NCBI GenBank assembly: GCA_965250045.1
Contig: OZ252286.1
Span: forward strand, 2,150,269 to 2,214,268
DNA length: 64,000 nt
Source of the DNA: Candidatus Marinacidobacterium sp.
GTDB lineage: Bacteria > Acidobacteriota > Vicinamibacteria > Marinacidobacterales > Marinacidobacteraceae
Reading direction: 5' to 3'
Shown: positions 1 through 64,000 of the stretch, piece after piece
Numbering within the stretch: the stretch's first letter is position 1
Layout of the letters: each line of letters begins with the position of its first letter
The notes under the pieces: model-generated
What the model was told of the DNA's origin: nothing
The model's input: only the letters and a program-made list of their open reading frames with translations
The model's database searches: none
Translations under genes and position numbers: made by a program

Positions 1-631
1 TGCCGTCGGACGCGCGATGGAGCGCCGTTACGTTTTCCTCGCTGGTGGTGAAGATCGTCTCCGCACCTCCCGAGGGTTGCACCCGGATCACGGAGGCCGG
101 CATTCCGGTCGCCACCAGGACGCTGCCTCCCGGTTCGGGGACGATCGCCCAGATGTAGCGAGCTTCCGGCTGGTAGAAAACCCCGCGCTCCCCCCCGGGC
201 AGGATGCGCTGCACACTCCCTCCCGGTGCGGTGGCGAAATAAACAGTGCCGTCGGTGGCTACCGCTACTGCATGGATTCCGACTTCCCCGGTGTCGGCAA
301 GTACCTCGGATGCTCCCTCCCGAATCCGGATCAGCGTTCCCTGCGCTCCCCCGCCGGCGATCACCCCGCCCGAGCCGTCCGGGGTCACGGACCACACGAA
401 GGGCTCTTCGGACTCGTGAAGGCTCCGCAGTGCCGGAGCCAGCCGGACCTGGCCCTCCGGGCCGATACTCACTCCGTCGCTCTCCCCGGCAAGGAAGTCT
501 CCCGCCGTCTCGAAGCGCCAGAAGTCCCGGCTCCCGGCGAGGGCCAACCCCGTTGCGGTGGCCGCCACCAGAGCCGCCAGGACGCGGCGCCGGTACGCCT
601 TCCAGCGTCCGGACACGAGACGAACCATCAT
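1..631 (-). CDS. Exported beta-propeller-like protein, partial (runs off the left edge)
   Basis: Not in the ORF track. Manual translation from ATG 631 (ATGA overlap with the upstream stop) gives MMVRLVSGRW..VLAALVAATATGLALA-GSRDFWRFETAGDFLAGESDGVSIGPEGQVRLAP..YIWAIVPEPGGSVLVATG. The frame is open to position 1, with a signal peptide and repeated blade-like motifs. Confidence 0.75.
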   Translation of the reverse strand, partial: MMVRLVSGRWKAYRRRVLAALVAATATGLALAGSRDFWRFETAGDFLAGESDGVSIGPEGQVRLAPALRSLHESEEPFVWSVTPDGSGGVIAGGGAQGTLIRIREGASEVLADTGEVGIHAVAVATDGTVYFATAPGGSVQRILPGGERGVFYQPEARYIWAIVPEPGGSVLVATGMPASVIRVQPSGGAETIFTTSEENVTALHRASDG

Positions 632-2442
632 CGGGATTCCACCTGCAAGGTCAGTTGACGGGACCCGGTGACCGTAGCGTCGAAATCGAGATGCCCTTCC
701 CAGAGCACCGACGTTGGAAGCTCCCGGGTCAGCCCACCCGAGGAATCCCGGGAAATTACGGATCGAACGCTCGGCGGCAGGGACGGGAGGTACTCGCCGC
801 CGACCACCGCCGCACTGCGCCCGGATCCCACGAGTCGCACGTAGAGACGGCTCTGCCGGCGGTGGCGGCTGATCGCGCGAAAAATCTGCTCCACCCTGGT
901 CGGAGTGCCCGTGACGCCCTGGCGCTGGTCGGAAAGCGCCACCGAGAGGGCATCCGCCACGAGCAACGTCAGGCGGCTGCCCGCGGCGCTACGTGGGATC
1001 GGCACTTCCAATTCGCGGATCGCTTCCGCCCCCCGGTAGTCCTTCACGGCAATCCGGAGGGTGGCGGTGTCCCCGGGGCGGACCCGTGACGATCGCAACC
1101 AGGCGCGATTCACGGTGGCGGCGTGTGCCTCTTCGCTGGCGGAGATCTCCACCTCGATGTCCCGGACCGGGATCCGCTCCACGGGATTCCCGAGGAGCAG
1201 GGCCAGTGGCGCCGCAACGAGGGCGGCGGCGTCCGTGAGGACTCCCGTACCCCCGGAGGCGAAGACGTCCTCGACGGAAAGCGTTCGCCCGCCGGCGATG
1301 CCGATGCGGGCGCCGAGCCGGATGGTCTGGGTCCCCGCGGGCCGCTCTTCCTGGGAAAGGATGGATACCAGGCCGGAGAAGGCCAGCAGCGGACTGAACA
1401 GGTCGTGATCCACGATCTGGAGGTTGTAGTCGCGCCGGCCGCCACGGCTGCCTTCCACCCGTATCCGCATCGGGATGGTCCGGGCACGGGCGCCCAGGCG
1501 CCCGCGAATACCGGTGGCCCGATCCTGCTGCCAGACGCCGATCGGCGCCCCGGCGCTCGCCAGCCGGAACGAGTTGGAGAGCGAGGCCACGCTCGCTTCC
1601 ACCCGGACCTGCTGCATCGGGATGGAGATGGTGCCGAGACCGGTGAAGGGATGGCCGAAGGCGAACACCTCGCCGGTGGCCTCGTCCACGTGGGTCACGG
1701 TTCCGCTCGCCATCAGCACCATGTCGCCCCCGATGAGCGTGGCGCCCACCGGGCTGCCGGGACTCAACGCTGGATCCGCCGTCGCTTGTGACGCGCCTGC
1801 ACCGGTGGTTCCGGCCAGTCCTCCGGGAGCGAGCTCCATTCCGAGCTGCCGGAACAGCGGGGCCAGGATCCGATGGGCGGCGGGGCTGAGACCGCTCGCA
1901 GACACCGGCGCTCGAATGGGGAGCAACTGCCTCCCGTCGTTCTCGATGCCAACCTCCGGGACCGGAACCGGATCGAAGGACGGCTCCCCGGCCACCGAAA
2001 AGCGCAGCTCTGGAGCGGGAGCGACGCCGGACGAGGCTCCCGCCCCAAGGGGCATTTCGGTGAAACGCACCATCTCCTCGAAGGGTGTGATCCCGCAGAT
2101 GGGATCCTTCGCGAAGGGAAACGCGTAGGCCACGGCGCCGAGGAGCCGCCCGTCGATATAGACCGGGCTTCCGCTCATCCCCTGTATGACCCCGGTGTGG
2201 GCGAGGGGGCCGCCCGAAAGGTTGGCCAAGACGATGCTGCGGCCCGGCATCGCGCCCTCCAGCACTCCGACGATCTCCACCCCGAAGGTCTCCACCTCCT
2301 CGCCGGAAAAGACGGTGCGGCCTTCTCCCACCATCCCCGGCCGCACTTCAGCGAGCGGCAGGATGGCCGTCTGGGCGGCGGCTTCGAACGCGAGGCCGGC
2401 CAACATGGCGAGCAGGCCCGCCCCGCGAAGATGGGCTTTCAA
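628..2442 (-). CDS. SpoIVB/peptidase S55 domain protein
   Basis: Signal peptide; GVIQGMSGSPVYIDGRLLGAVAY and AFGHPF motifs. Confidence 0.9.
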   Translation of the reverse strand: MKAHLRGAGLLAMLAGLAFEAAAQTAILPLAEVRPGMVGEGRTVFSGEEVETFGVEIVGVLEGAMPGRSIVLANLSGGPLAHTGVIQGMSGSPVYIDGRLLGAVAYAFPFAKDPICGITPFEEMVRFTEMPLGAGASSGVAPAPELRFSVAGEPSFDPVPVPEVGIENDGRQLLPIRAPVSASGLSPAAHRILAPLFRQLGMELAPGGLAGTTGAGASQATADPALSPGSPVGATLIGGDMVLMASGTVTHVDEATGEVFAFGHPFTGLGTISIPMQQVRVEASVASLSNSFRLASAGAPIGVWQQDRATGIRGRLGARARTIPMRIRVEGSRGGRRDYNLQIVDHDLFSPLLAFSGLVSILSQEERPAGTQTIRLGARIGIAGGRTLSVEDVFASGGTGVLTDAAALVAAPLALLLGNPVERIPVRDIEVEISASEEAHAATVNRAWLRSSRVRPGDTATLRIAVKDYRGAEAIRELEVPIPRSAAGSRLTLLVADALSVALSDQRQGVTGTPTRVEQIFRAISRHRRQSRLYVRLVGSGRSAAVVGGEYLPSLPPSVRSVISRDSSGGLTRELPTSVLWEGHLDFDATVTGSRQLTLQVESR

Positions 2443-2589
2443 GGTGAAGTCTCGGAAGGGCAGAATGCTACCGCCCGCGTCCGGACTGTCCGGCGGATCC
2501 GAGGGGGAACGGGCTCCCGGCCAACGAGAGACCGGGTACCGGATCGGTCTTCGGGGAGCCGCGGCGCTCGGCGGCGCCGGACCGGGCTA

Positions 2590-2631
2590 ACAGCCGGTGG
2601 TGAAACCCACGCGGGTTCCACCACCGGCTGT
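2590..2631. mobile_element. Minimal 42-bp MITE remnant (the two termini only; near-perfect hairpin)
   Basis: ACAGCCGGTGGTGAAACCC-ACGC-GGGTTCCACCACCGGCTGT. Same termini as the 181-bp element; overlaps the stop codon at 2631-2633. Confidence 0.8.
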
Positions 2632-3167
2632 CAGGGTGTCTGGGCGGCTGACAGCGGGCGCAGAACCCGATAGCAATTGTCCATCCAGCCGTCGTATTGG
2701 GCGCTCGTGTTCGCGCCTCTGAGTGCGGCTTCATATCCCCGGTCCGGATTGCGAAGAAAGCGCCAGGCCCGGAAGTGGTCGTCGCAGGTGTCCGCCAAAT
2801 ACTGCGATTCGGCTCCCGCAAGCTGGGCTCGGACGGTATCCACGCCGTCCTGGGTGGTGTCGCCGGCGACCATGGCCACCGACACCATGACCACGAGGAC
2901 CTCGATGCACTCCTGGTAGGCGACCAGCGCGACCGCTTGGCCGAGCTGATCCCGATACTGGATCGGGATCTGCTGGGCCGCGGTGTCGGCGAGCGTCAGA
3001 CAGGTCTCGCGTAGCGGACCGTCCCCGCCGGGAAGGTTCGTCGGATCGGGCGCCGTGTCTTGCGGAAGCATCGTCTGAAGCGTCTGACAGCCGAGTCCGC
3101 CCAGGAGAAGCAGGGAAGCGATGAGTCTCAGGATCCGTTCCTCCATCCGCAGGGGAGCCGCACGCAT
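2631..3167 (-). CDS. Hypothetical lipoprotein
   Basis: Hydrophobic leader ending in LLLLGGLGC (lipobox). Start may be 3167 or 3146. Confidence 0.65.
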   Translation of the reverse strand: MRAAPLRMEERILRLIASLLLLGGLGCQTLQTMLPQDTAPDPTNLPGGDGPLRETCLTLADTAAQQIPIQYRDQLGQAVALVAYQECIEVLVVMVSVAMVAGDTTQDGVDTVRAQLAGAESQYLADTCDDHFRAWRFLRNPDRGYEAALRGANTSAQYDGWMDNCYRVLRPLSAAQTP

Positions 3168-3248
3168 GCGACGTGCCAGAACATTTCTGGAGTGACCCAA
3201 CACAACCCCCATCCTTCCCGAGTCCTACACTTTCCGGTGTCCCGCACC

Positions 3249-4304
3249 ATGTCCGACGACCGCTACTCCCGCCAGATGCTTTTCTCCGGCATCGGCCCGG
3301 AGGGGCAGGAACGTCTGGGCCGCAGTCGGGTCCTGGTGGTGGGGGCCGGAGCCCTCGGCTCCGCCTCGCTCGACATGCTGGTGCGGGCCGGAGTCGGAAC
3401 CGTGCGGTTCGTCGACCGTGACACGGTCGAGACTTCGAACCTGCAGCGGCAGTTCCTCTACGACGAAGAAGACGCCCGCGAGGGAATCCCCAAGGCCGAG
3501 GGAGCGCGCCGGAGGCTGGCGGCCGTCAATCCCGAGGTGGCGCTCGAACCGCTGGCGCTCGATCTCCACGCCGGGAACATCCGCGAAGTCATGGAAGGAA
3601 CGGATCTGGTGCTGGATGCCACCGACAACTTCGAGACGCGCTACCTCATCAACGACGCCGCCGTCGCCACCGGAACGCCCTGGATCTATGCCGCGTGCGT
3701 CGGCAGCTACGGGATGACCCTTACCGTGCTTCCGGGGCGCACCGGGTGCCTGCGCTGCGTGGTTCCCGATGTCCCGCCACCCGGCGTGTCCCCGACCTGC
3801 GACACCGCGGGGGTGATCGCACCGGCGGTGCAGGCGGTGGCGTCTTACGCGGTAGCCGAGGCCCTGAAGCTGCTTGCCGGCCGGGTGGAAGCGCTCGCTA
3901 CCGGGATCTGGCACCTCGACGTGTGGGAGCGAACCGCTTACCGCATGGACATCGGAGATCCGGACCCCGATTGCCCGGCGTGCGGCCGCCGCGAGTTCCC
4001 TTTCCTCACGGGAGATGCGGGCGGGACCCTTCTGACGCTTTGCGGACGGAACGCGGTCCAGGTGCGCCCGGCCGCTTCGTCGGCTCGCGCCGGCGGAGGG
4101 AATCCGGACTTCCTCGACCGGTTGGGTGGCCGGCTCGGCCAGTTGCCGGAGGTGCGGGACTCGCTGCGGGTCACCAGTCACCTTCTCCAGTTCGAGGTCG
4201 CCGGACGGCGACTGGTGGTCTTTCCCGACGGGCGGGCGATCGTTCACGGAAGCGGCGACCCGGCGGAGGCGCGCACGCTCGTCTCCCGCTATATCGGCAA
4301 CTAG
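3249..4304 (+). CDS. ThiF/MoeB family adenylyltransferase
   Basis: RYSRQ, VVGAGALGS, DRDTVETSNLQRQ, CLRC and CPAC motifs; start moved to ATG 3249. Confidence 0.92.
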   Translation: MSDDRYSRQMLFSGIGPEGQERLGRSRVLVVGAGALGSASLDMLVRAGVGTVRFVDRDTVETSNLQRQFLYDEEDAREGIPKAEGARRRLAAVNPEVALEPLALDLHAGNIREVMEGTDLVLDATDNFETRYLINDAAVATGTPWIYAACVGSYGMTLTVLPGRTGCLRCVVPDVPPPGVSPTCDTAGVIAPAVQAVASYAVAEALKLLAGRVEALATGIWHLDVWERTAYRMDIGDPDPDCPACGRREFPFLTGDAGGTLLTLCGRNAVQVRPAASSARAGGGNPDFLDRLGGRLGQLPEVRDSLRVTSHLLQFEVAGRRLVVFPDGRAIVHGSGDPAEARTLVSRYIGN

Positions 4305-4306
4305 CC

Positions 4307-5407
4307 ATGAAGTCCACCGATTCGCTGCTTCGCGCTCCCTCCGGGGCGATCACCCACGTGGGGGCGGCGGCGCGCCGCCGCCGGCAGGTCGAAGAGACCG
4401 CCGCTGGAGTGTTCCGCGGCTGGGGATATGAGGAGGTCCTGCTGCCGCTCTTCGATCACGCGGAAGTGTTCGCTCGTGGCGGTGGACGCTGGTCGGAGCG
4501 GTCCAGCTACCGGTTCACCGAAGGAGGGGATCTGCTCGCTCTCCGCGCCGACTTCACCGCGCTCGCGGCGCGGGCCGCGGTGACCCGGCTGCCCGCTGAA
4601 GCGGAGCGGCTCTTCTACCGTGGCGAGGTGGTGCGCCGGCCGGGCCGGGGTCTCGGCCCCTCGGCTTTCCGGGAGGTGGGAGTGGAGCACTTCGCCGCCG
4701 GCGCGGCCGCCGATCTCGAGATCCTGCTGGTGGCCCTCGAGGTGCTCGAGCGGCTCGGAGTGAGCGATTTTGTCTTCACCCTCGGGCATGCCGGCTACCC
4801 GCTGGCGCTGCTGGATGAGGCGCTCGCCGGGGCCGCCGATCGGGATGAGCGGCGCGCGGAGGCGCTCCGGGGCCTCTGGCGGCGCGATTCCTCCCGGATC
4901 CGCGCCGCGCTCGGGCCGGGCGCCGCTCCACTCGTTCGGGCGCTCGAGTTCTTCGGCGGGACCGAGGTGCTGGAGGAAGCGGGGAAGAGCCCGCTTCCCG
5001 GGCGCGCCCGCGAGGCGGTGGACCGGCTCACCGGCATCGCCCAGGTGCTGGAGACCCTGGACCTCGCCGACCGGTTCCGGTTCGATGTGGCCGAACTGCG
5101 GGGTTTCGACTACTACACCGGGCTCATCTTCGAGATCCACGCTCCCGGCGCCGGTCAGGAGATCGGAGGAGGGGGCCGTTATGACGACTTGCTCGCGAAC
5201 TTCGGCGACCCGCGTCCGGCCGTCGGTTTCTCGCTCTCGGTGGATCGGATCTCCGGGATCCTCCCCGAGTCATCGGACTCCGACCGCGGCCGCGCCCAAA
5301 CCATCGCGGGTGGATCGGACACCGAGAGTGGGCTGGCGGCCCGTTTCCGGGAGGCCCGCGCCGCCCGGAAGCAGGGCGCCGTCATTCGATTCGCGTCCGA
5401 GCGCTGA
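4307..5407 (+). CDS. hisZ: ATP phosphoribosyltransferase regulatory subunit
   Basis: HisRS-like motifs LALRADFT, FDYYTGLIFE, GGGGRYDDLL, PAVGFS; a short-form hisG is nearby; start ATG 4307. Confidence 0.9.
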   Translation: MKSTDSLLRAPSGAITHVGAAARRRRQVEETAAGVFRGWGYEEVLLPLFDHAEVFARGGGRWSERSSYRFTEGGDLLALRADFTALAARAAVTRLPAEAERLFYRGEVVRRPGRGLGPSAFREVGVEHFAAGAAADLEILLVALEVLERLGVSDFVFTLGHAGYPLALLDEALAGAADRDERRAEALRGLWRRDSSRIRAALGPGAAPLVRALEFFGGTEVLEEAGKSPLPGRAREAVDRLTGIAQVLETLDLADRFRFDVAELRGFDYYTGLIFEIHAPGAGQEIGGGGRYDDLLANFGDPRPAVGFSLSVDRISGILPESSDSDRGRAQTIAGGSDTESGLAARFREARAARKQGAVIRFASER

Positions 5408-5443
5408 GCTCCCGCGGGAAACCGATCCGGGAGGTGGCGCGAA

Positions 5444-5926
5444 CTAGTTGACGGAGCAATCGGTGACGTCGCAGCGAATGGTGACCGCCTCGCAGCCCGG
5501 CGTTACCACCGCGAGTTCGAGAGTCCCGATCCACTCGATCGTCAACTGCCAACCGGGTCCCGCCCCGGTGGCGGGCCCGAATTCCCGGATGGTCGCCGCG
5601 CTCGGCGCGGGGTGCGACCATCCCGGCCGATAGGGAGAAAGGACTTCGACGGCGGTCTCCGAACTCAGGTCGTTCAGCTCGAACACGCCGCGGGGAATCC
5701 CCATCGTGGGGTCGGGGATTCCCCGATGATCCGCCGAGATGGACAGATCGCCACATGGATCGGAGGATGAAGGAACCGGTTCCGGCGCGGGGGTTGGGGT
5801 GGCCGGGGGTGGAGCGGGGACGGGTCCTCCCACCGAACCCGACTCCCCGCATCCCGAAAGCGAGCCGCCAAGCAGAAGCACAACCAACACGGACGGCCGG
5901 ACGGGGCGAGGTCGGGAACTGGTCAA
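5444..5926 (-). CDS. Hypothetical lipoprotein (paralogue of 6935-7372)
   Basis: TTG 5926 overlaps the upstream TGA; lipobox LSGC; shares LSPY..LTIEWIGTLELAVVTPGCEAVTIRC with the paralogue. Confidence 0.7.
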   Translation of the reverse strand: MTSSRPRPVRPSVLVVLLLGGSLSGCGESGSVGGPVPAPPPATPTPAPEPVPSSSDPCGDLSISADHRGIPDPTMGIPRGVFELNDLSSETAVEVLSPYRPGWSHPAPSAATIREFGPATGAGPGWQLTIEWIGTLELAVVTPGCEAVTIRCDVTDCSVN

Positions 5927-6945
5927 GGGGGGGCTCGCCTTGGTCCGCGGATCGCCGGACCCCGTGTTTCGGTGACTTCGCCCGCTCGAACCTCGACAAA
6001 GCGCCACTGGTCCCGTCGGTCCTGGTCAACCGTCTGAAAGAAGTAGTAGTTGCGACTGCGGATCGGACGGATTATCAGCACGTTCCGGCCCGGAGGGACG
6101 CCCTCGACGAGGAAGCGGCCCTGTCGGTCGGAGAACGCCCCAGGACCGTCGCGGGTGCTTCCGCCGGAGACGTTCATTGTCTGGACGTAGGCGTACGCGA
6201 TCGGAGATCCCTCCTCGTCGGTCAACTCCCCCCGGACGGCACCGTGCGAAGCGGTGAATCCGGGCGGCGGATACAGCACCGACACGCCCGAAATGTCGTC
6301 GGCGGTGAGCTCGTTATCGCGATGTCCGTCGGACATCACCGGATCGGGAGTCGTCGCCGAGAAGCGTTCGGTGTGCCCTAGGCCCAGGCAGTGGCCGATC
6401 TGGTGCAGGATCCACGCCTCCAACCACGGGGCGCTGTCGTTTTTTTCGAGAGCCATAGGGTTCAGCTCGATGTCGCAGCCGGTAATCACTCCATTGCGAA
6501 TCGTCGTGGAATTGACCGCCGGCGGCGCGCGCGACTCCAGCAGCAGCGGGAAGCTGGAGACGCCGATGGTATTGAGTCCGTCGGTAGTGGAAGCCCAATT
6601 TCGGTTGACCGTCTCGTCCTCGAGAAACAACCGGATCGTTGCGGGGGGGACATGGGTCCAGCGCCAGAGCGCGCGCCGGGCCGTTTTTTGCCACTCCCCG
6701 TTTCTCCAGAATCGGAGGCCGTCGTCGTTCCCGTTCTCGAGCAACCGGAAGGCGACGGACCGGTTGTCGTCAGCCCAGCGCGGGGCCTGGGCGGACGTGA
6801 CGACTCGCTGCCGGGCGTCCCGGAAGGAGTAGGCGAGACCGAGGGGCACGGCCAGGGCGAACGCGGCGAGTCCCGCCAACCCGACGCCGGCGGCCCGCAG
6901 CACACCGGTTCCGTCCGGGGCCTTTCGCACGTCGCTATCCGGCAC
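5923..6945 (-). CDS. Matrixin/metzincin-like exported protein with catalytic E>Q and a C-terminal carboxypeptidase-regulatory-like domain
   Basis: HQIGHCLGLGH, Met-turn DPVMS, DGLNTIG, GCDIELN; C-terminal GRFLVEGVPPG. Confidence 0.8.
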   Translation of the reverse strand: MPDSDVRKAPDGTGVLRAAGVGLAGLAAFALAVPLGLAYSFRDARQRVVTSAQAPRWADDNRSVAFRLLENGNDDGLRFWRNGEWQKTARRALWRWTHVPPATIRLFLEDETVNRNWASTTDGLNTIGVSSFPLLLESRAPPAVNSTTIRNGVITGCDIELNPMALEKNDSAPWLEAWILHQIGHCLGLGHTERFSATTPDPVMSDGHRDNELTADDISGVSVLYPPPGFTASHGAVRGELTDEEGSPIAYAYVQTMNVSGGSTRDGPGAFSDRQGRFLVEGVPPGRNVLIIRPIRSRNYYFFQTVDQDRRDQWRFVEVRAGEVTETRGPAIRGPRRAPP

Positions 6946-7372
6946 AGCGCCGCGCGTAACAGCGCACCACCACCGCCGGGCAGCCGGGAGCCACGATCTC
7001 CAGTTCCAGATCTCCGAGCCAGTCCAGGGTCAGCTCCTGGAGGTAGCCGTCGCCGGTTGTTTCGGAGCGGAACCCCTGCAGGAAAACGAGAGGGCGGGGA
7101 AACACGCGGATATCGCTGTAGGCGCTGCCGAAGTAGGGGGAAAGGAGGTTGACCACCGTCCCCGGGTCCCGGTAGCGAATCGAGATCCTGCCCCGCTGCC
7201 GCCCGGTGCTCGGGTCCTCGGGACCCACCAGCGAGCCGAGGACAGATGTTTCGCCGCATTCCGTCTGCGCCGCCGCCTCGCTGCTGTCCTCCATGATCGG
7301 AGGGTCTCCCCGTCCGGCGAACGAGGCGACAAGGACTATTGCGGCCGCGGCGAGGGCGTTGCGAGGCATCAC
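6935..7372 (-). CDS. Hypothetical exported Cys-containing protein (paralogue of 5444-5926)
   Basis: Signal-like N-terminus; LLSPY..LTLDWLGDLELEIVAPGCPAVVVRC. Confidence 0.7.
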   Translation of the reverse strand: MMPRNALAAAAIVLVASFAGRGDPPIMEDSSEAAAQTECGETSVLGSLVGPEDPSTGRQRGRISIRYRDPGTVVNLLSPYFGSAYSDIRVFPRPLVFLQGFRSETTGDGYLQELTLDWLGDLELEIVAPGCPAVVVRCYARRCAG

Positions 7373-8433
7373 TCGATGGTTGCCCGTCCGCGCCGGAGCG
7401 CGATGGCCGGAACCTCCGTCGTCTCACCCGCGGTGACTTCCGCGAACAACCACTGATCCTGGAACCAGAACGCAAATTCGCCGACGAACTGGTGGGCGCC
7501 GGGAATGACGCTCGGGTGGAACCAAAGCATGACCGGGCCGGGCCGTAGCCCTTCGATAAGGAAACGGCCATCTTCGTCGGTGAACATTCCAGGACCGGCG
7601 CGGGGGCGCGTACTCCCGATCTCGACCGCCTGCGCGTAGATGTATCGAACCGGCGCCCCGTCGTCGAACCGGACGGTGCCCGTGAGGCCACCGGTGGAAT
7701 CACGGAATTCGGGCGCCGGATACAGGAGCGAGGCGGCCACCATGTCGTCCACGGTGAGCGACTCCCGAAAGTTCCCGTAGGACATCGCGGGGTCGGGCGA
7801 AAAGCCCGTGAGGTTCACTCCCGGCAGTTCAACGTGGATCGTCATCGGCATCGGATCCGAGTGGAGCAGGGGAAGGCAGTGCCCAATTTCGTGCAGCACG
7901 AGTCCGGTCAACTTCTCCAGTCGATCCTCTTCCGGGAGGGTGGCGGGGTAGGCGGGGTTAACCATCACGTCGCAGCCCACGAGCCGGTCGCCCTCGAGCA
8001 CCCACGAGACCCGCCCGTTGATCCGGCCGCCTGTCGCCTCGAGGTCGGCGGAAAAGCCGATGGTGTTGATCCCGTCCCCGTCCGACCCATCCCGCTGCAT
8101 GACGGGTTCCCCTTCCAGCCGGATGTCCACTTCCGCGGTCGGGATGTCGTTCCACTGCTGGAAGGCGGCGCCGAGGAACTCGCGCCACGCGTCGTGGTCC
8201 GCGAACACATCCACGGGGAGGAGGTCGTTCTCGAGCAGCCGATAACGGAGCGGCCAGGCGTCGTCCGGCCAGCGGAAGGCCCCCGACTCCCCTCCGAGGA
8301 CGGCGCCCTCCCGATCATGCATGAGCCGATACGCCGGCGCCTCCGGCGCCGCGACCAGTGTTCCCCCGACAACAAGTCCCGCTCCTAGCCGAACCAGACG
8401 CGGGGCCACTCGATCCCTCCGAACGGAGTTCAT
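7369..8433 (-). CDS. Matrixin family metallopeptidase with C-terminal carboxypeptidase-regulatory-like domain
   Basis: HEIGHCLPLLH, DPAMSYG, DGINTIG, GCDVMVN; start ATG 8433 chosen. Confidence 0.82.
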   Translation of the reverse strand: MNSVRRDRVAPRLVRLGAGLVVGGTLVAAPEAPAYRLMHDREGAVLGGESGAFRWPDDAWPLRYRLLENDLLPVDVFADHDAWREFLGAAFQQWNDIPTAEVDIRLEGEPVMQRDGSDGDGINTIGFSADLEATGGRINGRVSWVLEGDRLVGCDVMVNPAYPATLPEEDRLEKLTGLVLHEIGHCLPLLHSDPMPMTIHVELPGVNLTGFSPDPAMSYGNFRESLTVDDMVAASLLYPAPEFRDSTGGLTGTVRFDDGAPVRYIYAQAVEIGSTRPRAGPGMFTDEDGRFLIEGLRPGPVMLWFHPSVIPGAHQFVGEFAFWFQDQWLFAEVTAGETTEVPAIALRRGRATIE

Positions 8434-8524
8434 GGCTCCCAGAGCGCGCCCCTCACGATTCGCATCGTACGCAAAATACGCGCCGCGCGGCACGGCAGGC
8501 TCCTAAAATCCCCGGGTTCCCGCC

Positions 8525-9148
8525 ATGAATCCCCCGCTCGTCGCCGCCCTTCCCACCGGGCGGCTGCTACGGGCGGTGACGAGCTTGCTGCGGGGCGCCG
8601 GGGTTCCCTTGCCCGAAGGAAATGCCGACCGCCGGCTGCGTCTTCAGGGGAACGGGATGGAGGTGTTGTTCGCCAAGGATCGCGACGTTCCCATCTACGT
8701 GGAGCACGGAGTGGCTGATTTCGGAGTGGTCGGCCGGGACATCCTGGAGGAACGGCCGGCCCACATCTACGAGCCGCTCGACCTCGGCCTTGGCCGCTGC
8801 CGGATGGTTCTCGCCCGGCTTGAGGGGCGTCCGTTGCCCGAGCCGCCGCTCCGAATCGCGACGAAGTACCCCGCGGTGGCGACCCGGCATTTCGGCGCCC
8901 AGGGGATTCCCGTCGAGCTGATTCGACTCGCCGGCGCCATCGAACTGGCGCCGACGATGGATCTCGCCGACGCCATTGTGGACCTTGTCGAGACCGGGGT
9001 GACGCTTCGGGACAACGGCCTGATCGAGGAGGAAACGCTCTTCGAGAGCTCCGCGCGGGTCGTGGTGAACCGTGCCTCTTTCCGTCTCCGTGGATCGGCC
9101 CTCCAGGCGCTGCTTCGGCGGCTGGAGACCGCGATGGGGAAAACATGA
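8525..9148 (+). CDS. hisG: ATP phosphoribosyltransferase, short form
   Basis: DVPIYVEHGVADFGVVGRD, IATKYP, IELAP, DLVETG. Confidence 0.95.
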   Translation: MNPPLVAALPTGRLLRAVTSLLRGAGVPLPEGNADRRLRLQGNGMEVLFAKDRDVPIYVEHGVADFGVVGRDILEERPAHIYEPLDLGLGRCRMVLARLEGRPLPEPPLRIATKYPAVATRHFGAQGIPVELIRLAGAIELAPTMDLADAIVDLVETGVTLRDNGLIEEETLFESSARVVVNRASFRLRGSALQALLRRLETAMGKT

Positions 9149-10524
9149 GCGGGGCGGCGCGCGGACTCCCGGGCCGCTTTGCGGTACCCATTTTCGAAGG
9201 CGCTGACGCCTATCGGGCCGACCCGCGGCGGACCAGTCTCGAAGGAACCGGTTCCGGCCAGATTGTCCGGGAGCGAACCGCGGCCATCCTGGAGCGGGTG
9301 CGACGGGAGGGGGACGACGCTCTCGTCGAGTTGGCGCGCCGGTTCGATTCCGCCGACTTCGAATCGCCGCGCCTTCGGGTATCCCCGGAGGAACTCGCTC
9401 GCCTCGCCGCGGACGCCGGGCCGGAGGAGCGGGGGCTGCTCCGGCGGACCCGGGACCGCATCGCGGCCTACCACGAGCGCCAGCGCGAAGAGTCGTTCCG
9501 GATGGATCTCGGGGAGGGATCGCGCCTCGAATGGCGATCCGCTCCGATCGCGTCCGCGGGGGTGTATGTGCCCGGCGGAGCTGCGGTGTACCCGTCCACC
9601 GTACTGATGAACACGGTTCCGGCGACCGTGGCCGGAGTACCGCGGATCGCGCTCGCGACGCCTCCGGGCGCCCTCGAACGTAGTCCGGTGCTGGCGGCGG
9701 CGGTCCTCGCGGCCGGCGTCCACGAGGTCTACCGGATCGGCGGGGCCCAGGCCATCGCGGCCTTTGCGTACGGAACCGCGACCGTCCGGCCGGTGGACAA
9801 GGTGGTGGGACCGGGGAACGCCTACGTCGCCGAGGCAAAACGTCAGCTCGGCCACCGCATCGGGACCGATGCGTTCGCCGGACCCTCCGAAGTCGTGGTG
9901 TTGGCCGACGAGACGGCCCGGCCGGACTGGGTTGCCGCGGATCTCCTGGCCCAGGCCGAACACGGTTCCGGAGAGGAACGCGCCATCCTCATCACCACCT
10001 CGCGCGAGCTTGCGCAGGCGACGGTCGCCGAGCTCGGCCGCCAAGCCGAGGGCCAACCGAATGCCGAAACCATCGCCCGCGCCCTCGCGCGCCACGGAGC
10101 GGTGGTTCATGTCGAAGGATTGGACGAAGCAGTGCGGATCGCGGAGGAAATCGCGCCCGAACACCTTGAGGTCATGACTCGCGACCCCGAGACCCTTGCC
10201 GACCGGTTCCCGAGCGCGGGGGCGGTCCTGCTGGGTGAGCACTCGCCCGTGGCAATCGGCGACTACGGAGCGGGTCCGAATCACGTCCTGCCGACCGGCG
10301 GCACCGCCCGCTTCGCCTCGCCGCTCTCGGTCGGCGATTTCCTGAAACGGCAAAGCGTCCTCCGCTTCCGGAAAGCGACCCTGGAGTCGTTCCGGGAGGA
10401 CTTCGAGCGCTTTGCCCGCATCGAGGGATTCGAGGCGCACGCCCGCTCCGTTGCGATCCGCTTCGAGGATGATCACCCGCAGGGAACGCCGGCCACCGGT
10501 AGCCCGGCGGCGTTCCGGTCTTAA
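9145..10524 (+). CDS. hisD: Histidinol dehydrogenase
   Basis: GVYVPGG, VGPGNAYV, AGPSE, AQAEH, APEHLE, GPNHVLPT. Confidence 0.97.
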   Translation: MSGAARGLPGRFAVPIFEGADAYRADPRRTSLEGTGSGQIVRERTAAILERVRREGDDALVELARRFDSADFESPRLRVSPEELARLAADAGPEERGLLRRTRDRIAAYHERQREESFRMDLGEGSRLEWRSAPIASAGVYVPGGAAVYPSTVLMNTVPATVAGVPRIALATPPGALERSPVLAAAVLAAGVHEVYRIGGAQAIAAFAYGTATVRPVDKVVGPGNAYVAEAKRQLGHRIGTDAFAGPSEVVVLADETARPDWVAADLLAQAEHGSGEERAILITTSRELAQATVAELGRQAEGQPNAETIARALARHGAVVHVEGLDEAVRIAEEIAPEHLEVMTRDPETLADRFPSAGAVLLGEHSPVAIGDYGAGPNHVLPTGGTARFASPLSVGDFLKRQSVLRFRKATLESFREDFERFARIEGFEAHARSVAIRFEDDHPQGTPATGSPAAFRS

Positions 10525-10722
10525 CAGCCTGTGGCGAAACTCACGCGGCGTTCGAGCGGCGATACATCCCGGCTGAACCGCCCCCCCACCGGGAGAACTG
10601 GCGCTATGCGGCGCTCTGCGTTGCGTTTCGGTCGAAATACACTCGGTATTCCTCCCTCACGCGCCTTGTCAGCCGGGCGCCTCCCCGCTCTCGGCGCTCA
10701 CCCGAGTTCCACCACAGGCTGT
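10524..10722 (+). mobile_element. MITE copy (181 bp core + one module = 199 bp)
   Basis: TA|ACAGCCTGTGG...CCACAGGCTGT|TA; the left TA is part of the hisD stop. Confidence 0.85.
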
Positions 10723-10755
10723 TAGAACAGATCGCGGTTTCGCTACATTGCCGGT

Positions 10756-11883
10756 ATGAAATCCGTTCCGCTGGATGCGATCCGTTCCGAGGTTTTCGAA
10801 CTCGCCCCCGATGTGGGGTCCCGTCCGGATGTCCCCATCCACCTGGACTGGAACGAGAGCCGGTGGCCGCTTCCCGAAGGGGTCCTTGCGGCGATGGCGG
10901 AGGCGGTCGCCGGAACGGACGCCCGGCCGTATCCGGACCGGGGCTATCCGGAAGTCCGGGAGGCGATTGCCCGTCTCGCCGATTGGGAGCCCGAGGGGGT
11001 CGCGTTCGGAAACGGCGGGGACGACATGCTCGCGCTGATGGCGCTCGCCACGACCGGCGCCGGGCGTCGCGCCCTGTATCCGTCCCCGGGTTTTTCCATG
11101 TACCCCTGGGCGGTCCGGCTCGCCGGCGGGGAGCCCTCTCCGGTGGCCCTGCTCGACGACCTCTCCTACGACGTTCACGAGTTCCTCCGGCGAATCGAAT
11201 CCGAGCAGCCCTCTCTCGTCTTCGTTACGAATCCGCACAACCCGACGGGGCAACTGCTCCCCTTGGAGGCTCTCCGCGAACTGGCCTCGGTGGCGCCGGG
11301 CTTTTTGTTGGTGGACGAGGCGTATCACGAGTTCAGCGGACAGACGGCCCGGCCGCTGCTTGACGAATTCGGCAACGTCATCCTGCTGCGGACCTTCTCG
11401 AAGGCGATGGCGATGGCGGGAGCCCGTCTCGGCTATCTGCTCGGCGCTCCTGATGCGATCTTCAATATCCGTCGAGCCCAGCCCCCGTTCCCGGTCGGGG
11501 TCTACACGTGCCGGGCGGCGTCCGCCGTCATGAGGCAACGGGACGCCCTCCTCGAAATGACCGTCAAGATCACGGCGGAACGGGAGTCGTTGGCCGACCG
11601 GCTCGCCGTACTGCCCGGAGTCTCGGTCTGGCCATCGCACACGAACTTTGTGCTCTTCAAGACCCCGATGGAAAGCACCGTGCTGGCTCGCCGGATCCTC
11701 GATCGGGGGGTCGCGCTGCGCGACTTCTCGCGCCACCCACTGCTCCAGGGAACGCTCCGCGTCACCGTGGGGACCCCGGAAGAGAACGTGGTCTTCCTGG
11801 AGGCACTCGCCGACTCGCTGTCCCGGGCCGTTCTTGACTCGGAAGTTCAGGTGGCCGGGGTGGCGGAGTCCCCGGTCGCGTGA
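10756..11883 (+). CDS. hisC: Histidinol-phosphate aminotransferase
   Basis: NPHNPTG, VDEAY, RTFSKAMAMAGARLGY. Confidence 0.95.
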   Translation: MKSVPLDAIRSEVFELAPDVGSRPDVPIHLDWNESRWPLPEGVLAAMAEAVAGTDARPYPDRGYPEVREAIARLADWEPEGVAFGNGGDDMLALMALATTGAGRRALYPSPGFSMYPWAVRLAGGEPSPVALLDDLSYDVHEFLRRIESEQPSLVFVTNPHNPTGQLLPLEALRELASVAPGFLLVDEAYHEFSGQTARPLLDEFGNVILLRTFSKAMAMAGARLGYLLGAPDAIFNIRRAQPPFPVGVYTCRAASAVMRQRDALLEMTVKITAERESLADRLAVLPGVSVWPSHTNFVLFKTPMESTVLARRILDRGVALRDFSRHPLLQGTLRVTVGTPEENVVFLEALADSLSRAVLDSEVQVAGVAESPVA

Positions 11884-12503
11884 GCGTTTCCGTCCCATCC
11901 AACCTCACGGCGCCGCGCCGGGCGGCGGTCCGGCGGCGCGAAACGCGCGAAACGCGCGTGCGGATCGAAGTCGACCTCGACCCGGCCGTGCCCTCGGTCG
12001 AAATCTCCACCGGTATCGGCTTCTTCGATCACATGCTGGAGGCGCTGGCCCGGCATTCGGGGATGGCGCTGACGGTGGAGGCCGAAGGCGACCTCCACGT
12101 GGACGCCCACCACACCATGGAGGACGTGGGGCTGACCCTCGGCGATTGCCTGGCCGAGGCGCTCGGCGACCTGAAGGGGGTGCGCAGGTTCGGGACGGCG
12201 CACGTTCCGCTCGACGAGGCACTTTCGCGCGTCGTGGTGGATCTGTGCGGGCGGCCGTTCCTGGCGTGGCGGGTTGCGTTCCCGGCCGAACGGGTGGGTG
12301 AGACACCGACGGAGTTGTTCGAGGACTTCTTCCGGGCCCTGACCGACCGGGGCCGGCTCACGGTGCACGTGGACGGGCTCATCGGCCGCAACAGCCACCA
12401 CATCGCCGAGACGGTCTTCAAGGCGTTCGCCCGGGCCTTCGCCGAGGCGAAGGAAGTCGTAGGGGACGCCGTTCCTTCGACCAAGGGCACCCTCTCCGAC
12501 TGA
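11880..12503 (+). CDS. hisB: Imidazoleglycerol-phosphate dehydratase
   Basis: TGIGFFDHML, DAHHTMED, NSHHIAE, PSTKG. Confidence 0.97.
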   Translation: MSVSVPSNLTAPRRAAVRRRETRETRVRIEVDLDPAVPSVEISTGIGFFDHMLEALARHSGMALTVEAEGDLHVDAHHTMEDVGLTLGDCLAEALGDLKGVRRFGTAHVPLDEALSRVVVDLCGRPFLAWRVAFPAERVGETPTELFEDFFRALTDRGRLTVHVDGLIGRNSHHIAETVFKAFARAFAEAKEVVGDAVPSTKGTLSD

Positions 12504-12509
12504 CCGCCC

Positions 12510-13175
12510 GTGAGTGGTGTGCGCGGGGGCTCCGTCCCCGAAGCCGTGGTCGTGGACCACGGGGCCGGCAACCTCGGTAGCGTGGTCCGGGCCCTCGGGC
12601 GCCAGGGGGCCGAAGTGCACCTCACGTCCGACCCCGAACGCATTGCGGCTGCGCAACGACTCGTTCTCCCGGGGGACGGGCACTTCGGTGAAGCGATGCG
12701 CGCCCTTCGTGAACGCGGCATCGAGGGGCCGCTCCGCCGGGCCGTCGAGGCCGGGGCCTGGCTGCTCGGCATTTGTGTCGGCCTCCAGATGCTCTTTCCC
12801 GAGAGCGATGAAGCGCCCGGCGTTGCCGGACTCGGCCTGTTGCCCGGACGGGTGCGCCGCTTCGGGGGTGGGATGCTCGTTCCCCACATCGGTTGGAACC
12901 AATTGGAGGGGATCGGGTCCGACCCCCTGTCGCGCGGGCTGCTGGGTGGGATTCCCGACGGTGGGTACGCCTACTTCCTCCACTCGTTCTATGCGGAAAC
13001 TTCCTCGCCGCACCATCTGCTCGCGGCTACCGAGTACGGGGTCCGGTTCGCCTCCGCGGCCGGGGAAGGCCGGGTGTTCGGAATCCAGTTCCATCCCGAA
13101 AAGAGCGGCCGGCTCGGCGCGGCGGTGCTTTCCAACTTTCTCGCGCTCGGCGCGTCTCGGGCCGGCCGGCCATGA
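12510..13175 (+). CDS. hisH: IGP synthase glutamine amidotransferase subunit
   Basis: LGICVGLQ, PHIGWN, QFHPEKS. Confidence 0.96.
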   Translation: MSGVRGGSVPEAVVVDHGAGNLGSVVRALGRQGAEVHLTSDPERIAAAQRLVLPGDGHFGEAMRALRERGIEGPLRRAVEAGAWLLGICVGLQMLFPESDEAPGVAGLGLLPGRVRRFGGGMLVPHIGWNQLEGIGSDPLSRGLLGGIPDGGYAYFLHSFYAETSSPHHLLAATEYGVRFASAAGEGRVFGIQFHPEKSGRLGAAVLSNFLALGASRAGRP

Positions 13176-13966
13176 CCGAAACCGGCATCGAGCCGATTCC
13201 GGCGGTCGATCTCTCCGGAGGGCGCGTCGTGCGCCTCTTGCGGGGGATCCGTGACCGCGAGACCGTGTACGGCGAGGATCCCCTCGAGGTAGCGGCGGAA
13301 TTTGCCGGCGCCGGCGCCCGTTGGCTCCACGTAGTGGATCTCGACGCCGCGTTTGGCGACGGGGGAAACCGCGAGGCCGTACGGCGCCTCCTCCGGGAGT
13401 GTCCCCTTCAGGTCCAGGTCGCCGGCGGCGTCCGAACGGCGCGGTCCTATGCGGAACTCCGCAGGGAGGGAGCCGCGCGGGTGGTGTTCGGGACGGTCGC
13501 CGTCGAAGCCCCGGAGGTCGTGGAAGAAGCCATCCGGGTGGACCGCGCCGGGGTCGCGGTGGCGCTCGACGTGCGCGCGGGCCGCCTGCAGACCCGTGGA
13601 TGGGTAGAGCCGAATCCGGGAGGCACGGGTGCCGCGGGGACCCAACCCGAGGCAGCGGCCCGCCGCTGGGGGGAGAGGGGCGCTGCCGCCCTGGTCTACA
13701 CGAGCGTCGAGCGGGACGGCACGATGGAAGGGCCGGATGCGGAGGCCGCGCTGCGGATGGCGGCCGCCTCCGGACTTCCGACCATTTTGGCCGGCGGGGT
13801 AGGGGCGCTGTCGCACCTTGAGGCGGTGCGCCTCGTCACCCGGAACACCGGGTTATCGCCGGGGAATGGTCCGGCCCGGGGCCGGCTGAGCGGGGTCATC
13901 CTCGGGCGTGCGCTCTACGAAAATCGGTTCACCCTTCCCGAAGCCCGATTGGCGCTCACCGGGTAG
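13172..13966 (+). CDS. hisA: ProFAR isomerase
   Basis: IPAVDLSGGRVVRL, LHVVDLDAA, RDGTMEGP; ATG 13172 overlaps the hisH stop. Confidence 0.94.
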   Translation: MTETGIEPIPAVDLSGGRVVRLLRGIRDRETVYGEDPLEVAAEFAGAGARWLHVVDLDAAFGDGGNREAVRRLLRECPLQVQVAGGVRTARSYAELRREGAARVVFGTVAVEAPEVVEEAIRVDRAGVAVALDVRAGRLQTRGWVEPNPGGTGAAGTQPEAAARRWGERGAAALVYTSVERDGTMEGPDAEAALRMAAASGLPTILAGGVGALSHLEAVRLVTRNTGLSPGNGPARGRLSGVILGRALYENRFTLPEARLALTG

Positions 13967-13979
13967 GGGCCGCTCTTGG

Positions 13980-14624
13980 TCAGCGGTCTGGTGAGGGGAA
14001 CCGGCGGGTAATTTCCGCCGCCACGTTCCGGTTCTCGATTCCGAGATCCTCGAGCAGCACGAGCAGGTGGTAGAGAAGGTCTACCGACTCGTTCACGACT
14101 TCCGCGGTGGACCCGGCCGCGGCCGCCAGCGCCACTTCGACGCCTTCCTCCCCCACCTTTTGGGCAATGCGCCGGGTACCGGCCTGCAGCAGGGCCGCGG
14201 TATAGGAGCCTTCCGGGCGGCTTGCCGCCCGCTCTTTCACGATTGCGCTGAGCGCGCTCAGCGCGGGCCCGAGCTCCAGGACGCGGGTGCCGTCCGAAGT
14301 ACTCCTCCCCTCGGTGAGGGGCTCAAAAAAGCATGAGGTCTGGCCGGTGTGACAGGTCGGGCCGACGGGGTCGGCATGAACCAGGAGGGCGTCGCCGTCG
14401 CAGTCAACGGTCAGCGAGCGGAGGTGGAGTTCGTTGCCCGAGGTCTCGCCCTTCTTCCACAGCGTCTTGCGGCTTCGCGACCAGAAGTGGACGCGGCCGC
14501 TCTCGATGGTGCGGGTGACGGCCTCGTCGTTCATCCAGCCGAGCATGAGGACCCGGCCGCCCACCGCATCCTGGATGACGGCGGGAACCAGACCGTCCTC
14601 GTTCCAGTGGATTTTCGGGGTCAT
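13980..14624 (-). CDS. hisIE: Bifunctional PR-AMP cyclohydrolase / PR-ATP pyrophosphatase
   Basis: [30 protein letters not shown]. Confidence 0.96.
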
Positions 14625-15424
14625 TGGGCGGTAGCGAGGTCTGCAACGTTGAAGAGTTCGGCCTCCGGCGGGCGTACCGGAATACCGCGATCCGCGAGGA
14701 ATCGCTTTACCTCGGCGACTGTGTAGAGACCGCGGTGGAAGATGGACGCGGCGAGCGCGGCGCCGGCGCCGGTCTGCTCGAAGACTTCGGCGAGGTGCAA
14801 GGGACCGCCGGCGCCTCCGGAAGCAATCACCGGCACCGACACCGCCTCGGTGGCTTCGCGCAGCTGTTCCAGGTCATACCCGTCGCTGGTTCCGTCCCGG
14901 TCCATGCTGGTGAGCAGGATCTCCCCGGCGCCCAGATCCTCGCCCCGCCGTATCCACTCGATGGCGTCCCGTCCGGTAGGAATTCTCCCGCCCGCCACCA
15001 CGACCTCGAAACCGCCACCCGGCGCACGGCGGGAATCCACCGCCAGCACCAGGCACTGCGACCCGAACTGACGGCTGGCCTCGGCAAGGAGTTGCGGCCG
15101 CTCGACGGCCGCGCTGTTCATGGAAACCTTGTCGGCGCCGGCCCGGAGCAGGTTGTCCATGCCGGCAACCGAACGCACGCCGCCCCCGACCGTGAAGGGG
15201 ATCGTGAGCGCTTCCGCCACCCGCTTCACGGTAGCGAGCGCGGTTCCACGCGCCTCCCAGGTGGCGGTGATGTCGAGCAGACACAGCTCGTCGGCCTCGC
15301 CCGCGTCGTAAGCCACCGCGCATTCCACCGGATCTCCCTCGTCGGTCAGATCCTTGAAACGTACCCCCTTGACCACCCGGCCGTTCTTCACGTCGAGACA
15401 CGGAATGATCCGGCGGGCGAGCAC
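14621..15424 (-). CDS. hisF: IGP synthase cyclase subunit
   Basis: [27 protein letters not shown]. Confidence 0.97.
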
Positions 15425-15489
15425 CGAGCGATTCTAGGCCGCTGGGACTTTGCGCTGGGCAGTGTTGATATGACGCCTAGAATTCCGGG

Positions 15490-16248
15490 ATGAGCGAGAC
15501 GCTGCCGCTTCACCCGGGTGCGGGAGCGCCGCGCGCGCCAGGGCCAGGACAGGAAATCCGCGCCCGTCGCGACCGGGTCCGGGGGCAGTTAGGGAGCGCG
15601 CGGTGGGGCGCGGGCTGCGAGGCGCTGGTGGTGGAGGCCGCCCGCGCGACGCTGCAACTGACCGGCGCCGCCCTCGCGGAAGAGGAGATTCGCGCCCTCC
15701 GTGAGGGAGGGGCTCCCACGCCCGCCTTCGGGCCTTCGCTCGGAGCCCTCGGCCTTCTTGGGCGCGCCGCTCGAGATCGGGACCCGAGCAAGGAGCTGAT
15801 TTCGGAGGTGCACGCGGTCGCCAGCGGGTTGACCGGAGTGAGCCCTTTTCGCGCCCATCAGATCGAGCCGCAGTTTCAGGGGGCGAGCCTCTCCGCGCCA
15901 CAGACCATTTCGCTGCGGCTCGGCGAACTCCTCGACTGGATTTCCGGCGCCAGCGGAAAGGATCTCGAGACCGCGCCGCGCGCGGCTCTCTTCTTTGCCC
16001 GGTTCCTGGAGATCTCGCCCTTTGAACGCGCGAACTTCCGGGTAGCGCACCTGATGCTCACCTTCTTTGCTCTCGCTGACGACCAGCCGCCGATCTGGTT
16101 CGAGGTGGAGGACGCACCGGGGATCCGGGAAGACGTCTCCGGGGCCTTCCGTTTCGATACGGCGCCCCTGACGGCGCGGATTGAGCGATCCCTGAACCGT
16201 TCTCTGGACCGAGTCGAAACCCCCGCTACAATCCGAAGCACCGGGTGA
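15490..16248 (+). CDS. Fic/Fido-fold protein with degenerate active-site motif
   Basis: RAALFFARFLEISPFERANFRVAHL aligns to the Fic motif HPFxDGNGRxxR. Confidence 0.7.
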   Translation: MSETLPLHPGAGAPRAPGPGQEIRARRDRVRGQLGSARWGAGCEALVVEAARATLQLTGAALAEEEIRALREGGAPTPAFGPSLGALGLLGRAARDRDPSKELISEVHAVASGLTGVSPFRAHQIEPQFQGASLSAPQTISLRLGELLDWISGASGKDLETAPRAALFFARFLEISPFERANFRVAHLMLTFFALADDQPPIWFEVEDAPGIREDVSGAFRFDTAPLTARIERSLNRSLDRVETPATIRSTG

Positions 16249-16288
16249 TGCGGGGCGCCTCTTGACCGGCGCCGGCCCGGTATCCGGA

Positions 16289-16564
16289 ATGATCCAATGG
16301 TTCGGGCCTCTCGGGTCTCTCGTTTCGTGGGCGATGCTCCAGCAACGGCAGACGGTCGAGTTCGTGACCCTCCCGCAGACGGAACCCCCCCGCGGGATCC
16401 TGACCCTGATCCTCGAGTCCTTCGCCCTCGCCGGGATGCTGCTCCTGGGAACCGTGCTCGTCGGCCTCGGCTTCGGAATCTTCCGCATCTGGCTCATCCG
16501 CCGCTACCCGGACAACCGTTTCAACGGCAGCGGACGGGATACCCCCCGGCTCGATCTCAGTTGA
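16289..16564 (+). CDS. Small membrane protein
   Basis: One long hydrophobic stretch (ILTLILESFALAGMLLLGTVLVGLGFGIFRIWL); start uncertain. Confidence 0.6.
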   Translation: MIQWFGPLGSLVSWAMLQQRQTVEFVTLPQTEPPRGILTLILESFALAGMLLLGTVLVGLGFGIFRIWLIRRYPDNRFNGSGRDTPRLDLS

Positions 16565-16977
16565 CCGCGGCGGCGGCAGAACCCCGGACCCGCGATCGCG
16601 TTCCGCTCGTCATCTACGACGGCGGCTGAGGCTTTTGCACGCGCGCCGCGGTCGCGGCGGCCCGATTCGCGGGCGACCGGCCGATTCGCTTTGCTGCCTC
16701 TCAGGAACTGACCGACGACCAATTGGCCCGGCTCGGCATCTCGCGAACCGCGTGTGAAGAGCGCGTCCGCTTCAGGGATCTGAAGGGCCGGTTCCACGGC
16801 GGGGCCTTCGCGGTGAACCGGTTCCTCCTCTATGCCGCACCCCCGGGCCTGAGGGGACTTCCCGCGCGTGTCCTGGCGGTGCTCGCCTACGCGTTTCCGC
16901 CACTTCTGCTCGCCGAACTGGCCGCCTACGAAATCGTTGCCCGGAACCGCGGCTGTCGCCTGCTCAATCCGTCCTAG
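16561..16977 (+). CDS. DCC/DUF393 thiol-disulfide oxidoreductase with in-frame TGA (candidate selenocysteine, UxxC)
   Basis: TTG 16561 overlaps the upstream TGA; LVIYDGG-[TGA 16627-16629]-GFC; the frame continues to ..YEIVARNRG.. and TAG 16977. Confidence 0.82.
16644..16659 (+). promoter_or_regulatory. Putative bacterial SECIS hairpin
   Basis: CGCCGC-GGTC-GCGGCG; 20 nt separate the TGA from the G-led apical loop. Confidence 0.65.
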
Positions 16978-17395
16978 CAGCCCGTGGACAAAGTGAACCG
17001 GCATTCGAGCGGCGATGCATCCCCGCCAAACAACCGGTGATGAAACCCACGCGGCCCAGTTCTCCCGGTGGGGGCTCGGCCGGCGATCCATCCCGGCTGA
17101 ACTGCGTCGCTTCGCGCCGCTCGTCGTTGCGTTTCGGTCGGAATACACCCGGGCCAGTTCTCCCGGTGGGGGCTCCTCCCTCACGCGCCTTGTCAGCCAG
17201 GCGCCTCGCCCCCACCGGGAGGACTGGCCGGCCTCGGCGCTCACGTGGGTTCCACCACCGGCTGTTCACCGCTCTGCTTCGCGTCGCTCATCGTTGCGCT
17301 TCGGTCGAAATACGCTAGGTATTTCTCCCTCGCGCGCCTTGTCAGCCGGGCGCCTCCCCGCTCTCGGTGCTCGCCCCACTTTGCCCAAGGGCTGC
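16977..17395 (+). mobile_element. Nested MITE (element within element, 3 modules)
   Basis: 419 bp = 2x181 + 18 + 18 + 19 + 2; outer and inner termini are both visible. Confidence 0.85.
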
Positions 17396-17438
17396 TCGAC
17401 GCTATCCTGCGCTACCGGCCCGTCCGAGGAGGTCTCTC

Positions 17439-18314
17439 GTGCTTCGACTCCGCTCTTTCACACTCGTTTCCCCGCTACTGCTCGTTCTTGGCTGCGGAGC
17501 TCCCCCAATGGAAGAGCCGATGGAACCGGCCGCGGTCGCCGTCGATGATCAGCCGGCCGGGGAATACGTTCGGTTCGCGAGCGACTCGGGCGCAGCGACC
17601 TGGGGCCGCGTCGAGGGCGACGAGATCGTGGCCCTCCACGCGGCGCCCTGGGCGGGCGGAGCCCCGACCGGGGAGCGGGTTGCCCGCTCCGGAGCGCGTC
17701 TCCTCGCCCCCGCCGATCCGGGCAAGGTGATCGCGATCGGGCTCAACTACGCCTCCCACCTGGGAGACCGGGAACCGGCTCCCTATCCGGGGGTGTTCGC
17801 CAAGCTGCCGACGAGCATCGTCGGGCCCGGTGACGCCATCGAGATGACCGAAGACGCCGGGAACGTCCACTACGAGGGCGAATTGGTCGTGGTGATCGGT
17901 AAGGAGGCCAGCGACGTTCCGCTGGACCAGGCGCAGGACTACATATTCGGGGTGACCGCCGGCAACGACGTGAGCGAACGTGACTGGCAGGGCGCCGATC
18001 TCCAGTGGTTCCGGGCGAAGGCCTCGGATACCTATGGTCCGATCGGGCCGGTGATTTCGCGTGGAGTCGACTACGACGACCTCGAACTCATCACCCGGCT
18101 GAACGGCGAAATCGTCCAGCAGCAGCGGACGAGCGACCTGATCTTCGACTCGAGCGACATCGTGAGCTACGTGAGCCGCTACGTGACGCTGATGCCCGGC
18201 GACGTGATCTTCACTGGAACCCCGGGCTCCACCCAGGCGATGAGCGAAGGCGACATGGTCTCCGTCGAGGTCGAAACGGTCGGCGTCCTCGAAAACCCGG
18301 TCGCCCGCCGCTAG
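17439..18314 (+). CDS. Fumarylacetoacetate hydrolase family protein with lipoprotein signal
   Basis: RBS GAGGAGG, GTG 17439; LLLVLGC; IGLNYASH, HYEGELVVVIG, NDVSERDWQ, GDVIFTGTP. Confidence 0.9.
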   Translation: MLRLRSFTLVSPLLLVLGCGAPPMEEPMEPAAVAVDDQPAGEYVRFASDSGAATWGRVEGDEIVALHAAPWAGGAPTGERVARSGARLLAPADPGKVIAIGLNYASHLGDREPAPYPGVFAKLPTSIVGPGDAIEMTEDAGNVHYEGELVVVIGKEASDVPLDQAQDYIFGVTAGNDVSERDWQGADLQWFRAKASDTYGPIGPVISRGVDYDDLELITRLNGEIVQQQRTSDLIFDSSDIVSYVSRYVTLMPGDVIFTGTPGSTQAMSEGDMVSVEVETVGVLENPVARR

Positions 18315-18375
18315 GAATTCGCCCGCGGGCGCCCGCGGGCGGTGGGGCCGGCCGGCGGCGTGACCGCAGGCGCCT

Positions 18376-18678
18376 TCAGATGGTGGCGGCGGCTTTCCGG
18401 ACCCGCCGTCCGAGGTGTTCCTCGATCGCGGAGCAGGGGACGAACATCGGCTTCTCGTCCACGTTGATCCGGAACGCGCACCCGCCGCCGGCGTTGTCGG
18501 CGACCTCGAAGGTTCCCGAAAAGTTTCCGAGCGGTGTCGAGAGCGAGAACTCGCCGAACCCCGCAGGACCGTCGCCCCCGCTGACCGTGCCACCGAAGCG
18601 GGCGAAATCGCTCCGGAGGCCTTCGACGAGTTTCCTGGCCTCGACGGGCAGGCTGAAATCGAACTGACAGGCAGACAT
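18376..18678 (-). CDS. Hypothetical protein
   Basis: 100-aa ORF with normal composition filling the gap between convergent neighbours. Confidence 0.6.
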   Translation of the reverse strand: MSACQFDFSLPVEARKLVEGLRSDFARFGGTVSGGDGPAGFGEFSLSTPLGNFSGTFEVADNAGGGCAFRINVDEKPMFVPCSAIEEHLGRRVRKAAATI

Positions 18679-18693
18679 GGCAGCCAAGCGTCA

Positions 18694-18911
18694 GCAGCCG
18701 GTAGACAAAGTCACGCGGCGTTCAACCGGCGATGCATCCCGGCTGAACCACTCCGCTTCGCGTCGCTCATCGTTGCGCTTCGGTCGAAATACACCAGGGC
18801 CAGTTCTCCCGGTGGGGACTCCTCCCTCGCGCGCCTTGTCAGCCGGGCGCCTCACCGGCCAGTTCTCCCGGTGGGGGCCTCGGCGCTCGCGTCACTTTAT
18901 CCACAGGCTGC
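18694..18911 (+). mobile_element. MITE copy (218 bp, two modules)
   Basis: GCAGCCGGTAGACAAAG...CTTTATCCACAGGCTGC|TA; overlaps the M20 gene stop. Confidence 0.85.
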
Positions 18912-20221
18912 TAGTTGGCGGCTTCGAGGCCGGCCTCGGCCAGCACGAGCAGCAGCGCCTTCTGGATGCCCAAATGGCCGTCACGGTTGGCCCACCACTC
19001 GTGGAGGGAGTGAGCGCCGAAGCCCTCTCCACCGCTGCCGATCGTGGTGGCCGGGATTCCGCGGGCGATGGGGACGTTCGAGTCCGTGGAGCCCATGCTG
19101 AGTTCCGGCTCCGCCCCAACGGCCCGGGTTGCGGCGAGAGCCCGCTGAATGAGCGGGGTGTCGATCGCAACCATCCCGGACGGGCGATCTCCAATCAACT
19201 CGATGTCCACCGTCAGCTCCTCGCCGTCCCGCCGCATTTCGTTCTGCTCAGCGAGCGCCTCGGTCATCGCCGCGTGGAAGATGGCGTCGATCTCCTCGAG
19301 CCGTCCGGGTTCCATGGACCGCATGTCCACTTCCATCCAATTCTCGAACGGGATCGAATTGATGGAGGTGCCGCCTCCGATGCGTCCGATGTTGTAGGTG
19401 GTCTTGGCTCCCGCCATGACGTATTCGCCCGCGCGATCGTCGAACAGTTTGATGGCCCGCGCCATGGCGTGAGCCGGGTTCCCGAGGCCAAAGGCCCCCC
19501 ACGAATGTCCGCCGGGCCCGAGGAAACGCACCCGAAAGCGATGGGAGCCGATCGCGTGATTCAGCACCCGGGTGTTGCTCGTGCCGTCAATGGCGATGAA
19601 CGCGTCGATCTCCGGTCCCCCGTCGCGGAAGAGGTGCTTGACTCCCCGCAGATCTCCGATTCCCTCTTCCCCGACCGAGCCGACGAACAACACGTCGTCT
19701 CGCGTGTCGAGCCCGTGGCGAGCCATGAGTTTGACGATGGCCAGCATGGTCACCAGGCCGCGGGTGTCGTCGGCGATCCCGGGGGCCATCAGCTTGTCGC
19801 CGGCTCTCCGGACGGTGACATCGGTTCCTTCGGGAAACACGGTGTCGAGGTGAGCTACCACCGCGATCGTCCGGCCTCCGGTTCGGCCGCTCCGACGGGC
19901 GACGACGTTCCCGATCTCATCGATTCCCGCCTCGAGCCCCGCTTCGCGCACGAGTCCCTGGTAGTGGGCAGCTCGCACTTCCTCGATGAAAGGGGGCGCC
20001 GGGATCTCGGTCAACTCGATCAGCAGGCGCTCGTTCTCCTCATCCATCGCGAGGACCTCCTCGAGCGCCGCCGAAACCCGGGGGTCGGCCGTGATTTCCG
20101 CCAGCTCGGCCTGGTACTCGGGAAGCACCTCGAGTTCCTGAGCCTGAACGCCGAGCGCGGGAAAAAGCAGGCCCACGGTCAGGGCAGCGAGCAGTTGCGG
20201 TCTGGAATGCGATAACGGCAT
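18911..20221 (-). CDS. M20/M25/M40 family metallohydrolase, exported
   Basis: AHLDTVFP, PGIADD, VGEEG, GGHSW, STDSN, AHSLHEW. Confidence 0.92.
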   Translation of the reverse strand: MPLSHSRPQLLAALTVGLLFPALGVQAQELEVLPEYQAELAEITADPRVSAALEEVLAMDEENERLLIELTEIPAPPFIEEVRAAHYQGLVREAGLEAGIDEIGNVVARRSGRTGGRTIAVVAHLDTVFPEGTDVTVRRAGDKLMAPGIADDTRGLVTMLAIVKLMARHGLDTRDDVLFVGSVGEEGIGDLRGVKHLFRDGGPEIDAFIAIDGTSNTRVLNHAIGSHRFRVRFLGPGGHSWGAFGLGNPAHAMARAIKLFDDRAGEYVMAGAKTTYNIGRIGGGTSINSIPFENWMEVDMRSMEPGRLEEIDAIFHAAMTEALAEQNEMRRDGEELTVDIELIGDRPSGMVAIDTPLIQRALAATRAVGAEPELSMGSTDSNVPIARGIPATTIGSGGEGFGAHSLHEWWANRDGHLGIQKALLLVLAEAGLEAAN

Positions 20222-20326
20222 AACCGCCCAATGCTACCGGACTCGATGCCTCTTACCGCCGCTGCTTTTTCGAAGCTGAGGGCGTTCGCGAAAACGCCGG
20301 TTCTCCGCTGTAACCTGTGGGTGCCC

Positions 20327-22516
20327 ATGTCGTTTTGCAGTTTTCCGGCTCGGCGGAGGCCCGCTCGCGTACGCGTTCTCTCTCGTCGCCTGTGCGCGGT
20401 GTTTGTCGGCGCTGCCGTCTGCCTGCTCCCGGCGTGGGACAAAGGGGCGTACGCGCAGCCACCCGAGCGGGTGGTGGTTCTCGGATTCGATGGAGCCGAC
20501 CCGGACACCATCGCGGCGATGATCGCGGAGGGCGACCTTCCGAATCTTGCAAGTCTCGCCCGGCAGGGGACCTTCGCTCCGCTGGCCACTACGAAGCCCT
20601 CGGAGTCTCCGGTCGCCTGGGCGACCTTCGCTACCGGAATGAACCCGGGTCGCACGCGGATCTTCGACTTTCTCGAGAAGCGGGAGGACACCTACGTCCC
20701 GCAGATCGCGCTGGTGCGGCAGGCATCGACCGAACTGCCCGGAGTGCCGGTGCGGGTAGGCGCGGTGCTGGCGTTGGCGCTTGGTGCGGGAATCGCGGCG
20801 AGCTGGCTGCTCCAACGCACTTCCGCGAGTCCCCGGATTCGCCGGGCGTTCCTGGTGGTGTTGACGACGGTCCCTGGCGTGGCGGCGGCCCTCGTTGCGG
20901 TGTGGCTGCCCGCCGCGGTTCCGCGGGCGATCCGGGCCCGGCAGGGAGACGCCTTCTGGAAGATAGCCGGCGGAGCCGGGGTGCCTACGGTGGCGCTTCA
21001 GGCACCGATGGAGTTCCCGGTCGAGGAGTCACCCGGCGCCCGCATCCTTGCCGGCTTCGGCGTCCCGGACGTTCGAAAGTCGTTCGGCCTCTGGTCGGTG
21101 TACACGACCGACCTCCTCGAGGAGGAATCCACCGAAACCGGGGGCACCCGTTTCCCGCTCCGTTTCGATGCCGGAGTGGCGCGGAGCGTGATCCGGGGGC
21201 CCCGTGATTTCACGGCGGCGGCCCGGGAGGTGGATCAGCCCGAGGTCGAGATTCCCGTCACGTTCCGGCGAAGCGGAGACGGGCTCGAGATCGAGACGTC
21301 CGGTACGGCCTTCAGCCTGGCTGCCGGAGAGTGGTCCGATTTCGTTTCCGTGCGCTTTCCCCTGAATCCGCTGATCCGGCTGGCGGGGCTGGTGCGTTTT
21401 CGGGTGCTGTCGCTCGAGCCGAATGTCTCGGTCTACATGGAGCCGGTCAACTTCGACCCGGAGCGCCTGCCGCCGATCGTCGACCTCTCCTTCCCCCGGG
21501 ATTTCGCCGGAGATCTGGCCCGGCGCTCCGGTCCCTACGAGACCATCGGCTGGAAGATCATCACGAACCCGCTGCGCGACGAGGCGGTGGATTTCGACGC
21601 CCTGCTCGAGGATGCCCGGTTTGCCCGGGAGTCGAACGAACGGCTCCTGATGGAGACGTTCCGCGAGGACTCCTGGCGGCTGCTGACGGCGGTCTTCCTG
21701 TTCCCCGATCGGATCCAGCACATGCTCTACCGGTTCGCCGACCCCGATCATCCGAACCACGATCCGGAGCTGGGCCGGCGCTATGGCGGGGGGATCGCCC
21801 AAACCTATCGGGATCTCGACCGGATCGTCGGAGACGCCGTGGCGGCGGCGCCTCCCGGCACCCGGTTCCTGGTGGTCTCCGACCACGGCTTCCATTCCTT
21901 CCGGAAGCAGTTCAACGTGAACACCTGGCTCGCCGAGAATGGCTACCTGCGGGCGGCAGGGGATTCGGGAGAGCGCCGATTGGAGGATCTGTTCGATCCC
22001 GAGGCGCTGTTCTTCCCCGGGGTGGACTGGAGCCGGACGAGTGCGTTCGCCCTGGGCCTTTCAGGGATCTATCTGAATCAGCAGGGCCGGGAGCCCGAAG
22101 GGACCGTCGCACCGGGAGCGGAGCGCGAGCAACTCCTCGAGCGACTCATCAGCGACCTCAAGGCGTTCCGCGATCCGGAAACCGGAGACCCCGTGGTCCG
22201 TGCGGTGTACCGGCGCGCGGAGATCTACCGGGGCCCGTTTGTGGAGGAGGCTCCCGATCTGATCCTCGGCCTGGAGCCCGGCTACCGAATCGGGTGGCAG
22301 AGCACCCTCGGTGGAATGCCGCCGTCTTCGATCACTCCGAATCTGGACAACTGGAGCGGTGACCACTGCTCCATGGAGGACACCGCCGGAGTCCTGCTCT
22401 CCAACGTGTCGCTCCGCGAGCCGGCGTCGCTCCGGGATATCGCCCCAACGGTCCTCGACCTGCTGGGAGTCAGCGTGCCGGAGGACGTGGACGGAACCTC
22501 GCTGCTGCCGCGCTGA
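20327..22516 (+). CDS. Alkaline phosphatase superfamily / nucleotide pyrophosphatase-phosphodiesterase
   Basis: VVLGFDGAD, PSESPVAWATFATG, DRIQH, VSDHGF, SGDH; start uncertain. Confidence 0.88.
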   Translation: MSFCSFPARRRPARVRVLSRRLCAVFVGAAVCLLPAWDKGAYAQPPERVVVLGFDGADPDTIAAMIAEGDLPNLASLARQGTFAPLATTKPSESPVAWATFATGMNPGRTRIFDFLEKREDTYVPQIALVRQASTELPGVPVRVGAVLALALGAGIAASWLLQRTSASPRIRRAFLVVLTTVPGVAAALVAVWLPAAVPRAIRARQGDAFWKIAGGAGVPTVALQAPMEFPVEESPGARILAGFGVPDVRKSFGLWSVYTTDLLEEESTETGGTRFPLRFDAGVARSVIRGPRDFTAAAREVDQPEVEIPVTFRRSGDGLEIETSGTAFSLAAGEWSDFVSVRFPLNPLIRLAGLVRFRVLSLEPNVSVYMEPVNFDPERLPPIVDLSFPRDFAGDLARRSGPYETIGWKIITNPLRDEAVDFDALLEDARFARESNERLLMETFREDSWRLLTAVFLFPDRIQHMLYRFADPDHPNHDPELGRRYGGGIAQTYRDLDRIVGDAVAAAPPGTRFLVVSDHGFHSFRKQFNVNTWLAENGYLRAAGDSGERRLEDLFDPEALFFPGVDWSRTSAFALGLSGIYLNQQGREPEGTVAPGAEREQLLERLISDLKAFRDPETGDPVVRAVYRRAEIYRGPFVEEAPDLILGLEPGYRIGWQSTLGGMPPSSITPNLDNWSGDHCSMEDTAGVLLSNVSLREPASLRDIAPTVLDLLGVSVPEDVDGTSLLPR

Positions 22517-22548
22517 GCCCGACGCCGGAGCTGGGTCCCGGAGGTTTA

Positions 22549-22765
22549 ACAGCCTGTAGCAAAACCCACGCGGCCCAGTTCTCCCGGTGGGGGCTCGGCC
22601 GGCGATCCATCCCGGCTGAACCGCGTCGCTTCGCGCCGCTCATCGTTGCGTGTCGGTCGGAATACACCCGGGCCAGTTCTCCCGGTGGGGGCTCCTCCCT
22701 CACGCGCCTTGTCAGCCGGGCGCCTCGCCGGTCTCGGCGCTCACGCGGGTTTCACCACAGGCTGT
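22549..22765 (+). mobile_element. MITE copy (217 bp, two modules)
   Basis: TA|ACAGCCTGTAG...CCACAGGCTGT|TA; overlaps the lctP stop. Confidence 0.85.
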
Positions 22766-24534
22766 TAGTTGGTGCGGTTGCGGAAGATCCACACCGCGGC
22801 CCCGATCGCGATGCCGGCCACGACCAGGGAACCGGCATTTACCGGTCCCAGCGTGCCGGACCACAGGATCGCATAACCGAGGGCTCCCGGGAGCAGGGCG
22901 TAGTAGACGAACGGAACCAGCGTGCGCCGGATCACCGCGCCTTCCCGGCCGACCAGCCCGACGACCGCCGAGGCGGCCACCACGTTGTGGACACAGATCA
23001 TGTTCCCTGCCGCTCCCCCGACCGCCTGGAGCGCGACCACCCAGCCGGGATCCACCGAGAGACGCTCGCCGACACCGAACTGGAACAAGGAGAACATCAT
23101 GTTGCTCACCGTGTTGCTCCCGGCGACGAAGGCCCCGAGACCGCCGATGAAGGGTGCGAAGAACGGCCACGCCGACCCCGCGATCTGTGCGGCGCCCTCA
23201 GCGAGGGCGATGGGCATCGAGGCGAGCCCTGCCGCACCGCCGCCGGTGTTCAGGAACACCTGCACCATGGGCACGGTGAACACGAGCGCCACCGAAGCGA
23301 GGGCGGTACTCCGGAATGAGGCGGAGACGGCGCGCCCGACCTGCCCTCGGTCCATCCGGTGGATCAGGACCGCAAACAGCGAGGCGGCGATGAAGACGGC
23401 GCCCGGAAGGAAGAGCGGCGCGGCGCTCGCGCTGATGTCGCTGCCGAAGATGTCCGACCAGCGAATCACCACTCCCGAAAGGAATTCCTTGAAGGGCAGC
23501 GACGGCAGGCGGGTAAGCACCAGGAGACCGCCGACTACCGCATAGGGAGCCCATGCGGATACGGCTCCGATCTTGCGGCCCTCCGCCGGCTGGGTGTCCG
23601 AGATCAGCTTTCCTCCGACCCAGTCCGCGTCCCAGGCGGAGCGCGGCGGGAACTCGAAATGTTGGCTGGCAGGGGGCATGAAGAGGCCCCGCCGCGCGGC
23701 CGTAACTACGATCCCGAGCCCGATCAGGCCGCCGAGGAGCGCCGGGAATTCGGGACCGAGCAGCCAGGCGGTGAGCAGGTAGGGAGCCGTCATCGACACC
23801 GCGGCGAAAAGGGCGAACTTCCAGACCGCGAGGCCCTCCCGGAAGCTCCGGCGCTCCCCGAAGAACCTGGTCATGGTGGCGACCACGATCAGCGGGACCA
23901 GGGTGCCGGCGACGGCATGCAGGATCGCGACCCGAAGTCCGATGAAGGCCAGGAACTCCGTCCATTCCGGGAATCCGAGCCCGGCGGCGTAGGCGGCGAC
24001 CGCTTCCGATCCCGAGAGACCGGTGGAGACCCCGACCAGGATCGGGGTTCCCGCGGCGCCAAAGGAGACCGGGGTGCTCTGGATGATCATTCCCGCCACC
24101 ACGGCGGCGAGCGGCGGGAACCCGAGGCCCACCATCAACGGCACGGCAACGGCGGCCGGCGTCCCAAACCCGGCCGACCCCTCGATGAATGATCCGAACA
24201 GCCAGGCGATCAGGAGGACCTGGATGCGACGGTCGGGAGTGATGCCGACAAACCCGCGTCGGATCACGGAGAGGGCTCCGCTCTCCTGCATGGTGTGCAG
24301 CAGGAGAAGCGCGCCGAAGATGATGTAGAGCAGCGTCCCCGCGACCACCAGGCCGTTGACCGACGCGGCCGCGATCCGGACGCCGGAAATGCCCCAGATA
24401 CCCCAGGCGAGTCCAGCCGCCGCGAGCCAGCTAAGCGGCATGGCGCGCGACGCCGGCCAGCGCAATCCGACCAGAAAGAGTGCGACCACCCCGATCGGGA
24501 CGAGCGCGATCGCGGCAAGACCAAGAGTTCCCAT
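22765..24534 (-). CDS. lctP: L-lactate permease
   Basis: Polytopic membrane protein; [39 protein letters not shown]. Confidence 0.93.
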
Positions 24535-24594
24535 GGCGGTTACTGGCCTCCTGTTCCTCCAGATTCCTCGCGGCCTACGGAGGGCTCACTGTTG

Positions 24595-24816
24595 GCGGGC
24601 TGTGGCGAAACGCTGGTCCGCTCCATTCGCGGCGCGCAGCGCCGCGGGGGAGGGGTGTGGGGAGGGGTTTCCCCTCCCCACGAAAGACGATAGCGCGGAT
24701 CGCGGAGCGATTCGCGCTATCACCCGTGGGGAAAGCGCCCCGCACGCGCGCAAATCGCCGGAATCGCCGCACGTGCCGTTCCGGAAAATTTGCGGGGCGC
24801 TTTTCCCACGGACTGT
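24595..24816. repeat. Second MITE-like palindromic element with an unrelated interior
   Basis: Ends GCGGGCTGTGGCGAAA / TTTTCCCACGGACTGT|TA resemble the main family termini; three internal inverted repeats. Confidence 0.5.
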
Positions 24817-24829
24817 TAGGCTCCCGGCC

Positions 24830-26137
24830 GTGCCACGGGCATCGTTTACTTCGCTGGGCTGTCGTCTCAACCACACGGAGGCGGCGAACTGGGCAGGGCA
24901 CTTCGCGGGCAAAGGCTACACGATCGTTCCCTGGGGGGAGCCGACCGATCTCGTGGTTATCAACACCTGCTCGGTGACCCATCGAGCGGAGGCGCACTGC
25001 CGCAACACCGTGCGGCGGACGCTTCGTCACTCACCCGAGGCCTTCGTGGTGGTGGCGGGGTGCTATGCGCAATCCGGCCTCGACGCCCTCCGGGAAATCG
25101 CCGGCGTGGACATGATCGTCGGGACCGAATTCAAGGAAAGCTTTCCCGACTATCTGGATCGGCCGCGGAAACTTCCCGAACCGGTCGTTCTCCACTCGGC
25201 GCGGATTTCGCGGCATGAATTCGAGGTTCCGTCCACGGGGCGCTACGACTCCACCCGCGCGAATCTCAAGGTGCAGGACGGGTGCGATTTCTTCTGTTCG
25301 TTCTGCATCATCCCCTACACGCGGGGCCGGGAGCGCAGCCGGCGATTCGACGACCTGGTCCGGGAGGCTCGGGAACTCGCCGAAGCCGGGTATCAGGAAC
25401 TCGTGCTCACGGGAGTGAACATCGGGCGCTACCAAAGCGGAGGCCGCACCCTGGCCGATGTCGCGGACCGGCTCGAGGAGGTTCCCGGCGTACGGAGAAT
25501 CCGCATCACCTCGATCGAGCCGACCACCGTGGAAGACCGCTTGCTCGACCGAATGGCCGAGCGCGGGGCGCTCTGCCGCTATCTGCATCTCCCGTTACAG
25601 AGCGGGGACGATGAAGTGCTGGCCCGGATGGGCCGCCGCTACGGAATGCGCGACTACCGCGATTTTGCGGATCGGGCTGTCGAAACGGTGCCCGGTCTTG
25701 GTCTCGGGACCGATGTAATTGTCGGATTCCCGGGCGAAACGGATGACGCGTTTCGGCGCACCTGCGACAACCTGCAAGAAATTCCGTTCGCCTACTACCA
25801 CGTGTTCAGCTACTCGTCACGCGCCGGAACCCGGGCGGCGGGTCTGCCCGACCACCTCCCGCCCAATGTGGTCGCCGAGCGCAGCCGGATCCTCAGGGAG
25901 CTCTCGGACCGGCGCCGAGACGCGTTCGCAAGGCGCCACCTGGGGCAGCGCGTGGAAGTCCTGTTCGAGCAGCAGGACCGTTCGGGCCGCTGGACCGGCT
26001 TGACCGACTCCTACCTTCGAGTCGGGGTGGTCTCGGCAGAACCTCTCGAAAACTGCATCCGCGAGGTACAGATCACCCGGGTCGCGAGCGAAGCCCCCGG
26101 CCTTGCGGTCGGAACCCTGGTTCCGGCCGGCGGCTAG
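24830..26137 (+). CDS. mtaB: tRNA t6A methylthiotransferase
   Basis: SLGCRLN, INTCSVT, LKVQDGCDFFCSFCIIP, SIEP, HLPLQSG; GTG 24830. Confidence 0.9.
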   Translation: MPRASFTSLGCRLNHTEAANWAGHFAGKGYTIVPWGEPTDLVVINTCSVTHRAEAHCRNTVRRTLRHSPEAFVVVAGCYAQSGLDALREIAGVDMIVGTEFKESFPDYLDRPRKLPEPVVLHSARISRHEFEVPSTGRYDSTRANLKVQDGCDFFCSFCIIPYTRGRERSRRFDDLVREARELAEAGYQELVLTGVNIGRYQSGGRTLADVADRLEEVPGVRRIRITSIEPTTVEDRLLDRMAERGALCRYLHLPLQSGDDEVLARMGRRYGMRDYRDFADRAVETVPGLGLGTDVIVGFPGETDDAFRRTCDNLQEIPFAYYHVFSYSSRAGTRAAGLPDHLPPNVVAERSRILRELSDRRRDAFARRHLGQRVEVLFEQQDRSGRWTGLTDSYLRVGVVSAEPLENCIREVQITRVASEAPGLAVGTLVPAGG

Positions 26138-26246
26138 CGCGGGAGAGATCCAGGCGCGCGGTCAGCGCGGCCGAATCCTTCGGCGGAGATGCTCTGAGCT
26201 GAACCGCCTCAGGCGGAGACCCGGGCGGGACTCCAGCGTATCTCTA

Positions 26247-26672
26247 GCAGCCTGTGGACAAAGTCACGCGGCCCAGTTCTCCCGGTGGGGGCTCGGCTGC
26301 CGATGCATCCCGGCCAAACAACCGGTGATGAAACCCACGCGGCCCAGTTCTCCCGGTGGGGGCTCGGCCGGCGATCCATCCCGGCTGAACCGCGCCGCTC
26401 ATCGTTGCGTTTCGGTCGAAATACACCAGGTATTCCTCCCTCACGCGCCTTGTCAGCCGGGCGCCTCGCCGGCCTCGGCGCTCACGTGGGTTCCACCACC
26501 GGCTGTTCACCGCGCCTCTGCGAGGCGCTCATCGTTGCGCTTCGGTCGAAATACGCTCGGGCCAGTTCTCCCGGTGGGGGCTCCTCCCTTGCGCGCCTTG
26601 TCAGCCGAACCCCCACCGGGAGAACTGGGCCTCGCCAGCCTCGGCGCTCACGCCACTTTGTCCACCGGCTAC
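26247..26672 (+). mobile_element. Nested MITE (4 modules, 10-nt internal deletion)
   Basis: Outer GCAGCCTGTGGACAAAG..CTTTGTCCACCGGCTAC|TA; overlaps the nrdJ stop. Confidence 0.85.
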
Positions 26673-29431
26673 TAGGAGCAGCCCGAGGTGGCGCCGCAGT
26701 TCAGGCACTTGAAACAGGTGCCGCTCCTCACCATCAGGGCTCCGCAGGTGGAACAGGGCGGGGCATCGGCGAAGACGGCCGCCGGTTCCAGCACCGTGCT
26801 ACGACGCGGGTGAGGACGGGCTTTCGCACGGCGCGCGGTGGGCCGGCGTGGCTCACTGTCTTCGGCGCCCATTTCGTCGGGAACCGTCAGAAAACGGTGT
26901 CCCAGCCAGCGGAAGATGTAGTCGGTGATCGAGTCGGCGTGCGGGATGTCCGGATTGCCGGTGTATCCCGATGGTTCGAAGCGAGTGTGGGAGAACTTGT
27001 CGACCAAAACCTTGAGCGGAACCCGGTACTGGAGGTTGTAGGAGACCGCCCGCGCGAAGGCGTCCATCAGTCCGGAGACGAAGGAGCCTTCCTTGGCCAT
27101 CCGCAGGAAGATCTCGCACGGAGAGCCATCCTCACGGAGTCCGACCGTGAGGTATCCCTTGTGTCCCCCGATATCGAACTTGTGGATGATGGCGTCGCGC
27201 TCCGGCGGCAGGTGTTCCTTCTCGGCCGTGTCGGAGATGGTCGGCGCCTCCGGCGTGGATTCGCCACGATTCAGAGGCTGAGATTTCTTGCTGCCGTCCC
27301 GATAGATGGCAACCGCCTTCAAGCCGAGCTTCCAGGAGGCCAGATATGTGTCCTCGACGTCCTCGACGGTGCTTTCCTCGGGCATGTTGACCGTCTTGGA
27401 AATGGCGCCCGAGAGGAAGGGTTGGACCGCATGCATCATCTTGACGTGGCCCATGTGGTGGATGGAACGCTTGCCGCCGAACGGCTCGAGGGCGCAATCG
27501 AACACCGGGAGATGTTCCTCATTCAGGTCGGGGGCCCCCTCGACATGGCCGTGCTCATCCACGTAGTCCCAGATCCGCCGAATGGCTGCGTCGTCGTAGC
27601 CCAGGCGCCCAAGCGCCGAGCGCACGGTCTGATTGACGATGCGGATGATGCCGCCGCCGCTGAGCTTCTTGTGCTTGATCAAAGAGAGATCAGGCTCCAC
27701 ACCGGTCGTGTCGCAATCCATCATGAGTCCGATGGTGCCGGTGGGAGCGAGCACCGAAGCCTGGCCGTTCCGGTAGCCGTATTCCTCTCCGAGCGCGATG
27801 GCCTCATCCCAGACCTGCTGCGCCCGGGGAAGGATTTCCGTCGGGACTCCCGCCGCATCGATGTCCAGCGCTGCATCCTGATGCATGCGCATCACCTCGA
27901 GGAAGGGCGCTTCGTTCTCCGGATAGCCCTGGAACGGTCCCGTGATGTCGGCGATGCGAGCCGACTGGCGGTAGGCGCGTCCGGTCATCAGTGACGTCAG
28001 CGAAGCGGCGATCGATCGACCGAGATCGCTGTCGTACGGAACACCCCGGTGCATCAGGAGTGCCCCGAGGTTCGCGTAGCCGAGCCCGAGGGGCCGGAAC
28101 TCGTGCGAGTTCTTCTCGATCCGCGCCGTTGGATAGCTCGCATTCCCGACGATGATTTCCATGCCGGTCAGGACCACGTCCACCGCGTGTTCAAAGCCCT
28201 CGGTGTCGAAGTCGCGTTCCTCACTGACGAACTTCATGAGGTTCAGGGATGCGAGATTGCAGGCGCTGTCGTCGAGGTACATGTACTCGGAACACGGGTT
28301 CGAGGCGTTGATCCGCGCGGTGTTCTTCGAGGTGTGCCAGCGGTTGACGGTGTCGTCGAACTGCATGCCCGGATCGCCGCACCGGTGTGCCGATTCCGCG
28401 ATCTGCCGGAACAGTTCCCGGGCTCGCATGGTGTCCATCGGCTCACCCGTGGTAATCGCGCGGGTGGACCAGTCTTCGTCGTTTTCGACGGCGCGCATGA
28501 ACGCATCACTCACTCGCACGCTGTGGTTGGCGTTTTGATACTGGATGGACGCGTAGGCCTCGCCGTTCAGGGAGCCGTCATAGCCCGCGTCAATGAGTGC
28601 GTGGGCCTTTTGTTCCTCGCGGGACTTGCAGTCAATGAAATCGAGGATGTCCGGGTGATCCACGTTGAGAATCACCATCTTCGCGGCTCGGCGAGTCTTG
28701 CCGCCGCTTCGGATGACGCCGGCGAAAGAGTCGTACCCCTTCATGAAGGAAACCGGCCCGGAGGCTGTCCCGCCGCTGGACAACTGTTCGCGTGAACTGC
28801 GGATTGTGGAAAGGTTGGTCCCGGTGCCGGACCCCCACTTGAAGAGCATCCCTTCGGTCTTGGCGAGGGTCAGGATGGAATCCATGGTGTCCTCGACCGA
28901 GTTGATGAAACAGGCCGAGCACTGAGGATGCTTCTCGACACCGCAGTTGAACCAGACCGGCGAGTTGAAGGCCGCGTACTGGTTGAGCAGCAGGAAGGTG
29001 AGTTCCTCGCGGAACGTATCCGCGGCCTCCTGGTCGGCGAAGTACCCATCCTTCACACCCCAGGCGGCGATCTGGTCGGCGACCCGTCCGACGAGTTGCC
29101 GGACGCTCGATTCGCGTTCTCCCTTCTCAAGCGATCCGTGGAAGTACTTCGACGCCACGATGGTGGTCGCCATCATGGACCATGACTTCGGGAACTCCAC
29201 GCCGTGCTGGGCGAAGATCGTTTCGCCGTACTCGTCAGTGATGATGGCGTCGCGCTTTTCCCACTCCACCTGGTCATAGGGTGAGACGCCACGTTCCGTA
29301 AAGCGGCGCCGGAATTCGAGTCCGCCGGCGCGACCGTTCTTTAGTTCCTTCCGGGTCTCTTGTTCCTTCCGGGTCTCTTGTTCCTTCCTGGAGCGGGGCT
29401 CCACGGTGGTGGGTTCTACGGCTACGTGCAT
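26672..29431 (-). CDS. nrdJ: Adenosylcobalamin-dependent (class II) ribonucleotide reductase
   Basis: FNSPVWFN, QCSACFI, SNPCSEY, SACNLASLN, APTGTI, C-terminal Zn-ribbon ending TSGCS; ATG 29431; short KEQETR tandem repeat near the N-terminus. Confidence 0.95.
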   Translation of the reverse strand: MHVAVEPTTVEPRSRKEQETRKEQETRKELKNGRAGGLEFRRRFTERGVSPYDQVEWEKRDAIITDEYGETIFAQHGVEFPKSWSMMATTIVASKYFHGSLEKGERESSVRQLVGRVADQIAAWGVKDGYFADQEAADTFREELTFLLLNQYAAFNSPVWFNCGVEKHPQCSACFINSVEDTMDSILTLAKTEGMLFKWGSGTGTNLSTIRSSREQLSSGGTASGPVSFMKGYDSFAGVIRSGGKTRRAAKMVILNVDHPDILDFIDCKSREEQKAHALIDAGYDGSLNGEAYASIQYQNANHSVRVSDAFMRAVENDEDWSTRAITTGEPMDTMRARELFRQIAESAHRCGDPGMQFDDTVNRWHTSKNTARINASNPCSEYMYLDDSACNLASLNLMKFVSEERDFDTEGFEHAVDVVLTGMEIIVGNASYPTARIEKNSHEFRPLGLGYANLGALLMHRGVPYDSDLGRSIAASLTSLMTGRAYRQSARIADITGPFQGYPENEAPFLEVMRMHQDAALDIDAAGVPTEILPRAQQVWDEAIALGEEYGYRNGQASVLAPTGTIGLMMDCDTTGVEPDLSLIKHKKLSGGGIIRIVNQTVRSALGRLGYDDAAIRRIWDYVDEHGHVEGAPDLNEEHLPVFDCALEPFGGKRSIHHMGHVKMMHAVQPFLSGAISKTVNMPEESTVEDVEDTYLASWKLGLKAVAIYRDGSKKSQPLNRGESTPEAPTISDTAEKEHLPPERDAIIHKFDIGGHKGYLTVGLREDGSPCEIFLRMAKEGSFVSGLMDAFARAVSYNLQYRVPLKVLVDKFSHTRFEPSGYTGNPDIPHADSITDYIFRWLGHRFLTVPDEMGAEDSEPRRPTARRAKARPHPRRSTVLEPAAVFADAPPCSTCGALMVRSGTCFKCLNCGATSGCS

Positions 29432-29522
29432 GTCGAACAGATGTCCTCTCGTTGGAAGAAGCGGAGAAGTGACGTGAACACGCTCCACCGAGCGCGCCAA
29501 AAGAGCTTTGGATGAGACTAAA

Positions 29523-29570
29523 CCACAACATGTTGCGGTATGCAACCGCCAGCACCACAACCGGTTGTGG
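29523..29570. promoter_or_regulatory. Tandem NrdR boxes upstream of nrdJ
   Basis: CCACAACATGTTGCGG (29523-29538) and CCACAACCGGTTGTGG (29555-29570), 32 bp start-to-start. Confidence 0.85.
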
Positions 29571-29684
29571 GTACGGCGCCGGCCAAAAAGTGCGGAGTTC
29601 CCGCCGGGAGCGGGTCTGCGCTCGCGTTGTCCGGCAGACTTTGGCTGGGGGATGCGATGTCCGGACCGTTCCCCGCGGGCCGCG

Positions 29685-29719
29685 AAAAGTCCCCCGGCGG
29701 CGGCGCCGCCGGGGGACAC
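29685..29719 (-). terminator. Rho-independent terminator
   Basis: Minus strand GTCCCCCGGCGGC-GCC-GCCGCCGGGGGAC-TTTT, just after the 29744 stop. Confidence 0.8.
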
Positions 29720-29743
29720 TTGCTGGTGAGACCCGAAGAATTC

Positions 29744-32227
29744 TCAGTTGTTGTTCGGGCGCCGGTTACCGCTCGAACTGCTGCCGCGACTCACCGCGGT
29801 GCCACCACCGCCGCTGCCTCCGGCGCTGCTGCCGCCACCGCTGGCGCTGCTGCCGCCGCCGCCACTTGCGCCGCCGCCACCGCCGCCGCCCCGGCTCGCG
29901 CCGCTCTGTCCGCTCCCCGCGAAGCGGGAGAATCCACCGGGACGACTCCGCGAGGCGCTCGGTCGGCTACGCGAAGCCGCGCTCGGGCGACTGCGCGAGG
30001 CTCCGCTCGGACGACTCCTCACGGCTCCGCTGCTCGGACGGCTGCGGGAGGCGCCACTTGGGCGGCTCCGGCTGGCCCCGCTGCTCGGACGGCTGCGGGA
30101 GGCGCCGCTGGGGCGGCTCCGGCTGGCCCCGCTGCTCGGCTGGCTGCGGGAGGCTGGCGGGAGGCCGCTGGGGCGGCTCCGGCTGGCTCCGCTGCTGGGC
30201 TGACTGCGAGAGGCTCCGCTGGGGCGGCCCCGGCTGGCTCCGCTGCTCGGCTGGCTGCGGGAGGCGCCGCTGGGGCGGCTCCGGCTGGCTCCGCTGCGGG
30301 GCTGACTGCGGGAGGCGCCGCTTGGGCGGCTCCGGCTGGCTCCGCTGCTGGGCTGACTGCGAGAGGCTCCGCTCGGCCGATTCCGGACGGCACCGCTGTT
30401 CGGGCGGCTGCGGGGAGTTCCCGACCGGCCGGCAGCGGCAGCGCCGCTTCTCGGCGAGGCGGGCCGAACCGCTGACGGTCTTCTCGCTCCGGTCTCGCCC
30501 GTCCGCCCGGCGCGCGGCCTCGGAGATGTCGCCGGGCGGTTCCCGGCGGAGCCTGCCCGGCCGCGGGCGGCCTCGGGACGCCCCGTCTGCCGTCCGGCGG
30601 CCGCGGGTCCGGCCGCCCCCCGGCCTTGAGTCGTTGCCCGGGGAGTCGTTGCCCGGGACCGGTTCGCCTCCGCGTTGCCGGCACTCCCGCCCCGTCCGTC
30701 CGCTTCACGGGACAGGATGGCGCGGTCTCTTTCGGATGCGTACGTCGACCGCGTGCTGCGCGCGCGCGCTGCGCTTGACGGGATCGCCACGCGCTGCCCG
30801 CGCAGGGTGCGGCGATCGGCTCCCACCGCGGAGCGGCCGGCGGCGGACGCTGCCCGGGTGGTGGCGACCCGAGAATTCGAGAGCCGGCGATTCGTGGACT
30901 TGGCCGAGCGGGTCATTGCGGTGACCCCCACGGCGCGCTGCCGGAAACCTCTGTCGAGGATCGCTCCCCGGGACAGAACCTGGGCGTCATCCAGGTTCTT
31001 CAGACTTGAGGCGGACAACCGGTTGCGGGAGGCCGGCCGGCCGATCGCCTCCCGATCGGTGAAACTCCAGGAACCCCGATCGGCGACGGACCCGCGGGGC
31101 ACCGCCTTCCCGAGGATTGTTCCCCGGGGGATTCCGCGTCGTCCCCCGCGTGCCCCGGTTACGTTGTCGTAATTGCCGTGGTAGTAGCCGTACCCGTACC
31201 CGTAGAAGTCGTACACGGGGTAGCCGTAGTAGTTCAGCGGAGACCAGCCGACCCAGTTGTGGCCATAGCTCCAGGAGACCCAGCCCGGGCCCCAGACCGA
31301 GCCCGGCAGCCAGTACCAGCCGAGGGGACCGTGGCTCCACCTGCCGTAGTGATAGGGAGCCCATCCCCACGGGTCGTAGGAGACCCAGGTCAGGCCGAAC
31401 GGCGTGTGAGCCCAGCGTCCCTGCCGGTAGGGCGCCCATCCGGTGGAAACGGTCGGATACCAGACCCATCCCAGATGGACGTCCTGGTGCCAGCGGCCGT
31501 GCCCATCCAGGTCGTGGGCGTATTCCCGCACTTCCTCGGGAAGTTCGTCGTAGTGAGTTTCCGCGGTGGTGACGAACAGCCGCTGGCGGTCCTCGGTCCA
31601 CGCGAAGAAGTTGTCGTTGCCCAGGTATTCCTCCGGGGGGGCCGGCGCGGTCCCTTCGGAAGCGATGGTCCGCTGACCGGCTCCCACCAGTACGGAGCCC
31701 CATTCGGTGGACACTGTCGCAATGCCCGAGTACACGACAAACTGGACCGTCCGGCCATCTTCGAGCAGGTCCGTCCGGTACTCCCCCTCTCCCTGAGGGG
31801 AGAAGGTGCCGCCGGGGGTCTCCACGACGACCTCGGCGTCGCCGCCCATCCACACGATGAGCGCCCCGGTCCAGAACCCCAGCCGGTGCGGACTATCTCC
31901 TTCCACGTAGTCCAGCTTCGTGCCCTGGTCCATCCAGGCAGTGACCCGGCCTGCGAAGCGCAGTTCGACCTGGCCGGGTTCGCGCGTCCAGATGCGGTCT
32001 CCGGGAAGGAAGGGACTGCCTCGCTCCGCCTCGTGAGCGCCGAAGTCGTCAGCCCGCTGATGCCAGACGTCGCCGTCGACGGTGCTGAGATTGCCGTATG
32101 CGTAGGAACGTCCGGTTTCCTCGTTGGCCTGCGCGAGCGCTGGCGCCGGTTGGCCCAGAGCAAGCAGCAGGCTCAGAGCGCCTGAGTGCCAGAGGATCTT
32201 GTTGCGCTTGTTTGCTCTTTCGTGCAT
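29744..32227 (-). CDS. FecR-like / DUF6600 domain exported protein with long disordered tail
   Basis: RBS GAGGAGG, ATG 32227; GWAPYRQGRW, PWGWAPYHYGRW, VWGPGWVSW. Confidence 0.85.
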   Translation of the reverse strand: MHERANKRNKILWHSGALSLLLALGQPAPALAQANEETGRSYAYGNLSTVDGDVWHQRADDFGAHEAERGSPFLPGDRIWTREPGQVELRFAGRVTAWMDQGTKLDYVEGDSPHRLGFWTGALIVWMGGDAEVVVETPGGTFSPQGEGEYRTDLLEDGRTVQFVVYSGIATVSTEWGSVLVGAGQRTIASEGTAPAPPEEYLGNDNFFAWTEDRQRLFVTTAETHYDELPEEVREYAHDLDGHGRWHQDVHLGWVWYPTVSTGWAPYRQGRWAHTPFGLTWVSYDPWGWAPYHYGRWSHGPLGWYWLPGSVWGPGWVSWSYGHNWVGWSPLNYYGYPVYDFYGYGYGYYHGNYDNVTGARGGRRGIPRGTILGKAVPRGSVADRGSWSFTDREAIGRPASRNRLSASSLKNLDDAQVLSRGAILDRGFRQRAVGVTAMTRSAKSTNRRLSNSRVATTRAASAAGRSAVGADRRTLRGQRVAIPSSAARARSTRSTYASERDRAILSREADGRGGSAGNAEANRSRATTPRATTQGRGAAGPAAAGRQTGRPEAARGRAGSAGNRPATSPRPRAGRTGETGARRPSAVRPASPRSGAAAAGRSGTPRSRPNSGAVRNRPSGASRSQPSSGASRSRPSGASRSQPRSGASRSRPSGASRSQPSSGASRGRPSGASRSQPSSGASRSRPSGLPPASRSQPSSGASRSRPSGASRSRPSSGASRSRPSGASRSRPSSGAVRSRPSGASRSRPSAASRSRPSASRSRPGGFSRFAGSGQSGASRGGGGGGGASGGGGSSASGGGSSAGGSGGGGTAVSRGSSSSGNRRPNNN
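29935..30375 (-). repeat. 24/27-nt coding tandem repeats (SRSRPSGA / SRSQPSSGA)
   Basis: Visible in the translation of the C-terminal tail; boundaries approximate. Confidence 0.8.
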
Positions 32228-32370
32228 GGGCCACCTCCTCGAAGGCTGGCATCTCACGATGTCGCAATCCCTATGCCAGACGACAGCCGGTTAACGCATG
32301 AACCTGTCGGAACCCCATTTCGACTCATCGGGACCGGCCTGACGGTGCGTCGTGACGCCGGCGCCGCCCA

Positions 32371-32787
32371 TCAACCGAGGCGGTTCAGGAATCCCGACGC
32401 CTGGATGCGTGCCCGGGCCGCCCGGAACTTGCGCCAAGCCGGCCGGACATCGCGGTCGCGGTTCACGAGTTGCGCGAGCTTGCTCCCGTCGGGGTCATCC
32501 TCGAGGAGGGCTTCGAGACGCTGCCGCATCTCGCCTGCCGGAAGTGATTCGACGAACGCGTCCTGTTCATTCAGGGTGTCTTCGAGCCGTGGTTTCGGAA
32601 CGGGAACGAAGCGACCCCGAATGTCTGATTCCAACTGCCAGACAATCTCCTGAGTGGAAGGATCCTCGTGGTCTTCCGCCACGCTCACCATGCGGGCGGT
32701 ATCCCGGTCGTAGTAGTAGGTGCGTTCCGGGCCGTCGTCCACGAAAGCGGCGACCAGCGCCTCAAGCAGAGAAGGATCGGTCTCCAC
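32371..32787 (-). CDS. UPF0158 family protein
   Basis: YYYDRDT..RFVPVP..DAFVESL..MRQRLEALL pattern. Confidence 0.65.
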   Translation of the reverse strand: METDPSLLEALVAAFVDDGPERTYYYDRDTARMVSVAEDHEDPSTQEIVWQLESDIRGRFVPVPKPRLEDTLNEQDAFVESLPAGEMRQRLEALLEDDPDGSKLAQLVNRDRDVRPAWRKFRAARARIQASGFLNRLG

Positions 32788-32908
32788 GGACTCGCAACCG
32801 TTGTAATCGGGAACTAGGGGAGGCGGGAAGCCCCCACGAGAGAGACTAGTCGAGAGACCCCGGTCACGCCAATTGCTTGTTCGCGGTAGCGCGACGGCCG
32901 CATCGTCA

Positions 32909-33089
32909 ACAGCCTGTGGTGGAACCCGGGTGAGCGCCGCGAGCGGGGAGGCGCCCGGCTGACAAGGCGCGTGAGGGAGGAATACCAGGTGTATCGCAAC
33001 CGAAACGCAACGCAGAACGGAGCGAAGCGGAGTGGTTCAGCCGGGATGCATCGCCGCTCGAACGCCGCCTGGGTTTCACCACGGGCTGT
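32909..33089 (-). mobile_element. MITE copy, bare 181-bp core, reverse orientation
   Basis: ACAGCCTGTGGTGGAACCC...GGGTTTCACCACGGGCTGT|TA; no module. Confidence 0.85.
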
Positions 33090-33093
33090 TAAC

Positions 33094-34077
33094 TCAGGCG
33101 CGTCGGCGCCGCGTGATCCTGGACAATTCGGGAGGGTCATTGGTGATCTGCAGCGTCTGGGTTTCGATTCCATCCGCGTCAAGCCGGACGCCCGCCACCA
33201 GGGGACCGTCGGTGACGCCGGCGGCGCAAAAGATCAGGCTCCTGCCAGGCGCCAGCTCGGTGGTGGTGAGTACGCGACTCGGCTCCTCGACTCCCGTTTC
33301 TCGAAGGCGCTGCCTCTCCGCTTCGTTTCTGACGAGCAGCCTCCCCAGCATCCCGCCGCCGAGGCAGCGCAGGGCGGCGGCCGCGATGACCCCCTCCGGA
33401 GCCCCTCCCGACCCCATGGCCGCCTGGATTCCTGAACCCGGCGTCGCGCTCAGGATGCCGGCCGAGAGGTCGCCGTCCCCGATGAGGCGGACGCGGGCGC
33501 CGCTACGCCGCAGTCCGGCAATCAAGCCTTCGTGCCGGGGGCGGTCGAGGACAACGACCGTGATCTCGCCCGCTGGGCAGCCTTCGGCCTCGGCGATTGC
33601 CTGGACGTTCCGCTCTGGCGGATGTTCGAGCCGGATCTCGGTGCCGAGCAGGTTCCGACTGGCCGCGCCCACCATGATCTTCTCCATGTAGATGTCGGGC
33701 GCGGTCAGCAGTCCACCGCGCTCGGACCCGGCCAACACCGCAATGGCTCCCGGACCCCCGGTGGCGCACAGGTTCGTGCCCTCGAGAGGATCCACCGCGA
33801 TCTCCAACTCCGGGGCGTCGTCGTCGCCGGCGCCGAACTCCTCTCCACTCCAAAGCATGGGAGCCTTGTCGCGTTCCCCTTCACCGATGACCACCCGTCC
33901 CCGCACCGGGAGCGTATCCAGGACCTGGCGCATGGCGGACACCGCAACCTGGTCCGAATGGTGGCGGTCGCCCTGTCCGATGGTGCGGGCGCAGGCGATG
34001 GCTGCCTCCTCGACCGTCCGGACGAGGTAGGGGGCTAACCCCCGGATCGGGGTCTCGCCCGCCGCCTTTTTGCTCAA
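33094..34077 (-). CDS. glpX: Class II fructose-1,6-bisphosphatase
   Basis: [46 protein letters not shown]; TTG 34077 overlaps the upstream stop. Confidence 0.93.
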
Positions 34078-35288
34078 CGCTCGTTGGGTGCCGGGAGGGT
34101 GACCCGGGTGGGGCGATCCCGCCGGTATCCCAGCGCGTAGTCGGCCTGCATCAGGGTGTGGATTTCCCGGGTTCCCTCGTAGATGACGGCACCCTTGGAA
34201 TTCCGCCAGAAGCGCCCCACGGGATACTCGTCCGAGTAGCCGTAGGAACCGTGGATCTGAATTGCGTCCGATGCTGCCCTTTCGGAGGCGACCGTGGAGA
34301 CCCACTTGGCAAGTGAGGTCTCGCGGGTGTTTCGGCGTGCCCGGTTCTTCAGCTCTCCAGCGCGAAGCCACAGTAGCCGGCTGACCTCGTAGTCGCGTTC
34401 CATGTTGGCGATCATCTGCTTGACGAGCTGATATCGGCCGATCTCCTGACCGAAGGTTGTGCGGGCGCGAGCCCACCGAACGCTCTCATCCCTGCAGGCC
34501 CGGATGAGTCCCGTCGCGCCGGCCGCCACGGTATAGCGACCCTGATCCAGCGCGAACATGGCGATCTTGAAGCCCTCGCCCTCTTCGCCGAGCCGGTTCG
34601 CCGCCGGCACCCGGACATCGTGCATGCGGAACCAGCCCGTGTTTCCTGCCCGAATCCCCCACTTGTGCTTCATGTTGCCGGACTCGAATCCGGGGAAGGA
34701 GCGTTCCACGATAAAAGCCGACAGGCCCGAGTGATCCCGCCGGGCCCGTTTGTCGGGATCCGTCCAGGCGATCACGAGGAAGTTGTCGGCGATCTCGGCC
34801 AGGGAGATCCAGTGCTTTTCGCCCGACAGCACGTAGTCCGACCCGTCGCGTCGGGCCATCGCCCGGATGCCCACCGCGTCGCTCCCCGCGTCGGGTTCGG
34901 TGAGTCCGTAGGTTGCGATCTCGGCCCCTTCGGCTTGTGGCCGCAGATAGCGCTCCTTTTGTGCTTCGCTGCCCCAGGCCAACAGCGACAGGGAGTTCAG
35001 CCCGACGTGCACCGACATGATGACGCGCAGCGAGGTATCCACGTATTCGAGTTCTTCGCAGGCAAGCCCAAGCGAGATGTAGTCCAGCCCCGCTCCCCCG
35101 TAGCGCTCGGGAACGGAGATTCCCAGGATGCCGAGCTCTCCCAGTCCCTTGAGGATGCTGCGATCAAAGACCTTTGCGGCATCGTTTTGGCGGATGTGCG
35201 GCGCCACCTCGCGCGCCGCGAACTCGCGAACCAGCGACTCCGTTGCGCGATGTTCTTCACTCAGATCGAAGTTCAGACGCTCAGCCAA
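34074..35288 (-). CDS. Acyl-CoA dehydrogenase family protein
   Basis: [32 protein letters not shown]. Confidence 0.93.
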
Positions 35289-35386
35289 AGTTCATCTCGC
35301 CTTTCCCGGTTCCTTCCATCCCGCCCGCATCCCGCCGGTGGCGCGGAGCGCGGAGTATATGGCGATGCTCCGGGCCCCTCGTGCTA

Positions 35387-36526
35387 GTGTGGTGTCCCGC
35401 AAATGGCGATGATAATATGGGGTCCTCCCAGGAGGTCCCCATGCCGAAAGGACGCCCCCTGTCGCCACTCGTCCTCGATGAGGAACAGCGAGGCCAACTG
35501 ATGGCCCTGTCCCGATCCACCTCCATGCCCCACGGACTGGTGCAGCGGGCGCGGCTGATTCTGGCGAGCGCCGAAGGCCTCTCCAACCAGGCGGTGGCGG
35601 AACGCGTCGGCCTCACGCCCAACGTCGTGGGGAAGTGGCGACGCCGCTTCCGGGAGGCAGGGGTCACCGGCCTCCACGACGAACTCCGCCCGGGACGGCC
35701 GCGCACCTACAGCGACGAGAAAGTGGCGACGCTCATCAACCATGCCCTCCAGGAAGAGCCCGACAATGCCACCCATTGGAGCGTGCGCTCCATGGCGGAC
35801 GCGCAGGGAGTCTCCAAGAGCACGGTGCAGCGCTGGTTCGCCCTGTTCGGCGTCAAGCCGCACCTGACCCGGACCTTCAAGCTCTCTACCGACCCCTTCT
35901 TCATCGAGAAAGTCCGGGACATCGTGGGGCTCTACCTCCATCCACCGGACAACGCCATGGTCCTCTGCGTGGACGAAAAGTCCCAGATCCAGGCCTTGAA
36001 CCGCACCCAGCGAGCCTTGCCCCTGGGCCTGGGCTATGTCGAGGGCTACACCCACGACTACCTCCGCCACGGCACCACCACCCTCTTCGCCGCCCTGGAT
36101 GCCGCCACCGGAAAGGTCATCGCTCGCTGCCGCCAGCGGCACCGCCATCAGGAGTTCCTCGACTTCCTGCGTCTCATTGACCGCGAAACTCCGGGAGATC
36201 TTGACCTCCACCTGGTGGTCGACAACTACGCCACCCACAAACACCCCAAGGTCCGCGCCTGGCTGGCCCGCCGACCTCGTTTCCACCTCCACTTCACCCC
36301 GACCTATGCCTCCTGGCTCAACCAGGTGGAGCGCTGGTTCGGACTCATCAGCCAGCAGGCCATCAAGCGCGGCAGTTTCCAAAGCGTCACCCAGTTGAAG
36401 CAGACGATCATGGCGTTCACCGACCAATACAACCACAACTCCACCCCCTTCGTCTGGGTCGCCACCGCACAATCCATCCTGGAGAAGCTGGAACGACTAG
36501 CAACTCGTATTTCCGGGACAGCACAC
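35387..36526 (+). mobile_element. IS630 family insertion sequence
   Basis: Terminal IRs GTGTGGTGTCCCGCAAAT / GTGTGCTGTCCCGGAAAT (16/18 match), flanked by TA on both sides. Confidence 0.93.
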
Positions 36527-36529
36527 TAG
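35441..36529 (+). CDS. IS630 family transposase
   Basis: RBS AGGAGG; [39 protein letters not shown]. Confidence 0.95.
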
Positions 36530-36746
36530 CAGCCTGTGGTGGAACCCGGGTGAGCGCCGAGAGCGGCCAGTTCTCCCGGTGGGGGCGAGGCGCCCGGCTG
36601 ACAAGGCGCGTGAGGGAGGAATACCGGGTGTATTTCGACCGAAACGCAACGCAGAACGGAGCGAAGCGGAGTGGTTCAGCCGGGATGGATCGCCGCTCGA
36701 GCCCCCACCGGGAGAACTGGGCCGCCTGGGTTTCACCACCGGCTGC
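36529..36746 (-). mobile_element. MITE copy (218 bp, two modules), reverse orientation
   Basis: TA|GCAGCCTGTGG...CCACCGGCTGC|TA; shares its TA with the IS630. Confidence 0.85.
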
Positions 36747-36773
36747 TAGAGCCGCGCCGGAGGTGATGGGCGA

Positions 36774-38396
36774 TCAGATCCCGCTGGCGAGGGCGGCGGT
36801 CGCCGCTTCCGCTTCCGCCTTGCGTTTGCTGGCGCCCACTCCTCTGCCCAGCGCGCGCCGGCCGGCGAGGACTTCCATCACGTATGTCTTGTCGTGCTCC
36901 GGGCCACTCTCGGAGATAAGCCGGTAGACGGGTAGACGCCCCTCGTTCTTCACGAGCGCCTCCTGTAGCGCGCCCTTCGGGTTGTCGCTCGGGATGGAGA
37001 CCGGGGCGGTACTCGTCTCGCCAATGTCGCGCCCGGAGCGGGACGCTGATTCACTCCTGGTTGGGATGCGCCTGCGATTGGCCTGCCTTTCGAGGCGCGC
37101 GAGCACCTGGCGCGCCGCATCCTTCTCGGCCTCTTTGAGACCGCGGCCGACTCCGGTTTCCAGCATTCCGGCCAGCCGCACGGTCACCGAGACCTTCCCG
37201 TCGGCCCCCGCGCTCCTGGTCCCGCGTTTCACTTCGTACCGGGGCGCTTCCTTGCCGGCCTGCGCGAGACGATTCTGGAGAAGCGTCTTCGGGTCCAGCA
37301 GCTCCAGGTCGGGATCCTGGAGCTCTTCCAGAGCCTCGGCGAACGGCCGGCCGAGCGCTCGCCGAGCCGCTCCCAGATTGCCGTCCACATAGAGCGCCCC
37401 CATCACCGCTTCGGCGGTCGCGACGGCTTCGTCGCCGTCTCCGAGCGACCAATGCCGGCTCAATGTCCGGGTGAACTCGTGGCTTTGGAACCTCATTCGG
37501 GCGAGGGTCATGCGTCCTTCGTCCCACTCGGGGAAGTGGTTGTGGAGTGTCTCCGCGAGCACCAGATGCGTGACGTCACGCCCCAGGAAACGCAGGGCCT
37601 GCCGGCTCGGAGTCTGGGCTGCTACCCCCCGGCCCAGTGAACGCGGAGCCGGGCTCCGGCGTCTTCTGGTTCGCCGTCTCTTCCCGCGGCGGCCCGCGGG
37701 TTCGCTTCCCCGGTTGGGCCCGTCCTCGTCGAGCGCCGCCAGCAGGATTCCGGGACGGGAAAAGGTGTATCCGAGCGCCTGCTCGACTCCCGAGCGAAGG
37801 AAGGCAGTGCGGCGGACGATCCGGATGCCGATCCGCCCCAGGGAGCGGAACCCTCCGGCCCCCTGACGAATCCATCCCGGAACGCCTTCCGGCGGCCTCA
37901 GTCGAAGCCTCTCCAGCTTCTTCCTGAACGCGGCGCCGACGACGCCCCGCGCCGCGGCTATGCCGCCGTCGAGATAGGCAGCCCCCAGAACGGCTTCAAA
38001 GACGTTCGCCAGGATGCGATCCGAAGAACGCACCTCCTCGCCGGCGTTCCGTCCGCGGCCGACGCGAATTCCCTCATCCAGCGAGAGGGTTCGGGCCGCC
38101 GAGGCGAGCGACTGGTTGCTCACCACCTCGGATTTGGTCTCCTGACGCCGTTGCCCGTCCCAATGCGGGCGCTGAAAGTGCATCGACTCCGTGACGACGA
38201 GTCCCAGTGCGGCATCTCCGACGAACTCCAGCCGTTCGTAGTCGGGCACCTCATGATCGTTCCGGTAAGAGCCGTGGGTCAGGGCCTCCTCCAGAAGGTC
38301 GATGTTCCGGAAGCGGTAGCCGAGACCCCGGGCGAACTCCAGTACCGGACGATGGTCTGATGCCGGAGCGCGTCTTCGTCGTCTGCTTCGGGCCAT
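36774..38396 (-). CDS. rnc: Ribonuclease III with two RNase III domains and two dsRBDs
   Basis: ALTHGS..ERLEFVGDAALG..ANVFEAVLGAAYLDGG; second domain LGYTF..QALRFLGRDV..AEAVMGALYVDG; dsRBD starts DPKTLLQ and NPKGALQE. Confidence 0.88.
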   Translation of the reverse strand: MARSRRRRRAPASDHRPVLEFARGLGYRFRNIDLLEEALTHGSYRNDHEVPDYERLEFVGDAALGLVVTESMHFQRPHWDGQRRQETKSEVVSNQSLASAARTLSLDEGIRVGRGRNAGEEVRSSDRILANVFEAVLGAAYLDGGIAAARGVVGAAFRKKLERLRLRPPEGVPGWIRQGAGGFRSLGRIGIRIVRRTAFLRSGVEQALGYTFSRPGILLAALDEDGPNRGSEPAGRRGKRRRTRRRRSPAPRSLGRGVAAQTPSRQALRFLGRDVTHLVLAETLHNHFPEWDEGRMTLARMRFQSHEFTRTLSRHWSLGDGDEAVATAEAVMGALYVDGNLGAARRALGRPFAEALEELQDPDLELLDPKTLLQNRLAQAGKEAPRYEVKRGTRSAGADGKVSVTVRLAGMLETGVGRGLKEAEKDAARQVLARLERQANRRRIPTRSESASRSGRDIGETSTAPVSIPSDNPKGALQEALVKNEGRLPVYRLISESGPEHDKTYVMEVLAGRRALGRGVGASKRKAEAEAATAALASGI

Positions 38397-38397
38397 T

Positions 38398-40416
38398 TCA
38401 GTCCACCCGTACGAAAACCATCGTCAGATCGTCCGCGTGGGCCTCGGCCCCGGTGAAGTGCTGGACCGCGTCTTCCACGTTCCGTTGCAAAGCCGCCGGT
38501 GGCAGGGCTGCACCGTCTTCCAGGAGTCGCATGAGTCTTTCCTCCCCAAACATGTCGGACTCGGCGTTCATCGCTTCGGAGACGCCGTCCGTGAAGAAGA
38601 GCCAGGTCTCCCCCGCAGCGAGCGGTTGCGATCGCTCCTCGAGGAGCGCATCGAAGACCGGTCCTGGATCCAGCGCCAATCCGAGGCCCGGAGGCTCGAG
38701 CGCCTCGGAGCGGGGCCATTCGCCGTCTTGTCGAATCAGATGCAGGAGGGGACTGTGGCCGGCTCGGGCGAAAGTGACCCGGCTGGTGGCAGAGTCGAAA
38801 ACTGCGTAGGTGATGGTGATGAAGGTGCGCGAATCGAGTGCGTTGTATAGAACCTGGTTCGCTTCGATCAGCACCGTGCGCGGCGACTCGTGGACGCGAC
38901 TCAAGGCGAGCATCAGACCCTTGAGTTCGGCCATGATGAAAGCGGCGCGAGTGCCGGTCCCCGACACGTCGGCGATCACCACTCCGAGCCGATTCGGTCC
39001 GAGCGGGATCAGGTCGTAGTAGTCGCCGCCCACCTCGGTTGCCGGCCGGCAGACGGCGGCCACCGCAAATCCCGGCACTGAGACCGATCCTTCGGGAGGC
39101 AATAGCCGCGCCTGGGACTGGCGCGCGGTCTCCATCTCCTGTTCGAGAACGGCCGCGCGCCGGAGACGGCCCATGTCGTCGGCGATCTTGGCGGTCATGA
39201 TGTTGAAGGAGCTGGCGAGTTCCCCGAGCTGGTCAGTGGATGCGGCGCGAACCTGATGCCCGAAGTTCCCGCTCCGGACAAAATCGGTCCCCTGACTCAG
39301 AGCTTCCACGGATCGGGTGATCGAGCGAGCCAGCCGGAGCCCGGCGGAGAAAGCCACGCACTCGATGAGCACGAAGACGATGCCGAGGCCGCCGAGTACC
39401 AGGAGCAGGCCGCTGCGCCAATCCTGATTGCTGATCGCCACGGATTCGGAGAGTCCGCCCGTTGTTCCCTGGATCAGATGAATCGGGGCGAACCCGATGG
39501 CCACCACAATGGTGCCGCCTTCCATGTCCGGACCCCAGGGAACGGCCTCGAGCAGCAGCGGCTCGTCCCAGCCGATCGTGAATCGATCGTCGGCGGATCC
39601 TGAGGGATGCAGCGGGGCGGGAGGATCCTCGTTCTGATCTCCCAGATAGAGCGTCCACACCGTCCGGACGCTCAGGTCCTCCTCCCGGGCGCTTTGTTCG
39701 AGCAGCGGCGCCAGCGGAGCCAGGACGACTGCCAGGCGAACCCCGCGTGGGCCGGGAAACACGGCGCCGAACCATTCGGTGTCATCCATCTGCACCACGC
39801 CCTCGTACGGGGTGAGGGCCCATTCGGGCACCGGATCGGACTCGCGGATGGGCCCTTCGTTGCCGGAACGCGCCAATCGGACGATGCGTCCATCCTCGAC
39901 CTCGAGGTACCAGGCCGCCGCCCCGGGAGCGAAGGGTGTGACCCTCGCGACGGCTCGCTCCAGGCCCGAAGCAATTTCCGGCTCACCGGATCCCGGGGAG
40001 ACCTCCAACAGAATCCGTTGAGCCGCCGAGGCGAATGCTGTCCCCCGGGCTGCGAGGTTCGCCTGGAAGGCATAGGAGCCGAACAGTCCCAGAACTACGT
40101 AGAAGGCGAGCAGAAAGAAAGAGGTGAGCAGCAGGACTGGTAGCAGTCCCACGAACAGGTAGGAGACGGCCAGTTTCCGGCGCACGGGATAGAGCACCCA
40201 GTGGAGCAGGTCGCGCCCGAAGTACACGAGCACCGCGCCCAGCGTGATGACGAAGACCGTCCACGCGTCCGCCGTCCACGAGTGGGGAAGGGCTCCTGCC
40301 GAGGAAAGTGTGGCGATCGCTCCGACCCCGAGCAGAAAACGACCAGGCCAGGAGCGGGCGAGAGCCTTCGCTGCACGTTCCAAACCCTTGGCCAGGGATC
40401 CGGGGTGAGCAGGCAC
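38398..40416 (-). CDS. Membrane HAMP + SpoIIE/PP2C-type phosphatase
   Basis: TM segments; DQLGELASSFN; VGGDYYD, IADVSG, FTDGVSE, DDLT. Confidence 0.92.
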   Translation of the reverse strand: MPAHPGSLAKGLERAAKALARSWPGRFLLGVGAIATLSSAGALPHSWTADAWTVFVITLGAVLVYFGRDLLHWVLYPVRRKLAVSYLFVGLLPVLLLTSFFLLAFYVVLGLFGSYAFQANLAARGTAFASAAQRILLEVSPGSGEPEIASGLERAVARVTPFAPGAAAWYLEVEDGRIVRLARSGNEGPIRESDPVPEWALTPYEGVVQMDDTEWFGAVFPGPRGVRLAVVLAPLAPLLEQSAREEDLSVRTVWTLYLGDQNEDPPAPLHPSGSADDRFTIGWDEPLLLEAVPWGPDMEGGTIVVAIGFAPIHLIQGTTGGLSESVAISNQDWRSGLLLVLGGLGIVFVLIECVAFSAGLRLARSITRSVEALSQGTDFVRSGNFGHQVRAASTDQLGELASSFNIMTAKIADDMGRLRRAAVLEQEMETARQSQARLLPPEGSVSVPGFAVAAVCRPATEVGGDYYDLIPLGPNRLGVVIADVSGTGTRAAFIMAELKGLMLALSRVHESPRTVLIEANQVLYNALDSRTFITITYAVFDSATSRVTFARAGHSPLLHLIRQDGEWPRSEALEPPGLGLALDPGPVFDALLEERSQPLAAGETWLFFTDGVSEAMNAESDMFGEERLMRLLEDGAALPPAALQRNVEDAVQHFTGAEAHADDLTMVFVRVD

Positions 40417-40833
40417 CGCCGGAGGCGGAACTGAGGGGGAGGCCGGGCCGGCCGGTCGCCCCGCGGGCTGCGGTGGGTCTTGGGTGGGGATGTCTTGGCG
40501 GGCGGGTGTTGGAGTGACGGCAGTTGGCCGGATTGTTGGATCCGGGGCGTTCCCGATGAGGTCCGGTTCGACACCTCTAGGGTACGCGCGCTCACACTCG
40601 AAACCCGAAGGCTCGGCGCCGCCCGCGGAGTGGACAATCCGTCAGAGCGCGGTGCGGCGCCGAGACACCGGGTCCGGCGGCGGTTTCGAAACAGAGCGTG
40701 CGGTAGGCCGGCCAGTTCCGCCAGGCAAGGCCCCGCTTGGAATGGTCCGGTTACCGCTACCCGGGTCGGAAGCGCCGGCGAGCACCGGTCCGAAGAGCAC
40801 GGGCCGGCGCCCCGAGTGCTCAATTGAAGCATA

Positions 40834-41251
40834 GCAGCCTGTGAACGAAGCCACGCGGCCCAGTTCTCCCGGTGGGGGCTCGGTCGGCGATGCATCCCGG
40901 CCAAACAACCGGTGGTGAAACCCACGCGGCGTTCGACCGGCGATGCATCCCGGCTGAACCGCGCCGCTTCGCGTCGCTCATCGTTGCGCTTCGGTCGGAA
41001 TACACCCGGGCCAGTTCTCCCGGTGGGGGCTCCTCCCTCACGCGCCTTGTTAGCCGGGCGCCTCTCCGGCCTCGGCGCTCACGTGGGTTCCACCACCGGC
41101 TGTTCACCGCGCCGCTTCGCGTCGCTCATCGTTGCGCTTCGGTCGAAATACACCAGGGCCAGTTCTCCCGGTGGGGGCTCCTCCCTTGCGCGCCTTGTCA
41201 GCCGGGCGCCTCGCCGACCTCGGCGCTCACGTCACTTCGCCCACAGGCTGC
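40834..41251 (+). mobile_element. Nested MITE (3 modules)
   Basis: 418 bp = 2x181 + 3x18 + 2. Confidence 0.85.
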
Positions 41252-41395
41252 TCGCAGCCCCGCCCCTCCGCTTCGCCCCTTGACGCCGCCGGTCGGTGGG
41301 ATCCTCTCCTCGCCGGGATGGCGTTCCCGGGGGCAGTCCGGCGTGTACCGCGCGCTTCCGCTTGCGGCACCGTACACTCCCGAAAGTCCCTGTCC

Positions 41396-42163
41396 ATGCG
41401 CCTTCCGGACCGCTGTCTCACCGCTGTCGCCATCCTGGTGGTGGGTCTTGGCGTCGGGGAAAGCGCGTTCGGCTACCAGGTCGCGACCGAAGCTGCGCCG
41501 GCCATTCGGCTCTACGGAGTCGTGAAGCAGCCCGACGGCGGGGTGGCACTCCTGCAGTTTGGCGCTGGTAGGCCCGTGGCGCTCCAGGTTGGCGAATCCC
41601 ATCGTGGTTTCACGGTTCGCGAGGTGCTCGCCGACGGCGTGCAACTTGAAGCCCCTGACGGCCAGACGTTGGACGTTGCTCTCCCCGAGACATTGACCCT
41701 CGCGGACCGCGGGGAACGGCCTCCCGCTCCGGAGCCGCCCATGAAATCCGGGGCACTCGCCGAGGTCCCATCTCCTTCCGGGATGACCCCGTCTGAGCCT
41801 CCTCCCACCATCCCGCAACCGATTCCGGCGTCCCCGGAACGGGGTGAACGGCGCCTTTCTCGAGATGATGTCCGGCTCCGGCTTCAGTCCGAACTCCCGC
41901 GAATCCTCTCCGGTGCCGTGGTGGCGCCTCGGGTGCGGGGAACCGAGGTGGTGGGGTTGGAGTTGGTCGCCTTTCCCACCGACACCGTGCTCGGAGAGAT
42001 CGGACTCACCCCCGGCGACGTTCTGCTGGCGGTAAACGGCAGGGAAGTTCGGGGAGCCGAATCGCTGGCAGTGCTCGTTCAGCGGTTTCAGACGGCAAGC
42101 GAGATCGAGATCACGGTGGATCGCGACGGCGAGATCTTCCCGTTGCGCTACCGGATCGAATAG
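41396..42163 (+). CDS. GspC/PulC-like PDZ domain protein
   Basis: N-terminal hydrophobic segment, IRLYGVV..VGE..V..DGV, C-terminal GLTPGDVLLAVNG PDZ; ATG 41396. Confidence 0.7.
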   Translation: MRLPDRCLTAVAILVVGLGVGESAFGYQVATEAAPAIRLYGVVKQPDGGVALLQFGAGRPVALQVGESHRGFTVREVLADGVQLEAPDGQTLDVALPETLTLADRGERPPAPEPPMKSGALAEVPSPSGMTPSEPPPTIPQPIPASPERGERRLSRDDVRLRLQSELPRILSGAVVAPRVRGTEVVGLELVAFPTDTVLGEIGLTPGDVLLAVNGREVRGAESLAVLVQRFQTASEIEITVDRDGEIFPLRYRIE

Positions 42164-42231
42164 CCGAGCCTTCCTTTCCGCGCTTCTCCGGAACTCCCCG
42201 CGCCCAGGGACGGAGGCGCGCTGGCGGGTCG

Positions 42232-42645
42232 CTACCGCGGGTTTACGACGCTTTGCCCGGACGGACCGAGCAGCACCACCACCTCGCCCGGTTCCACCAG
42301 TTGATGGTGCGTCTTTGCGTGGACTTCGAAAGCGGCGGGGTCCTCGCGCAGCGACGCGATCGAATCCTGGAGTCCCTTTGCTTCCTGTCCGAGGCGCGCG
42401 ACCTCGGCAGCCAACCGGTCCTGTAACCGCCCCTGTTCATTCAGCGATTCGAGTCCGCTGACACCAACGGCGGCGGCGGAGATTCCGATCAGGACCGTGA
42501 CGATCACTGGCGCCGTGCGCTCGGGTCGCTCGACCAGAACGTGTCCCCATCCTGCGCTCCTCCGGAGGATCCGTTTCCCCAGGGTCCCCAAGTTGCGGCG
42601 CAAGCCGCTCAGCGCGGAAGTCACCGCTTCATTCGAGGATGTCAT
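42232..42645 (-). CDS. FtsB/DivIC septum formation initiator family protein
   Basis: TM + coiled coil + LREDPAAFEVHAK..LVEPGE; start uncertain. Confidence 0.7.
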   Translation of the reverse strand: MTSSNEAVTSALSGLRRNLGTLGKRILRRSAGWGHVLVERPERTAPVIVTVLIGISAAAVGVSGLESLNEQGRLQDRLAAEVARLGQEAKGLQDSIASLREDPAAFEVHAKTHHQLVEPGEVVVLLGPSGQSVVNPR

Positions 42646-42739
42646 GGTTCCGACGGGGACTCTCCCGGGAATGGGGTCTCCGTTCCCATTCTATTCGGAA
42701 GGGGGGCAGGGCCGGCCGAGAGCCGGTTCCAGCCGCCTG

Positions 42740-43061
42740 ACAGCCTGTGGTGAAACCCACGCGGCCCAGTTCTCCCGGTGGGGGCTCGGCCGGCGATGCA
42801 TCCCGGCCAAACAGCCTGTAGTGAAACCCGCGCGGCCCAGTTCTCCCGGTGGGGGCTCGTCCGGCGATGCATCCCGGCCAAACAACCGGTGGTGAAACCC
42901 ACGCGGCGTTCGACCGGCGATGCATCCCGGCTGAACCGCGCCGCTTCGCGTCGCTCATCGTTGCGCTTCGGTCGAAATACACCAGGTATTCCTCCCTCGC
43001 GCGCCTTGTCAGCCGGGCGCCTCCCCGGCCTCGGCGCTCACGCGGGTTCCACCACCGGCTG

Positions 43062-43062
<1 letters not shown>
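42740..43062 (+). mobile_element. Compound MITE: three tandem left ends and one right end
   Basis: Left-end sequence repeats at about 42740, 42811 and 42882; overlaps the valS stop. Confidence 0.82.
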
Positions 43063-45968
<2,906 letters not shown>

Positions 45969-45970
45969 TG

Positions 45971-46133
45971 GCAGCCTGTGGATGAAGTGGCGTGAGCGCC
46001 GAGAGCGCCGAGAGCGGTGAGGCCCAGTTCCCCGGTGGGGCCAGTTCTCCCGGTGGGGGCCCGGCTGACGAGGCGCGCGAGGGAGGAGCCCCCACCGGGA
46101 GAACTGGGCCGCGTCATTTCGTTCACAGGCTGC
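45971..46133 (-). mobile_element. Internally deleted MITE with three module copies (two in tandem)
   Basis: Both termini are present; the segment between two module slots is missing; ends 2 nt before the valS ATG. Confidence 0.8.
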
Positions 46134-46136
46134 TAT

Positions 46137-47297
46137 CTAGCAAACGGCGGCGACCAGCGTGGCTGCGCGATCGGTTCTTTCCCAGGGGAAACCGGCGCTC
46201 TCGTGCCCGAAGTGGCCACCCTTCGCGGTGTTCTCGTAGATGGGGCGGCGCAGGTCGAAGTGGGCGATGATTTCCTGGGGGGTCAGCCCGAAGACATCGC
46301 GAACCGCGCCTTCGATGACCGCGTCGTCCGCCGTTCCGGTACCGAACGTATCCACCCGGACCGAGACTGGCTCGGCGCGGCCGATTGCGTAGGCGAGCTG
46401 CACCTCGGCCTGGCGCGCGAGTTTCCCCGCGACCACGTTTTTGGCGATGTAGCGAGCCATGTAGGCGGCCGAGCGGTCCACCTTGGTCGGGTCCTTGCCC
46501 GAAAAAGCACCGCCGCCGTGGCGGGCCATCCCGCCATAGGTGTCGACGATAATCTTCCGGCCCGTGAGTCCGCAGTCGGCCGCCGGGCCACCCTCCACGA
46601 ATTTCCCGGTCGGATTGACGAGGACCGAGGGTGAGCCGGCTCGAAACTTCTCGGGAAGCATCGGGAGAACGATTTGTTCCTCGATGTCGCGAACCACGCG
46701 ATCAAGAGCATCTTCCGCGTGTTGCGTGGACGCGACGACGGTCGGAACGGAGACGGGGTTCCCGGCTCTGTCATAGGCCACGGTGACCTGCGCCTTCCCG
46801 TCCGGACCCAGGTACGGAATTTCTCCGCTCCTCCGCGCTTCAGTCAGCCGCCGGGTGATCCGGTGCGCCAGCGTGATGGGGAGCGGCATCAGTTCCGGCG
46901 TCTCGTCGCAAGCGAAACCGAACATCATCCCCTGGTCCCCCGCGCCACCCGTGTCCACACCGAGGGCGATGTCCGCGGTCTGCCGGCCCATGTGGATGTG
47001 GACCTCCAGAGCGTCGGCGTCGAAGTCGTCGTTCCTTCCCGTGTACCCGATCCGCCGGATTGTGCGGCGGACCACGGCTTCGAGTTCCGCCGGTGAGGGG
47101 CCACCTCGGGCGGTGGCTTCCCCGGCAACCACCGCGCGACCCGCAGTAACGAGGGTTTCGCACGCGACCCGCGCCAGCGGATCCCGCGTCAGGAAGGCAT
47201 CCAGAATGGCATCAGAAATCTGGTCCGCGACCTTGTCCGGGTGGCCTTCGGTCACGGACTCCGACGTAAAGAGCCGCAGGTCGCGGTGGTGTTGCAC
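46137..47297 (-). CDS. metK: S-adenosylmethionine synthetase
   Basis: [28 protein letters not shown]; GTG 47297. Confidence 0.97.
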
Positions 47298-47468
47298 GCT
47301 TACGGGACGCTTTCCTCGTTCTGGGGTCTTGACCGGATGGGAGAGGCGACCTTCGTGGTTCGCCTCGGGAGCCGTCGTCGATGAGGGGCGCGCGATGATA
47401 GCAGCCCGGATGCGATCAAAATTCGCGGCGCCGAGCGGGGTCCTGACGTTCGAAACGGGGGCGAATCG

Positions 47469-48602
47469 GTGACCGCGGGCACTCCGCGGCCCACCGCGGT
47501 CATCCTCCTCGCAGGCAAGTCCCAGCGAACCTGGCCGCTGACCGCCGACTTCCCGAAACCGCTCCTGCCGCTCTGGGGCCGGCCGCTCACCGAGCGGGTG
47601 CTTGACCAGTTGGATGGCATCGTGGACACCGCGATCCTGGTGGTCGGTTATCAGAGGGAGCGGATCCTGGCCCATTTCGGCAGGAACTACCGGGGAATCC
47701 GCCTGGTGCCCGTCGAGCAGGAGCGCGCTCGCGGAACCGCCGATGCGCTTCGGGTCGCTGCCGCCGCGGTCAGGGGTCCGGTCCTCGTCCTGAACGGCGA
47801 CGACTTCTACCACCACGACGACCTGGCCCGGCTGACGCAGCACCCTCAGGCGATCCTGTGCAAGGAGGCCAGCGACCCCTGGAACCGGGCGACCGTCACC
47901 GTGACCGGCGACGACTGGCTGGTGGATGTCGAGGAGAAACCTCCGGAGGCCAAGCCCTGGCAGTTGAGCAGCGTGGGCGCCTATGCACTGGCGCGCGAGG
48001 ACCTCGATCACCTCGGGGAAGTCCGGGAGAGCGTGCGCGGTGAACTCGAACTGCCGGATCTCATCCGGATCCTGGCGCGCTCTCCCGGCGTGCGGGCGGT
48101 GCGCGCCCAGCGCCCCTGGATTCCGCTTACTTATCCGTGGGACGTCATCGGCCGCATCGTTCCGCTGTTCGGAGGCGACCCTCTGGGGGCAGGGGCTCGG
48201 GCGCTCGGGTTCGAGACGAGCAGCGGAGAAATGGGGGAGGGCGCCATCTTTCTCGGGGAGGGCGCATCGGTGCACCCGGACGCCCGCCTGCGGGGGCCGG
48301 TGGAACTGGGTGCGGGGGCCCGGATCGGCGCTGGCGCGGTCGTGGAGCGCGCGGTACTCATGGAGGGGGCGCGAATTGGAGCTCGAGCGACCGTCCGGGA
48401 CAGCGTGCTTGGGCGCGGCGCCTCGGTCGGCGCAGGGGCACGTCTCCTCTCGGGCCCAGTCGAGCGAATCCAGGTGCTCGGGCACACGGCGCGGGTGGGG
48501 GTGCCCGTCGTGGGGGCGTGCCTGGGAGCGAATGCGAGTGTCGCGAGCGGCTCGGAGACGCCTCCCGGCACCCTCCTGGGCCCAGGTGAGTCTTTCGGTT
48601 AG
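47469..48602 (+). CDS. Sugar-1-phosphate nucleotidyltransferase with left-handed beta-helix tail
   Basis: [41 protein letters not shown], hexapeptide repeats. Confidence 0.85.
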
Positions 48603-48606
48603 CCTA

Positions 48607-48805
48607 GCAGCCTGTGGTGAAACTCACGCGGCGTTCGAGCGGCGATGCATCCCGGCTGAACCGCCCCCCCACCGGGAGAACTGGCGCTTTGCGGCGCTCT
48701 GCGTTGCGCTTCGGTCGAAATACACTGGGTATTCCTCCCTCGCGCGCCTTGTCACCCGGGCGCCTCCCCGCTCTCGGCGCTCACGCGAGTTTCACCACAG
48801 GCTGT
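48607..48805 (+). mobile_element. MITE copy (199 bp, one module)
   Basis: TA|GCAGCCTGTGG...CCACAGGCTGT|TA; overlaps the lptFG stop. Confidence 0.85.
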
Positions 48806-51075
48806 TAGCGCCGCTGCAGCAACAAAAAGACCGAGGCAAGGCTGAAGAACAGGTTCGGAGACCAGGCTGCGAGCACTGGATCGAGTAGCTCCGCGTCCCC
48901 GATAGAACGGAAGAACTGGGTGGCTACCAGGTAAACGATCGCGATGGCGAACGCGATGCCGGCGCTGGCCCACGCGCTCTGATTCGTCCTCCGGAATGCG
49001 AACGGCAGGCCGATGAGCACCGTCACCAGCGATGCGAAGGGCAGGGAGGTCTTGGTCTCGAGGGCCACATGGAGCGAAGGATCGTGATGGCCTGCCGCCT
49101 CGATCGTTTCGATGCGGCGCTGCAGGTCGCCGTAGGGGAGGTGGTCCGTGGCCAGATTCTGCTCGAGGAGGGCCTCGGGTACCGAGACCTCCGGAATCTC
49201 GCGGATAGCGAAGGGTTCGGCCGCGCGACCCCGCTGGAGGTCGCGCTCCCAGCCTCCGATACCCGTCCAGGTCCGCTCTGCCTCGGACCAATGGGCGGAA
49301 GCGGCATAGCTGCGGGCGGTAAGCGATGCGCCGTCCGGGCTCAGTCGGAAGATGGACAATCCGCTCAAGACCGCGTTGTCCGCGTCGAAATCGTCGTAGT
49401 GGTAGATCTGTCCCTCGGGGCCCATGCCCCAGTGGCGCTCCAGCGGATTTACGGTGCGCCGCGCCTCGCCCCGGATGCGCCCGCCAGTCTCTTCGGTCTC
49501 GGGCGCCGTCAGGGGAATCAGCCGTTCCTGAAGTCCAAAGCCCGCGCCACTCGCGAGGATTCCCACGGCAAGCGCCGGGACGACGAGGCGCGTGCGGCTG
49601 ATTCCCCCGCCAAGAAACGCCGTCACCTCGTTGTGACGGCTCAGAAGCCCGAAGGTCACGAGCGTCGCCGTGAGGGTCGCCAGCGGCAACATCTGCGCCG
49701 TGAAGGCGGGGATCGAGAGGCCCAGGTAGCGAAGTACGGTGAAGGCCGGGATGTCCCGCTCGAAGGCGTCACGGATCACCCCGTTCAGCAGGCCGATCAG
49801 TTCCCATGAGAGGAGCGCGGCAAGTGAGATGGCGAGAAAAATGCCAAATTGGGTGATGACGTACCGATCGAGGATGGTGGGCAGCCCGGGCGGACGCCAG
49901 CGACGTACGGGTGGGCGGCGGCGGGGCACCAGCAGCCACAACCGACGGAGAAAGCGGAGCGTCGCCGCGAGCGGATCGAGTTCCCGCGAGGCCAGCGCCA
50001 GGAGAGCAATCCCGGCGGCGACCGTGAGGATGTTGGCGCCCCACATGGCGAGCCATGGCGACAGCTCCCCGGCGGCGGCGAGCTGTTCGCCGAACATGAT
50101 CGGGACATACCACGCGAGGACCACGAGGATTGCTATGGCGAATGCTCCGGCGCGCGCCGGTCTCGGGGATGGTCGGATCCCGAGTCCCAGGCCGAGCAAC
50201 CCGAAGGCGAAGCAAGCGAAGGGAAAGGCGAACTTCTTGTGGATCTCGACCAGATAGATGGGGTGGTCCGTGCCTTCATAGGCGGTCACCAGCTCCGGGA
50301 GAAGCATGGCCCGGGCGCTGTGGCTGGGGCTCAGGGTCTCCGGTCCGAACACTTCCTCGGCGTCGAGCGGCATGCGAATCTCTTCGGCGCGTTGAATGCG
50401 GTACTGCCCCGGATCGTCAAGGCCCGCGTTGTGGACCTCCACGCCGCTGAGTTCGAGGAATGCAAGGCGCTCTTTGGGGAGCGTTACCAGCCGTCCGCGG
50501 TCCGCGACAAAGATCGTCGGCTCGTCGATACGCGCGGTGTCCGCGAGGAAGACACGCCTCCAGCCTTCCTCACCCGGTGGCGCCTCCCCCACCAGCAGGA
50601 CCCGACCATCGAGGAGTTCGTCATAGAAGATGCGGGGCTCGATTTCGGTGCGCAGCCGGGAGCTCAGGAGTTCGTCCCTCAGTTCCACGAACCGCTGGTT
50701 CGACGGCGGGACGATTTCCAGCATCAACAGCAGACACAAGCCGAATGCGGCCCCTGCCGCGGTGGCGATCGGCAGGAGGAGACGCCAGGGAGAGATTCCG
50801 CCGGCCCGCATCGCGATCAGTTCGTGGCCGCTCGAGAGCCGGTTGAGTGCCAGCAGAATGCCGAGCAGAAGCGCGCTTGGGACCGCGACTGCCAAGAGCG
50901 CGGGGATCAGTTGGGCGAAGGCCAGGCCCACCGTGGCCGGGTTCGCTCCCTGGGTGACGATTAGCTGGATGTTGACGATGAGCTCGTTCAACAGCAGCGC
51001 GAACAGGAAGACCCCGGTCCCGAGGAATACGCCGGGGGCGATGAGCCGGAGGATGTAGCGATTGAGAAGACCCAC
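48805..51075 (-). CDS. Fused LptF/LptG LPS export permease
   Basis: Two permease halves (LLNRYIL..ELIAMRAGGIS; ILDRYVI..NEVTAFLGGGIS..AAWSPN); GTG 51075. Confidence 0.88.
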   Translation of the reverse strand: MGLLNRYILRLIAPGVFLGTGVFLFALLLNELIVNIQLIVTQGANPATVGLAFAQLIPALLAVAVPSALLLGILLALNRLSSGHELIAMRAGGISPWRLLLPIATAAGAAFGLCLLLMLEIVPPSNQRFVELRDELLSSRLRTEIEPRIFYDELLDGRVLLVGEAPPGEEGWRRVFLADTARIDEPTIFVADRGRLVTLPKERLAFLELSGVEVHNAGLDDPGQYRIQRAEEIRMPLDAEEVFGPETLSPSHSARAMLLPELVTAYEGTDHPIYLVEIHKKFAFPFACFAFGLLGLGLGIRPSPRPARAGAFAIAILVVLAWYVPIMFGEQLAAAGELSPWLAMWGANILTVAAGIALLALASRELDPLAATLRFLRRLWLLVPRRRPPVRRWRPPGLPTILDRYVITQFGIFLAISLAALLSWELIGLLNGVIRDAFERDIPAFTVLRYLGLSIPAFTAQMLPLATLTATLVTFGLLSRHNEVTAFLGGGISRTRLVVPALAVGILASGAGFGLQERLIPLTAPETEETGGRIRGEARRTVNPLERHWGMGPEGQIYHYDDFDADNAVLSGLSIFRLSPDGASLTARSYAASAHWSEAERTWTGIGGWERDLQRGRAAEPFAIREIPEVSVPEALLEQNLATDHLPYGDLQRRIETIEAAGHHDPSLHVALETKTSLPFASLVTVLIGLPFAFRRTNQSAWASAGIAFAIAIVYLVATQFFRSIGDAELLDPVLAAWSPNLFFSLASVFLLLQRR

Positions 51076-51095
51076 GGCGGAGTTCCCGGATTCTA

Positions 51096-51354
51096 GGAGG
51101 CTGTGAACAAAGTCATGCGGCGTTCGAGCGGCGATGCATCCCGGCCAAACAACCGGTAATGAAACCCACGCGGCGTTCGGCCGGCGATCCATCCCGGCTG
51201 AACCGCGTCGCTTCGCGCCGCTCATCGTTGCGCTTCGGTCGGAATACACCCGGGCCAGTTCTCCCGGTGGGGGCTCCTCCCTCACGCGCCTTGTCAGCCG
51301 GGCGCCTCGCCCCCACCGGGAGGACTGGGCCGCATGAGCTTCTCTACGGGTTCC
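51096..51354 (+). mobile_element. Rearranged nested MITE ending in an inverted left end
   Basis: After the last module the sequence reads as the reverse complement of a left end (..CTCATGCGGCCCAGT). Confidence 0.7.
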
Positions 51355-51476
51355 TGGAAGCCTGCTCGCGTAGTCGCGTGAGAGTCGGGATCTCCGCGGG
51401 CTCGCGGGGGCGTCGCCGACCCGGCGCCGTTTGCGCTGAGCCGACGGATTTTCGATCCGTTCCGGGCCTCTCCTAC

Positions 51477-51524
51477 CTACCGTATCTTGGGGGTATCGGC
51501 ATCTCCAGACACAACATATTGTGG
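51477..51524. promoter_or_regulatory. NrdR-box-like sites between lptFG and smc
   Basis: ACACAACATATTGTGG at 51509-51524; a weaker CTACCGTATCTTGGGG lies 32 bp upstream. Confidence 0.6.
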
Positions 51525-51597
51525 GTTCCGCGCGCGACCGCATAAGATACGGATGGTGCCGGCAGCGCCGCGGCCACAATCTTCAGGTGACATTCGA

Positions 51598-54500
51598 GTG
51601 AGGATCGAGCGGCTCGAGATCGCCGGGTTCAAGAGTTTCGCCGACCCGGTGACGCTCGAGTTCGGGCAGGGAGCCACCGCTGTCGTGGGGCCGAACGGCT
51701 GCGGCAAGAGCAACATTGCGGATGCGGTCTTCTGGGTGCTCGGCGAGTTGGGGGCCGGCACCATCCGGGCACGGGGCAAGGAACTCATTTTCAGCGGGAG
51801 CGCCCTCCGCGAGGCACTCGGAGTCGCCGAAGTGCGGCTCCAGGTCAGCGGTGTCCGGGCGCCGGACTCTGGAGCCCTCGCGAGCGGTTCCACCGGCGAC
51901 GGATCCGGGGATCCCGTTTCCGCGAACGGTGTGTCCCGGGCCCGCGGTTCTCGCGAAGGCATGCCGGGGAACGGCGCGGCCGCCGCGGATCCGCCTGATA
52001 CCGCCTTCTCCGCCGTTGGTATGCAGCGGGAAGTGGTCGTCAGCCGCCGGGTGGACGCCAGTGGACAGTCGGTCTATGCGATGGATGGCCGGCGTTGTAC
52101 CCGGCGGGACATCCGGCGGCTGTTCGCCGGCACGGGGCTCGGCCCCGGGTCGTACGCGCTCATCGAACAGGGACGCGCCAACGAAGTGCTCAGCCGCAAG
52201 CCTGCCGAACTTCGGCTTCTGGTCGAGGAGGCTGTCGGGCTGGGTGCATATCGTCTGAATCGGGGGGAAAGCGAGGCGAACCTGCGGGCGGCCGAGAAGG
52301 CGCTCGAGCGGGTCCGCGAGCGGCTTGCCGAACTCGACCGGTACATCCGGGTGGCCCGCCGGGATTCCCGGACCGCCAGCCGGGTTCGGGAAGCCTCCGA
52401 TCAGGCCCGGGTACTCGGCGTCGCCGAACAGGCCGCCCGGCGGGAAGGGCTCCTCTCGCGTATCCGGCAGAACCGAGTCCCGGAGGAGACCCTGAGAGCC
52501 GAGCGCGCCCGGCGGTCCTTGAGCCTCGCGGCCTTCGAACGATTCGTGGAGACGATCCGTGCCCAAGCTGCCCGGACGGATTCCGAGCTCCGCGAAGCGA
52601 CGCGGGAAATCGGCGATCTGGGTGCGCGTCGGGCCAGAGCGATCGCGGTCCTCGACGAGGGCGCACGGGCCGCGGTAGTCCGCGCGTCGCGAGTTTCGCG
52701 CCTCGACACGGAAACTACGACGCTCGGCGCTCGCCTCGACGATCTCGAGGAGACGCGACAGGAGAGCGCCCGGCGAGCCGGGGAATTTCCCGCCCGGCTC
52801 GCGGAACTGAGCGACGCCGCGAAGGAGCGGGCGGCGGCCCGGGACCGCGCACTGGCGGAAGAGCGCGAAGCCCAGTCCGCCGTGTGGGAGCTTCGGCGGG
52901 AGACGGATCGTCTGCGGGGGAGCCTCTCCGCGTCCCGGATGTCACGGGAGCACTATGCGGGGCGGCGAGAGCGGCTCGCGGCGGCCGGACTCGGGCTCTC
53001 GGGAAATCGGAGAGAACTCGAAGCTCGGATGGAACACGCAACCCGAGGGCTTTCCGAAGCGGCTTCAAGCGTCCGGGCGCAACAGGAAGAAACCACCCGG
53101 ATACGCGGCCAACTCGACATCGCCGAAGAGGCGTGGCGATCCGCCACTTCCGAGGCCGAAGCCGCGCGGGAGAGCGAGGCGCGGGCCGAGCGGGATCTGG
53201 CCGCGCTCTCGGGCCGGCTTCGTTCTTTGAAAGCGCTCGTTGTTTCGCGGGAACAGCTTGGAGAAGGTGTCTCGAAACTCGTTGAGGCAGCTCAACGCCG
53301 CGGACTTGCGGTCGGCGGTGCAGTCGGAGAGTTGGTCGAGGTGGATGCGGGTTACGAGCTGGCAGCGCAGCGGGTCCTTGGCGTCCACCGGATCCGGCTC
53401 GATCGGGTCTCCGACGTCTGGGAACTGGTCGAGGAACTTGGAGGCGATGAGGCCGGACCTTCGGAGGTCGTGGTGTCCGAGTTGCTCGAGGCTTGCGGGC
53501 CGCCCGAGCGGCCGTCATCCGATGGAGACGACCGTTTGAGCGACCACCTGACGCCGGTGGATCCGGGGCTCGACGCTGTCATTCCGAACGCGGTGGTGAC
53601 GGCGAGCCTCGCGGAAGCGCTGGCCGCCTTCGTGCGGAAGCCGGGGGTCTATGTGACTCGGGACGGCGCCAGCGTGGCGCCGCCCGGAATCGTGCGCTTC
53701 GGGCGTGGCGGGCCCGGGGAAGGCTTCCTGAGCACTCGCCGCGAAGCGGCCGAACTCGAAGCGCGCGAGGAAGAAGGAACCCGCCGGCTTGCCCGGCTCG
53801 CGCGGTCGCGTATCGCCGCCGTAGAAGCCGCAGACGAGGCTGGAAGGTCGGTCGAAGAACTTCGCGGGGCAGCGGGACGTGCGGAAAACCTCGTTGTCCG
53901 CCTCGGGCTGGAGTCGGCCCATCATCAGGAGACCGTCGAGAACGTCCGAAAGAGGAGCCAGGAACTCGACGCCGAGGTTTCTCGCCATTCCGAGGAACTC
54001 GAGCGCAACGAGGAAGACGACTCTCGAGCGGCGAAGAATCTGGCCCGTGACGAGATCCGGCTCGATGAAGCGTCTCGCGAGCTGGTTGAGCGCGAGGCGG
54101 CATACGCGGCTCTCCGGCGAGAGCTCGAGACCCGGGAGCAGCGGTGGAGAGACGCGGACCGTGAACTGGCCCGTCAGAACGCGGTGGCCGACGAGGTCGC
54201 GGGTCGGGCCCGGGCACTCGAACGACAGGTGGAGGAGGATCGTCACCGGCTCGAGCGGATCCGCTCGGAGTGCGCCGCGGCGCGCCGTGAGGAAGAAGAA
54301 TGGGTGACGCGACGGGAGTCGGCGCTTCGCGAACGAAGCTCCGCGGCTTCGTCAATTGCGGATTGGGAGACTCGGGAGCAGGTTCTGACCTCGACCGCCG
54401 CGGGCCTGCGAGTTCGACTGGAGCAAGCCGTGGAGGCGGCGCGTCTGCGTGGCCTGGAACTCCGGGATGTAGAGGAAAGGCTGCACCAGCTTCAGTCGGC

Positions 54501-55493
54501 AACCCAGGAAACCCAAGGCCTCCTGAGGGAATTGGAGAACGAGTTCCGACGGCGCATGGACGTGAACTCGCTGAGGAAGCCGCGTCGCTCCCGGCTGCGC
54601 TCCGCGGCCGGTCTCGCGAAGCGATCGCCGAAGAAATGCGGCAGGTGCAGGAGCGGATCGAAAAACTGGGCCCGGTGAACGAAATCGCCGAAGCACGACT
54701 CCGCGAGTTGGAGGCGGAACGAAGCGAGCCCGAATCACACCTCCGGGACGTGGAACAGGGAATTGCCGACGGACTCAGCGCGATCCGGCGCCAGGACGGC
54801 GAGGCGCGTCGAATCTTTCGCGAGGGCCTTGAAGCCGTGAGTTCCGGGTTTGATGCGGCCTTTCGGCAGCTCTTCGGTGGTGGTCGCGCCGAACTGCGGT
54901 TGGTCGAGATGAAGGATTCGGCGAAGGAGGAGAACCTGGGAGACGATTCCTTGAAGGAAGCGGTGTCGGCGGTGTCCGGTGATTCTCGGGATCCGATGGA
55001 CGTGGCGGGGGCCGGCGAGATGGCGGCAGGGGTCGACACCCGGAACGGCAACGGAGCCTTCCTCGCGCCGGAAATGCCGGTCGACGCCCATTTCGGAATC
55101 GAGATTGCGGCGCAGCCGCCGGGGAAGAAGCTGCGGAGCGTCCGCCTCCTCTCCGGTGGAGAGAAGGCCATGACCGCCATCGCTTTCCTGATCGCCCTCT
55201 TCCGCTACCGCCCGGCGCCCTTCTGCCTGCTCGACGAGGTGGACGCTCCCCTGGACGACGCGAACGTGCAGCGGTTCGCGTCCATGTTGGGTGAACTCAA
55301 GCGGGATACGCAGCTTGTGGTCATTACCCACAACCGGTTGACCATCGAGGCCTGCGAGCATCTCTATGGAGTCACGATGGAGGAGCCAGGCGTTTCCAGA
55401 CTGATCTCGGTTCAGATCGGCGACGTGGACAGTTGGATCGCCGGCGCCGCCGATGCGGACGCCGCCGGTGACGGCGCCACGATGCACATCTGA
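51598..55493 (+). CDS. smc: Chromosome segregation protein SMC, frameshifted near 54550-54560
   Basis: GFKSF, GPNGCGKSN, coiled coils and hinge in one frame; LGPVN, LLSGGEK, LDEVDAPLD, VITHN in another frame. Confidence 0.9.
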
Positions 55494-55621
55494 TCACTCG
55501 TGACTGGCGTGGGGCAAGGCGCCCGAGCGGCCACGTTCCGTCGCCGGGGGGGCCGGCCTGCCGCACGTCGTCTCCCCGCAGGAGCGAGGGGATTTTCTCG
55601 AGGTTTGCAGCGCGGGATTGG

Positions 55622-56680
55622 TTGGCCTCGGGCCCAACGCCGGACCGCTCCGCGTCCGGCCTGGCGGCGTTGATTGCTGCGCCGGCGCCAGGGCGCCCCC
55701 GTCGGGCCATGGTGTTTGCCGCCGGCCGGGGGGAGCGGATGGGGCCCCTCACTGCCCGCCGCGCCAAGCCGTCGCTGCCGCTCGGCGGAGTTCCGTTGTT
55801 GAGTCGACTCCTCCGGTGGCTTGCCGGCGCTGGGGTCGGGGAAGCGGTTGTCAATCTCCACCACCAGCCCGAAACCCTGGAGCCCATTCTGGAGGCCGCC
55901 GAGCGGACGTTGCCGGGCTTCCGGGTCGTCCGCTCGCCCGAACCGCAGTTGCTCGGCACTTCGGGTGGTCTGTCCTGTGCCGCGGCGCGCTTTGGACTGG
56001 GGCGGCCCGGTAGGGGACCGCTCCTGGTGATGAACGGCGACACGCTCCCAACCTTCGATCTCGAGGAGATGGTCGCCTTCCACGGCGCGCGGAGCGTCGA
56101 AGCCACATTGCTCTCCGATCCGGAACCCGGACCGGAATTCTCCGGGGAGCGCCGGCTGGAGACCGATGCGGCCGGAACGATTACGGGGCTCAGCGGGCCG
56201 GGGGGACCCGGTCTCGGCTTCGCCGGCGTCTGGCTGCTCGAGCCGGCGGCCTTCGGTTATTTGAGCGGGGGTCCGGGAGGGCTTTCGCAGGACCTCCTTC
56301 CCGGACTCATCGCGGCGGGTTCGGCCCGAGCCTTTCCGAGTTGTGCCCCCTGGTTTGAGATCGGGACTCCGCGCCGCTATCTGGAAGCGTCGCTGCGCGC
56401 CCTGGAACACGAAACGCTTCCCGAGGTCCCGGACCGGTCGGCGAGTCCCGGGAGAGTTCGCTTCGAAGCGGGAGCACACGGGAGGCCGGCCGAGCTGATC
56501 GGTGCCGGGAGCGTTCTTGAAGCGGGGGCGCGGGTGGAAGGGTCGGTGCTTCTCGAAGACGTGCGCGTCGGGGCGCGGGCCGTCGTTCGGGGCTCGGTCG
56601 TGGCTGCCGCGGAAAGGATCCCGCCGGGTGCGCGGATCGAAGATGCGCTGTTTGCGGGTGGTGTTGCGGTGCCCCTGTGA
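55622..56680 (+). CDS. NDP-sugar synthase / MurU-like nucleotidyltransferase
   Basis: AMVFAAGRGERMGPLT..KP, VVNLHH, LGTSGG, NGD; adjacent to an AmgK-like kinase. Confidence 0.82.
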   Translation: MASGPTPDRSASGLAALIAAPAPGRPRRAMVFAAGRGERMGPLTARRAKPSLPLGGVPLLSRLLRWLAGAGVGEAVVNLHHQPETLEPILEAAERTLPGFRVVRSPEPQLLGTSGGLSCAAARFGLGRPGRGPLLVMNGDTLPTFDLEEMVAFHGARSVEATLLSDPEPGPEFSGERRLETDAAGTITGLSGPGGPGLGFAGVWLLEPAAFGYLSGGPGGLSQDLLPGLIAAGSARAFPSCAPWFEIGTPRRYLEASLRALEHETLPEVPDRSASPGRVRFEAGAHGRPAELIGAGSVLEAGARVEGSVLLEDVRVGARAVVRGSVVAAAERIPPGARIEDALFAGGVAVPL

Positions 56681-56725
56681 CATGGTCCCGCCGTCCATGA
56701 GGAGTGCAGCGTCGCTCGGCGCGTT

Positions 56726-57841
56726 TTGACCCCGAAGGCTCCAACCTCGGACGCCAGGAGGCGCCTCGAGCGCTTTCTCCGGCGGTCGGACGGTCCGCTC
56801 GGGGGATCGCCCGAGCGGGCAAGCGTGGAGCCGCTGGTCAAGGAGGCGGGCGAACGGATCTATTTCCGGATTCGCCCTCGAAGTCCAGTTGAGCGGGAAG
56901 CCGGCACGGGAGGCCGGACCCTGGTCCTCTGCGTCATGGCCGAACCCTACGAGCCCGGGACTCTGCCGTTCGCCAATTCCACGCAGTTGTACCGCGAACT
57001 CGGCGTTCGGACGCCGCGGATTCTGGAAGAAGCCCCGGAACTCGGCGTGATTGCGCTCGAAGACCTCGGGGACGATCTCCTCCAGGTGGTTGCGGTCGAC
57101 GGTGCGGTTGAGGTTCCCGCTTTGTACGGCGAGGCAACGGACATCATCGCCCGGATTCAGCGCGAAGGCGCCCGTCTCGGCGAGACGTCGGGCGCGAGCC
57201 GCTTCCGGGCCTTTTCGGATCGGCTCGACAGCGCGCTCTTTCTCCGGGAACTGCTGTTTTTCTCTCAGCACTTCCTCGCGGACTACGCCGGGTTTCGGCT
57301 GGTCGGCTCGGCCGCCCAGGAACTGGAGTCACTGTTCAGAACGCTCGCGGAGGAGGCGGCCGGCGGTCCCTCGGCGCTCGCCCATCGGGATTTCCACTCG
57401 CGCAATCTGATGGCGGGTCGCGAATCCGCGGAGGACGCTGGCGCCCTCCCGCGGCGCCTGCGCGTGATCGACCACCAGGACTCTCGCATCGGTCCACGCG
57501 CCTACGACCTGATGTCGCTGGTCCGTGATCCGTACGTGGCCAGGGAAGGGGATTCGCGCCTGCCGTTTCGGGAACGGGACCTGGTCCTTCGGTTCCAGGA
57601 TGCCGCCGGGGTGCGCGGGAGCGCGGAAGAGTTGTTCTCCGAGTTCGACGCGGTAGCGCTCCAGCGCAACCTGAAGGCCCTCGGCACCTATGGATTCCAG
57701 GTTTCGCGGCGAGGCAATGATGTCTACCGCCGCTATATCGCTCCGACTCTGCACATGGTCAGGCAAAACCTGGAGCGCCATCACGATCGCGCCGATCGGC
57801 GACGTCTCCGGAGTCTCCTCGCGGACATCGCGGACCTCTGA
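56726..57841 (+). CDS. Aminoglycoside-phosphotransferase-fold kinase (AmgK-like)
   Basis: LEDLGD, HRDFHSRNLM, IDHQD, YDLMSL, LQRNLKALG. Confidence 0.85.
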   Translation: MTPKAPTSDARRRLERFLRRSDGPLGGSPERASVEPLVKEAGERIYFRIRPRSPVEREAGTGGRTLVLCVMAEPYEPGTLPFANSTQLYRELGVRTPRILEEAPELGVIALEDLGDDLLQVVAVDGAVEVPALYGEATDIIARIQREGARLGETSGASRFRAFSDRLDSALFLRELLFFSQHFLADYAGFRLVGSAAQELESLFRTLAEEAAGGPSALAHRDFHSRNLMAGRESAEDAGALPRRLRVIDHQDSRIGPRAYDLMSLVRDPYVAREGDSRLPFRERDLVLRFQDAAGVRGSAEELFSEFDAVALQRNLKALGTYGFQVSRRGNDVYRRYIAPTLHMVRQNLERHHDRADRRRLRSLLADIADL

Positions 57842-57869
57842 CACGTAAACTCCCGGGCCGGCGTATCCC

Positions 57870-59231
57870 ATGCCCGAACAGCCAAACGAACTTGCGTCCC
57901 CCGGATCCTGGAAGGATCGCCGCCTCCCGACGATCGCATCCCTGAGCCGGACTCTTCGGCAGGACGGCGCCCCGGAGGGAGTGCCGGCAACCATCCGCGG
58001 ATGGCTGGCCGGCCGGCGTTCGAGTGGCAAGCTGCTCTTTCTCAGCTTCAGGGATGGTTCCGGCTTTGTCCAGGTAGTGGTCGCGAAGACGGCGGTTCCG
58101 ACCGATGCCTTCGAAACGGCCCGGCACTGTCCTCTGGAGAGCGCGGTCGAGATCGTCGGGGCAGCGTTTCCCGAGCCTCGCGCACCCGGAGGAATGGAGG
58201 TCCGAGCCTCCGGTTTCGCCGTCCTGCACGCCGCCGATCCCTATCCCATCACTCCGAAGGAACACGGGGCTTCCTTCCTGCTCGATCACCGGCACCTGTG
58301 GCTAAGGTCCAGGAAACAGCACGCGCTGCTCCGGATTCGGGACGAGGTTCTTCACGCGTTCCGGGAATATCTGCGGGAACAGGATTTCGTGAACGCCGAC
58401 ACGCCGATCTTCACTCCGAACGCCTGCGAGGGGACAACCACCCTCTTCGAGACACGCTATTTCGATCGCCGGGCTTATTTGAGCCAGAGCGGCCAGCTCT
58501 ACAACGAGGCCGTCGCCATGTCAGTGGGACGGACGTACTGCCTCGGGCCCACTTTCCGGGCCGAAAAGTCGAAGACACGTCGCCATCTCATCGAGTTCTG
58601 GATGCTGGAGCCCGAGGTGGCCTTCGCGGAACTCGAGGACATCATCGACCTCGCGGAGGGCCTCATCTGCCATGCCGTTTCACGCGTTCTCGAAAACCGG
58701 GCGGCCGAACTCGAGATCATGGGACGGGACCCGGCTCCGCTTGCGCGAATCCGGGCGCCGTTCCCCCGCGTGACCTACGACGAGGCGGCCGAGATCCTGG
58801 CCCGCAAGGGAACCGGCTTCACCCCGGGGGACGACTTCGGGGCACAGGACGAGACGGCTCTCACCGAGGACCTGGACCGGCCGCTTTGCATCACGCACTT
58901 CCCGGCCGCCATCAAGGCCTTCTACATGGAACCCGATCCTCAGCGCCCGGATCGGGTCCTCTGCCTCGACATCATTGCTCCGGAGGGCTACGGCGAGGTC
59001 GTCGGCGGAGGACAGCGCATCCACGATTACGAATTGCTGCGCCAGCGCATCCGTGAACATGACCTGCCGGAAGATGCCTTCGAGTGGTATCTCGATCTCC
59101 GCCGGTACGGGACCACGCCCCACTCCGGTTTCGGGCTCGGAATCGAGCGCTTCGTCGCCTGGATGTCGGGACTCTCCCACCTCAGAGAGGCGATTCCCTT
59201 CCCTCGCACCCTGTACCGGCTGGCCCCGTGA
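57870..59231 (+). CDS. asnS: Asparagine--tRNA ligase
   Basis: YLSQSGQLY, FRAEKSKTRRHLIEFWMLE, WYLDLRRYG, PHSGFGLGIER. Confidence 0.96.
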   Translation: MPEQPNELASPGSWKDRRLPTIASLSRTLRQDGAPEGVPATIRGWLAGRRSSGKLLFLSFRDGSGFVQVVVAKTAVPTDAFETARHCPLESAVEIVGAAFPEPRAPGGMEVRASGFAVLHAADPYPITPKEHGASFLLDHRHLWLRSRKQHALLRIRDEVLHAFREYLREQDFVNADTPIFTPNACEGTTTLFETRYFDRRAYLSQSGQLYNEAVAMSVGRTYCLGPTFRAEKSKTRRHLIEFWMLEPEVAFAELEDIIDLAEGLICHAVSRVLENRAAELEIMGRDPAPLARIRAPFPRVTYDEAAEILARKGTGFTPGDDFGAQDETALTEDLDRPLCITHFPAAIKAFYMEPDPQRPDRVLCLDIIAPEGYGEVVGGGQRIHDYELLRQRIREHDLPEDAFEWYLDLRRYGTTPHSGFGLGIERFVAWMSGLSHLREAIPFPRTLYRLAP

Positions 59232-60616
59232 AGCCCACCAGGGTGGGGCTGGTGAGCCTCGGATGCGCCAAGAACCTGCTCGACAGCGAGGTCATGGCAG
59301 GCATCCTCACGAGCCGCGGATTCGAAATGACATCCGATCTGGCGGAAGCGGAGGCGCTGGTGGTGAACACCTGCGGGTTTATCGGTCCGGCGAAGGAGGA
59401 GGGGGTGAATGCCATCCTCGAGTTGGCGCAGTTCAAAAGCCGCGGCCGGTGCCGGCGATTGGTGGTGGCCGGGTGCCTGGCACAGCGGTATGCGAGCGAG
59501 CTCGCGCGCGAGATCCCCGAGATCGACGCGGTCATCGGGCTCGACGAGGTCGAATGCATTGCGGACGTCCTGATCGCTCCCGAGCGGCGGACCCCGCCGC
59601 TGCGCGCCGACCAATCGGTCACCTGGCTCTACGACCACACCACCCCCCGGATCCGTTCCACCCCGCCGCACATCGCCTACATCAAGGTGGCCGAGGGTTG
59701 CGACTATCCCTGCACGTTCTGTGTGATCCCGCAGATTCGCGGGCATTTCCGTAGCCGTGACCCGGATTCGGTGCTCGCCGAGGCGGAGTCGCTTGCCCGG
59801 ACGGGTACCCGGGAACTCATTCTGGTGGCGCAGGATACGACCGCCTACGGCAAGGATCTCGGCATCCGGCACGGGCTCGCGAAACTCCTGCGCCAGCTCG
59901 CCGAAGTGAGCGGCGTCGCCTGGGTGCGTTTCCTCTACGCCTATCCGACAACGCTCGATGACGAGGTACTCGCGGCGATGGCGGAGGTCCCGGAAGTCTG
60001 TCGTTACGTGGACATCCCGCTGCAGCACGCGAGCCGCCGGGTCCTGAGGGACATGCGTCGTCCCGGGAATCGGGACAGCAACGAGCGGCTCCTCGCGCGA
60101 ATCCGCGAAGCAGTGCCCGGGGTCGCCATCCGAAGCACCTTCATCGTCGGGTTTCCCGGGGAAACCGAAGACGAGTTCCGGGAGCTCCACGAATTCGTGG
60201 AAGGGGCCCGCTTCGACGCGATGGGAGCGTTCGTCTATTCGAACGAAGAGTCCGCGGCTTCGTTCGTGGAGCGCGAAGTGGTTTCGGAAGCCGAGAAAGA
60301 AGAACGCCGGGCCCGCCTTATGGAGCTGCAACGGGGCATCGCTCTCGGCCGACACCGCGAAATGGTCGGGGGCGTGGTGCCGGTGCTGGTGGACGGCAAT
60401 GCTGAAGAGAGTGAGCTGCTCACGGCCGGACGGACCGAACAACAGGCGCCGGACGTGGACGCCCGCGTCCTCATCGTGGATGGGGAAGCGCCGGTAGGCC
60501 GGTTTGTGGACGTGAAGATCACCGAGGCGCATCCGGAGGATCTGGTGGGCGAGGCTCTCGGACAGACCGGTGCCGGGAGCGCCGGCGGATCCTCGAGCCG
60601 GCCTCTGCCTCGATAG
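59228..60616 (+). CDS. rimO: Ribosomal protein S12 methylthiotransferase
   Basis: SLGCAKNLLDSE, NTCGFI, EGCDYPCTFCVIP, RFLYAYP, APDVD; GTG 59228. Confidence 0.95.
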   Translation: MKPTRVGLVSLGCAKNLLDSEVMAGILTSRGFEMTSDLAEAEALVVNTCGFIGPAKEEGVNAILELAQFKSRGRCRRLVVAGCLAQRYASELAREIPEIDAVIGLDEVECIADVLIAPERRTPPLRADQSVTWLYDHTTPRIRSTPPHIAYIKVAEGCDYPCTFCVIPQIRGHFRSRDPDSVLAEAESLARTGTRELILVAQDTTAYGKDLGIRHGLAKLLRQLAEVSGVAWVRFLYAYPTTLDDEVLAAMAEVPEVCRYVDIPLQHASRRVLRDMRRPGNRDSNERLLARIREAVPGVAIRSTFIVGFPGETEDEFRELHEFVEGARFDAMGAFVYSNEESAASFVEREVVSEAEKEERRARLMELQRGIALGRHREMVGGVVPVLVDGNAEESELLTAGRTEQQAPDVDARVLIVDGEAPVGRFVDVKITEAHPEDLVGEALGQTGAGSAGGSSSRPLPR

Positions 60617-60743
60617 AGACGCTCAGCCCACCCATCCCTCGAAGGGGGGCAGGACATCCGCGCAGCGGGGTTTCCCGACGGAAATTCGCGCCTTCTTCGG
60701 CGATCTCGCAGTGGGGTATACTTAGTCGTTCGGTGCGGCCCGG

Positions 60744-61379
60744 GTGGTGTCGCTCCCGTTTGTTCCTTGGCCCGTCGCGCTCCGGTGCGGCGGGTTTTCT
60801 CCGATCCCCCAATTTCGAGAGGCTGTACGCATTTCGCAAGAAGAACCGAACCCGCAGCGCCTTCACCAAGCGGGCGATGATCTCACCGCGCACATCGAGA
60901 GACTGGCGCGACGAGCGGCGGCAAGTGCTCAGGTTGAGTTGGCATGGATCGAGATCAAGGGACCGCGCAGCGGACGGCGGGTACGGGTTTTCATCGAGCA
61001 AACGGGCGATGCGGTAGGCCTGACCGACTGCGAACGGGTGAACGAGAAGCTGTCCGCACTCCTCGATCTCGAGGATCCGATTCCCGGGTCCTACACCCTC
61101 GAGGTGAGCACGCCGGGTCTCGATCGTCCGCTGCGTTCGGTCGAAGAGTGCCGGCGATTCCTCGGGCGGCGGGTTCGGGTACGCCACCGGATGGAGAACC
61201 GGCAGGAGACCGTGAGCGGAACGCTTCAGGCGGTGAAGGAGGACGGCGTCCTCTGCCTGAATGGGCCCGACGGAGGGCGGCAGATCGCTTGGAGCGCAGT
61301 TCTCGCCGCGCGTCTGGCTCCGGACTTCGAGGTCCTGCTCGGAAAGCGTCCCGGCGATCGGAGGCGCCTGTCGACCTGA
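60744..61379 (+). CDS. rimP: Ribosome maturation factor RimP
   Basis: DCERV..LLDLEDPIPGSYTLEVSTPGLDRPL; lies upstream of nusA; start uncertain. Confidence 0.92.
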   Translation: MVSLPFVPWPVALRCGGFSPIPQFREAVRISQEEPNPQRLHQAGDDLTAHIERLARRAAASAQVELAWIEIKGPRSGRRVRVFIEQTGDAVGLTDCERVNEKLSALLDLEDPIPGSYTLEVSTPGLDRPLRSVEECRRFLGRRVRVRHRMENRQETVSGTLQAVKEDGVLCLNGPDGGRQIAWSAVLAARLAPDFEVLLGKRPGDRRRLST

Positions 61380-63787
61380 TGGCTGCCATCGAGGAACTCT
61401 CCACGGAGGTGGATCGCGCGGAGATCATCGCGAGCGTGGAACAGGCGGCAGCAGTGGCCGCTTCACGCAATAGCGGCCATCCGTTGCGTGCCCGCCTCGA
61501 TGCCGAAAAAGGGCATCTCGTGTGCTACGTGGTGAAGCGCGTGGCCAAGGAGGTGCAGGATCCCGAAACTGAGGTCGGTGTGGAGGCAGCTCCCGATGGG
61601 TCTTGGCCGGGTGATCTGGTGGAGATGCCGGTTCCCTTCGGTACGGCGGCCCGCAGCGCGGCGCGGGCGGCCGGCGCGGTCCTCGAGGCACGCCTCAGAG
61701 CCGCGCGGATGCTCTCCCGCGGCGAACGGTACCGCGACCGTATCGGCAAACTGGAAACGGCGATCGTCGCCCGTCGCGATGGGCAGGACCTCATCGTCAA
61801 CCTCGGTCCGGTAGAGGGACGGCTGCCCGCGGAAGAACAGAGCCGACACGAGGTCTTCAATCCGGAGGACACCATCCGAGTGGCGGTGCACTCCATCGAG
61901 CCCGACGATCCTCCCGTCATCCTGTCCCGGATTGCCCCGGCAGTCCTCGCCGGCCTCATCGAACGCGAGACGCCGGAGGTTCGCCGCGGAGTGGTCCAGG
62001 TTCGAGCGGTGGCACGCCATCCCGGCCTCCGGGCCAAGGTGGCGGTATCGAGCGCCGTGCCCGGAGTGGATCCGGTAGCCGCCTGTCTCGGGCCCGGAGG
62101 CTCTCGCATACGTGCCGTGAGCCGCGAGCTCCGCGGTGAACGAGTGGATGTGGTTCTGTGGGACGAAAGGATGGAGAGGTTCGCGCGCAATGCGCTTCGC
62201 CCGGCGGAAGTGCTCGACATCCGTGCCGTGGACGAGGAATTTCAAGGCGGGGGGTCGCAGAGGCTCCGCGAGAAGGGCGGGCTGCTCGTGACCGTTGCCG
62301 AAACCGAGCTACCGCGGACGCTCGGCAAGCGGGGCCAGAACGTTCGCCTCGCGTCTCAACTCCTCGGAGTTGACATCGAAGTGGCGGCCGAAGGCGATTC
62401 GCTGGAAGCAGACGAACGGAGGGCTCGGCGGGACCCCCGCGATACGGAGTCGCCGCGGCGCGGTCCCCGCGATACGGGGTCTCCGCGGCGTGGTCCCCGC
62501 GATACGGAGTATCCGCGGCGCGGTCCCCGCGATGGGGAGTCCCCGCGGCGCGGTCCCCGCGATGGGGAGTCCCCGCGGCGCGGTCCCCGCGATACGGAGT
62601 ATCCGCGGCGCGGTCCCGGCGATGGGGAGTCCCCGCGGCGCGGTCCCCGCGATGCGGAGTATCCGCGGCGTGGTCCCCGCGATGCGGAGTATCCGCGGCG
62701 CGGTCCCGGCGATGGGGAGTCCCCGCGGCGCGGTCCCCGCGATACGGAGTATCCGCGGCGCGGTCCCCGCGATGGGGAGTATCCGCGGCGCGGTCCCCGC
62801 GATGGGGAGTCGCCGCGGCGCGGTCCCCGCGATGCGGAGTATCCGCGGCGCGGTCCCGGCGATGCGGAGTATCCGCGGCGTGGTCCCCGCGATGGGGAGT
62901 CCCCGCGGCGCGGTCCCCGCGATACGGAGTATCCGCGGCGTGGTCCCCGCGATACGGGGTATCCGCGGCGTGGTCCCCGCGATGGGGAGTCCCCGCGGCG
63001 CGGTCCCCGCGATACGGGGTCTCCGCGGCGCGGTCCCCGCGATACGGAGTATCCGCGGCGCGGTCCCCGCGATACGGGGTATCCGCGGCGTGGTCCCCGC
63101 GATGGGGAGTCCCCGCGGCGCGGTCCCCGCGATGGGGAGTCCCCGCGGCGCGGTCCCCGCGATACGGAATATCCGCGGCGTGGTCCCCGCGATACGGAAT
63201 ATCCGCGGCGTGGTCCCCGCGATACGGGGTATCCGCGGCGTGGTCCCCGCGATGGGGAGTCCCCGCGGCGCGGTCCCCGCGATGGGGAGTCCTCGCGGCG
63301 CGGTCCCCGCGATACGGAATATCCGCGGCGTGGTCCCCGCGATACGGGGTATCCGCGGCGTGGTCCCCGCGATGGGGAGTCCCCGCGGCGCGGTCCCCGC
63401 GATGGGGAGTCCTCGCGGCGCGGTCCCCGCGATACGGAATATCCGCGGCGTGGTCCCGACAAGCGGCGGGAAGGACCCGGCGGGCCCGCGCGGCACCACG
63501 GACCCCGGAATCACCAGCCACCTCCCCGGCGGCCCGATCGGGCCGATCGGCCCGATCGGCCCGATCAGGTGAAGGAATCCGCGCCGGAGTCGCGGGAGCC
63601 TGAACAGCCGGTGGTGAAACCCACGGGGCGTTCGGCCGGCGATCCATCCCGGCTGAACCGCGCCGCTTCGCGCCGCTCATCGTTGCGTTTCGGTCGAAAT
63701 ACACTGGGTATTCCTCTCTCACGCGCCTTGTCAGCCGGGCGCCTCACCGGCCTCGGCGCTCCCGTGGGTTCCACCACAGGCTGTTAG
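61379..63787 (+). CDS. nusA: Transcription termination factor NusA with long repetitive C-terminal extension
   Basis: S1 and KH motifs (ARHPGLRAKVAV, DPVAACLG, ELRGERVD, LGKRGQNVRLASQL); ATG overlaps the rimP stop. Confidence 0.92.
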   Translation: MAAIEELSTEVDRAEIIASVEQAAAVAASRNSGHPLRARLDAEKGHLVCYVVKRVAKEVQDPETEVGVEAAPDGSWPGDLVEMPVPFGTAARSAARAAGAVLEARLRAARMLSRGERYRDRIGKLETAIVARRDGQDLIVNLGPVEGRLPAEEQSRHEVFNPEDTIRVAVHSIEPDDPPVILSRIAPAVLAGLIERETPEVRRGVVQVRAVARHPGLRAKVAVSSAVPGVDPVAACLGPGGSRIRAVSRELRGERVDVVLWDERMERFARNALRPAEVLDIRAVDEEFQGGGSQRLREKGGLLVTVAETELPRTLGKRGQNVRLASQLLGVDIEVAAEGDSLEADERRARRDPRDTESPRRGPRDTGSPRRGPRDTEYPRRGPRDGESPRRGPRDGESPRRGPRDTEYPRRGPGDGESPRRGPRDAEYPRRGPRDAEYPRRGPGDGESPRRGPRDTEYPRRGPRDGEYPRRGPRDGESPRRGPRDAEYPRRGPGDAEYPRRGPRDGESPRRGPRDTEYPRRGPRDTGYPRRGPRDGESPRRGPRDTGSPRRGPRDTEYPRRGPRDTGYPRRGPRDGESPRRGPRDGESPRRGPRDTEYPRRGPRDTEYPRRGPRDTGYPRRGPRDGESPRRGPRDGESSRRGPRDTEYPRRGPRDTGYPRRGPRDGESPRRGPRDGESSRRGPRDTEYPRRGPDKRREGPGGPARHHGPRNHQPPPRRPDRADRPDRPDQVKESAPESREPEQPVVKPTGRSAGDPSRLNRAASRRSSLRFGRNTLGIPLSRALSAGRLTGLGAPVGSTTGC
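62431..63450 (+). repeat. 34 x 30-bp coding tandem repeat (RRGPRD[T/G/A][E/G][S/Y]P)
   Basis: Consensus YGGTCCCCGCGATNNGGRGTNNCCGCGGCG, contiguous with no spacers. Confidence 0.97.
63604..63784 (+). mobile_element. MITE copy, bare 181-bp core, translated in frame within nusA
   Basis: GA|ACAGCCGGTGG...CCACAGGCTGT|TAG; the TAG is the nusA stop. Confidence 0.87.
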
Positions 63788-63793
63788 CTGTTC

Positions 63794-64000
63794 ATGCCGT
63801 CCACTGTCAGGGTCAGCGACCTCGCCAAAGAGGTCGGGATGGAACCCGGAGAACTCCTCCGGGTTCTCCAAGCGGATTTCGGCTTGCGCGCCCGGACGGT
63901 TTCTTCGTCCATTCCGGACGGTGACGCGCGAAAGGTCAAGAGCCGGCTGCGATTGCAGCAACGGCGGGCTTCGCGTCCCGATCGCCGTCTGCAGGCCGAG
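63794..64000 (+). CDS. infB: Translation initiation factor IF-2, N-terminal part (partial)
   Basis: MPSTVRVSDLAKEVGMEPGELLRVLQ..TVSSSI resembles IF2-N; position after rimP-nusA. Confidence 0.85.
   Translation, partial: MPSTVRVSDLAKEVGMEPGELLRVLQADFGLRARTVSSSIPDGDARKVKSRLRLQQRRASRPDRRLQAE

Follow-up and report, generated by a model that had tools for sequence, protein, structure and literature searches.

The spread of REPs, ~35-nt imperfect palindromes, is attributed to RAYT, and REP/BIME sequences are targets of the IS110-type elements IS621, ISPpu9 and ISPpu10. The uptake words DUS and USS are generally known as family-wide conserved words present on both strands, often as inverted pairs, and also in genes; bacterial MITEs (Correia, RUP and others) are about ten times larger than the module described here; and quasipalindrome or template-switch mutagenesis, a mechanism known from the literature, yields hairpin-loop insertions, microhomology joins and mirror-image slots on foldback arms. 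In Neisseria, the excerpted text of PMC11893778, which also mentions DUS, describes the dRS3/NTS word (with NIME and Ssn) as ~20 nt long, present in hundreds of copies with numbers varying strongly between related species, targeted by a specific phage recombinase and linked to mosaic intergenic arrays; it is a palindromic hairpin, and the small GIY-YIG nuclease that binds and cuts it has its gene alongside. PMC12288879 presents ssr9 of ISPpu9 as a non-autonomous, RNA-only module riding the same recombinase.

The module found in our window (the whole 64-kb stretch of DNA analysed) resembles REP/BIME in being a short, high-copy, mostly intergenic word, a target at fixed position and orientation, and in its mosaic arrangement with other short motifs; it differs in its length (19-22 nt), in forming no hairpin by itself and in inserting within other repeats and genes, in a genome (G000) where no Y1/RAYT gene was found. 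With dRS3/NTS it shares the length, the copy number and its variation, use by a recombinase and a link to mosaic intergenic arrays, but it is not palindromic, and the sole GIY-YIG match (PF01541) in G000 lies in a 622-aa frame, no small single-domain Ssn-type gene being found. It is conserved in the manner of uptake words, although these are shorter and arise by point mutation. Its host element is an ordinary TA-duplicating foldback MITE; the module itself is not a MITE, having no terminal inverted repeats (TIRs) and no clear target duplication, with 1-3 nt replaced instead of duplicated at most slots, and, were it able to move in trans, it would take the MITE idea to an extreme of small size.

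A search of the window with the 22-mer, allowing up to 2 mismatches, gave 24 matches as against 0 in 100 shuffles, and the 18-mer with up to 1 mismatch likewise gave 24; a one-indel search added a degenerate tandem partner, bringing the modules to 25, in agreement with the roughly 25 copies of the initial annotation. Their flanks place them in six slots, where at least five had been claimed, and they lie both ways round with respect to the MITE. Slot S_B holds eight: 17054..17075, 22573..22594, 26271..26292 (in an outer partial MITE unit), 26342..26363, 40858..40879, 42764..42785 (in a 71-nt repeated left-end unit) and 42835..42856, all on the plus strand, and 36701..36722 on the minus strand, in a reverse-oriented MITE. 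Slot S_A holds seven, all on the plus strand (17152..17173, 18798..18819, 22671..22692, 26560..26581, 41009..41030, 41157..41178 in a second unit, and 51253..51274), and one further module (46088..46109, minus) has an S_B left and an S_A right context, a deletion derivative between two direct modules. Three are of S_C type: 17208..17229 (minus, CCAGTCC variant), 36565..36586 (plus, in a reverse-oriented MITE) and 51309..51330 (minus, CCAGTCC variant, with an S_C right context joined to a TIR-proximal one). The three in S_D are 26609..26630 (minus), the inverted partner of the module at 26560, and the head-to-tail tandem, whose first unit is degenerate and one base short (46024..46040, plus) and whose second is 46039..46060 (plus). 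S_E accounts for two (10582..10603 and 48665..48686, both minus), and S_F, the S_C place in opposite orientation, for one (18857..18878, plus).

All 25 modules sit within copies of a single TA-flanked foldback MITE family. Its members in the window are, on the plus strand, 10522..10724 (flanked by TA; orthologous site empty in G001, G008 and G009), 16975..17402 (composite and dimer-like; site empty in G001, G007, G008 and G009), 18692..18913, 22547..22767, 26245..26675 and 40832..41253 (both composite), 42670..43064 (composite, with 71-nt repeated left-end units and an approximate left limit), 48605..48807 and 51094..51356 (an old copy, its left end common to G001, G007 and G008), and, on the minus strand, 36527..36748 (with an orthologous copy in G001) and 45970..46135 (a short deletion derivative; site empty in G001, G007 and G008). 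Two copies are free of the module, 32907..33091 (minus) and 63602..63786 (plus), the latter being the reference core, which folds into a long foldback. The family has TIRs, lacks coding capacity and is abundant, the genome holding 462 merged loci and 186 near full-length hits; it also shows empty orthologous sites and a TA target duplication (TTA[MITE]TAG in G000 versus an empty ..TTAG.. in G001). Orthologous copies also differ in module state between species at 36.5 kb, where the S_C-type module is missing from the G001 MITE, and at 51.2 kb, where the S_A module is missing from the old G007 MITE.

Compared with the module-free core, most slots had gained a net 18 nt, positions 150/153 had gained 19 nt and tandems 36 nt, and MITE lengths from TIR to TIR match 181+18, 181+36 and 181+18+19; the gain of 18 or 19 nt per module in the initial annotation held. 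The core of the module is CAGTTCTCCCGGTGGGG, usually as G[G/C]C...GC, and in a position matrix of 861 copies conservation is 87-100% between -3 and +18, the positions beyond being variable. A slot is either empty or filled, the filled state having ~20 nt (CCAGTTCTCCCGGTGGGGGC) in place of 1-3 nt beside a hairpin loop; the replaced nucleotides follow a G, in either orientation, and filled minus empty is +18 at S_A, S_B and S_E and +19 at S_C and at F2a and F2b of a second hairpin family. The empty states complete hairpin stems (GAATAC/GTATTC, GCCGACC/GGTCGGC and GCCGGT/ACCGGC), and therefore the polarity is that of insertion, the empty state being ancestral. G/C microhomology leaves the junctions ambiguous by 1-3 nt. 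In the predicted fold of the core MITE (-54.9 kcal/mol, z -6.1), S_B lies opposite S_C/S_F at one internal loop, S_H opposite S_D at the next, and S_A on the 3' shoulder of an apical loop. The module has no internal inverted repeat beyond CCC/GGG, and hairpins arise only from two inverted modules; there are 107 inverted pairs 48-55 nt apart, such pairs making new 20-bp stems, while direct pairs accompany internal deletions of the host. Head-to-tail tandems (45 pairs) are spaced at exactly 18 nt, with no inverted adjacent pair, and most of them, at one slot, may go back to a single slippage event. The module is equally frequent on both strands, and a k-mer spacing scan returned no array containing it, which speaks against a CRISPR repeat.

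Confinement to the MITEs, claimed from the window, holds there and fails genome-wide, where 146 of 776 copies lie more than 120 nt away from the nearest host MITE. On the chromosome, the 855 copies comprise 648 in the MITE, 155 in family-2-like hairpins, 49 elsewhere and 3 at junctions with the IS110-type elements F3 and ISc, described below. At least eight MITE slots hold the module, as do at least four slots of the REP-like second hairpin family, and a further repeat, a GC hairpin, carries it at its apex; the landing places are thus internal loops and loop shoulders of the foldback MITE, the REP-like stem-loop and the GC hairpin apex, and more rarely variable linkers of genes. The two main host families showed no replication-strand bias. 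An Lhr-type helicase gene contains the module in G000, G001 and G007, whereas its site is empty in G013, G008 and G009 (net +18, reading frame kept), and a flavoprotein gene carries the module, in frame, in G009 only among six genomes. These slots and the two genes in different lineages bear out the proposal of several independent acquisitions. Hundreds of them are unnecessary, as hitch-hiking on repeats that amplify, together with exchange between copies, can account for most modules, and the restriction of slots to loops could reflect survival of tolerated insertions instead of targeting. Among these marine Acidobacteria, every one of the 15 genomes examined from the genus carried the module, and so did four other genera of the family; in total it was present in 21 of 41 related genomes, and it was not found in any of the 16 genomes of two sister families.

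The module is a specific attachment site, or landing pad, of IS110-family (bridge-RNA type) elements and of their ~200-nt non-autonomous derivatives, and the insertion of such elements and of one derivative (F3) inside the module is new here. The entry point is CCAG-TT-CTCCC, in a single orientation. Left junctions, in which CCAGTT is joined to GCTGTG.., gave 28 matches, and right junctions, in which ..CATGNNNGT is joined to TTCTCCCGG, gave 36; left ends were paired with a right end within 500 nt in 13 of 31 cases. Among 33 module right halves lacking a CCAGT-like left neighbour, 23 follow the right end of F3 and none the opposite end. The two ends of F3 are not inverted repeats of each other, and TT can be read at both junctions of an inserted element under a parse that is not unique. 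The autonomous element, ISc, found inside split modules in G000, G001 and G007, has an ORF matching DEDD_Tnp_IS110 (PF01548, 2.2e-24) and Transposase_20 (PF02371, 3.3e-18), and in 3/3 copies of ISb the break in the module falls at a second position. Such constancy of position and orientation makes the module a landing pad for a recombinase, comparable to REP or dRS3; the earlier suggestion of a binding or recombination site thus stands on its recombination side, on these junction counts. F3 is to its recombinase what ssr9 is to that of ISPpu9, an RNA-only non-autonomous module using the same enzyme (PMC12288879).

The initial annotation had also suggested looking for a source locus next to a reverse transcriptase, recombinase, HUH/RAYT or IS gene. 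In G000 there were no PF00078 reverse transcriptase matches or first-look candidates and no PF01797 (RAYT, Y1 HUH) matches, the control being found in 6 of 14 genomes; no TnpB gene was found in the genome, and no nuclease recurs beside 30 modules of the module-poor genomes.

The reading we favour, to which we give slightly less than an even chance, is that the module is a discrete DNA unit, repeatedly inserted as a whole by a templated single-strand copy, carried along by its hosts and used as an IS110 attachment site. It lands at or beside unpaired spots of hairpin DNA, where 1-3 nt after a G are replaced, and would do so by templated copying of a short single-stranded form of the module into hairpin DNA exposed as single strand, with microhomology at the joins. 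A possible route is a switch of template to a module looped out of a donor repeat that has folded. Within a repeat family its copies then increase with the family itself and through exchange between members. The 170 full-length MITEs show 18 slot-state combinations, and parsimony changes with real versus shuffled labels were 38 vs 42.1 (A), 7 vs 7.0 (B), 8 vs 7.9 (C), 18 vs 17.5 (D) and 13 vs 16.5 (E), whereas SNP controls in the same test were below every shuffle in 14/14 cases. The presence of the module thus assorts freely with the rest of the element, as follows from multiplication by hitch-hiking and inter-copy exchange. The templated single-strand step is what the anatomy of the junctions suggests, and the templated oligonucleotide insertion of the initial annotation is likewise conjectural. 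We infer that this spread departs from conventional transposition; a search of the genome turned up no dedicated enzyme. The likeness to template-switch mutagenesis has a limit, in that the latter usually copies the neighbouring arm with variable tracts, whereas here the same ~20 nt appear at unrelated loci.

Some of the evidence fits a module without mobility of its own, produced by a few old illegitimate recombinations followed by repeat amplification and ectopic gene conversion, a mosaic like BIMEs or neisserial NIMEs, which we consider unlikely. SNPs of the MITE family lose their linkage over about 10 nt, a sign of pervasive exchange among copies, and the unlinking of module and host is by itself no proof of recurrent insertion; one event per slot with mosaic exchange fits too. 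In the same direction point the 76% of copies in one MITE family, the single invariant junction per slot, the recombinant contexts (S_B-left/S_A-right, 22+5 copies; S_D-left/S_E-right, 4 copies) and the orthologous copies at 36.5 kb, which, unequal in module state, also differ at adjacent SNPs. However, the same ~20 nt with the same limits occur at 12 or more slots in two families, at the GC hairpin apex and in two in-frame single-copy gene insertions in separate lineages. Illegitimate events should also yield variable limits and partial modules, but nearly every one of the 730 right halves adjoins a left half or an IS110 end, and in genomes with 10-17 copies the contexts are mostly different.

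IS110-family elements are not the mobiliser of the module. That it is itself a non-autonomous IS110-type element, reduced to short ends and the core required by a bridge-RNA recombinase, which would leave as a tiny single-stranded circle and be inserted in trans, in part at off-target sites matching by half, is a still less probable account, for which G000 offers 11 PF01548 and 10 PF02371 matches and three IS110 types tied to the module or its host hairpins, with F3 showing that the family yields non-autonomous modules here. Reported parallels are the ssr9-only circles of ISPpu9 (PMC12288879) and the single-stranded circles and half-match recombination of IS621 in a 2026 preprint (10.64898/2026.08.31.748434). 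Some junctions have the form x-GC-[module]-GC-y, with single-GC empty variants present (F2a TCCGGC, 18 copies; F2b GGCCTTC, 5), and the minority F2a variant permits a clean 19-nt insertion flanked by GGC, which looks more like conservative recombination or target duplication. Most slots, however, replace 1-3 nt (TAT, GT, CG, T), which conservative site-specific recombination would not do, and the module is unlike the ends of any IS110 type examined. PF01548 occurs in only 11 of 28 family genomes, with none in closed G019 (70 modules) and one in G013 (1566 modules), and the ISc type in only 6 of 28.

Exact conservation of the 18-mer across at least five genera, its even strand distribution, the inverted pairs and its tolerance in frame inside genes would suit a selected or driven signal, such as a candidate binding site for an abundant host protein or an uptake-like word, with the alleles bearing it favoured and spread by recombination. 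We regard this as improbable, as neither selection nor drive can generate one and the same 20-nt sequence from scratch at unrelated places and an insertion process would still be needed; known uptake words are about half as long as the module. An assembly artefact, or adapter or primer contamination, is refuted by the module's presence in independently assembled genomes and at orthologous places in three species whose flanking sequences have diverged. Its occurrence within reading frames, and contigs of four public runs that cover the MITE-bearing bins at high summed depth, also speak against an artefact.

If the favoured reading of repeated whole-unit insertion is carried further, the module might be the smallest DNA unit so far seen to propagate itself in bacteria, a ~19-nt word copied via a single-stranded intermediate into exposed hairpin DNA with no dedicated transposase of a known family, a proposal that we hold as tentative and rather doubtful. 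Were it true, the modules, seeded as hundreds of identical landing pads, would shape where RNA-guided IS110 recombinases can go.

A search of the window with the 22-mer form of the module (≤2 mismatches) yielded 24 matches, against none in 100 dinucleotide-preserving shuffles, and the 18-mer (≤1 mismatch) recovered the identical 24 places; when an indel was allowed, a degenerate first tandem unit was added at 46024-46040, giving a window total of 25, in keeping with the approximately 25 copies of the initial annotation. All of them lie within one repeat, the host MITE, and according to their flanks they occupy the slots S_B (n = 8), S_A (n = 7), S_C-type (n = 3), S_D (n = 3, tandem included), S_E (n = 2) and S_F (n = 1), a slot being a place in the repeat that is either empty or filled with the module, together with one S_B-left/S_A-right recombinant. 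A module-free MITE copy is present at 63602-63786. When 330 copies from the genome were aligned pairwise with the module-free core, the net insert was 18 nt at core positions ~30, 66, 109 and 143-145, 19 nt at positions 150 and 153, and 36 nt in tandems; the lengths of the MITEs from terminal repeat to terminal repeat matched 181 + 18n/19n, as expected from the earlier reading that several slots are used and that copy lengths are set by the module.

In the whole genome holding the window (G000; 3 contigs, 3.76 Mb, 67% G+C) the 18-mer was found 631 times exactly and 776 times with ≤1 mismatch, about equally on both strands. The statement that all copies are inside MITEs was correct for the window (25/25) but not genome-wide, since 630 of the 776 copies have a core-MITE match no more than 120 nt away and the other 146 do not. 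The 855 chromosomal matches to the 17-mer core were distributed among the MITE (n = 648), a REP-like hairpin repeat designated family 2 (n = 155), other places (n = 49) and IS junctions (n = 3). The 18-mer was present in all the genomes of the genus (15/15, about 8 to 1566 copies) and, within the family, in four genera besides, and it was not found in 16 genomes belonging to two sister families; a reversed-word control gave zero matches in every genome but one. In a species-representative scan the module was detected in records titled Vicinamibacteria, Candidatus Marinacidobacterium and Acidobacteria MAGs, plus three outliers, two of them actinobacterial and lacking the usual flanks, which look like chance matches, and the third a single 'Gammaproteobacteria' contig with family-2 context around the module. 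No orientation bias with respect to inferred replication direction was observed in the two main host families. Among the 49 other copies the module top strand was lagging in 34 and leading in 15 (p = 0.009, uncorrected, with the origin inferred from a shallow skew), a weak lead. The MITE itself was oriented 178 against 125 relative to inferred replication direction (p = 0.003).

The host element is a foldback MITE of the ordinary, TA-duplicating kind. The G000 sequence at window 10.5 kb is TTA[MITE]TAG, against plain ..TTAG.. in its closest relative, and four MITEs of the window (10.5, 17, 46 and 48.6 kb) have no counterpart at the orthologous intergenic sites of relatives. The core folds as a single long hairpin (-54.9 kcal/mol, z -6.1; 0/200 shuffles as good), and the genome has 462 merged MITE loci, 186 of them near full length. 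Fourteen public runs were considered as assembled contigs, and the contigs of four, which break at MITEs, were examined; part of the window is present in runs labelled sponge metagenome. In run X2, one contig passes from 51097 straight to 51359, omitting 51098-51358, which indicates a related population without this MITE, whose left end is common to three other species. An IS630-type transposase gene (35174-36526, + strand; DDE_3 and HTH domains), with its own terminal repeats starting TAGTGTG, belongs to an element inserted at the TA bounding the MITE at 36527. The window also contains two tandem arrays that probably encode repeat proteins, one with a 30-nt period and ~34 overlapping registers (62306-63475, within a long ORF at 60944-63787) and one with a 51-nt period (29930-30470).

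The module is a discrete unit, with a conserved span of G[G/C]C-CAGTTCTCCCGGTGGGG-GC over 861 copies and variable sequence beyond it, and every slot has exactly two states, empty and filled. At S_A these are NNGGTATT (8 nt) and NNGGGCCAGTTCTCCCGGTGGGGGCT (26 nt); the lengths go from 8 to 26 at S_B, from 21 to 39 at S_E and from 14 to 33 at S_C, and in family 2 from 6 to 25 at slot F2a and from 7 to 26 at F2b. A common formula describes these changes: 1-3 nt after a G are replaced by ~20 nt (CCAGTTCTCCCGGTGGGGGC, plus or minus one base at the left). In the empty state the replaced nucleotides form part of the perfect stems GAATAC/GTATTC, GCCGACC/GGTCGGC and GCCGGT/ACCGGC. Since the empty states complete perfect stems, they represent the ancestral form and the module is what was inserted, which rules out the reverse polarity, with empty slots as excision footprints. 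Capture of restriction fragments (GG^CC) is likewise ruled out, because the main target sites have no GGCC. When mapped on the fold, S_B lies opposite S_C/S_F at one internal loop, S_H lies opposite S_D at the next, and S_A is on the 3' shoulder of an apical loop; the family-2 slots are beside the hairpin loop, and another repeat has a GC hairpin with the module at its apex. Both orientations are used, S_C and S_F being one place filled in opposite directions.

That the module was acquired independently several times, as the initial annotation had proposed, was borne out by slots in two repeat families (at least eight in the MITE and at least four in family 2), by insertions into unique DNA, among them those in two genes, and by orthologous MITEs of differing state. 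In G000 (contig C1:3226849) it lies in frame within a Lhr-type helicase gene, just upstream of the WH4 domain, at a site filled also in two relatives (G001 and G007) and empty in three others (G013, G008 and G009), the empty sequence being CTGGCGGC|G|CCCGCTG and the filled one CTGGCGGC|CAGTTCTCCCGGTGGGGGC|CCCGCTG. A Flavoprotein-domain gene (locus L193 of G009, ~1500) carries the module, which lengthens it by a net 18 nt, in G009 only among six genomes. The in-frame module is tolerated in both genes and, judged by eye, is free of stop codons in all six frames. Two more G000 sites are filled in some relatives, but these are in variable sequence and make less clean cases. Two orthologous old MITEs have another state in G000 than in a relative, the one at window 36.5 kb when compared with G001 (S_C-type slot) and the one at 51.2 kb when compared with G007 (S_A), and in genomes with only 10-17 copies the contexts mostly differ. 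From these cases, rather than from a count, about 25-30 separate insertion events are estimated for the family. A short tandem array with a ~14-nt unit (..attcagcgggccca..) has expanded beside the module in G013 and G001 (loci L243/L240), and not at the orthologous place of G000 (C1:3082200).

Hitch-hiking and exchange, rather than hundreds of insertions, account for most of the ~800 copies. Of 170 single-unit MITEs of full length, 98 were empty and the remainder were in 17 further slot-state combinations. When the slot columns were left out of the MITE tree, the module-state changes on it equalled those of shuffled labels (slot A, 38 vs 42.1; B, 7 vs 7.0; C, 8 vs 7.9; D, 18 vs 17.5; E, 13 vs 16.5), whereas all the SNP controls (14/14) required far fewer changes than any shuffle, also with nine columns per side removed. 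Linkage between SNPs of the MITE decays within ~10 nt (mean r2 from 0.36 to 0.14, 0.08 and 0.04), so that the MITE family is a mosaic, and this decay implies very-short-tract exchange or recurrent compensatory change among copies. Recurrent insertion and a single insertion per slot followed by exchange explain the pattern equally well; because the latter suffices, the bulk of the copies need not be separate insertions. Deletion derivatives are associated with two direct modules (S_B-left/S_A-right, 22 + 5 copies; in the window, 45970-46135), 107 inverted module pairs 48-55 nt apart create new 20-bp stems, and the tandems (45 pairs) are without exception head to tail, with a spacing of exactly 18 nt, mostly at S_D.

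The module is a landing pad of IS110-family elements, as the fixed positions of their junctions in it indicate, and its suspected role as a recombination site thereby found a concrete form. Nearly all of the 730 exact right halves (TCTCCCGGTGGGG) were preceded by the left half; the 33 exceptions comprised 23 that follow the end of F3, nine one-base deletion variants and one other. F3, a non-autonomous element of ~200 nt with the ends GCTGTGAAAATGCAG... and ...CCGATCATGGGCGT and no inverted terminal repeats, is placed between CCAGTT and TTCTCCCGG of the module, independently of the slot. It was found outside the window at G000 C1:282743-282946 and at ~30 other loci, always within a module, has IS110-type (ISc-like) ends and includes a family-2a hairpin unit. 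ISc, its autonomous relative, with a 432-aa ORF (DEDD_Tnp_IS110 and Transposase_20) and the same kind of ends, splits the module in G000, at the orthologous place of G001 and in S_A modules of G007, and a second IS110-family type, ISb, splits it at GGTGG|GGGCC in all of its copies (3/3). The third type, ISa (2.13 kb, 437-aa ORF; 5-6 copies, at G000 C1:85370-87491 and 4-5 further places), targets one position of the family-2a hairpin, GGGAACGCCG|ACCTCCGG, and not the module, and was thus discarded as the autonomous parent of F3. IS110-family elements are described as RNA-guided recombinases that often target REP sequences (10.64898/2026.08.31.748434; PMC12288879), and F3, which is probably an RNA-only IS110 derivative, resembles the ssr9-only modules of ISPpu9 described in PMC12288879. 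A 14-nt stretch of F3, aligned by eye, is complementary to the module at 11 of 14 positions across the TT, which may serve as a lead. Rfam gave no matches on the window at the gathering threshold, nor on four IS110 loci at E ≤ 0.1.

A source locus next to a reverse transcriptase, recombinase, HUH/RAYT or IS gene, as envisaged in the initial annotation, did not emerge. G000 gave no matches to RVT_1, to Y1_Tnp (Y1/RAYT) or to the TnpB zinc ribbon, its single GIY-YIG match is within a 622-aa frame, and no CRISPR-like array was found in it; in four module-poor genomes, where 30 modules and the 92 ORFs surrounding them were inspected, no recurrent recombinase or nuclease appeared. The gene mutL was seen twice among module neighbours in such genomes (L191 of G011 and L202 of G015), which probably reflects either coincidence or orthology of the intergenic site. 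Other IS families (IS4/5-like, 24 loci; IS256, 23 loci; IS4; IS630) were rejected as the source, their ends being unlike the module. ISc was ruled out as mobiliser, since 6 of 28 family genomes carry it and the module-richest one, G013 (1566 modules), does not. PF01548 occurs in 11 of the 28, including one in G013, and was not found in the closed genome G019, which has 70 modules.

We weighed how the module is joined to its targets. The account given here as a whole, of a loop-side insertion that is subsequently multiplied by its hosts and targeted by IS110 elements, is held with slightly less than even confidence. For the joining itself, a short single-stranded module would be copied by template into exposed hairpin DNA, possibly by template switching onto a module looped out in a folded donor repeat; taken alone, this chemistry is proposed tentatively. 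Templated copying is favoured because few target bases are replaced, G/C microhomology is present at both junctions and there is no clear duplication; conservative recombination or staggered-cut transposition would fit these features less well. It is unlikely that the module lacks any mobility of its own, given that the gene insertions and the constant limits of the unit are hard to reconcile with such passivity. That the module is a micro-donor of IS110 elements seems improbable: some junctions can be read as GC...GC, and single-stranded circles and half-match events are reported in 10.64898/2026.08.31.748434, but the phyletic distribution and the replaced target bases count against it.

The module belongs with the short interspersed words that are targets of recombinases. 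REP and dRS3 are words of this kind, known as landing pads of IS110-type recombinases, and in both a partner enzyme (RAYT and Ssn, respectively) is believed to account for the repeat or to go along with it. The module shares with them the role of IS110 landing pad; unlike REP it is not a palindrome or hairpin and no RAYT was found in G000, unlike dRS3 it is not a palindrome and no Ssn-type nuclease was found in that genome, and by structure it is not a MITE. No published description of it was found in the literature searched, and papers beyond that collection may exist. A new mode of DNA spread, either independent of enzymes or driven by an enzyme yet to be recognized, is possible, though we consider it doubtful.

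Here, then, a landing pad occurs without the RAYT or Ssn partners, and its empty and filled states, seen at a dozen slots, within two genes and at loci that are orthologous between sister species, show the module caught mid-process; since such pairs can be observed, the spread of words of this type becomes directly testable. IS110 types with different cut positions, together with RNA-only derivatives, form a natural set for the study of target choice by bridge recombinases, the set reported here comprising three IS110 types, different cut positions and one 22-nt word. For the annotation of these genomes, the module accounts for the length classes, the internal deletions and the new hairpins of their dominant MITE family.

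What the first reader, a model, noticed from the sequence alone, without database searches (positions are those of the whole stretch)
62431..63600. NusA with a ~340-aa repeat tail of RRGPRDxx(S/Y)P decapeptides
Seen: 34 contiguous 30-bp units follow the KH2 domain. Amino-acid variation is almost confined to three codons (T/G/A, E/G, S/Y), so nearly every unit has a phosphorylatable S-P-R-R or Y-P-R-R. A 120-bp higher-order unit is duplicated (63181-63300 and 63301-63420), which indicates recent expansion. Known: NusA binds RNA polymerase and nascent RNA, and C-terminal extensions vary by lineage. Inference: a disordered, charge-patterned tail loosely analogous to the Pol II CTD or RS domains (RNA binding, condensates, phospho-regulation), or a neutral VNTR.
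Basis: partly seen in the sequence, partly recalled or inferred. Interest (0 to 1): 0.7.

Follow-up and report, generated by a model that had tools for sequence, protein, structure and literature searches.

The report
NusA with 34-unit basic repeat tail
A sponge-associated acidobacterium's essential transcription factor NusA carries a real, in-frame, disordered tail of 34 arginine-rich ten-residue repeats; shorter versions occur in all relatives searched, so it is a lineage-specific add-on whose function is untested.

Summary
nusA (61379-63787, 802 aa) has 34 uninterrupted 30-bp units (62432-63451) after KH2, and an exact 120-bp duplication.

The tail is not an isolated oddity. All 14 same-genus loci read from KH2 into an Arg/Asp/Pro/Gly-rich tail in the NusA frame:
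- Ten species have 3-8 units.
- A four-species clade that includes the window has about 32-37 units.
- One other species expanded a different unit, DRRDS.

Order-level relatives carry a helix-hairpin-helix domain at this position instead.

In the short-tail species the tail evolves at dN/dS about 0.34, against 0.09 for the core. It is therefore translated and constrained, but loosely. It matches no Pfam family, AlphaFold2 predicts it disordered, and its pI is 11.3.

My best reading is a basic, multivalent disordered extension of NusA that grows by slippage. It probably adds non-specific RNA binding or condensate-forming valency. That function is inferred only.

The CTD-like phospho-site idea is weakened, because a sister species lost the S/Y-P codons.

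Caveats:
- Eight of nine metagenome protein entries with expanded arrays leave the frame inside the array. These are probably assembly indels.
- Copy number could not be checked with reads.

The last 61 codons of the gene come from a MITE inserted at the stop codon.

The parts
60744..61379 (+). rimP, upstream gene of the rimP-nusA-infB operon
   Evidence: Pfam RimP_N E=4.6e-18. Its stop overlaps the nusA ATG by one base.
61379..63787 (+). nusA coding sequence as it reads in this genome (802 aa, TAG stop at 63785-63787)
   Evidence: ORF list. Start MAAIEEL is shared with database NusA entries. Pfam NusA_N, S1, KH_5.
61379..62413 (+). NusA core: NTD, S1, KH1, KH2 (residues 1-345, pI 5.5)
   Evidence: Pfam. 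AF2 gives high or medium confidence for the NTD and KH domains. 83-91% identical to same-genus NusA.
62414..62431 (+). Short charged linker (ADERRARR region) between KH2 and the array
   Evidence: Translation. Conserved in the closest relatives.
62432..63451 (+). Array of 34 x 30 bp encoding G-P-R-D-[T/G/A]-[E/G]-[S/Y]-P-R-R (340 aa; 99 Arg, 63 Asp+Glu, 18 Tyr)
   Evidence: TRF. Unit table. Composition. Single locus in the genome.
63182..63421 (+). Exact tandem duplication of a 120-bp, four-unit higher-order block (TEY-TGY-GES-GESS)
   Evidence: String identity is True.
63452..63602 (+). Non-repeat end of the tail (GPDKRREGPGGPARHHGPRN...APESRE), the ancestral C-terminus of the genus
   Evidence: Conserved and in frame in the same-genus loci.
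63603..63786 (+). MITE copy (about 184 bp, terminal inverted repeats) inserted at the original stop codon and read through. It adds 61 residues to NusA.
   Evidence: blastn: 660 HSPs, 171 of them >=150 bp, in G000. Relatives without it end ...APESREQ-TAG 6-9 nt before infB. Element ends and TA flanks.
63794..64000 (+). Start of infB (IF2), 6 nt after the nusA stop
   Evidence: Pfam IF2_N E=1.3e-7. Full IF2 of 902 aa read from the genome.

Best explanation
The window encodes a genuine NusA. Its usual C-terminal helix-hairpin-helix (acidic repeat type) module has been replaced, in this acidobacterial family (relatives' records are named Vicinamibacteria or 'Candidatus Marinacidobacterium', from sponge-type samples), by an intrinsically disordered, strongly basic tail rich in Arg, Asp, Pro and Gly.

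In this genus the ancestral tail holds a few xRGPRDxxSP decapeptides followed by a conserved GPDKRRGGP...HGPRD...APExR end. In a four-species clade that includes the window, replication slippage or unequal recombination among the 30-bp units expanded the array to about 32-37 units (34 here). It is kept homogenised within each species. The expansion also introduced Tyr and lowered the net charge per residue.

Shown here: the tail is in frame, conserved, under relaxed purifying selection, predicted disordered, and repeatedly expanded.

[quoted passage not shown] It would raise NusA's local RNA affinity and its tendency to form Arg/Tyr-driven condensates or clusters. This role would be the opposite in charge to the autoinhibitory acidic AR2 of E. 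coli NusA. Exact unit number is probably only loosely constrained.
For: Identity and context:
- Pfam finds NusA_N, S1 and KH_5 within a rimP-nusA-infB context.
- The tail matches 0 Pfam families, while the order-level relative L019 has HHH_5 at that position.

Conservation in relatives:
- 14 of 15 other same-genus genomes have a core match. The miss, G002, is 66% complete.
- All 14 matching loci run in frame from KH2 into the R-rich tail.
- Seven family-level loci have Arg-rich tails with other short repeats, such as RPDRE, RPDRN/S and GRGRGP.
- One further short-tail relative is in frame in JGI contigs.

Selection and phylogeny:
- In 45 pairs of 10 short-tail species, median dN/dS is 0.335 in the tail and 0.094 in the core.
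- Among array variants, core codons show 11 synonymous and 10 non-synonymous distinct changes, against 0.32 expected synonymous (p=0.04, weak).
- In L023, 3 of 35 units are 11 residues long, with a whole extra Pro codon, so the frame is kept.
- In the tree, the window, L022, L023 and L024 form a clade (support 98/97) in which all tails are 389-463 aa. The sister clade of 10 has tails of 83-167 aa. L039 expanded DRRDS independently to a 356-aa tail.

Physical character:
- Array: FCR 0.476, NCPR +0.106, hydropathy 0.227 against a Uversky boundary of 0.451, pI 11.3. The core pI is 5.5.
- AF2 gives pLDDT 27-43 and no secondary structure for residues 345-802.
- Long tails hold 3-27 Tyr and NCPR 0.08-0.10. 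Nine of ten short-tail species have no Tyr; L025 has 2, within or next to its MITE-derived insert. Their NCPR is 0.17-0.25.

Reads:
- Contigs of two other studies, including RNA libraries, bridge core to array (61900-62473) and array to tail (63404-63520). No indels were reported.

Literature for the inference:
- E. coli NusA forms droplets and nucleates foci (PMC7414142, passages read).
- Arg/Asp/Gly-rich disordered inserts of Rho are proposed to add RNA binding and phase separation (PMC11347177, passages read).
Against: - No functional data exist. RNA binding and condensation are inferred from composition and from analogy.
- Unit number ranges from 3 to about 37 across species, and from about 30 (P0001) to 37 (L024) within what looks like one species. 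Unit type also changes (10, 8 or 5 residues). Length and exact sequence are therefore weakly constrained.
- The tail tolerates MITE insertions in four genomes: own, L022, L033 and L025.
- Eight of nine database NusA entries with expanded arrays (P0002, P0003, P0004, P0005, P0007, P0008, P0029, P0033) leave the NusA frame inside the array. Only P0001 stays in frame. If real, these would argue that the long tail is dispensable.
- The within-array synonymous excess is weak (p=0.04, 21 events).
- The well-mixed charge pattern (my approximate kappa is about 0.18) favours a soluble, expanded coil over self-association.
- Copy number in this assembly was not verified, because only short Logan contigs were available.
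Confidence: 0.55

Rival explanations
1. Near-neutral VNTR. A short basic tail is all that selection keeps. The 34-unit expansion is a slippage accident in a disordered, tolerant region and adds no function.
For: - Copy number runs from 3 to about 37 across the genus, and about 30 versus 37 between P0001 and L024.
- The array is homogenised within each species, and there is an exact 120-bp duplication.
- MITE insertions in the tail are tolerated.
- Frame-shifted database entries exist.
- Tail dN/dS is 3.5 times that of the core.
Against: - Four species whose cores have diverged by about 10% all keep tails of 389-463 aa.
- An unrelated unit (DRRDS) expanded to a similar size, 356 aa, in L039.
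- All reference genomes keep the frame, including +3 variants.
- The expansions changed composition in a consistent direction: Tyr gained and NCPR halved.
Confidence: 0.3
2. A CTD-like or RS-like phospho-regulated scaffold. The S-P-R-R and Y-P-R-R sites are phosphorylated to recruit or release partners during transcription.
For: - 32 of 34 units carry S-P-R-R or Y-P-R-R.
- It is a tandem array attached to a factor at the RNA exit channel, the same topological position as the Pol II CTD (that position is recalled from memory, not tested).
Against: - Sister species L022 expanded RRGPRDTE without S/Y-P, and L039 expanded DRRDS.
- Tyr is absent from nine of ten short-tail species.
- The array has 0 RS dipeptides and no heptad.
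- No proline-directed kinase was sought or found here, and no phosphoproteome is available.
Confidence: 0.07
3. Assembly artefact or untranslated sequence. The array is inflated, or the real gene ends or shifts frame inside it.
For: - All six frames are open across the array, so an open frame alone proves nothing.
- Eight of nine metagenome entries shift frame.
- Copy number was not verified.
Against: - Three independently assembled sister genomes, on contigs of 3.9-4.5 Mb, carry about 32-37 units in frame and reach the same conserved C-terminal segment.
- TRF finds 0% indels.
- No indels were reported in contigs of four runs.
- Tail dN/dS is below 1 in the NusA frame.
- The shifted entries sit mostly on shorter contigs (75 kb to 2.0 Mb), shift at a different unit in each entry, and P0007 changes frame several times and then returns. 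That is the pattern expected of consensus indels.
Confidence: 0.04
4. A DNA- or RNA-level element, such as a structured mRNA region that tunes infB expression. On this reading the peptide is incidental.
For: - The units contain short self-complementary stretches.
- Codon-5 and codon-7 variants are associated: T/A with Y in 17 units, G with S in 13, and mixed in 4.
Against: - The predicted fold of 300 nt is no better than shuffles (z=-1.35; 21 of 200 shuffles fold at least as well).
- L022 and L039 units lack the complementary codons.
- The peptide motif RGPRD is conserved across different codons.
- The association can come from block duplication.
Confidence: 0.04

Closest known systems
E. coli-type NusA with C-terminal acidic repeat (AR1/AR2, helix-hairpin-helix) domains
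   Same: It shares the NTD-S1-KH1-KH2 core and the rimP-nusA-infB operon. The C-terminal end is the lineage-variable part. It is non-essential in E. coli, binds the alpha-CTD and IF2 domain I, and autoinhibits RNA binding (PMC12297416, passages read).
   Different: There is no HhH domain. The tail is disordered, repetitive and basic (pI 11.3) rather than folded and acidic. Other long NusAs found (P0035, P0040, P0045, P0048, P0054) have acidic tails; HHH_5 was confirmed by my scan in P0035 but not in P0040.
Disordered insertion or extension regions of Rho (Actinomycetota, Bacteroides thetaiotaomicron, mycobacteria)
   Same: A conserved transcription factor acquires a lineage-specific, compositionally biased (Arg, Asp, Gly enriched) disordered region. 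That region is proposed or shown to add RNA binding and phase separation (PMC11347177 passages; PMC13269538 and 10.1101/2025.08.28.672908 abstracts).
   Different: The protein and position differ (C-terminal tail of NusA). Here the region is a near-perfect tandem array with VNTR behaviour. The two Rho paralogs of this genome have no large insert.
RNA polymerase II CTD heptad array, and RD/RS-type repeats of eukaryotic elongation and splicing factors (NELF-E RD motif, U1-70K; recalled from memory, not found in search)
   Same: Both are tens of short tandem units containing S/Y-P or R-D on a component of the elongation complex. Both are disordered and variable in length between lineages.
   Different: The unit is ten residues and net positive. 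It has no YSPTSPS, no RS dipeptides and no evidence of phosphorylation. The S/Y-P part is lost in a sister species. This is an analogy only.
Rickettsia palindromic elements and other MITEs that fuse in frame with host ORFs
   Same: The 184-bp, TA-flanked, high-copy element at 63603-63786 is read in frame as part of NusA. Another copy sits in frame inside the tail of L025. In-frame MITE-ORF fusions are described for RPEs (PMC10969869, passages read).
   Different: The element family differs: it is the TA-flanked foldback MITE family of these Acidobacteria noted earlier in this scan. Here it sits at the stop codon, and its left TA reads GA in all three genomes that have it there.

Membership tests
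NusA (transcription termination/antitermination factor) | N-terminal RNAP-binding domain (Pfam NusA_N) | tested here: met
   PF08529, E=5.6e-9, 36.7 bits against a cut-off of 23.8.
NusA (transcription termination/antitermination factor) | S1 domain followed by tandem KH domains | tested here: met
   KH_5, E=4.1e-23, 81.7 bits. S1 is weak (20.8 bits against a cut-off of 22) but in the right place. S1 is above the cut-off in family relative L038.
NusA (transcription termination/antitermination factor) | rimP-nusA-infB gene order | tested here: met
   RimP_N lies upstream and IF2_N downstream.
NusA acidic-repeat (AR1/AR2, HhH) C-terminal module | Helix-hairpin-helix domain after KH2 | tested here: not met
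   The tail (457 aa) matches 0 Pfam families. L019 and P0035 score HHH_5.
Pol II CTD-like heptad array | Tandem YSPTSPS-type heptads | tested here: not met
   The period is 10 residues and there are 0 matches to the heptad.
Pol II CTD-like heptad array | Cycle of Ser/Tyr phosphorylation that recruits partners | not testable with these tools
   No phosphoproteome is available. S/Y-P is lost in L022 and L039.
RS/SR domain | Runs of Arg-Ser dipeptides | tested here: not met
   RS 0 and SR 2 in the 340-aa array. L039's DRRDS units come closer but were not analysed further.
RGG/RG box | Clustered RGG or RG repeats | tested here: inconclusive
   RG occurs 33 times (as RRGP). RGG and GRG both occur 0 times.
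Strong polyampholyte IDR (Das-Pappu class), net basic | FCR above 0.35, low hydropathy, no predicted structure | tested here: met
   FCR 0.476, NCPR +0.106, hydropathy 0.227 against a boundary of 0.451. AF2 pLDDT 27-43.
TA-flanked MITE (IS630/Tc1-type target) for 63603-63786 | Terminal inverted repeats, high copy number, TA flanks, no transposase | tested here: met
   660 HSPs and 112 copies with both ends. 474 of 660 ends are preceded by TA. The 184 bp cannot encode a transposase.

The most novel reading that the evidence does not exclude
A bacterial lineage has convergently built a CTD-like or RD-repeat-like platform on its elongation complex. This is a 300-370-residue Arg/Asp/Tyr repeat array on NusA at the RNA exit channel, expanded at least twice independently (decapeptide clade; DRRDS in L039) to a similar total length. 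On this reading its valency organises transcription condensates or tethers RNA-processing or translation factors (for example IF2, encoded 6 nt downstream) to nascent RNA. Array length would then be under stabilising selection and not free VNTR drift.
Probability: 0.15. Interest if true: 0.85.

Novelty: new variant of a known kind. Interest (0 to 1): 0.55.

Why it matters
Bacterial proteomes are poor in disordered regions. The few cases where a core transcription factor gained one, mainly Rho, have turned out to control phase separation and fitness.

A NusA whose mass is more than doubled by a near-perfect Arg/Asp/Tyr repeat array offers a natural length series: 3 to about 37 units within one genus, with two unit types. 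That series could be used to test how valency of a basic IDR at the RNA exit channel affects pausing, termination, RNA binding and RNAP clustering.

It also shows a charge reversal of the NusA C-terminus, from an acidic folded module to a basic disordered tail. This predicts the opposite effect on RNA binding to the AR2 autoinhibition known in E. coli.

If the tail proves inert, it is still a clean example of how far an essential protein tolerates VNTR growth and in-frame MITE insertion.

Tried and rejected
- RNA-structure reading. A fold of 300 nt of the array gave z=-1.35 against shuffles. Not pursued further.
- Copy-number check with reads. All four runs are kept as short Logan contigs, and none spans the array. 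This gives no verdict on unit number. Depth dips inside the array carry no meaning.
- Second copy of the repeat in the genome. DNA search finds only this locus. tblastn finds only 33-41% compositional matches elsewhere.
- A genome-wide habit of R/D tails on RNA proteins. The IF2 N-terminus is ordinary, and the two Rho paralogs have no large insert. Rejected as a general trend, although other basic repeat proteins exist (see Noticed in passing).
- ESM Atlas look-alike search of the tail gave no usable hit.
- Earlier-findings look-ups by place (near) and by sequence gave nothing.
- Literature. No paper was found on a NusA repeat tail, nor any paper holding the word Marinacidobacterium. The NELF-E 'RD motif' search returned no paper using that term, so that analogy rests on recall.
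- JGI metagenome scan added only one short-tail relative.
- The within-array synonymous/non-synonymous test is underpowered: 21 and 24 events, Fisher p=0.14 between codon classes.
- Complex prediction, fold search and the search of protein representatives were not used. A disordered tail gives them nothing to work on.
Full report
**Observation**

The + strand carries rimP (60744-61379), a long ORF with NusA_N, S1 and KH_5 domains, and the start of infB at 63794. NusA starts at the ATG at 61379, which overlaps the rimP stop by one base. Database NusA entries of relatives start with the same residues.

Tandem Repeats Finder reports one array at 62435-63457: period 30, 34.1 copies, 88% matches, 0% indels, score 1437. 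Read in the NusA frame it is 34 contiguous decapeptides at 62432-63451.

Variation by position:
- Positions 2, 4, 9 and 10 (P, D, R, R) never vary.
- Position 5 is T16 / G14 / A4.
- Position 6 is E28 / G6.
- Position 7 is Y18 / S16.
- Three units have R3->G, two have P8->S, and the first unit starts with D.

32 of 34 units end in S-P-R-R or Y-P-R-R. The block 63182-63301 is repeated exactly at 63302-63421. The array DNA occurs once in the 3.76-Mb genome, and protein-level search finds only compositional matches elsewhere.

The ORF continues 336 bases beyond the array. Residues 692-741 (63452-63602) are a non-repeat, Pro/Arg-rich segment.

The last 61 codons (63603-63786) are a copy of a dispersed element of about 184 bp with terminal inverted repeats:
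- blastn finds 660 HSPs in the genome, 171 of them at least 150 bp, and 112 copies retain both ends.
- 474 of 660 element ends are preceded by TA.

Relatives without the element end NusA at ...APESREQ-TAG, 6-9 nt before the infB ATG. In the window, L022 and L033, the element sits at that stop codon. Its left flank reads GA where TA is usual, so no TAA is formed and translation would run through the element to a stop at its right end. L025 carries a copy in another frame inside the tail, again open.

**Relatives**

The NusA core finds a match in 30 of 31 genomes searched. The miss is G002, which is 66% complete. Named records place the lineage in Acidobacteriota, Vicinamibacteria, several as 'Candidatus Marinacidobacterium', from sponge-type samples.

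All 14 same-genus loci read in frame from KH2 into an Arg/Asp/Pro/Gly-rich tail:
- Thirteen of them run through to a shared end (GPD[KR]RRGGP...HGPRD...APExR).
- The fourteenth, L039, has its own repeats and shares only the final ...APEAREQ.
- Ten species have 3-8 xRGPRDxxSP units and tails of 83-167 aa.
- L023 and L024 have about 36-37 decapeptides.
- L022 has about 30 eight-residue units, RRGPRDTE, flanked by decapeptides.
- L039 has about 45 DRRDS-type units.

Seven family-level loci have Arg-rich tails with other short repeats or none. An eighth relative from JGI contigs has a short in-frame tail.

Order-level relatives have NusA frames of 466-557 aa (one of the 12 rows is the unpublished G027). 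L019 scores HHH_5 after the KH domains, whereas the window's tail matches no Pfam family.

Other NusAs longer than 616 aa in the protein database have acidic tails; HHH_5 was confirmed by scan in P0035.

A maximum-likelihood tree of the core groups the window with L022, L023 and L024 (support 98/97), and all four have long tails. The sister clade of ten has short tails, and L039 lies outside both. The simplest history is therefore one expansion of the decapeptide in the four-species ancestor, later re-homogenisation with a shortened unit in L022, and a separate expansion in L039.

**Is it protein?**

All six frames are open across the array, so openness proves nothing. The following points do bear on it.
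- Among ten short-tail species (45 pairs, not independent), median dN/dS is 0.335 for the tail and 0.094 for the core. That indicates purifying selection in the NusA frame, relaxed about 3.5-fold.
- Within four expanded arrays, distinct variants at the conserved codons are 11 synonymous to 10 non-synonymous. About 32% synonymous is expected (p=0.04). The variable codons show 7 to 17. This is weak support.
- In L023, 3 of 35 units have a whole extra Pro codon.
- An RNA fold of 300 nt is no better than shuffles, with z=-1.35.
- Logan contigs from two further studies, including metatranscriptomic libraries, bridge 61900-62473 and 63404-63520 with no indels listed. Such libraries can contain DNA, and contigs cannot give copy number.

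**The main caveat**

A search of the 5.8-billion-protein collection with the tail alone returned nine NusA entries with expanded arrays. Only P0001 stays in frame. P0002, P0003, P0004, P0005, P0007, P0008, P0029 and P0033 switch inside the array to the alternative frame (GVVPAIRSIP-like units), and P0007 switches several times and returns.

Entries with identical cores shift at different units. They mostly come from contigs shorter than the 3.9-4.5-Mb reference contigs that are in frame. I read them as consensus indels in C-runs of a difficult repeat. Without reads, real frameshift alleles cannot be excluded.

**Physical character**

- The array (340 aa) has 99 Arg, 63 Asp+Glu, 66 Pro, 56 Gly and 18 Tyr.
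- FCR is 0.476 and NCPR is +0.106.
- Hydropathy is 0.227, far below the Uversky boundary of 0.451.
- The array pI is 11.3 and the core pI is 5.5.
- The tail adds 52 kDa to a 37-kDa core.
- AlphaFold2 with a 24-sequence alignment gives pLDDT 27-43 and no secondary structure from residue 345 to the end.

Long tails differ consistently from short ones. NCPR is 0.08-0.10 in long tails and 0.17-0.25 in short ones. Long tails hold 3-27 Tyr; nine of ten short-tail species have none, and L025 has 2.

**Mechanism**

The growth of the array is well supported. The exact higher-order duplication, the species-specific unit variants and the absence of indels all point to slippage or unequal exchange among 30-bp units, with concerted evolution.

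The function is inferred only:
- NusA binds the flap tip at the RNA exit channel, and its S1-KH domains bind nascent RNA (established knowledge; PMC12297416 discussion).
- A polycationic, Arg- and Tyr-rich tail attached to KH2 should add non-specific, multivalent RNA affinity.
- By the Tyr/Arg grammar (10.1101/2024.02.15.580391, abstract), it should also promote condensates. E. coli NusA can already form these (PMC7414142, passages).
- This is what has been proposed for Arg/Asp/Gly-rich inserts of Rho (PMC11347177, passages).
- It would be the converse of the acidic AR2, which masks RNA binding.

Points against a strong functional reading are the wide range of unit number and type, the tolerance of MITE insertions, and the well-mixed charge pattern.

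The array shares with the CTD a position on the elongation complex and S/Y-P-containing tandem units. It fails the defining features: period 10, no heptad, and 0 RS dipeptides. The S/Y-P part is dispensable in L022 and L039. Phosphorylation cannot be tested here.

**Novelty and verdict**

I found no paper describing such a NusA tail. In kind it matches the known pattern of lineage-specific disordered regions on bacterial transcription factors, so I rate it a new variant of a known kind.

It is a real and unusually clean case, with a natural length series that makes the valency question testable. Its function is unproven, and a near-neutral VNTR remains a serious rival.

Noticed in passing
window 63603-63786 (also L022, L033 and L025): A MITE of about 184 bp is inserted at the nusA stop codon and read through in frame, adding 61 aa. 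In all three genomes with it at this site the left flank is GA instead of the usual TA (474 of 660 ends are TA, 46 are GA), so the TAA that the insertion would create is absent. L025 has a copy in frame inside the tail.
   Followed up: partly
window 10520-10725, 17070-17372, 18695-18860, 22589-22768, 26358-26561, 32908-33090, 36584-36695, 40904-41250, 42881-43064, 48601-48809, 51148-51308: Further full or partial copies of the same MITE family inside the window (20 blastn HSPs besides the nusA copy).
   Followed up: no
window 29977-30414, within the minus-strand ORF 29744-32257: A 51-bp x 8.4 tandem array encodes SGASRSRPSGASRSQPS-type Arg/Ser repeats near the C-terminus of an 837-aa protein. 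This is a second basic repeat tail in the same window.
   Followed up: no
G000 C1:1394074-1395828 (+), outside the window: The highest-scoring tandem repeat in the genome is 15 bp x 80, encoding KKATR pentapeptides. PPAQPPEEA repeats follow it. It looks like a histone-H1/AlgP-like basic repeat protein.
   Followed up: no
database proteins P0006, P0009, P0013, P0023, P0024: Decapeptide arrays with the same core motif, GPRDGE-x-x-K/R-x, occur in M56/BlaR1-type membrane peptidases and in one ECF-sigma-like protein. P0023 is named from the planctomycete Gimesia panareensis. The context is unrelated and the similarity is probably convergent.
   Followed up: partly
database proteins P0002, P0003, P0004, P0005, P0007, P0008, P0029, P0033: NusA entries of sister species in which the array is read partly in the +1 frame (GVVPAIRSIP-type units). 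These are likely consensus indels, but not proven so.
   Followed up: partly
window 63785-63796 and L023-L042: nusA and infB are separated by only 0-9 nt across the genus, and no ylxR-type ORF is visible between them. Whether ylxR exists elsewhere in the genome was not searched.
   Followed up: no
G000 C1:152067-152282 (+) and C1:426063-426296 (-): There are two Rho paralogs, both above the Pfam Rho_RNA_bind cut-off. Neither has a large disordered insert.
   Followed up: no
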